Part shown: piece by piece, positions 1 through 25,460 of the stretch | Layout of the letters: each line of letters opens with the position of its first letter | Position numbering within the stretch: position 1 is the first letter of the stretch | NCBI GenBank assembly: GCA_038208905.1 | Contig: JBBQYG010000049.1 | Span: 1 to 25,460 of the forward strand | Direction: 5' to 3' | Source: Candidatus Sumerlaeia bacterium | Lineage (GTDB): Bacteria > Sumerlaeota > Sumerlaeia > SLMS01 | DNA: 25,460 bases | Program-made: the position numbers and the translations under genes | The notes under the pieces: generated by a model | Database searches by the model: none | What the model saw: the letters and a program-made list of their open reading frames with translations, nothing else | Told to the model about the DNA's origin: nothing

Positions 1-48
1 GCTCACGGGCCCAAGGAACTCGCGATCTTTATGATCGAGGACGCCTGA
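1..48 (+). CDS. 3' end (partial) of a probable LUD-domain lactate utilisation protein (LutC/YkgG- or LutB-like)
   Basis: Frame 1 reads AHGPKELAIFMIEDA-stop (TGA 46-48). This resembles the G[AV]HGPxxLxV motif that ends LutC/YkgG proteins. lutABC/lldEFG genes are known neighbours of rhaEW. Only 15 codons are visible and the ORF is not in the supplied track. Confidence 0.6.
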   Translation, partial: AHGPKELAIFMIEDA

Positions 49-54
49 GCCAGC

Positions 55-828
55 CTAGGCGACGATGATGCGGATGTTGGCCTCGGCACACGCCGCGACC
101 AACTCCGCGGCGGGCGGCTCGTCGGTCACGATCACGTCGATGGTCTCGAGTTCGCAGACCCTCACCATCGCGAGCCGCATGAGCTTGGACGCATCGGCCA
201 GGATCGCCACGCATTGCGAGCGCTCGATCATTTCCCTCTGCGTGTCGGCGACCATGTTGTTGGAGTTGAATACTCCCGCCGGCGTGATGCCATTGGCGCC
301 CAAAAAGGCCCAGGTGGCGTTGAACTCGCGCAGCGTCTTCACCGTAAGCGGGCCAAGCAGCACCTCGCCGCGCGGATAGACATAACCGCCCGTCATGTTG
401 ACCTCGGGAACGGCGGTGCGGCCCCGGGTGGGTTCGTTAAGCGCGGAGGCAAGCGGGAGCGAGTTGGTAATCACGCGCACCATCGGCGAGATATACAGGG
501 CCACGCCCACCGTCGTGGTGCCGCCGTCGATGATGGCGATGTCGCCATCGTGCAGCAGCTCCGCCGCGGCGCGGGCGATGCGGTTCTTCCCCTCGGGCCG
601 GTCAACCTTGCGGCGTGAGAACGGCAGCACCCCCATGATCGGCGCGTTGTCCAACTTGTGAATGCCGCCATGCCCGCGAACGACGAGCATGCGCTCCGCC
701 AGCTCGCCGAAGTCCCGCCTGATCGTCGCCGGGCTGGCAGAGAGTGCCTTCTGCGCCTCGTCAACGCTGAGGAACGATTCCTTCTGCAGCATCTCCAGGA
801 TACGGCGGCGGCGTTCCAAGGCGTGCAT
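55..828 (-). CDS. DeoR/GlpR-family transcriptional regulator (probable rhamnose regulon repressor)
   Basis: N-terminal HTH (ERRRRILEML...SPATIRRDFGEL...RGHGG) and DeoRC sensor motifs (IDGGTTT, VITNSL, TGG, LADASK). Start moved from 906 to ATG 828 (MHALERRRR), which has GGAAAG upstream. Confidence 0.93.
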   Translation of the reverse strand: MHALERRRRILEMLQKESFLSVDEAQKALSASPATIRRDFGELAERMLVVRGHGGIHKLDNAPIMGVLPFSRRKVDRPEGKNRIARAAAELLHDGDIAIIDGGTTTVGVALYISPMVRVITNSLPLASALNEPTRGRTAVPEVNMTGGYVYPRGEVLLGPLTVKTLREFNATWAFLGANGITPAGVFNSNNMVADTQREMIERSQCVAILADASKLMRLAMVRVCELETIDVIVTDEPPAAELVAACAEANIRIIVA

Positions 829-842
829 CGGGCGACTTTCCG

Positions 843-869
843 TGACTGGAAATGATCGAAATCGGTCAG
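843..869. promoter_or_regulatory. Tandem 10-bp direct repeats, putative DeoR operator (autoregulation)
   Basis: TGACTGGAAA (843-852), TGATCGAAAT (853-862) and degenerate CGGTCAG (863-869), about 15-40 nt upstream of the deoR start. The same unit recurs at 3329-3377. Confidence 0.55.
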
Positions 870-942
870 CGTAGTTTGGCGATTGCCGACTCCGGGCGCC
901 AATCAATTTTGCGCCCGGAGGTCGGTACCGCCAGTTTTGGTG

Positions 943-3183
943 TTACCGCAGAAACGCGGCGTCCAATCCGCCGTCCACGTGGATCACCTGACCGGTGGTC
1001 TTGCTCAGGCGACCGGAGACTAGGAGGAAGAACGCCTCCGCCTGGTCCGCCGGCGTGATCGGATCCTTGGTGATGGTGCGGTCGGCGTAGAACCGCGCGA
1101 GCTTGGTGCGCAGTTCCTCCGTCGCGTCGCCCTCGGCGAATGGAATGCTGTACTTGACCAGGCTGCTGATCACGCGGTCGCGGGGGAACATGCTGCTGCC
1201 TTCGACGACGGTCGCGGGGGCGACGCCGTTGACGCGGACGATGGGGCCGAGCTCCAAGGCGAGCTCGCGCACGAGGTGATTCGCCGCGGCCTTGGACGTG
1301 TCATAGGCCAGCGAGCCCTTCTTCGCCACGACGGCGTTGGCGCTGGTGGTGAGCACGAGGCTGCCGCGCAGGCCCTGCTCCTTCCAGATCGCCGCGGCCT
1401 CGTCGGCCACGATGTAGCTGCCGGTCACGTTGATGGCAAAGGTCTGGGCCCATTTCTCGTCAGGGATGTGGCCGGTGCGGTCCGGAGGAACGAAGATTCC
1501 CGCGGTGACGACGACGTTGTCGAAGCCCCCATACGCGAGCACGACTTGGCGGAGCATCGCGCGGACGCTTTCCCGGTTGGTGATGTCACAGGCGAGGCCG
1601 ATACAGTCCCCGCATCCAGAGATCCCCGTCCCCGCGACGCCGATCCCCATGCCCACCTTGGCGGTGATCTCCTTCGCGGTCTCCTTGGCGGCGGTTTCGT
1701 TCATATCGACGGCCACCACCACCGTGCCCTCGCGGATCAGGCGCGTGACGACTTCCTTGCCGATGCCGGAACCCGCGCCGATGACGACGGTGATCTGGCG
1801 CGCGAGCTCCTGCTCCGGCGGCATGCGCTGGAGCTTCGCCTCTTCCAGAAGCCAGTATTCGATGTCAAACGCCTCCTGCTGCGGGAGCGCGATGTACTCG
1901 TCGACAGCCTCGGCTCCGCGCATCACTTCCACGGCGCAGTTATAGAATTCGGCGGTCACGCGGGATTCGCTCTTGCTCTTCCCCCACGCGATCATTCCGA
2001 CGCCGGGCACTAGAATAACTGTGGGATTCGGGTCGCGCATGGCGGGTGAGTTGGGCCGCCTGCAACGGTCGTAATAGGCCTTGTAGTCGTCGCGATAGGC
2101 GGAGAGCGCCTTGGCGAAGCGGGACTTCATGTCGGCGACGAAGGCGTCGATCTCGTTCTCCGAGCAGAGGTCCTTCACGATCGGATCAAGCGGCAAATAG
2201 AGCGGCTTGATCTTCGTGCGCAGGAAGTGATCGGGGCAGGACGTGCCCAACTCCGCAAGGCGCGGCGCGTCGTTGGAGTTCACGAAGCGCAGCAGCGTTT
2301 CGTCGTCCTGAATCGTCGCGATCATGCGCTTGCCCGCGCCGAGCTGGCCGCGAAGCCACGGCAACAGGCGCACAAGAATCGCCTGGCGCGGGCCCTCGCT
2401 GAAGCTGCTGTGGCGCTGGCCGCCAAAGGCCTCCGCGTGGCCGCCCTTCTCCTCATACTTCTTCTCGATATACGCCGACGCCTTCTCGATCAGGTCCAGG
2501 CTCAGGTAATAGCAATCGCGGTCGTCGTTGGCCCAGTTGATCAGGCCGTGCTGGCCCATAATGATGCCGACGGCGTTGGGGTGCTCGCGGCAGACCTGCT
2601 GCATCTGGAGCCCCAGCTCGAAGCCCGGGCGCAGCCACGGCAGGTGCACGATGCCGTCGCCATAGATTTCCTTCGTCACCTCGACGGATCGCGCGCACGC
2701 AGCCACCGCGATGGGGGCGTTGGGATGCGTGTGGTCCACGAAGCGAAAGGGCACAAAGGAATGCAGCGGCGTGTCGATGGACGGCGCGCGGCGGTTCAGG
2801 TTGAAGACCGTGTGGTTGAACAACTCCACCATGCCGTCCTCGGCGGGCGTCTTGGGGCCGCGGTCCTTGCGCGAGGCATAGACCTTCTGCAGGGCCAGCA
2901 GCTTCTCCTGATAGAGGGAGGAGAAATTGTCGCGCTTCGACGTGCGCAGGTCGCCGCCGGAGCCCTTCACCCAGAGCACTTCGGCCTGCTCTCCGGTGAC
3001 GGGATCGGTTTCCGTCAGCTTGGAGGACGTGTTGCCGCCGCCGGTGTTGGTCACGCGCTGGTCGCGGCCAAGGGCGTTGGAGCGATAGACGAGGCGGTCG
3101 AGCGGGGAGAGCGCTGCGGCCTCCTTGTCGTTCCAGAGATCGTTGACGAAGCGGTACGTCTCGCGTTCGGAAGCCACGGACAT
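943..3183 (-). CDS. rhaEW: Bifunctional rhamnulose-1-phosphate aldolase / short-chain (lactaldehyde) dehydrogenase, RhaEW/YuxG type
   Basis: Class II aldolase N-domain (GGGNTSSK, VKGSGGDL, PSIDTPLH, DHTH, QHG, GTSCPDHFLRTKI, EYWLLEEAKL) fused to an SDR domain (IGAGSGIG, AYDTSKAA, RVNGVAP, TGQVIHVDGG). Confidence 0.93.
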   Translation of the reverse strand: MSVASERETYRFVNDLWNDKEAAALSPLDRLVYRSNALGRDQRVTNTGGGNTSSKLTETDPVTGEQAEVLWVKGSGGDLRTSKRDNFSSLYQEKLLALQKVYASRKDRGPKTPAEDGMVELFNHTVFNLNRRAPSIDTPLHSFVPFRFVDHTHPNAPIAVAACARSVEVTKEIYGDGIVHLPWLRPGFELGLQMQQVCREHPNAVGIIMGQHGLINWANDDRDCYYLSLDLIEKASAYIEKKYEEKGGHAEAFGGQRHSSFSEGPRQAILVRLLPWLRGQLGAGKRMIATIQDDETLLRFVNSNDAPRLAELGTSCPDHFLRTKIKPLYLPLDPIVKDLCSENEIDAFVADMKSRFAKALSAYRDDYKAYYDRCRRPNSPAMRDPNPTVILVPGVGMIAWGKSKSESRVTAEFYNCAVEVMRGAEAVDEYIALPQQEAFDIEYWLLEEAKLQRMPPEQELARQITVVIGAGSGIGKEVVTRLIREGTVVVAVDMNETAAKETAKEITAKVGMGIGVAGTGISGCGDCIGLACDITNRESVRAMLRQVVLAYGGFDNVVVTAGIFVPPDRTGHIPDEKWAQTFAINVTGSYIVADEAAAIWKEQGLRGSLVLTTSANAVVAKKGSLAYDTSKAAANHLVRELALELGPIVRVNGVAPATVVEGSSMFPRDRVISSLVKYSIPFAEGDATEELRTKLARFYADRTITKDPITPADQAEAFFLLVSGRLSKTTGQVIHVDGGLDAAFLR

Positions 3184-3328
3184 CGGAGAACCCTTCCCTA
3201 TTGGATAGCTGGTGCCCCGTTTCAGGCCGATGGCGGGGGCGAGGACTGCGATGAAACCCGAATCAGTCAGAACGGATCCGTTTCGCGGAGACCGTAGGGA
3301 GTGGGACCGCTAGGGCGCAACGCCAATT

Positions 3329-3377
3329 TGATCGGAATTGCTCGAAAATGACATAATTGGTTGAAAACGATCATTTT
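3329..3377. promoter_or_regulatory. Array of about five ~10-bp direct repeats, putative DeoR operator in the rhaEW/esterase divergent region
   Basis: TGATCGGAAT, TGCTCGAAAA, TGACATAAT, TGGTTGAAAA, CGATCATTTT in an AT-rich island. Same consensus (TGAtcGaAAw) as 843-862. Confidence 0.55.
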
Positions 3378-3466
3378 TGGGCGAGGGTTGGCGGGAATGG
3401 CTTGCCTCGGGATTCTTGCAGGTGAGTGGACTCCATACCGCCATCAAGATACCAACGGAGGTTCCC

Positions 3467-5308
3467 GTGCTCGAACTTCATCCCCGCTTTTCCAATCACA
3501 TGGTCATTCAGCGCGATGCACCGATCCCGGTCTCGGGCCGCGCCGCCGCCGGGGCGCCCGTCTCGATTCGGGTCGGCGGGGTAGTGATGACCACCCAAGC
3601 CAACGCCGTCGCCGCGTGGCTGATCGAGTTGCCCCCCATGCCTGCCGGTGGGCCGTGGCAGGTTGAGGTACGCTCGGGAAGCGAGGTGGTAACCGTCACC
3701 GACGTGTGGATCGGCGACGTGTGGCTCTGCGCCGGGCAGTCCAACATGGATTGGAAACTGCGGCAGTGCCAGGCGACGGAGATCCTCAAGGCCCGCGCCG
3801 CCGCTCACCCCTCGGTCCGCGTCTTGACGGTTCCCAAGGCTGGGTCCGACTCGCCTGTGGAAGGGCTCGACGCGAAGTGGACAGTCTCCACGCCCGAGAC
3901 CGTCGATGGATTCTCCGCCGTGGCGACGTTCTTTTCCCAGCACCTGCGTGCGCTCTCCTCCGCCGCCGCGGGAATTCCCATCGGTCTCGTGGATGCCTCC
4001 TACGGCGGTACCGAAATCGAGGCGTGGATGAGCCCGGAGTTTCTCTCTCGCGAGTTTGCGGGAGAGGGGCTGCAGCCCTCGCGATTCGACTTCAATCCCT
4101 CCGCCATGTTCAACGCCATGATCGCGCCCCTGTTGCCGATGCGCGCCCGTGGGGCGCTGTGGTACCAGGGTGAGTCCAACGCCAACCGCCCGGGGCAGTA
4201 TGCCCGCCTGCTGGAGGGGCTGGTGCGGGACTGGCGGCATATCTTCGCGTCACCCGAGCTTCCGTTCCTCATTGTGCAGCTCCCCAACTACGCCTTCCCT
4301 CTCGAACGGTTAACATTCACCTGGGTCCGCGAAGACGAGGCCGCGGTGGCGCGAAAGGTGCCGGGCGTCCACCTTGCCGTGACAATTGACGGACCCGACG
4401 GCCACGATCTGCATCCCCACGAAAAGGAGGAGATCGGTCGGCGGCTGGCGCTGTTGGCGGCGCGGCATTGCTATGGAGAAGGAGACGTTGTCGCCTCAGG
4501 GCCTGTCTATACAGGACACGAAATCGATGGCGACACCGCGCGAATTCACTTCGACAGCGCGGCGGGGCTGAAGACCACCGACGGCGGCCCCGTGGCGGGA
4601 TTCGCATTGGAGGCGGAGGGCGGCATATACTTATATGCACTTGGCGCCATCGATGGAAACACCGTCGTGCTAGACACGCGAAAGGCCGCGGGCGCGCGCT
4701 GCATCCGCTACGCATGGGAGGGCGATCCGCGCGTCAACCTCGTCAACGGCGCGGGGCTTCCCGCCGCCCCCTTCCGCACCGACAACAACCCCGTGTCCCC
4801 CGTGGAAATCGCCACGCTGCCGCCGGCGCATCAGGTCGAAATCGGCGACATGCTCGTGACCGTCGATGGCGACGGCTCGCTGCGGAGCCTGCTACTCGGC
4901 GCGACGGAGTTCCTGCGCTTCGGTCCGCCGCTCGCACGGGGCGGCGTGTACTACTACCTCTTCGAGCTGTTTGGCGCGATGCCTCTGTTTCACACGGTGA
5001 AGGAGGGCCCGCGCGTCATTTCCGCAGAGAACTTTTCGGCGTCGGCGCGATACGTGTTCGAGAACACCGGAGTTCGATGCACGCTCTTCAACAAGGGCTC
5101 CGAGCACATCTTCTACCGCATCGCGCTCCTCAACGACGTCGAAGGGGTCGAATTGGACAAGCCCGGCAGTGTCGTGGTCCAGCGCGAGGGACGCCGCCTA
5201 AGGTTCGAGGGCGTTGACCAACTTCGCCGCCACGATGCACTCGGCGCCGTGGTGGAGGTCGAGGTGCTGCCCGCGCAATCGCGCGCGGTGTTCATCCGGC
5301 AGGCGTAG
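3467..5308 (+). CDS. Sialate O-acetylesterase-like SGNH hydrolase (SASA domain) with a C-terminal extension
   Basis: FSNHMVIQR, GDVWLCAGQSNM (catalytic Ser), GGTEIEAWMS, WYQGESN, VQLPNY, DLHP (Asp/His), RYAW...NLVNGAGLPAAPFRTD. Start set at GTG 3467 behind GGAGG (3457-3461). Confidence 0.88.
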   Translation: MLELHPRFSNHMVIQRDAPIPVSGRAAAGAPVSIRVGGVVMTTQANAVAAWLIELPPMPAGGPWQVEVRSGSEVVTVTDVWIGDVWLCAGQSNMDWKLRQCQATEILKARAAAHPSVRVLTVPKAGSDSPVEGLDAKWTVSTPETVDGFSAVATFFSQHLRALSSAAAGIPIGLVDASYGGTEIEAWMSPEFLSREFAGEGLQPSRFDFNPSAMFNAMIAPLLPMRARGALWYQGESNANRPGQYARLLEGLVRDWRHIFASPELPFLIVQLPNYAFPLERLTFTWVREDEAAVARKVPGVHLAVTIDGPDGHDLHPHEKEEIGRRLALLAARHCYGEGDVVASGPVYTGHEIDGDTARIHFDSAAGLKTTDGGPVAGFALEAEGGIYLYALGAIDGNTVVLDTRKAAGARCIRYAWEGDPRVNLVNGAGLPAAPFRTDNNPVSPVEIATLPPAHQVEIGDMLVTVDGDGSLRSLLLGATEFLRFGPPLARGGVYYYLFELFGAMPLFHTVKEGPRVISAENFSASARYVFENTGVRCTLFNKGSEHIFYRIALLNDVEGVELDKPGSVVVQREGRRLRFEGVDQLRRHDALGAVVEVEVLPAQSRAVFIRQA

Positions 5309-6203
5309 CGGCGCGGTCGCCCTTGCGGCGAAACTCCGACGGCGTTTGGCCGGTGATGCGGCGGAAGACGCGGTTGAAGTGCGCCAGATCGCCGAAGCCC
5401 GATTCGTGGGCGATGGTGATGACCTTCTCTCCCGTGGAGTTCAGCATGACCATCGCGCGCTCGATGCGGCGATGGTGCAGGTACTCCACGATGGTCCGCC
5501 CGGTGTGCTTCTTGAAGAGACGACACAGATGCGCGCCGCTCATGTGGGCGCGCGCGGCAACGTCGCCCAGCCGCATCTCCTCCCGCCAGTTCTCCTCGAT
5601 GTGCCGGCGGACGCGCTCCACTGCGAGCGCGGATCCGGTGACGAGTTCCGCATCCGCCCGAAAGTGCTGGCGGGCAAATCGCGCGCACTCGATCAGGAAC
5701 AGGTGCATGTAGTGGGTCATCGCGCCCAGGTACTCGGGCCGCCGTTGCTCGGCCTCGTCCACCAGAGCGAGGAGGATCGTCGCCATCCGATCCACGTTTT
5801 CCAGGCGGTACTGGCTCACGCGGTTCATGTTGTGCGCCATGCCGGGCGCCAGCGGGAGGATGCGGGGGAGCGCGGCGGCCAGATCGCCGGAGAGCGTGGG
5901 CAGCCCGACCCACCGCGGATCGATATAGACGTTCACAACGTCCACGCCGCGTGGGCCCGCGATGATCGCGTGGGATTGGCCGAAGTTCACCACGCCCAGG
6001 TCGCCGCGCGCCAGTGGCTGCTCCCCGCCCCCCTCCATCAGGTGGGTCGCCTCGCCGTCGAGGACGAGGAACAACTCCACCACATCGTGGCTGTGGGCAG
6101 CACGGTCGATGTTCGTGTAGTGGGCGAACCGTTGGCTGGAGAACCCGAGGGTTCTGATGGAAGGGAGCCCTGGGTCGTGCAAAAGTTGAAGCAGCTGTTG
6201 CAT
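5292..6203 (-). CDS. AraC-family transcriptional regulator
   Basis: N-terminal cupin (AHSHDVVELFLVLDGE, GQSH) and C-terminal double HTH (MSGAHLCRLFKKHTG...IAHESGFGDLAHFNRVFRRITGQTPSEFR). Overlaps the convergent esterase by 17 nt. Exact start is uncertain. Confidence 0.93.
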   Translation of the reverse strand: MQQLLQLLHDPGLPSIRTLGFSSQRFAHYTNIDRAAHSHDVVELFLVLDGEATHLMEGGGEQPLARGDLGVVNFGQSHAIIAGPRGVDVVNVYIDPRWVGLPTLSGDLAAALPRILPLAPGMAHNMNRVSQYRLENVDRMATILLALVDEAEQRRPEYLGAMTHYMHLFLIECARFARQHFRADAELVTGSALAVERVRRHIEENWREEMRLGDVAARAHMSGAHLCRLFKKHTGRTIVEYLHHRRIERAMVMLNSTGEKVITIAHESGFGDLAHFNRVFRRITGQTPSEFRRKGDRAATPAG

Positions 6204-6206
6204 TTC

Positions 6207-6296
6207 TCAAGATCGGCCCACTGTTGGATCAAGATCGTCCAAGATTTCCGGCATTGGAGGGCGGAAAGTGCTGGAGCGTCTTTAGCCCGGTATGAT
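6207..6296 (+). promoter_or_regulatory. Putative AraC-type direct-repeat site and -10 box upstream of the first PhyH gene
   Basis: TCAAGATCG at 6207-6215 and 6229-6237 (22-nt period), partial CCAAGAT at 6239-6245, and TATGAT at 6291-6296 with no good -35. Confidence 0.45.
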
Positions 6297-6327
6297 TATT
6301 CCCGGCACCCACTGGCAAGGAGAAACC

Positions 6328-7158
6328 ATGGCAACCACGATCAGCAGCCCGGTGACCAAGGCACAGGTCGCCTTCTACCGTGAAAACGGCTACGTTCAGA
6401 TCAACGACATCCTCACGGAGGAGGAAGTCGATCGGCTCGGCGCGCTCACCGATGAGATGAACGCCCTCATTGAGAAGGACCTTCCGCCGCTTGAGGAGCG
6501 GAACAAGTACCAGCAGGTGTTCATGCAGGTGGTGAACGTGTGGCGGCGCGACGCGCGCTTTCGTGAGTTTACCTTTCACCCCCGCCTCGCCGAGGCCGCC
6601 CGGGCCCTGATTGGGGCCGACAAGGTGCGCCTGTGGCACGACCACCTGATGACCAAGACGGCGGGCAAGGCGGGACGCGCCACGGACTGGCACCAGGACT
6701 TTCCCTACTGGCCCATCGTCGAGTCGGGCCCGATGTCGGTCTGGATTCCCATGCAGGACGTTGATCTTGAGATGGGCTGCATGCACTTCGTCCCCAAGTC
6801 CCACTCGTGGGGATTCGACGAGGCGATCCGCATCGACAAGGAAGGCGCCGCCGACCTCTTCGACCTCGTGAAGGCCAAGCCGCCGGAGGAGGTTCAGCGC
6901 GTTTATGTTCCCCTGAAGAAGGGGAGCGTGACGTTCCACAACGGCCTCACGTTTCATTTCGCCGGGAAGAACCTCTCGGAGTCCGCGCGTCGCGTGCTCT
7001 CCGTGATCTACATGGCCGACGGCAGCACCTATGTGCCGCGCGACAGGCCGCCCGGATACAACGACGGCGACATCAAAGTCCATCCGGTCACGGACGAGGC
7101 GGGCTACCTGAAGTCCGGCGATAAGTTCGGCGGCGAGTACTTCCCGATTATCGACTGA
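6328..7158 (+). CDS. Phytanoyl-CoA dioxygenase (PhyH)-family Fe(II)/2-oxoglutarate dioxygenase
   Basis: FYRENGYV, WHQD (HxD), VWIPM..V....GCMHFVPKSH, GSVTFHNGLTFH (distal His), RR. ATG 6328 follows AAGGAG. Confidence 0.9.
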   Translation: MATTISSPVTKAQVAFYRENGYVQINDILTEEEVDRLGALTDEMNALIEKDLPPLEERNKYQQVFMQVVNVWRRDARFREFTFHPRLAEAARALIGADKVRLWHDHLMTKTAGKAGRATDWHQDFPYWPIVESGPMSVWIPMQDVDLEMGCMHFVPKSHSWGFDEAIRIDKEGAADLFDLVKAKPPEEVQRVYVPLKKGSVTFHNGLTFHFAGKNLSESARRVLSVIYMADGSTYVPRDRPPGYNDGDIKVHPVTDEAGYLKSGDKFGGEYFPIID

Positions 7159-7167
7159 GCGTTCGAC

Positions 7168-7196
7168 GCGGGGCGGCGCCTCTTGCGCCGTCCCGC
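7168..7196 (+). terminator. GC-rich stem-loop between the two PhyH genes (stabiliser or weak terminator)
   Basis: GCGGGGCGGCGC-CTCTT-GCGCCGTCCCGC: 12-bp stem with one G-U pair and no U-tract. Confidence 0.4.
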
Positions 7197-7255
7197 CCAT
7201 TGCCCTTGCCTGGATGGCCACAAACCAGTTACTCCCAAGCGAGAGAGGATTTCCA

Positions 7256-8164
7256 ATGGGCTACACCGATTCGACCAGCATTATCAGCGATCCCATCGCC
7301 CTGCGCGAGCGCGCCGAGGAAGACGGCTATCTCTTCTTTCGCGGCCTCCTGCCCAAGGATCTGGTGTTGGAGCTGCGTCGCCAGATTCTCGGCGTCCTCG
7401 ATCGCAACAACCTGATCGACCGCGGCCATCCGCTGCTTGATGCCTACGTCAATCGCGAGACCGTTCTGGCGGACGACATTGATCGGATCGTGGCGGCGGG
7501 ACTCGGGGTGCGGCCCGAGCTCTACGCCGAGGTGCAGCGTCTGGAACTCTTCCACGCCCTGCCTCACCACCCCGCGATGAAGACGCTCTATCGCAACCTC
7601 TTCGGCGAGGAAGTCTTCGTCCATCCGCGCCACATCGCACGCATCATGGTGCCCGCGGACTATAACCACGCGACGCCGCTGCATCAGGACTTCATCCACA
7701 TTCAGGGCACGACGAACGTGTGGACGGCTTGGTTCCCGATGGGGGATTGCCCGCGCGAGCTCGGCGGCCTATCAGTCGCACGCGGCTCCCACCAGCTCGG
7801 CCTCCTGCCGGTCGGCTATGCGCAGGGGGCGGGGAACTATGCGAGCCAGCTCTGTGACGAGCCCGAATGGATTGAGGACAATTTCCGCTGCGGAGATGTG
7901 CTGACATTCCACAGCCACACGGTTCACAAGGGCCAGAAGCCCAGCATCACCGACCGCATTCGACTCTCCGGCGACGTGCGCTACCAGCCCGCGAGCGAGG
8001 GGATCGAGCAGCGGTCGCTGGAACCCCACTGCGCCGTGACCACGTGGGAGGACATCTACGCGGGGTGGAAGAGCGACAAGCTTAAGTACTACTGGCAGCA
8101 GAACGACCTCTCAATGTCGCCATGGGACGAGTCGATCCGTTGGCAGAAAGAGAAGATCTGCTGA
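7256..8164 (+). CDS. Second PhyH-family Fe(II)/2-oxoglutarate dioxygenase (different subfamily, PtlH-like motifs)
   Basis: EDGYLFFRG, TPLHQD, WTAWFPMGDCP..LGGL...GSH, GDVLTFHSHTVH, RLSGDVRYQ. ATG 7256 follows GAGAGGA. Confidence 0.9.
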   Translation: MGYTDSTSIISDPIALRERAEEDGYLFFRGLLPKDLVLELRRQILGVLDRNNLIDRGHPLLDAYVNRETVLADDIDRIVAAGLGVRPELYAEVQRLELFHALPHHPAMKTLYRNLFGEEVFVHPRHIARIMVPADYNHATPLHQDFIHIQGTTNVWTAWFPMGDCPRELGGLSVARGSHQLGLLPVGYAQGAGNYASQLCDEPEWIEDNFRCGDVLTFHSHTVHKGQKPSITDRIRLSGDVRYQPASEGIEQRSLEPHCAVTTWEDIYAGWKSDKLKYYWQQNDLSMSPWDESIRWQKEKIC

Positions 8165-8165
8165 A

Positions 8166-8253
8166 GCATCTTGGCATGGCGCGCCTCGCCAGCGCTGACG
8201 GGCCCGGAACGCCTGTCCGGAAGTCGAGCGCTGGCGGGGCTTTGACAAGATGC
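8166..8253. repeat. 88-nt imperfect inverted repeat between convergent genes
   Basis: GCATCTTG (8166-8173)/CAAGATGC (8246-8253); GCCTCGCCAGCGCT (8183-8196)/AGCGCTGGCGGGGC (8227-8240); GAC/GTC; CCGGA (8204-8208)/TCCGG (8216-8220). Confidence 0.7.
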
Positions 8254-8269
8254 CAACGCGACCGTTGTC

Positions 8270-9226
8270 CTACGCGGCGGGGAAGTCTTTCGCGTGCATC
8301 TTGCGCGCCCTCTCCAGTTCATCCTGCGTGTAGGGCGCCGCGTCCGACGCCGCGGCGCAGTCGCGAATCTCCGCGCCATTGCGGGCCCCGCTCAGCACCG
8401 TTGAGACGGCCGGATTATCGAGCACCCACCGCAGCGCCGCCTGGGGCATCGTGCCCACTTCGCCGCGCACAAGAAAAGACAGGCGCTCCACCTGGTCCAC
8501 GCGCTCGGCGATCTCCTCGCTGGTGTAGCGGCTGTTCAGGTTGTTGGGCGCAAAGACAGTGTCGCGGGTGATGCCGCCGGAGAGGAAGCCGTTGGCGAGC
8601 GATTCCCGCGCGATTATTCCCACGTTCAGCGCGCCCATCGACGCGATGAATTCCTCGGTCTCCCGATTCAACAGGCTATAGACCATCTGCACCACATCGA
8701 TAAGCCCTTCCCGGGCCCAGCGCAGCGCCATGCCCTTTGTCTGCTGGAACATCGAGAGGGAATGCGCGATGAAGCGTACCTTGCCTTCGCGCTTCAGGCG
8801 ATCCAGCTCCGCCCAGACGTCGTCGTGTATATCCGCCTCGCTGAAGGGAGAGTGGAAGAACAGGATATCTATGCGGTCGGTGTCCAGGCGCGCGAGGCTC
8901 GCCTCCACCGACTCACGGGCGCGGCCGGCGTGGAAATTGGGGGAGGGGTCGGTGGAGTAGCGGCCGAACTTCGTGGAGATCAGGATGCTGTCGCGGCGCG
9001 AACCAAGCGCGCGGCCAAGCACTTCCTCCGCCACGCCATTCACCGCGGGCGAGCCATAGAGCGGCGCGGTATCGAACACGTTGATGCCGGAGGCGATCGC
9101 CTCGTCCACGGCGGCATAGGCCTGCGCCTCGTCCACGTCGCCATAGACCTGGGAGGCGAAGGACCACGTGCCGAGGGAGATTTCGCTGCAGCGCAGCCCC
9201 GTCCTGCCAAGATCGCGGTATTTCAT
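8270..9226 (-). CDS. Aldo/keto reductase
   Basis: MKYRDLGRTGLRCSEISLGTW, FDTAPLYG (Asp/Tyr), ISTKFG (Lys), SLARLDTDRIDILFFH (His), QAALRWVL. ATG 9226 overlaps the upstream stop (ATGA), so the track's 9493 start is an over-extension. Confidence 0.93.
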   Translation of the reverse strand: MKYRDLGRTGLRCSEISLGTWSFASQVYGDVDEAQAYAAVDEAIASGINVFDTAPLYGSPAVNGVAEEVLGRALGSRRDSILISTKFGRYSTDPSPNFHAGRARESVEASLARLDTDRIDILFFHSPFSEADIHDDVWAELDRLKREGKVRFIAHSLSMFQQTKGMALRWAREGLIDVVQMVYSLLNRETEEFIASMGALNVGIIARESLANGFLSGGITRDTVFAPNNLNSRYTSEEIAERVDQVERLSFLVRGEVGTMPQAALRWVLDNPAVSTVLSGARNGAEIRDCAAASDAAPYTQDELERARKMHAKDFPAA

Positions 9227-9924
9227 CGGGCGCTCTCCCGGAGTAGTTCGCGCACACGCGGCTCCATGTATTCGATAAATGCATGAACCATGCGTTCGCC
9301 CTCTTCGCGCGTCGCCTCGCGCGGGTCGTCGCCCCACACGCCGTCGTCGTCGAGCGTCGCCACCCGGTCGCTTGGCAGGAGCGAAAGGTCCACGGTGTCG
9401 GGCTCGAAGTAGAGCTGGAAGCTTGTTTCCCCGCGGGCCGCGTGGTTCATCTGGAACTTGCCCTCCAGCGGAATGTTGTCCCCTCCGGACCACAGGCCAA
9501 TATCGGGATGACGTTCGCGGAATTCGGCGGCGGCCTCGGCGATCATGTCCTGCTGTCCTTGGGAATAATGCCCAGTAAGCAGGACGATGACGCAGAAGCC
9601 CTCGTCGGCAAGCTGCTCCAGAATCTCGCTTGCCAGAAGCCGCACCGTTTCGCGGCTGTGCTCGATCGTCTGCTTGAAGCCCTTGAAGGGCTTGATGCTG
9701 TCGGTGCCAACATAGAGAGGGGGAAGAACTAGACCGCCCACGACGCTCGCAAGCTCGCGCAGCAGGCCGTGCGACTTATGGCAGTCGAGCCCCGTTGGAG
9801 CGTGGTAGCTGTGCCACTCAATCGCTCCAAAGGGGACGTAGGCCACAGGCGTTTCGCGCTTGATGGATTCGATCTGAGCGGGGCGCAGTCGCTCGAACTG
9901 CCCCCATTTTTTTTCGGGATTCAT
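9223..9924 (-). CDS. Creatininase-family metal-dependent amidohydrolase
   Basis: PFGAIEWHSYHAPTGLD (E-x-H..H...D), TGH, NHAARGETS, GVWGDDPREATREEG. Confidence 0.85.
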   Translation of the reverse strand: MNPEKKWGQFERLRPAQIESIKRETPVAYVPFGAIEWHSYHAPTGLDCHKSHGLLRELASVVGGLVLPPLYVGTDSIKPFKGFKQTIEHSRETVRLLASEILEQLADEGFCVIVLLTGHYSQGQQDMIAEAAAEFRERHPDIGLWSGGDNIPLEGKFQMNHAARGETSFQLYFEPDTVDLSLLPSDRVATLDDDGVWGDDPREATREEGERMVHAFIEYMEPRVRELLRESAR

Positions 9925-10026
9925 GGTTTGACGGCCCGCCGGTTAAGTGGTTTCTGACTCGGTATTTTGCAGGATATCGCAGTCCGGGACCGAAATAGGG
10001 GACTTGGGCAGCGGAATCGGGGGCAA

Positions 10027-10055
10027 TTGAATAATACTGACGTGTTTTTTATTCT
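10027..10055 (+). promoter_or_regulatory. sigma70-type promoter of the long + strand operon
   Basis: TTGAAT (10027-10032) - 17 nt - TATTCT (10050-10055) in a strongly AT-rich island, about 100 nt upstream of the dapA-like gene. Confidence 0.65.
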
Positions 10056-10062
10056 TTTTCAG

Positions 10063-10075
10063 TTGACCGGTCCAA
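10063..10075. promoter_or_regulatory. Palindromic operator candidate at the predicted transcription start
   Basis: TTGACCGGTCCAA with a perfect core GACCGGTC, starting 8 nt after the -10 box. Confidence 0.5.
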
Positions 10076-10159
10076 TATCTTCTGCTCCAACTCGTCGTAT
10101 CAGCGCCATCCGGTGGGTGCCTTACCCGGGGCTGCTGGACACTTGAAGGAGTCTTGATC

Positions 10160-11110
10160 ATGGCAATAAACTGGACCGGCATTTTTCCCGCAACGCTCTG
10201 CCCGTTCCATCCCGATTTCAGCATCGACGAGGAGGGTCTCGTTTCCTACCTGAGCTGGCTCGCCACCCACAAGCGGCTGAGCGGCCTGGTGACGAACGGG
10301 CATACGGGAGAGATCATGTCCCTGCGGCCCCGGGAGCGGGCCGATGTGACGCGCATCGCGGTGAAGACCGTTGGAGCCCAGATGCCCGTCGTTTCCGGCG
10401 TCTCCGCCGACGGCAGCCTGGAGGCCGTCGATCACGCCCTCGAAGCCAAGTCCGTTGGCGCCGCGGGCATCCTGCTCATGCCGCCCCATCACTGGCTTCG
10501 TTTCGGCCGCTCCAGCCAGACGGCGGTCGGCTTTGTCGAGGACGTTGCCGAGGGAGCGGACATCTCCATCGTCATCCATCAGTACCCCTCGTGGACCAAG
10601 GCGGGCTATACGCTGAACGAAATGCTGGAGATGGTGAAGATCCCCCAAGTGGTCTCCATCAAGCTGGGCACCCGCGACATGGCGCGTCAGTACCACGACT
10701 ATCGCGCGCTGAAGCGGGCCGCGCCCCACGTCTCGATCCTGACCTGCCATGACGAGTTCCTGATGGCCTCCTTGATCGAGGGAGCCGACGGCGCGCTGGT
10801 TGGATTCGCCGGCTATGCGCCCAGCCTGATCCTTGAGATGTTTGACAAGGTGCAGCAGAAGGACCTGGAGGGCGCCTACGAAGTCCGGCGCAGCCTTGAG
10901 GTGCTCGCCCAGGCGATTTACCAGTTTGGCGAGCCTTCAAGCGAAGCCCACCAGCGCATGAAGGTGGCGGCATGGCTGACGGGCAAGCTCTCCTCGCCCG
11001 TTGTGCGTCCGCCGCTGCGTCCCCTTCCCGAGGCGGCGATCAGTTCGCTGCGCGCGCGCCTGGACGAAGTAGGAGAGAAAGTGAGAAAGCAGGCCGGGGC
11101 GATCGTCTGA
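10160..11110 (+). CDS. DapA/DHDPS/NAL-superfamily (class I aldolase/dehydratase) protein with an atypical active site
   Basis: GIFPATLCPF...IDEEG, NGHTGE, PVVSGV, LLMPP, Schiff-base Lys in SIKLG, GADGALVG, VRPPLRPL. ATG 10160 follows AAGGAG. Confidence 0.9.
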   Translation: MAINWTGIFPATLCPFHPDFSIDEEGLVSYLSWLATHKRLSGLVTNGHTGEIMSLRPRERADVTRIAVKTVGAQMPVVSGVSADGSLEAVDHALEAKSVGAAGILLMPPHHWLRFGRSSQTAVGFVEDVAEGADISIVIHQYPSWTKAGYTLNEMLEMVKIPQVVSIKLGTRDMARQYHDYRALKRAAPHVSILTCHDEFLMASLIEGADGALVGFAGYAPSLILEMFDKVQQKDLEGAYEVRRSLEVLAQAIYQFGEPSSEAHQRMKVAAWLTGKLSSPVVRPPLRPLPEAAISSLRARLDEVGEKVRKQAGAIV

Positions 11111-11150
11111 CCGCCACCACCCCCCACCATCCCCGAGGAGTTACCCACAA

Positions 11151-11747
11151 ATGAGTGCGAAGCGCGGATTTACACTGATTGAACTGCTGATCGTCGTGGC
11201 CATTATCGCCATCCTGGCGGCGATCGCAGTCCCGAACTTCCTGGAGGCCCAGACGCGGTCCAAGATCGCCCGCGTCAAGGCCGACCACCGGAGCCTCGCG
11301 ACGGCCATGGAGGCCTATCGCGTGGACTACAACGACTACGTGCCCGCTTGGCAGTTGCTGGGGCGCCTTGGCAAGCCAGTCGTGTTCCTGAACGACAAGT
11401 TCGTGCGCTGGCGCCTCGTGGGGCTCACGACGCCGGTCGCCTATTTCACGTCGCTCCCCGAGACGCCTTTCCTTCCGAAAGGCTACCGCCACTCAAGCGG
11501 CGTGATTCCCCTGACGTTCAACGTCGGCAGCGAGTACGAGATGGGGCACTTCGACGGTTGGTACAACAACGCGGGACCCGTTCTTGCCGGCTCCAACCCG
11601 ACGGTAACTCGCTACCACTTCCGTGACGCTGGTCCGGATTCGGAGTTTACGAACGCCAACGCAGCGAACTCCCAGACTAACATGTTCCCCTATGATGCCA
11701 CCAACGGGACGATTTCCACCGGGGACATCTGGCGTTTTGGTCCGTAA
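11151..11747 (+). CDS. Type IV prepilin/pseudopilin-like protein (N-terminal cleavage/methylation motif)
   Basis: MSAKRG|FTLIELLIVVAIIAILAAIAVPNF: class III signal with G(-1), F(+1), E(+5), then an amphipathic helix, an LTTPVAY motif and C-terminal AGPD...YDATNGTISTGDIWR. RBS GAGGAG. Confidence 0.92.
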   Translation: MSAKRGFTLIELLIVVAIIAILAAIAVPNFLEAQTRSKIARVKADHRSLATAMEAYRVDYNDYVPAWQLLGRLGKPVVFLNDKFVRWRLVGLTTPVAYFTSLPETPFLPKGYRHSSGVIPLTFNVGSEYEMGHFDGWYNNAGPVLAGSNPTVTRYHFRDAGPDSEFTNANAANSQTNMFPYDATNGTISTGDIWRFGP

Positions 11748-11888
11748 GCTAATCGAACCGCTCCAAGACCCCGAAGGTCGCCGCAATCAGGACGATCCGG
11801 GGAACCAGCCACGAATCTCCAAACTACACGCCACGCGGTCCGCGCCACAACCCGCGTAACCCCCCGCCCACCCAAGGAGATGTGATCC

Positions 11889-13832
11889 ATGCTATCCCTT
11901 ATGAACAAAAACCGACTGAAGGTGTTGGCTCTTGCGGCGTTTCTTCCCCTCTGCGCGCAGGTTGAAGGGGCTGTTATTCTTCCCGGCAGCATTGTCAACG
12001 GCACCATTGACGCGGGTCAACCGGCGGCCAATGCAACCGACGTGGACTATCTGACAGCGATGCGAATCAACTCGACCGGGGCGACAACTGATCGTGTCAG
12101 TTTTGTCGTGGACCTGCAGGGCGAACAGAACGTCCACGGTGTCGGCATCTATGGTGATCCCACCTATCGGGCTTCCATTGGAATGCTCGCCGGCAACGTG
12201 AATGTGGAGGCGGGCGACTCCGCGAGCGGCCCGTGGACCCAGATCGGATCGATCAACGTGGGCAACACCCGCCCCACCGATCCCGATCCGACCATTGGCG
12301 GCGGCAATCCATTCACAGGCGGCAACGGGCGCCTAATCCCCTGCGACGGGGCTGCCGCTTCCTTCCTCCGTATCTCGGGCACCCAGGAATTCGACAACGT
12401 CATCGATGTCTATCACCTGCAGATCAATCCCCGCCTCATCATCCACCAGTTCAAGCCCGTCTATACGGGAACCAGTCTCTCTCCGTTCGACTTCGGCGGC
12501 GGTGTCGGCAATTCCCGGGCTGCGCCAGACTTGACGGATGGACTCCTGAACACGCGCGCCTTCATCGGAAACCAGTCCGATCTCGTGTTCGACCTTGGTA
12601 CCGCGCGTCCGCTGAAGGAGATGCGCATTCACGCCTCGGAATCCGACGATTTCGCGTTGATCCGGACTGGCACCATGCGGGTGTCGAGCACCGACAATCC
12701 CACGAACATGGACACAGTGGTGAACACGTTCAACACAGGTGGCAGCAAGGCCACGGCGGTCGTGCCGATGACGGGAAATCCCAGCAAGCGCTTCGTCCAA
12801 CTGACCGTCGGCACGAACCAGCAGGGGACCGCGGCCACTGGCACCCAGGCGACATTCCGCTTTTCCGAGGTAGACTACCGCGCCATCGAGGAGTCGCCGA
12901 TCAACACGGCCTCCGTGGCTTCCTTTGCCAACGGCACATCGACGACCCAAGCCGGCGTCTTCGATCTGGACTACAATGTCCGCGCAGAGTTTGGGCAAAC
13001 AACGGGCAATCTGGAGCTGACCGTGGCCCTCGGCACCTCGACGGAGGTTCGCTCGGTCGGCCTCTATGGCGACTGGGCCTACCGGACCACGATCAACGCC
13101 CCCAGCGGCGTCGTGACCGTGGAGGCGGGCAATAGCGCCAGCGGCCCGTGGACGGCGATCGGCAGCCGCGACTTTGGCAGCACCCGCCCCACCGATCCCG
13201 ACCCCACCATCGGCGGCGAAAACGTCTTCACCGGCGGAAACGGGCGCCGCATTCCCGTGACGCCGACCACCGCCAGCCACCTGCGCATCATCGGCGGCTA
13301 TGGATACGACAGCCCGATCCTCATCTACGAGGCGATCGTGAATCCCGATCACGTTCTCCACACAGTCAACCCCGTGGACCAGAGCCAGACACTGTGGGAT
13401 ATTGGCGGCGGCCCCCTGAACACCCGCGCCGGTGCCGAGACGGTGGACGGCAACCTGAACACACGCATCAACCCCCGCCTGCTCTACACGTTCACGCTCG
13501 ACGTGGCCCCGACCGCCGCGAAGATCAAGGAAATCCGCATCTTCCCGATGGACAACGACATCGTCCAGCTTCCCAAGACTGGCGTGGTGCGCACGTCATC
13601 GACGGATAGCCCGACCAACTTCGACACGGTGGAGAACAGCTTCGACGTCCCGATCACCGGCGGCGCCGTCGTCATCCCCGTGGCGAGCCAGCCCACCAAG
13701 CGCTACGTCCAGATCCAGTTCCTCAGCGGCCAAACCGTCGCGGTTCCTCGCGTCGGCGAGATCGAGGTTGTCACGATCCCGGCCGTTATCCCGAATGCTT
13801 CCAACGTGCCCAATTGGCAGATGTTCGAGTAA
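11889..13832 (+). CDS. Secreted non-catalytic-looking protein of two ~305-aa repeats (each probably two discoidin/F5-8C/CBM32-like beta-sandwiches) plus a C-terminal Trp tail
   Basis: Sec signal (KNRLKVLALAAFLPLCAQVEG-A). Internal duplication at a 915-nt offset. Discoidin-like motifs (TDG..NTR, FDLG, KRFVQL/KRYVQI, SEVD/GEIE). RBS AAGGAG. The fold assignment is inferred. Confidence 0.8.
   Translation: MLSLMNKNRLKVLALAAFLPLCAQVEGAVILPGSIVNGTIDAGQPAANATDVDYLTAMRINSTGATTDRVSFVVDLQGEQNVHGVGIYGDPTYRASIGMLAGNVNVEAGDSASGPWTQIGSINVGNTRPTDPDPTIGGGNPFTGGNGRLIPCDGAAASFLRISGTQEFDNVIDVYHLQINPRLIIHQFKPVYTGTSLSPFDFGGGVGNSRAAPDLTDGLLNTRAFIGNQSDLVFDLGTARPLKEMRIHASESDDFALIRTGTMRVSSTDNPTNMDTVVNTFNTGGSKATAVVPMTGNPSKRFVQLTVGTNQQGTAATGTQATFRFSEVDYRAIEESPINTASVASFANGTSTTQAGVFDLDYNVRAEFGQTTGNLELTVALGTSTEVRSVGLYGDWAYRTTINAPSGVVTVEAGNSASGPWTAIGSRDFGSTRPTDPDPTIGGENVFTGGNGRRIPVTPTTASHLRIIGGYGYDSPILIYEAIVNPDHVLHTVNPVDQSQTLWDIGGGPLNTRAGAETVDGNLNTRINPRLLYTFTLDVAPTAAKIKEIRIFPMDNDIVQLPKTGVVRTSSTDSPTNFDTVENSFDVPITGGAVVIPVASQPTKRYVQIQFLSGQTVAVPRVGEIEVVTIPAVIPNASNVPNWQMFE
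12266..13201 (+). repeat. Intragenic direct repeat marking the module duplication
   Basis: Identical 21-mer CACCCGCCCCACCGATCCCGA at 12266-12286 and 13181-13201, within longer similar stretches. Confidence 0.9.
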
Positions 13833-13846
13833 TGCCTGTTGCCTGA

Positions 13847-13890
13847 AAACGGAGAGCCTCCCACCCGGGGGGGCTCTCCGTTTCGCTTTC
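13847..13890 (+). terminator. Rho-independent terminator-like hairpin inside the operon
   Basis: AAACGGAGAGCCTCCC (13847-13862)/GGGGGGCTCTCCGTTT (13868-13883): 16-bp stem with one G-U pair and an interrupted U-tract TTTCGCTTTC. Confidence 0.75.
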
Positions 13891-13922
13891 AGATGGAGGA
13901 CTTTGGAAAAGGGGAAGGATTC

Positions 13923-15548
13923 TTGGAAACCCAAGTATATCTGCTATCGTGGCTGGACTGGCTGTCGGTTGTCGTCTATCTCGGCATTCTGGCGGCGATG
14001 GGGTATTATTTCTCCCGTCGCCAGAACGGCGCGGACGAATACTTCGTTGGCAAGCGCGACATCCCCGGCTGGGCCGTGGGGATTTCGATGTTTGCCACGC
14101 TGCTATCCAGCTTCACCTTCATCGCGTTTCCCGGCTTCGCCTATGATCGAAGCTGGGAAATTCTCATGCGTGAGTTCATGGCGCCGATTTGCGTCGCGAT
14201 CGCCGCGGTGACCGTCATTCCGATCTATCGCCAGGCCATCCGCATGAGCGCCTATGAGTATCTGGAGCGCCGCTTTGGCTATGCCGCGCGTGTATATGGC
14301 AACCTCGGCTTCATGTTTGGCCACTTTTTCAAGATTTCAGTCGTGATGTTCACCATGTCGGTGGCGCTGAACAGCATCACCGGGTGGGATATCACCACGA
14401 TTATCGTGATTCTGGGCGCGGTCACGGTTGTCTATACGTCGGTGGGTGGGATCAAGGGCGTGATCTGGACCGACGTGATTCAAGGAATCCTGATGCTGGG
14501 CACGGGCCTGATGACGGTGGCCTATCTAGTCTTCATCGCGTCGCCGTCTCCCGGAACCCTCTTTGCGGAGGCAGCGCAGGACGGCAAGTTTCGCCTGATC
14601 AATCCCGAGTTTTCGATGACCAAGGAGACCGTCTATGTCTTCATGTTCTTCGGCATGTTTCAGTTCCTGACCAAGTATGGAACCGACCAGACGATGGTGC
14701 AGCGCTACCTGCTGTCGCCGTCGCGAAAGGACACCGTGCGCGCGATGTTTATCAGCGTCGCCTGCTGCATGGTGGCCTGGATCACGTTCTCGCTGATCGG
14801 CTCGCTCCTTTATGGTTTCTATCAGATCAATGCCGACCGGTTGCCCGAGGGGATGAAGGGCGATAAGGTCTTTCCGTACTTCATCGCGCGCGAGCTGCCG
14901 ATCGGCGTGACGGGTCTTGTGCTCGCGGGACTCTTCTCCGCCACCATGTCCACGCTCTCCTCCGACCTCAACAGTGTCGGGGCCGTGGTGATCGGCGACT
15001 ACTATGACCGCTTTGCCAAGAACCCGACCGACAAGGGCCGTTTTCGGCTCTCGCTTGGAATCGTTGTTGGCGCGGGCGTTGTCTCCGTCGCCGTGGCGAT
15101 CCTGCTCGCCACCTACAAGGGCAACATCATGCAGATGACGATGGATGCGGCCACGATCATTGGAACCTTGATCTCTGGCGGCATCCTGGCGGCGTTTGTG
15201 CTCGGTTTCTTCTGCCGCCGCGCCAACGCGAAGGGGCTCTACACCGCGATCATCTCGGGATTTATCGTGGGGGGCTGGTGCCTGTGGACTGGCGCCAAGG
15301 GCGACCAGTTGCCGTCCTCGCTCTCCTTCCTTGAGTACCGCCTGCACATGTGGTGGCTCTGGGGATTCAGCAACATCTTCGTATTCGTCGTCGGCTATCT
15401 TGTCAGCATCGCTTTCGGCAAGGGGGAGCTGGTCGATGAACGCCTCACGGTGTACGGCTATCGCAATCAGTCCGCGGCGGATGAGCACGCGGGGGAGCAG
15501 AGGGCGCAGGACGGAACCCACGGCGACGCCGTCGAGAGGCGATCGTGA
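13923..15548 (+). CDS. Sodium:solute symporter (SSS/SLC5 family)
   Basis: EYFVGKR.IPGWAVGISMFATLLSS.TF...PG, SAYEYLERRFG, YT.VGGIKGVIWTDVIQ, DQTMVQRYL, GLFSATMSTLSSDLNS, and many TM segments. Start is TTG 13923 or ATG 13893; the track's 13839 start reads through the hairpin. Confidence 0.93.
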   Translation: METQVYLLSWLDWLSVVVYLGILAAMGYYFSRRQNGADEYFVGKRDIPGWAVGISMFATLLSSFTFIAFPGFAYDRSWEILMREFMAPICVAIAAVTVIPIYRQAIRMSAYEYLERRFGYAARVYGNLGFMFGHFFKISVVMFTMSVALNSITGWDITTIIVILGAVTVVYTSVGGIKGVIWTDVIQGILMLGTGLMTVAYLVFIASPSPGTLFAEAAQDGKFRLINPEFSMTKETVYVFMFFGMFQFLTKYGTDQTMVQRYLLSPSRKDTVRAMFISVACCMVAWITFSLIGSLLYGFYQINADRLPEGMKGDKVFPYFIARELPIGVTGLVLAGLFSATMSTLSSDLNSVGAVVIGDYYDRFAKNPTDKGRFRLSLGIVVGAGVVSVAVAILLATYKGNIMQMTMDAATIIGTLISGGILAAFVLGFFCRRANAKGLYTAIISGFIVGGWCLWTGAKGDQLPSSLSFLEYRLHMWWLWGFSNIFVFVVGYLVSIAFGKGELVDERLTVYGYRNQSAADEHAGEQRAQDGTHGDAVERRS

Positions 15549-17335
15549 AGAGCATCTACACCCTCCTTCTTGCTGGGTCGCTGGTTGTGGCCCAGGCAGC
15601 GGCGTCGCCAGGCGCCGAGACGGCAACGGAGTCCGTGTGGGACGACACCGCGCCCTACGCGCTTCCGCTCGACGTCGAGTGGGGCGCCGATGTCGAGCGG
15701 GATGGAATCCGCATGAGGCGGCTTGTCTATACAGGCTCGGTCTATCAGGGTACTCCCCAGCGCGTGAAGGCCATCTATGGCCAGCCCGCGGGGAAGGGCC
15801 CGTTTCCCGCCGTCCTCCAGATTCACGGCGGGGGGCAGACGGCGTATCCGGAGAACGTCGCCTACTTCGTCAAGCATGGGTATGCGTGCCTCGCCTTTGA
15901 CTGGACCGGGCCGCGCGACGAGAGACCGGTGGAGGAGGTGACGCAGTGGAGCGTCGATTTCTCGCTCGTTGGGTACAGCGATTCCGACCCGGACCCAAGG
16001 CGCTGCATCATCTATCACGCGGTCACCGCCGCGCGTCGCGGTATCGACGTTCTGGTTATGCAGGACGGCGTGGATGCGTCGCGCATCGGCGTGGAGGGAG
16101 TATCCTGGGGCGGATTCCTCACGTGGCTGGTCAACGCGATCGATAGCCGCGTCAAGGTTGCCGTTCCCGTGTATGGCGTCGGTGGGGTTCGATCCCAATG
16201 GAACAGCATGGGCATTGGCCTCCGCCAGCAGCCCCAGCACTGGATCGACACGTGGACGCGGAACTACGATCCGCTGTCCTTCGCCAGCGAGATGCACGGC
16301 CCGGTGATGTTTGTGGACGGCTCCAACGATTTCTTTGCTCCATTGGATACCGCCGAGAAGATGCTGGGGGCGCTGAAGGTTCCCCATCGCAGGGCCTACA
16401 GCCCCAACAGGATGCACTCCCTGGCGCCGGAGCACGCCCGCGCGGCAATCGCATGGATCGACGCACATCTAAAGGGCGACGGTACGTTTCCCACCGAGCC
16501 GGGTATCGAGTTCTCCGCCGCCGATGGCGCCCTGACGGCGACAGTCCGGGCCGACGCGAGCAAGCCGATCACGTCGGTGCATGTTGACTACGCCCGCGGG
16601 TTCAGCCTTCCGCTGCTTCGCGGATGGGTCCCCGCGGACGCCACCGGCGCGGGCGATACGTGGACGGCGAAATTGACCACGGTGGACGCAACGAGGCCGC
16701 TCTATGCGATGGCCCAGGTGGCCTATGCCGACGGCTTCACCATGACGAGCCCTGTCCGCGAAATTATTCCCGCGGTCGAGTTTCCCGGATTAATCGGGAC
16801 GCTGACACCCTCCCCTGTGATCAGCGACTGGGGAGCGGATCCCCGCGAATGGTACATTAGGACGAGCGTTGATCTCTTCGCCGTCGAGAACGTGAAGGCG
16901 GTGCTGAGAAGCGCCGAGGTCGACGGGAAGAAGGCGATTCTCTACGACTCCCCCGAGAACTACTCCTCGCTGGAGGTCTCGACCCGAATGACCGCCGATC
17001 CCACCCGTGAAAACGGCGGCTCGCGATGCCTTGAGATATGGACCCACGATGTTAACTCGCTGAAGGTCAGGATGAATCACTTCCTGAGGAAGCCCGGCGA
17101 ATTGCAGTACGAAGCCTCGGCGACGCCGGGCAAGGGGTGGCAAAAGACCGTCCTCTGTCCCGCGCAGTTTCAGCGCTTCTCGGAGGACCGCGACGGAGTC
17201 GATCCGTCTCTCCCGGGTCCCACGAAGTGGAATGAACTCCATCAGATCACGCTTTTCGGAGAGCGGGAGGCTGACGGGCAGGTGGCGATTGGGTTGGTGC
17301 GATGGGTTGAAGTTGGCAGCACGAACAGCAACTGA
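15545..17335 (+). CDS. Exported alpha/beta-hydrolase (putative carbohydrate esterase) with C-terminal beta-rich domains
   Basis: Signal peptide; PAVLQIHGGG (oxyanion), GVSWGG (nucleophile Ser), GSNDFF (Asp), NRMH (His). GTG start overlaps the SSS stop (GTGA). Confidence 0.85.
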   Translation: MKSIYTLLLAGSLVVAQAAASPGAETATESVWDDTAPYALPLDVEWGADVERDGIRMRRLVYTGSVYQGTPQRVKAIYGQPAGKGPFPAVLQIHGGGQTAYPENVAYFVKHGYACLAFDWTGPRDERPVEEVTQWSVDFSLVGYSDSDPDPRRCIIYHAVTAARRGIDVLVMQDGVDASRIGVEGVSWGGFLTWLVNAIDSRVKVAVPVYGVGGVRSQWNSMGIGLRQQPQHWIDTWTRNYDPLSFASEMHGPVMFVDGSNDFFAPLDTAEKMLGALKVPHRRAYSPNRMHSLAPEHARAAIAWIDAHLKGDGTFPTEPGIEFSAADGALTATVRADASKPITSVHVDYARGFSLPLLRGWVPADATGAGDTWTAKLTTVDATRPLYAMAQVAYADGFTMTSPVREIIPAVEFPGLIGTLTPSPVISDWGADPREWYIRTSVDLFAVENVKAVLRSAEVDGKKAILYDSPENYSSLEVSTRMTADPTRENGGSRCLEIWTHDVNSLKVRMNHFLRKPGELQYEASATPGKGWQKTVLCPAQFQRFSEDRDGVDPSLPGPTKWNELHQITLFGEREADGQVAIGLVRWVEVGSTNSN

Positions 17336-17344
17336 GGAGAAGGC

Positions 17345-18349
17345 ATGAAAGCGGAAGCCGTTGTATTCACAGGAAAAGAGAAGGTCGAGTGGAGCGAGGT
17401 GGACGTCCCGGACCCCGGTCCGGACGACGTAGTGGTGGAGACCAAGTTTTCGTGGATCAGCAACGGGACCGAAGGGTCGTTCCTGCGGCAGGAGCGCTCC
17501 GACGGAGTGACGCCGTGGGAACCGGGCCACCCGCTGCCGTTTCCGATGGTGGCCGGCTATCAGAAGGTCGGCACGGTGGTCTCCACCGGCAAGAACGTGC
17601 ACGGATTTCGCAAGGGCCAGTGGGTGTTCGCGACCATCACCAAGCTCAACAACGTTCATCTCGGATTCGGCGGTCACGTGCGCGTGGGGCCGTCGGATGT
17701 GAACGAGGTCTATGCCCTCCCTGAAGGCGCCGATCCCGTGCGCTTCAGCGGGCTCGTGCTGACTCAGGTTGGCTACAACACAGGTGTCCGTCCCCCCGTG
17801 GAAGGCAAGACGAGCGCCGTGGTGGTGGGCGATGGCATGGTGGGACAGTGGGCCGCGCAGACTCTTCAAATGCGCGGGGCCAACGTCTGCCTTGTCGGTC
17901 GCCACGATCTGCGCATGAACATGTTCGACCAGCGTTGCGGCGACCTGAAGCTGAAGTCCCAAGACGCCGACTGGATTGCCAAGGCCAAGGACTGGGCCCG
18001 GGGAGAGTTTGACATCGTGGTGGACACCGTCGGCAACGACACGAACCTCGAAATCAACCTCAAGCTGATCCCGATGCTGCGCTACGGCGGGCACTATGTG
18101 ACCGCGGGCCACGAGGGCAACAAGTCGGTGATGGACCTCAAGGTGTTCATCTATCGCGAGGCGACGGTGCACCTGCCTTGTGGATGGACGCGCCCGCGCA
18201 TGGAGAAGACACTCCAGCTCGTCCACGAGGGGAAGCTGAAGACCCTCCCGCTCGTCACGCACCGCCTCCCCGCGCGCGAGGCCGCCAAAGGCTGGGAAAA
18301 TATTCTGCACCACCGCGACAAGACACTCGGCGTCATCCTCGAATGGTGA
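17345..18349 (+). CDS. MDR-superfamily (zinc-binding alcohol dehydrogenase-like) oxidoreductase
   Basis: ISNGTE, FPMVAGYQKVGTV, Rossmann GDGMVG, DIVVDTVG, LVTHR. No catalytic or structural Zn cysteines. RBS GAGGAG. Confidence 0.85.
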   Translation: MKAEAVVFTGKEKVEWSEVDVPDPGPDDVVVETKFSWISNGTEGSFLRQERSDGVTPWEPGHPLPFPMVAGYQKVGTVVSTGKNVHGFRKGQWVFATITKLNNVHLGFGGHVRVGPSDVNEVYALPEGADPVRFSGLVLTQVGYNTGVRPPVEGKTSAVVVGDGMVGQWAAQTLQMRGANVCLVGRHDLRMNMFDQRCGDLKLKSQDADWIAKAKDWARGEFDIVVDTVGNDTNLEINLKLIPMLRYGGHYVTAGHEGNKSVMDLKVFIYREATVHLPCGWTRPRMEKTLQLVHEGKLKTLPLVTHRLPAREAAKGWENILHHRDKTLGVILEW

Positions 18350-18374
18350 CGCAACTCAAGGAAAAGGAACTTCG

Positions 18375-19289
18375 ATGAAAGTATTGCTGGCAGGCGCCGC
18401 AGGTTATGTTGGCCGCTATTTCACATGGAAGGCTGAGGACCGCTACGACTTGCGGCTCTCCGACGTTGCGCCTCCGAACCCCGACCGCCTGCCTTGGGTC
18501 TATGGCGCCCTGGATGTGCAGCGCACGCCGGAATTCACGCCCAAGCCCTCCGCGCGTCACGACTTCAGCGTGGGCGACTTGTGCGACTATGACTACTGCC
18601 TAAAGATCACAAAGGACGTGGATGTTGTCCTGAACCTCTCCGGCCACGTCCGCCACGAGGAGCCGGTCGATTGCTTCCGCGTCAATGCGGTCTCCACGTT
18701 CAACTTGTTGGAGGCCGCCGTGCAGAACGGCGTGAAGACCTTCCTGACGGCGTCGAGCATCAACGCCTCCGGCTGGTTCTACTGCCGCTACACCAATCGC
18801 AAGCGCGATTGGCCATATTTCCCCGTGGACGAGAAGTACCCCACGGATCACGAGGACCCCTACAGCCTGGCGAAGTACTGCAACGAGCTGAACTGCCTCG
18901 CGTGGACCAACCGCACGGGCGCCACGACGGGTGCGTTTCGATTCTCCGGCGTCTTTCCGCCCGAGTGGACAAACATCTTCGCCTCGCGCGTGAAGCCGAC
19001 GGAGGTCTGGCCCGAGGAGTTGCACAGCTACGTCGATCTGCGCGATGTGGTGGATGGCCTGATCAAGGCGGTGGACGCAAAGGATCGCCTGCCGAAGTTC
19101 GGTGTTTACCAGATGGCGGCGCCAGACACCCAGATGCCGGAGCCCACGATGGAGCTGCTCGAGCGGTTCCACCCCGAATGGGTCAGCCGCGTGCGCGAGC
19201 CATTGCCGGGGCGCACGTCGCTGCTCTCCCACAAGGCTGCGCGCGATGCGTTCGGCTTCAACCCCGTCCATCACTGGAAGGAAATCTAG
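18375..19289 (+). CDS. NAD(P)-dependent epimerase/dehydratase-family (extended SDR) oxidoreductase
   Basis: KVLLAGAAGYVG, N...TFNLLEAA, ASSINA, PYSLAK (YxxxK), YVDLRD, KAARDAFGF.P. Confidence 0.88.
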   Translation: MKVLLAGAAGYVGRYFTWKAEDRYDLRLSDVAPPNPDRLPWVYGALDVQRTPEFTPKPSARHDFSVGDLCDYDYCLKITKDVDVVLNLSGHVRHEEPVDCFRVNAVSTFNLLEAAVQNGVKTFLTASSINASGWFYCRYTNRKRDWPYFPVDEKYPTDHEDPYSLAKYCNELNCLAWTNRTGATTGAFRFSGVFPPEWTNIFASRVKPTEVWPEELHSYVDLRDVVDGLIKAVDAKDRLPKFGVYQMAAPDTQMPEPTMELLERFHPEWVSRVREPLPGRTSLLSHKAARDAFGFNPVHHWKEI

Positions 19290-19294
19290 TCATC

Positions 19295-22200
19295 ATGCGG
19301 CTCCTGATTGGTACTCTGCTTCTCTGCGCCGGAGTCGTCCACGCGGCTCCCGTCGATGTGACCACGCTCGGCGTTATTCCCAACGACGGCAACGACGACT
19401 CCTCCGCCCTGACCGCCGCGTTGCAGAACAATCAGGAGCTGTTCCTTCCCGCCGGTGTCTATACGTTCAACAGCACGGTCTATATTCCTTCCCAGCGCCG
19501 CATCGCCGGCGCCGGGAAGGATGTCACGACGATCCAGCTCGGCGCCGACACGGTTGCCTTCCGTATCGAGGGAAGCAACAACGTCAAGGTCTCGGGGATG
19601 ACCATCAACCGACCCTTCGACAACTCCGTCGAGGAGGCGATCTTCGTCTATTCGGGCGCGCTACATGTCCATCTCGACAATATGCGCGTCACGAATCAGC
19701 GCAGCCGCGCCGCAGCCTTTGTTTTTAACACCACCACCAACTGTGCCGTCACCAACAGCGAGTTCATCGACGTCCAACGCCGCATCGTGGAGGATGGCTC
19801 CGAGCAGGTCTATGGCTCCGGCATCACCTTCAACGGATGCGCGGGTGTCCACGTCGAGAACAACACGGTAACCGAGACGCGCAACCTCGCGCTGACCAAC
19901 TCCACCAAGTACAATTGGTATCAGGCCGGCGCCATTCAGGTCAGCGGATGCCGCCAGGCCGTCGTCCGCAACAACCGCATCACGCTAACCGGCAACGGAA
20001 TCGACGTGGGCGGAACCCTTCACGCCATTGTCGAATACAACCAGGTGGATAATTGCCATGAGACGGGCATCAAGCTCGTCAACGGCTCCAGCAACCAAAT
20101 CGTCCGCAACAACTACGTCACCCGTTGCGGACTGGTGGGGATCTGGATGTCACCCGGCAGCGAGAACCTGGCAATCCGCGACTGCATCGTGGAAGACAAC
20201 GTCCTTGGCCAAATCGGCCAGGGGACCGGCGGAAACGACTACTGGGATGGCTGGTTCAACAGCACGGTGCCAGCCGGAATTCATATGGACTCAGCATCAA
20301 CCACGGCGCAGCGCTCACAGAACCTGACTGTCCGCAACAATTCATTCTACGACAACGCCAGCATGCAGAACGCGGTGATCATTCGCCCGGGTGGCACCTC
20401 TGCACAGAACGTGACGCAGACCAACAATCAGGTCCTGGCCGGAGCTCTGCCATCGCCCGGCCTACCGCCGAGCTTTCCCGATCAATTCGAGCTACCCGCA
20501 CTCAAGCCGCGGGTGGCCGCGTATGTGCCGGGATCGCTGCAGAATGCCACCGTGAGCCCATCCGATGGGATCGCCAAGGCCTTCGACCAAATTGCCACTA
20601 CGCGCGCACTGTTCAATGATGCCGGGCATTCGCCCACGGACCGGTGGCGTTTCGATGTGGATATCCAGTCGGAGCTGCTGGTGGAGTCACTTGCGCTCTA
20701 TGGCGAACACACCTACCGCACCGACGAGGCCTCGCCCGGCGGCGTCGTGGATATTGCGGCGTCCAATAGTCCAACCGGGCCGTTCATCAGAATCGGCACA
20801 CGCAACTTTGGCGCTGACAGAGCCACGAATCCGTTCACCGGCGGCAAGGGCAAGCGCATCCACGTGACGCCGACGACGGCACGCTACCTCCGCATATCGG
20901 GCGGTCAGTGGTCCAACACTTTTGACAACAACGTGATCATCAGCGAGGTGATCGTGAATCCCCGCATCGTGCTCGACAACTACTCGCCGATTCACAACCC
21001 CGGATATCCGCTTCCCAACTCGGCATCGGTACCCCAGCAGTCGACTTGGAATGTCGGCGGTGGGTTCGAGAATGATCGCGTCGGACTCGACTTGGTTGAT
21101 GGCAAGCTCATCACGCGGCTGATCCCGACCAAGCGCATGACATTCCTTCTCGACATGGCCCCGCGGCTTGGAACCGTGGCCGACGTCGATGCGTTCATCT
21201 TTCATCGCGCTGCCGTTGGGTCGGAAAGCTTCCTGCCAAAGTCCGGAACGATTCGCGCTTCCTCCACGAATGATCCCGCCAACATGGACCTCGTGGTGGC
21301 CACCTTCGACGAGCCAGCCGCCCATACGCGCGTGGTTGTGCCAGTGGACCCCGCCGCAAAGGGGCGTTATTTCCAGATCGAACTGAACACTAGCCAGGCC
21401 GGCAGCTCGGCGGATGACGCCCACCGCATTGGCGAGGTTGATTTCTTCGGGAGGATCGTGGAAGACACAATCACGCCGGTGCCAACGCCGACGCCAACGC
21501 CCTCCCCGACGGCGACTCCTTTTCCCAGTCCCACCGGCACCCCCAACATCGTGGACGTGACCTCCTGCGGCGCGATTCCCAACGATGGGCTGGATGACTC
21601 GGCTGCCTTCGCCCAGTGCCTCCTGACGGCGACCACGCTCAATGTTCCACCGGGCGTCTATCACTTCGCCCAGACGGTGTTTATCCCCTCAAACCGCGTG
21701 ATCCGCGGGGCGGGAATGGAGGAAACTTCGATTGTTCTCCTCCGCGACACCGGGGCGTTCCGCATCGACAACAAGCATAATGTCACAATCTCGGACCTGA
21801 CCATCGACCGGCCCTTCGACAACTCCCTTGAGGAGATGGTTTTTGCGTACAACGGGTCCACCTACGTGACCTTCGAACGCATTCGCTCGCTCAACAATCG
21901 CTCACGCGCTCCGGCGCTGCGCTTCATCGGCACCGCCAACGGCACCGTGCGCGATTGCATCGTGATCGACACCCAGCGCCAGATTTTCGAGGACGGGAAT
22001 CTGTACACCTACGGATCGGGAATCACCTTCGAGCACTCCGATCAGGTGCTCGTCGAGTGCAACCGCGTCATCGAAACACGCGACCTTTCGATCGAGAATT
22101 CGCCTCTCCAGGGAACCAACACCTACTATCAGGCGGGGGCCATTCAGACTTCGAGCTGCACGAATGTAACAATCCGCGGGAACTATGTATATCTCTCCGG

Positions 22201-22720
22201 CAACGGCATCGATGCGGGAGGAACATTCCCCGCTTTGATCGAAAACAACTGGATCGACAACATTCAGGCCACGGGAATCAAGCTCGTCAACGGCTCCGCC
22301 CATCAGATTGTCAGGAACAACTACCTGACCCGTTGCGGCATCAATGCGATCTGGCTGAGCCCCGGCAGCACCGATCTCCCCACGCACAACTGCCTGGTGG
22401 AAAACAACACCATCGCCGAAACAGGTCAGGGAGTTGGCTTTGCCTACTGGCGTGGCTTCATGGGCAACACCGCGCCCGCAGCCATTCACCTCGGCGAAGC
22501 CAACAGCTTCGCGGGCCGCTGCTATGACAATATCATCAGAAACAACATCACCTATGACGATCCAGAGATGGTGGACGATGTCATCGTGAGGCCCAGCGAC
22601 TTCGCCGCGATCAATACAACCATCGAGGACAATCAACTGCTGACCGGCGAGCCGCCCGCGCCCCCGGCGAACTGCTCGGGCCAGTCAACCGCCGGAACCG
22701 AGCTATGGAGAATCGAGTGA
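19295..22720 (+). CDS. 1141-aa secreted multidomain protein: beta-helix, discoidin-like module, Pro/Thr linker, duplicated beta-helix, Trp tail (putative polysaccharide lyase/hydrolase)
   Basis: Signal peptide MRLLIGTLLLCAGVVHA at ATG 19295, 5 nt after the upstream stop. Pectate_lyase_3/GH28-like cap (DVT..G.IPNDG.DDS.A...LPAGVY) occurs twice. Asn-ladder repeats and a TPVPTPTPTPSPTATP linker are present. The track's 18671 start overlaps the SDR gene and is rejected. Confidence 0.85.
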   Translation: MRLLIGTLLLCAGVVHAAPVDVTTLGVIPNDGNDDSSALTAALQNNQELFLPAGVYTFNSTVYIPSQRRIAGAGKDVTTIQLGADTVAFRIEGSNNVKVSGMTINRPFDNSVEEAIFVYSGALHVHLDNMRVTNQRSRAAAFVFNTTTNCAVTNSEFIDVQRRIVEDGSEQVYGSGITFNGCAGVHVENNTVTETRNLALTNSTKYNWYQAGAIQVSGCRQAVVRNNRITLTGNGIDVGGTLHAIVEYNQVDNCHETGIKLVNGSSNQIVRNNYVTRCGLVGIWMSPGSENLAIRDCIVEDNVLGQIGQGTGGNDYWDGWFNSTVPAGIHMDSASTTAQRSQNLTVRNNSFYDNASMQNAVIIRPGGTSAQNVTQTNNQVLAGALPSPGLPPSFPDQFELPALKPRVAAYVPGSLQNATVSPSDGIAKAFDQIATTRALFNDAGHSPTDRWRFDVDIQSELLVESLALYGEHTYRTDEASPGGVVDIAASNSPTGPFIRIGTRNFGADRATNPFTGGKGKRIHVTPTTARYLRISGGQWSNTFDNNVIISEVIVNPRIVLDNYSPIHNPGYPLPNSASVPQQSTWNVGGGFENDRVGLDLVDGKLITRLIPTKRMTFLLDMAPRLGTVADVDAFIFHRAAVGSESFLPKSGTIRASSTNDPANMDLVVATFDEPAAHTRVVVPVDPAAKGRYFQIELNTSQAGSSADDAHRIGEVDFFGRIVEDTITPVPTPTPTPSPTATPFPSPTGTPNIVDVTSCGAIPNDGLDDSAAFAQCLLTATTLNVPPGVYHFAQTVFIPSNRVIRGAGMEETSIVLLRDTGAFRIDNKHNVTISDLTIDRPFDNSLEEMVFAYNGSTYVTFERIRSLNNRSRAPALRFIGTANGTVRDCIVIDTQRQIFEDGNLYTYGSGITFEHSDQVLVECNRVIETRDLSIENSPLQGTNTYYQAGAIQTSSCTNVTIRGNYVYLSGNGIDAGGTFPALIENNWIDNIQATGIKLVNGSAHQIVRNNYLTRCGINAIWLSPGSTDLPTHNCLVENNTIAETGQGVGFAYWRGFMGNTAPAAIHLGEANSFAGRCYDNIIRNNITYDDPEMVDDVIVRPSDFAAINTTIEDNQLLTGEPPAPPANCSGQSTAGTELWRIE
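21473..21543 (+). repeat. Pro/Thr low-complexity linker
   Basis: Encodes TPVPTPTPTPSPTATPFPSPTGTP between domains. Confidence 0.85.
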
Positions 22721-24852
22721 AAATACGCGCACTGCTGCTGGTCTCGCTGATCGCCGCCGCGACGGCAAGCCCCGCCAGCACCGAGTGGCCCACGCCGCTC
22801 GATCTCGGTGCCGTTGGCGATGGCACCGCCGACGATACCACGCTCGTCCAACAGGCGCTGGATGCAGGAACTGTCGTTCACCTTGCCGGTGCGACATATC
22901 GCATCACTTCGCCGCTAAGCCTGGCGACGGGCCGCACTCTCCTCGGGCCTGGATCTCTCATTGTCGATTTCGACTCCGGAACCGCAACGGATGCAAATGC
23001 AGCAGTCCACATCGTTGGGAACGACGTGCATTTGGGGAACGTGACCATCAACAAGCAGTTCATCGATGGTTCGCTCGCCTCTGGTGTTCGAGCCAGCGGT
23101 GTATCGAACCTGCGGCTCGATTCCGTCACAATTCAGGGATACAGCGCCCGCCCGGGCATTGTTATGGTGGACTGCCGCAACTTTCAGATTGGCGGCTGCA
23201 CGATCGGCGGGTTCACGCTCGGCCGCGCTGTCGAGATTGTCACAGAGCCGATGGCGGGAATCTATCTGATCGATACCACCGATGGCCTGATTGTAAACAA
23301 TGTGATTCGCGGCTTTGAGGTCGGTCCAGACGCACGGGGACAGGGGTACCTTTCCTATGGCATCTATGCGCGCAAGGCGGCCCGCCTCTGCATCCTACGC
23401 AATCAGATATCCATCGCGGGCGAGGGCGTCCATTTCGTGGATGCGCGAGACAGCGCCATCTCGGGCAACCGGATCGGGGACATCTGGTCCTATGGCGTCA
23501 GCCTTGTGCGAAGCTCCTTCGTCACCGTTGGCAACAATCACATCGACAATGCATATCAGGGGATCTCGCTCAGCGGCGACGAACAGGTCGTCGATCCCGG
23601 ATGCATCGATCCCGCCGTGGGATCCAAGGCTCCGCTGGCCGGCGTCGTCGGGAGCGTCATCGGCGGCAATGAGGACCCCGAGGGCATCGGAGAGACGCTC
23701 GCGCGCATCGGCGACGGCAACTACTCCACTCGGAGCACCATTAGCCAGGCCGGTCCCGTGGCGTTCTCCTTCGTGATCGACCTCTTGCAGGAAACGCGGT
23801 TCAGCGATCTGACGCTTGTCTCCGAACGAAACTATCGCCCGGGCGGCCAGTTTCCCGGAGGCGCTGTCTCGCTGGCGGTGTCGTCCTCGCCCACCGGACC
23901 GTTTGTAGATGGCGGCGGTGCAATCCTCGAATGTTCACGCCCGCCCGGCACGGAGATGACTGCCACAAACTCTGGTGCCTGCGCGACACAGACCGAGGCG
24001 CGCCGCATCGTCATGGCGCAGCCAGTCACCACACGCTATGTGCGCGTCTCCGCAACGTTCTGCCTGGACAACATCGTCCTCATCTCAGAGGCGTATGCCA
24101 ACCAGGGACCCATCGTCCGGCGGGTGCGCCCCATCGGCGACGCCTACCAGAATTTTCCACGCATTCCCGCGATGATGACGGATGGAAATGCTTCGACATA
24201 CTACAATCCCAACGTGACCGCCGGTTCCATCGATGTGGATGTGGCACCCTATCCCGTGACGATGGAGCGCATTCGTATGGTTGGACGTGTCGGTGATCTC
24301 GGCGGCCTTCCCCGATCCGGCGCTGTCTATACAACGGCTTCGGATGATCCCGATGCGCTCGACGTCCTTCTAACGAACTTCAATTTGGAGCCGGTGGGTG
24401 GCGAACTTGTGATCGAACTCCCTCCCGATGCCAGGGGCCGCTATGTGCGCATCGAATGGGATTCGCTGCAGGACCCCGCGGACACGCGCACTCAGATCGC
24501 GGAGATCGCACTGGACTACAGCGAGGCCTGCATCCCTCAGGGGTCGGAATTCCTGCTTTCCTCAAACGGCAACTCGATCAATGGAAACGTGATCCTGAAC
24601 GCGGGCGCGCGAGGGGTGTTTGATCAGTCCGGGACGAGTCGCGTCGCCGGCACCGGGCCCGTTGGGATCGATCTCGGCAACGAGGCCAGCTATAACGTGG
24701 TCTCGGATCACCTCATCGCCGACCGGCAGTTTATTCCCACGATGGTCGATGGCATTCGCACCGGCGACTCTGGCGTCGCCAATGTGGTCACCGACAACAT
24801 TACGACCTATGACGTTCAGAAGGAAACCCTCCAGCTTTGGGTTCTACACTAG
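22717..24852 (+). CDS. Secreted right-handed beta-helix protein with an inserted discoidin-like module and Trp tail
   Basis: GTG 22717 overlaps the upstream TGA, with GGAG at 22707-22710. Signal peptide; TPLDLGAVGDGTADDT..VQQALD cap; beta-helix repeats before ~23580 and after ~24560. Confidence 0.82.
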   Translation: MKIRALLLVSLIAAATASPASTEWPTPLDLGAVGDGTADDTTLVQQALDAGTVVHLAGATYRITSPLSLATGRTLLGPGSLIVDFDSGTATDANAAVHIVGNDVHLGNVTINKQFIDGSLASGVRASGVSNLRLDSVTIQGYSARPGIVMVDCRNFQIGGCTIGGFTLGRAVEIVTEPMAGIYLIDTTDGLIVNNVIRGFEVGPDARGQGYLSYGIYARKAARLCILRNQISIAGEGVHFVDARDSAISGNRIGDIWSYGVSLVRSSFVTVGNNHIDNAYQGISLSGDEQVVDPGCIDPAVGSKAPLAGVVGSVIGGNEDPEGIGETLARIGDGNYSTRSTISQAGPVAFSFVIDLLQETRFSDLTLVSERNYRPGGQFPGGAVSLAVSSSPTGPFVDGGGAILECSRPPGTEMTATNSGACATQTEARRIVMAQPVTTRYVRVSATFCLDNIVLISEAYANQGPIVRRVRPIGDAYQNFPRIPAMMTDGNASTYYNPNVTAGSIDVDVAPYPVTMERIRMVGRVGDLGGLPRSGAVYTTASDDPDALDVLLTNFNLEPVGGELVIELPPDARGRYVRIEWDSLQDPADTRTQIAEIALDYSEACIPQGSEFLLSSNGNSINGNVILNAGARGVFDQSGTSRVAGTGPVGIDLGNEASYNVVSDHLIADRQFIPTMVDGIRTGDSGVANVVTDNITTYDVQKETLQLWVLH

Positions 24853-24863
24853 GAGACTCGACA

Positions 24864-25460
24864 ATGAGAGCACCGATCACGCTGTCCCTGATGCTGGCAT
24901 GTGGCATCTGCCACGCCGCGACAACGCCCAACGAAATCACCACGCCCTATGACTTCGGAGCCGTCGGCAACGGCACGGCGGACGATAGCACTGCGCTCCA
25001 GAATGCGCTGAGCTCCGGCAGGATCGTCACGCTTCCCGGTGGCAGCTTCCGCATCACTCGGCGTATGAACATCCCCGCCAACGGCGGCCTGGTGGGCGCG
25101 GGAACCATCCTCCACGATTTCGACACCAGCCCAGCTCCAGGGCTTCCCTCGGCCAATGACTATGCCTTCTTCACCAATGGCGCCAACGTGAGACTCGAAG
25201 GATTCAAGCTGAAGAAGACCTTCATCGATGGTTCCTATGCCTGTGGCATCGTTGCCGACCACGCCAACAACATCACCATCAAGGACGTGGAGATTTCAGG
25301 GTATAGCGCCCGCTATGGAATCCACATCATCGAGAGCGAGAATATCCAGGTCACCGGCTGCTATATACACAGCTTCATGATGAACACGACCGCTGACATG
25401 ATCTCCGATTCCCCCGCGGGGTTGCGCGTGACCCGCTGCGTGCGCGGAATCGTCTCTAAC
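24864..25460 (+). CDS. Secreted right-handed beta-helix protein (5' part, runs off the window), paralog of the preceding gene
   Basis: Not in the ORF track because it has no stop. AGGAG RBS, then ATG 24864 and 199 open codons: MRAPITLSLMLACGICHA-ATTPNEITTPYDFGAVGNGTADDSTALQNAL...KKTFIDGSYACGI...ISGYSARYGI. These match KQFIDGSLASGV and IQGYSARPGI of 22717-24852. Confidence 0.88.
   Translation, partial: MRAPITLSLMLACGICHAATTPNEITTPYDFGAVGNGTADDSTALQNALSSGRIVTLPGGSFRITRRMNIPANGGLVGAGTILHDFDTSPAPGLPSANDYAFFTNGANVRLEGFKLKKTFIDGSYACGIVADHANNITIKDVEISGYSARYGIHIIESENIQVTGCYIHSFMMNTTADMISDSPAGLRVTRCVRGIVSN

Follow-up and report, generated by a model that had tools for sequence, protein, structure and literature searches.

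The window analysed here, a stretch of 25,460 nucleotides (25.5 kb), is the entire contig C49 of a MAG from an uncultured Candidatus Sumerlaeota bacterium. Our best, though tentative, reading is that it carries a SusC/SusD-independent glycan-utilisation operon with an embedded two-gene module for export or surface display, in which a GspG-like pseudopilin is followed by a tagged protein with CBM32-like modules and without a catalytic domain. This reading builds on the observed gene content, the fold class of the pilin, the size of its family, conserved synteny and a statistical link between pilins and tagged exoproteins. The pairing of a pilin with a tagged glycan-binding protein, which recurs elsewhere, may mark an undescribed route for export or surface display.

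The operon lies on the forward strand, and its genes are separated by intergenic gaps of only -16 to +141 bp. Both this tight coupling and the gene content, including three secreted β-helix proteins, agree with the preliminary description, as judged from ORFs called with a home-made caller and assigned to families with Pfam and NCBIfam. The first gene is preceded by a 229-bp intergenic region (9925..10153, forward strand), which separates it from a divergent creatininase-family gene and presumably holds the promoter; the single promoter of the preliminary description found no counterpart in a sigma-70 consensus scan of positions 9800-14000, which yielded no site on the forward strand and one on the reverse strand, against 0.9 expected. 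The operon opens with a cytoplasmic DHDPS/DapA-family class I aldolase (10154..11110; PF00701, E = 2.4e-31), probably a 2-keto-3-deoxy-sugar-acid aldolase; its nearest solved relative is the 2-keto-3-deoxy-galactonate aldolase YagE (E = 1.2e-22), and it stays under the cut-offs of the NCBIfam equivalogs dapA, NanA and KdgD. Next come the prepilin P0001 (11151..11747, 198 aa), the secreted repeat protein P0002 (11889..13832, 647 aa) and a sodium:solute symporter (SSS) that is presumed to import the released sugar (13839..15548, start at 13839 or 13893; PF00474, E = 1.9e-40; TIGR00813, 228 bits, above the cut-off of 184). They are followed by an exported α/β-hydrolase esterase of the AXE1/S9 type with a signal peptide (15545..17335; PF05448, E = 2.3e-11), a cytoplasmic Zn-dependent dehydrogenase of the MDR family (Zn-ADH; 17345..18349; ADH_zinc_N, E = 5.9e-10) and an NAD-dependent epimerase/dehydratase-family (SDR) enzyme (18375..19289; PF01370, E = 2e-17).

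Three β-helix proteins with signal peptides complete the visible part of the operon. The first (19295..22720, 1141 aa; Beta_helix, E = 4.6e-29; Pect-lyase_RHGA_epim, E = 1.7e-12) has two β-helix regions and an internal discoidin-like pair, and found no sequence match in the PDB. The second (22705..24852, 715 aa; Beta_helix, E = 4.9e-13; F5_F8_type_C, E = 5.6e-5) also carries a discoidin-like module, and the third (24864..25460; Pect-lyase_RHGA_epim, E = 1e-10) is cut by the end of the contig. Since the window is the whole contig, the operon is not readable past position 25,460 in this assembly. Its continuation could be read in a syntenic relative from a different genus (G050), where the orthologue of the third β-helix protein is complete (459 aa) and encoded by the last gene of the operon, with no SusC/D genes or pilus cluster downstream of it.

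With its co-localised glycanases, esterase, non-catalytic glycan-binding protein, transporter and regulators, the locus resembles the SusC/SusD polysaccharide-utilisation loci of Bacteroidota, with P0002, which has modules in common with the enzymes, as the counterpart of their surface glycan-binding proteins. Unlike these loci, it relies on an SSS symporter for import, and a TonB-dependent transporter or SusD is found neither in the window nor in G050 nor in the genome. As the preliminary description had it, a scan of 21 ORFs in the window returned no matches to a T2SS or type IV pilus ATPase, secretin, TonB receptor, SusD or ABC binding protein; for TonB-dependent receptors, this extends to the genome as a whole (0 matches at a completeness of 93.9%). 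We envisage that the three Sec-exported β-helix enzymes and the esterase would attack an acetylated polymer, probably one that is acidic or contains deoxy sugars, and that the glycan would be captured and cut outside this cell without TonB-dependent receptors. The SSS symporter would then take up the degradation product, which the two dehydrogenases and the KDG-type class I aldolase would catabolise.

P0001 matches the N_methyl family (E = 3.3e-9) and TIGR02532 (37.9 bits, above the cut-off of 16.3), and it carries the family-conserved motifs TTPVAY, GPD and YDATNGTISTGDI. Like GspG, known as EpsG in Vibrio cholerae and PulG in Klebsiella oxytoca, it has a class III signal, with a G|FTLIE cleavage/methylation site and a glutamate at mature position 5. 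Its N-terminal helix is recognised by TIGR01710 (residues 5-66; 48.6 bits, below the cut-off of 88.85), and some of its relatives carry the Pfam domain T2SSG. Among known structures, its AF2 model (pLDDT 90.6) is best matched as a whole by EpsG (4lw9; Z 7.5, rmsd 2.1, 91 residues) and PulG (5wda; Z 7.5), with Z values that the fold-comparison tool describes as frequent when a model has no clear match; Foldseek returned no matches to the model at E <= 0.001. We thus regard P0001 as GspG-like, with a modelled head fold that bears a modest resemblance to these T2SS major pseudopilins above all others. It differs from GspG in a head that is about 60 residues longer and contains a hypervariable insert, in the absence of GspE/F/D or minor pseudopilin genes beside it, and in its copy number, which is 33 in this Sumerlaeota genome compared with one per secretion system. 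The sequence of the N-terminal helix is nearer to type IVa pilins (Geobacter, Myxococcus) than to PulG, which leaves room for both a pilus and a pseudopilus. Across 120 relatives, the entire polymerisation helix, Glu5 included, shows little or no variation, which argues for filament assembly.

The preliminary description had called this prepilin a lone one. This holds inside the window; in the genome, P0001 is one of 33 GspG-like paralogues. Likewise, the pattern LTTP...YD.TNGT.S.GDI singled out there is present, but proved to be family-wide, with a TTP-type motif in 32 and a YD.TNGT motif in 31 of the 33 paralogues. The family occurs in 75/75 Sumerlaeota genomes; the number of matches per genome examined ranges from 12 up to at least 42. 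Within it, sequence identities set the P0001 lineage apart as old and distinct: 17 orthologues are 58-72% identical to P0001, none of the remaining relatives exceeds about 50%, and the nearest paralogues in its own genome reach 36-45% over their full length. A link to the DUF1559 family was not upheld, as P0001 has no match to PF07596 (E <= 0.01) or to the H-X9-DG model (E <= 0.001) and is GspG-like instead. The DUF1559/H-X9-DG proteins of Planctomycetes do offer a parallel in their many orphan paralogues, prepilin-type N-terminus and unassigned function, with 68 paralogues reported for Planctopirus limnophila (PMC10632474); P0001 is from another phylum and has a different C-terminal motif, YDPTNGT.S.GD.

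P0002, the neighbour of the pilin, has a signal peptide and matches F5_F8_type_C (E = 2.6e-7). A pair of discoidin/CBM32-like β-sandwich modules occurs in it twice in tandem, which gives four modules in total, and no catalytic domain was found. At E <= 0.001, Foldseek finds 234 PDB matches to its AF2 model (pLDDT 84.1), with neuropilin b1b2, fucolectin and ZmpB CBM32-1/2 at the top. The domain pair is common to P0002 and the two longer β-helix proteins downstream, at 45% and 28% identity. The P0002 family is rare, occurring in 2/75 genomes of the phylum and with 14 relatives in a protein database of 5.8 billion sequences, and its rarity is matched by that of the P0001 lineage (18 proteins). 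The pairing of the pilin with the 647-aa protein, postulated in the preliminary description, is backed by their adjacency in a second genus: G050 keeps the order of pilin, P0002 orthologue (61% identity), SSS symporter (76-78%) and esterase (59%), has a second copy of the pilin before the aldolase, and encodes an orthologue of the 715-aa β-helix protein (54%). As circumstantial evidence, two further pilin orthologues match P0002 relatives in source, contig count and contig size (4465 bp and 102,901 bp).

At its C-terminus, P0002 ends in NWQMFE (13812..13829), which is an instance of a short, previously unnamed motif that we observe here for the first time, W-x-[LM]-[FY]-(x)-COOH. In the P0002 family, a tag-like tail is kept in 12/14 members and the strict pattern in 6/14. 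Genome-wide, 39 of 3534 proteins end in this tag, compared with 2.8 expected. Where Pfam gives a match, they belong to classes typical of exoproteins (GH18, GHL10, nucleases, proteases, lectin modules), and 20/39 tagged proteins are positive for a signal peptide according to a crude heuristic. Six of the 39 immediately adjoin pilin paralogues (permutation p = 0.0002), and thus a statistical link joins the two groups of proteins. These six have no detectable homology to each other; in four of the six pairs, the pilin gene comes first, and the gaps measure 42-141 bp. A set of 79 metagenome loci contains six tagged ORFs, each with a pilin ORF no more than 600 bp away (P about 0.001). The complete genome G066 replicates the link weakly, with an adjacent tagged ORF at 2/18 pilin loci against roughly 0.4 expected, and G069 has none at 0/2. 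Of the 33 pilin paralogues, 27 are without an adjacent tagged protein, as are 33 of the 39 tagged proteins without an adjacent pilin, which implies that any pairing would operate mostly in trans or be limited to a subset. The β-helix enzymes of the operon lack the strict tag, ending in ...WRIE and ...WVLH, the latter (...LWVLH, in the 715-aa protein) being a near-variant.

A precedent for T2SS export of an exoprotein that has both a Sec signal and a short tag at its C-terminus is provided by GlyGly-CTERM/rhombosortase cargo such as VesB, whose secretion is reported to need the PDZ domain of EpsC (PMC12369372). The tail described here differs in having neither a transmembrane helix nor a basic cluster, and NCBIfam sorting-domain models gave no match over cut-off in P0002 or in 25 tagged proteins scanned. 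Pieces of tagged proteins match families whose members in other settings bear different anchors, namely choice-of-anchor Q and myxosortase- or rhombosortase-dependent M36.

The assembly machinery for the pilin is encoded elsewhere in the genome, as had been proposed. We found 17 T2SSE-family matches, five of them full-length and GspE/PilB-like, T2SSF matches on four contigs, four secretins and a single prepilin peptidase, none of them on contig C49. In this fragmented assembly, no full-length secretion ATPase, platform protein or secretin is located on any contig bearing the 33 pilin paralogues; one such contig, C44, has a partial ATPase match only. In the proposed mechanism, the single prepilin peptidase would process P0001, and a T2SS or type IV pilus machine would assemble it, presumably into a filament. 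Through physical contact, the pilin would serve the outer-membrane passage or surface retention of its tagged neighbour, with the tail possibly acting as a sorting or docking signal, and the operon enzymes may also be handled by the same system. The earlier idea that the pilin is a locus-specific subunit for glycan or cargo is thus supported in part: the location of the machinery, the synteny with the partner and the link to the tag speak in favour, a relationship to DUF1559 found no support, and the family-wide association with carbohydrate loci is weak.

This lack of a clear family-wide association gives some weight to a rather unlikely alternative, in which the pilin is a passenger: an interchangeable subunit of a general pilus for adhesion, twitching, DNA uptake or surface variation, placed in the operon by accident and with no glycan- or partner-specific role, so that the operon works without it. 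Carbohydrate genes accompany 10/30 pilin loci compared with 5/40 random loci (p = 0.044), or 7/40 if borderline controls are counted (p = 0.16), and 3/15 metagenome loci from other organisms. With this weak enrichment, and with two thirds of the paralogues (20/30 loci) beside unrelated genes such as those for ATP synthase, LytB, IleRS, DnaJ and RuvA, an association with carbohydrate genes is nearly absent across the family and present for P0001. In G066, 1/8 SBP_bac_1 genes has a pilin within 5 kb, and in G069, 0/3 markers have one within 15 kb. Pilin genes are often monocistronic and less operonic than average, with a close same-strand downstream gene in 12/32 cases against a background of 52%. 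No recurring partner family was found among the neighbours of the paralogues, and individual lineages retain their surroundings to different degrees: the C26 lineage kept its neighbours in 0/5 loci, the C57 lineage its downstream gene in 0/2, and the C7 lineage full synteny in 1/6. In line with the proposed module, the C119 lineage kept its alginate lyase in 1/1 locus. Against a mere passenger stand the C44 lineage, which kept its partner in 6/6 testable loci of other genera (tagged in 5/6), tagged exoproteins that adjoin pilins far above chance, and the old, distinct P0001 lineage, which is similarly rare as the P0002 family and stays beside it and the SSS gene across genera.

It is also conceivable, if improbable, that the variable head of P0001 itself binds the polymer and that the pilus fishes for glycan, with P0002 as an independent soluble lectin. 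Among paralogues, the head is hypervariable in its middle part and fixed in the flanking motifs; within the P0001 orthologue group the middle is conserved, as expected for a specific ligand site, and the absence of TonB receptors would fit such a role. Furthermore, in the Planctomycetes Planctopirus and Gemmata, pili-like fibres were found to bind dextran labelled with gold (PMC5394234), which implicates filaments in polysaccharide capture in bacteria without SusC/D; a filament of the Sumerlaeota pilin would be a predicted one. The head of P0001 shows no lectin-like fold or known carbohydrate-binding module, its best matches are plain pseudopilins, most paralogues lie outside sugar loci, and lectin modules are already present on P0002 and the operon enzymes.

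Very doubtful is a pilin that forms no filament, in which the class III signal would serve only as an inner-membrane anchor for a small periplasmic protein that, once cleaved, helps pass oligosaccharides or the lectin to the SSS transporter: several paralogues do adjoin transporter genes (SSS in the window; ABC permease and SBP genes directly before or after the pilins at C57, C34 and C44; an SSF fusion and sulfatases at the metagenome locus L049), but the modelled head has a GspG-type pilin fold rather than a solute-binding fold, the polymerisation helix and Glu5 are near-invariant, and SSS transporters are not known to depend on binding proteins. A comparable system is the Sulfolobus bindosome, where sugar-binding proteins with type IV-pilin-type class III signals need a pilus-type assembly system, Bas, for sugar acquisition (PMC3047682). 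That system is archaeal, and there the ABC solute-binding proteins themselves carry the pilin signal, whereas in the Sumerlaeota operon the head of the pilin is small and GspG-like and it is the separate, Sec-exported P0002 that bears the binding modules.

The remainder of the window, upstream of the operon, encodes according to Pfam a DeoR regulator (55-906, reverse strand), a class II aldolase-SDR fusion (943-3183, reverse), a SASA esterase (3377-5308, forward), an AraC regulator (5292-6203, reverse), two PhyH dioxygenases (6328-7158 and 7214-8164, both forward), an aldo-keto reductase (8270-9226, reverse) and the creatininase-family protein (9223-9924, reverse). This block (55..9924) is partly syntenic with G050 as well, at locus L030 (G050:C262).

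In the genome that harbors the window (4.24 Mb in 301 contigs, 64.5% G+C, 93.9% complete), which we placed in Candidatus Sumerlaeota by the names on relatives of its proteins, ten same-strand genes, the first of which starts at position 10154, run up to the contig end at 25460; the gaps between them measure -16 to +141 bp. The window is contig C49 in full (25,460 bp). They encode, in this order and all on the plus strand, a DHDPS-family aldolase (from 10154), the 198-aa prepilin P0001 (11151..11747), the 647-aa secreted protein P0002 (11889..13832), an SSS symporter, an exported AXE1/S9-type esterase, a Zn-dehydrogenase, an SDR and three beta-helix proteins with signal peptides, the last of which is truncated by the contig end. 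The gene content and tight packing recorded in the preliminary description are present, and its account of the locus is largely right overall; the single promoter that it assumed was not confirmed, as a sigma-70 consensus scan of 9800-14000 on the plus strand returned no site. Among the sequencing runs listed, 18 of DNA and none of RNA cover part of 10100-14100. The 21 window ORFs that were scanned contain no match to a secretion ATPase, a secretin, a TonB receptor, SusD or an ABC binding protein, in line with what had been claimed. While a SusC/SusD-type PUL has an adjoining TonB-dependent transporter and SusD lipoprotein, neither is encoded in the window or on the downstream contig of a related genome described below. 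Since the TonB-dependent receptor barrel (PF00593) has no match in the 93.9%-complete genome as a whole, the absence of SusC/D is probably a trait of the organism and not of the locus.

The aldolase matches allow no choice between the KDG type, the NanA type and DapA, and the beta-helix proteins have no sequence match in the PDB at E <= 0.01. A substrate of the sialic acid type is a possibility that we considered, given a SASA esterase, the DHDPS family, the SSS symporter and a faint endosialidase N-terminal match. The upstream half of the window (55-9924) carries genes for a DeoR regulator, a class II aldolase-SDR fusion resembling rhamnulose-1-phosphate aldolase, the SASA esterase, an AraC regulator, two PhyH-family dioxygenases, an aldo-keto reductase and a creatininase-family protein. 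A pair of dioxygenases is not what one would normally expect in a sugar locus.

P0001 has the textbook class III signal of type IV filament pilins. Its N-terminus, MSAKRG/FTLIELL, comprises a short basic leader, a G/F cleavage site and a hydrophobic helix with Glu at mature position 5; residues F7, T8, L9, E11 and L12 are invariant across 120 relatives, and the protein passes both PF07963 (36.4 bits, cut-off 21.2) and TIGR02532 (37.9 bits, cut-off 16.3). The GspG equivalog model TIGR01710 scores 48.6 bits against a cut-off of 88.85 and covers residues 5-66 only, and PF08334 (T2SSG) gives no match at E <= 0.01. The DUF1559 membership suggested earlier is wrong, since neither PF07596 (Pfam, E <= 0.01) nor the H-X9-DG domain model (NCBIfam, E <= 0.001) matches. 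For the predicted structure (pLDDT 90.6, built on a 120-sequence alignment), Foldseek found no match at E <= 0.001; an exhaustive structure alignment ranked EpsG (Z 7.5, rmsd 2.1, 91/119 residues) and PulG (Z 7.5) first, above type IV pilins, with Z values in what is the 'common' range (< 8) for this aligner. By sequence, solved pilins match P0001 in the N-terminal helix only, and the type IVa pilins of Geobacter and Myxococcus outscore PulG. Because of the fold ranking, the failed equivalog cut-off and the lack of a DUF1559 or H-X9-DG match, we refer to P0001 as GspG-like, and neither as GspG nor as a DUF1559 protein. The gsp operons that encode GspG of type II secretion systems (T2SS) also carry the genes for GspE, F, D and the minor pseudopilins H-K, whereas the window contains none of these. 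The conserved YD.TNGT.S.GD loop could be the counterpart of the calcium site in the C-terminal loop of GspG.

Described initially as a lone prepilin, P0001 is far from alone in its genome: a motif scan of the six-frame translation yielded 45 prepilin-like ORFs, among them 33 paralogues with the N-terminus of P0001. The two parts of the LTTP...YD.TNGT.S.GDI pattern that the preliminary description had picked out recur in these paralogues, a TTP.AY-type motif in 32/33 and YD.TNGT.S.G in 31/33, and the region between the two motifs is hypervariable. The family is very large, with at least 7998 of 8000 scored candidates matching at E <= 0.001, and it is found in 75/75 Sumerlaeota genomes with 12 to at least 42 matches per genome. 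Three to four genes of family pilins are arrayed in tandem in the metagenome loci L040 (about 4472-6243), where the array adjoins an AraC regulator and a GH38-like gene, and L059 (about 9405-12460); three family pilins likewise lie in tandem in the complete genome G069 (locus L246).

The proposal that the pilin is served in trans agrees with the distribution of the assembly machinery. There are 17 T2SSE-family matches in the genome, five of which are full-length and GspE/PilB-like (385-466 bits), together with T2SSF matches on four contigs (C47, C33, C53, C66), four secretins and one prepilin peptidase (Peptidase_A24, contig C123); none of these genes lies in the window. In this fragmented assembly of 301 contigs, those that carry the 33 paralogues encode no full-length ATPase, platform protein or secretin. 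The 17 T2SSE-family matches and four secretins represent an unusually rich complement of type IV filament machinery.

P0002, the neighbor of P0001 in the operon, has a signal peptide and an internal duplication, and matches PF00754 with 31.3 bits (cut-off 28.2). Its structural model (pLDDT 84.1) consists of all-beta modules, for which Foldseek returned 234 matches at E <= 0.001 to discoidin, F-lectin and CBM32 structures, including ZmpB CBM32-1/2 and Akkermansia sialidase and fucosidase entries. No catalytic domain was found with Pfam or NCBIfam, the latter giving no matches at all. From its model, P0002 is predicted to contain a galactose-binding-domain-like beta-sandwich and is best read as a putative dedicated, multivalent glycan-binding protein of the locus. 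One of its domain pairs recurs in both complete beta-helix proteins of the operon, with 45% and 28% identity. P0002 is rare, being present in 2/75 genomes of the phylum and in 14 proteins among 5.8 billion sequences. A co-fold of P0002 residues 28-647 (14-row alignment) and pilin residues 30-198, which form the head (18-row alignment), scored 0.00 in two runs without controls, a result that we counted neither for nor against binding.

The most interesting by-product of the analysis is an undescribed candidate sorting tail. P0002 ends in NWQMFE (13812-13829), and so does an unrelated 305-aa protein encoded downstream of the pilin paralogue on contig C44. With no more than one residue after it, the pattern W.[ML][FY] forms the C-terminus of 39/3534 proteins of the genome, against 2.8 expected from the same pattern at random internal positions; upstream of it, there is a weaker preference for P..S[SA][VA].[DN]. 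Among the other 38 tagged proteins, 17 have a Pfam match and 21 have none, and the families include GH18, GHL10 with Golvesin_C, Glucodextran_C, Endonuclease I, Exo_endo_phos with LTD, reprolysin, trypsin-like, lactonase, TSP3/FG-GAP, F5/8C and NHL; one of the 17, a cytoplasmic ATP-grasp protein, is a probable false positive. Within the P0002 family, the strict pattern is present in 6/14 tails, and W-x-aliphatic-(F/Y/L/M) within the last six residues in 12/14, with F replacing W in 2/14. The two complete beta-helix proteins of the operon end in the near-variants ...LWRIE (19295-22720) and ...LWVLH (22705-24852), which fail the strict pattern.

This tail differs from established sorting signals. 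Signals such as PEP-CTERM, GlyGly-CTERM, MYXO-CTERM, LPXTG or the T9SS CTD are recognized by a curated model, or by a motif with a transmembrane helix and a basic cluster behind it. The tails described here stop 0-1 residue past the aromatic residue and have no hydrophobic helix. In P0002 and the 25 of the 38 other carriers that were run against NCBIfam, no sorting-domain model gave a hit over the cut-off; faint NCBIfam matches in tagged proteins concern pieces of families that have other anchors elsewhere, namely choice-of-anchor Q and the myxosortase- or rhombosortase-dependent M36 proteins. Three tagged genes share contig C12 with PilT-like ATPases and a secretin; on other contigs, the one tagged gene near machinery is the C44 partner, which lies 7 kb away from a partial match to an ATPase.

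The tagged proteins are not randomly placed with respect to the pilins. Six of the 39 are immediate pilin neighbors (permutation p = 0.0002; p = 0.00015 with the null limited to proteins having signal-peptide-like N-termini), and BLAST detects no homology among these six. In four cases, on contigs C44, C48, C248 and in the window (C49), the pilin precedes the tagged protein with a gap of 42-141 bp; the pair on C34 has the reversed order and that on C2 is divergent. A set of 79 metagenome loci points in the same direction: all six tagged ORFs lie within 600 bp of a pilin ORF (P about 0.001), given a background of 31% among 1944 complete ORFs of at least 100 aa. In the complete genomes G066 and G069, 2/18 and 0/2 pilin loci, respectively, have an adjacent tagged ORF.

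For P0001, the pairing recurs beyond the window. Its orthologue group is sharply bounded, comprising 17 proteins at 58-72% identity, with the others among the matches listed at about 50% or less, and P0001 shares 36-45% identity with full-length paralogues in its own genome, so the lineage is old. In G050, a genome of the same family and a different genus, the locus is spread over three contigs. The first carries AraC, PhyH, SASA-like esterase, AKR and creatininase genes, which are syntenic with those in the upstream half of the window, followed by a pilin (65%), the aldolase (81%) and the contig end. The second opens within another pilin copy (78% over the last 45 residues) and continues with orthologues of P0002 (61%), the SSS symporter (76-78%) and the esterase (59%). 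The third contains the 3' part of the orthologue of the 1141-aa protein, an orthologue of the 715-aa protein (54%) and a complete 459-aa third beta-helix gene, where the operon stops; beyond it lie convergent genes, one of the GFO family and two for further beta-helix proteins. The tie between pilin and neighbor that had been postulated is accordingly seen in a second genus, and the end of the operon there lacks a TonB/SusD pair and a pilus cluster, as had been expected for the region downstream of the window. The order in G050 is pilin, aldolase, contig break, pilin, P0002 orthologue, SSS, esterase, such that two copies of the P0001 lineage (L030 on C262 and L162 on C356) flank the aldolase; the window has one, after the aldolase. 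Judging only from matching source, contig count and size in bp, two more pilin orthologues may share contigs of 4465 bp and 102,901 bp with P0002 relatives, the latter with two such relatives; one pilin orthologue on a 279-kb contig has no partner among the matches listed. A metagenome scan with the orthologue alignment retrieved paralogue-level relatives only (<=47% identity), and tblastn of the window proteins against the 79 metagenome loci revealed no recurring partner.

Scored in genera other than that of the window's genome, the conservation of partners is mixed: some pilin lineages have fixed partners and others do not. In the C44 lineage, the 305-aa tagged protein is kept in 6/6 testable loci (a seventh is cut), with the tail in 5/6, and in the C119 lineage an alginate lyase is kept in 1/1. 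In the C7 lineage, DUF6305 and a gamma-glutamyltranspeptidase are both kept in 1/6 loci, the latter is adjacent in rearranged form in one more, and two other orthologous loci have an adjacent tagged ORF instead. The downstream gene of the C57 lineage is kept in 0/2 loci and its divergent amylase in 1/2, and the PDZ protein and 1170-aa protein of the C26 lineage are kept in 0/5. At the C26 locus of the window's own genome (G000:C26:9218-14309), the small PDZ-domain protein is encoded before the pilin, and the 1170-aa protein, which has no Pfam family, after it.

Taken by themselves, P0001 and its operon belong to known kinds, namely type IV filament subunits and non-SusC/D sugar loci. These results support the view that a GspG-like pilin and a tail-tagged exoprotein form a recurrent module, of which the window holds one conserved instance within a glycan operon. 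In the mechanism that we favor, P0001 would be taken up by a common type II secretion or type IV filament machine and, so assembled, would aid the export or display of its tagged neighbor; we infer this mechanism from the fold class, the presence of the machinery, the pairing statistics and the lack of another obvious outer-membrane route for enzymes of 70-120 kDa. A functional pairing would connect the diversification of pseudopilins with the handling of cargo, and would explain the expansion of prepilin-like families in several environmental phyla. Otherwise, the window holds an ordinary non-SusC/D sugar operon with a chance member of the pilin family.

A much more specific version, which we consider improbable, is that W-x-[LM]-[FY]-COOH is a new linear sorting or docking signal, read by a T2SS-like pathway through cargo-dedicated orphan GspG-like pseudopilins that display tagged proteins; here, this would place a four-module lectin on a short pseudopilus or pilus, where it would capture the glycan of the operon. 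If true, T2SS-type machines would have their first linear targeting signal, and surface glycan capture of the SusD/SGBP type would have a functional counterpart based on a filament. To our knowledge, little has been established about polysaccharide capture and import outside the Bacteroidota, and how T2SS recognize the proteins that they export has long been debated. The view that prevails, in the available excerpts of one article, is that the signal is structural and not linear (PMC7949064). Separate ingredients of the proposed module have precedents, as far as excerpts of the respective papers go: sugar-binding proteins with pilin signals in the Sulfolobus bindosome (PMC3047682), dextran-binding fibers in Planctomycetes (PMC5394234), a C-terminally tagged T2SS cargo whose secretion requires the PDZ domain of GspC (PMC12369372), and an orphan DUF1559 family of 68 members in Planctopirus (PMC10632474).

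We found no description of the pilin family or the tail in the literature searched, in which a motif is not searchable as text; the terms pilin, pilus, pili, type II secretion and type IV are all absent from the Sumerlaeota genome paper (PMC10866078). Searches on DUF1559 returned nothing on its function, those on GspG paralogues in Planctomycetes and Verrucomicrobia nothing relevant, and those on pseudopilins with polysaccharide utilization Bacteroides PUL work only. The findings provide a testable handle in an uncultured phylum: a family of orphan GspG-like pilins that spans the phylum and numbers dozens per genome, a short C-terminal tail common to about 39 unrelated exoproteins, and a non-random, partly conserved pairing of the two.

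An association of the pilin family as a whole with carbohydrate loci fares less well. Gene prediction by codon bias with a simple caller gave 3534 genes. We scanned the neighbors of all paralogues against Pfam and, by a rule set before the control scan, counted a locus if it had a GH/PL/CE/CBM domain, an SBP_bac_1/8 or SSF transporter, or a LacI, ROK, GHMP-galactokinase or GFO gene within three genes. Ten of 30 pilin loci qualify, one of them through the glycogen gene GlgB, compared with 5/40 random loci from a seeded draw (odds ratio 3.5, Fisher's test p = 0.044), or 7/40 when borderline matches are included (odds ratio 2.4, p = 0.16). Among the metagenome loci with at least 3 kb on each side (15/79 fetched), 3/15 qualify. 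The family is at most mildly enriched beside sugar genes, and the general link put forward in the preliminary description is too strong. A test of LacI and SBP_bac_1 markers in two complete genomes has very low power (8+1 markers in G066, 1+2 in G069): 1/8 SBP_bac_1 genes in G066 have a pilin within 5 kb, and 0/3 markers in G069 within 15 kb. Furthermore, pilins are less operonic than the average gene, with a same-strand downstream gene within 150 bp in 12/32 cases (background 52%) and a close same-strand upstream gene in 9/31 (background 51%).

An all-against-all BLAST of 171 pilin neighbors revealed no common partner family, and what recurs among them is limited to generic kinases, ABC ATPases, LacI, SBP and AKR. 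Four paralogues (C118, C119, C114, C154) have mutually homologous Ser/Thr protein kinase genes no more than three genes away, and three (C44, C85, C95) have Beta-lactamase2-family (PF13354) genes no more than five genes away. In the metagenome locus L049, a family pilin is flanked by two sulfatase genes, and the locus also encodes an SSF transporter with a fused N-acetylneuraminate-epimerase-like Kelch domain, along with an HpcH aldolase and a BNR protein; it is a second case of a pilin with an SSS transporter and an aldolase in a glycan locus.
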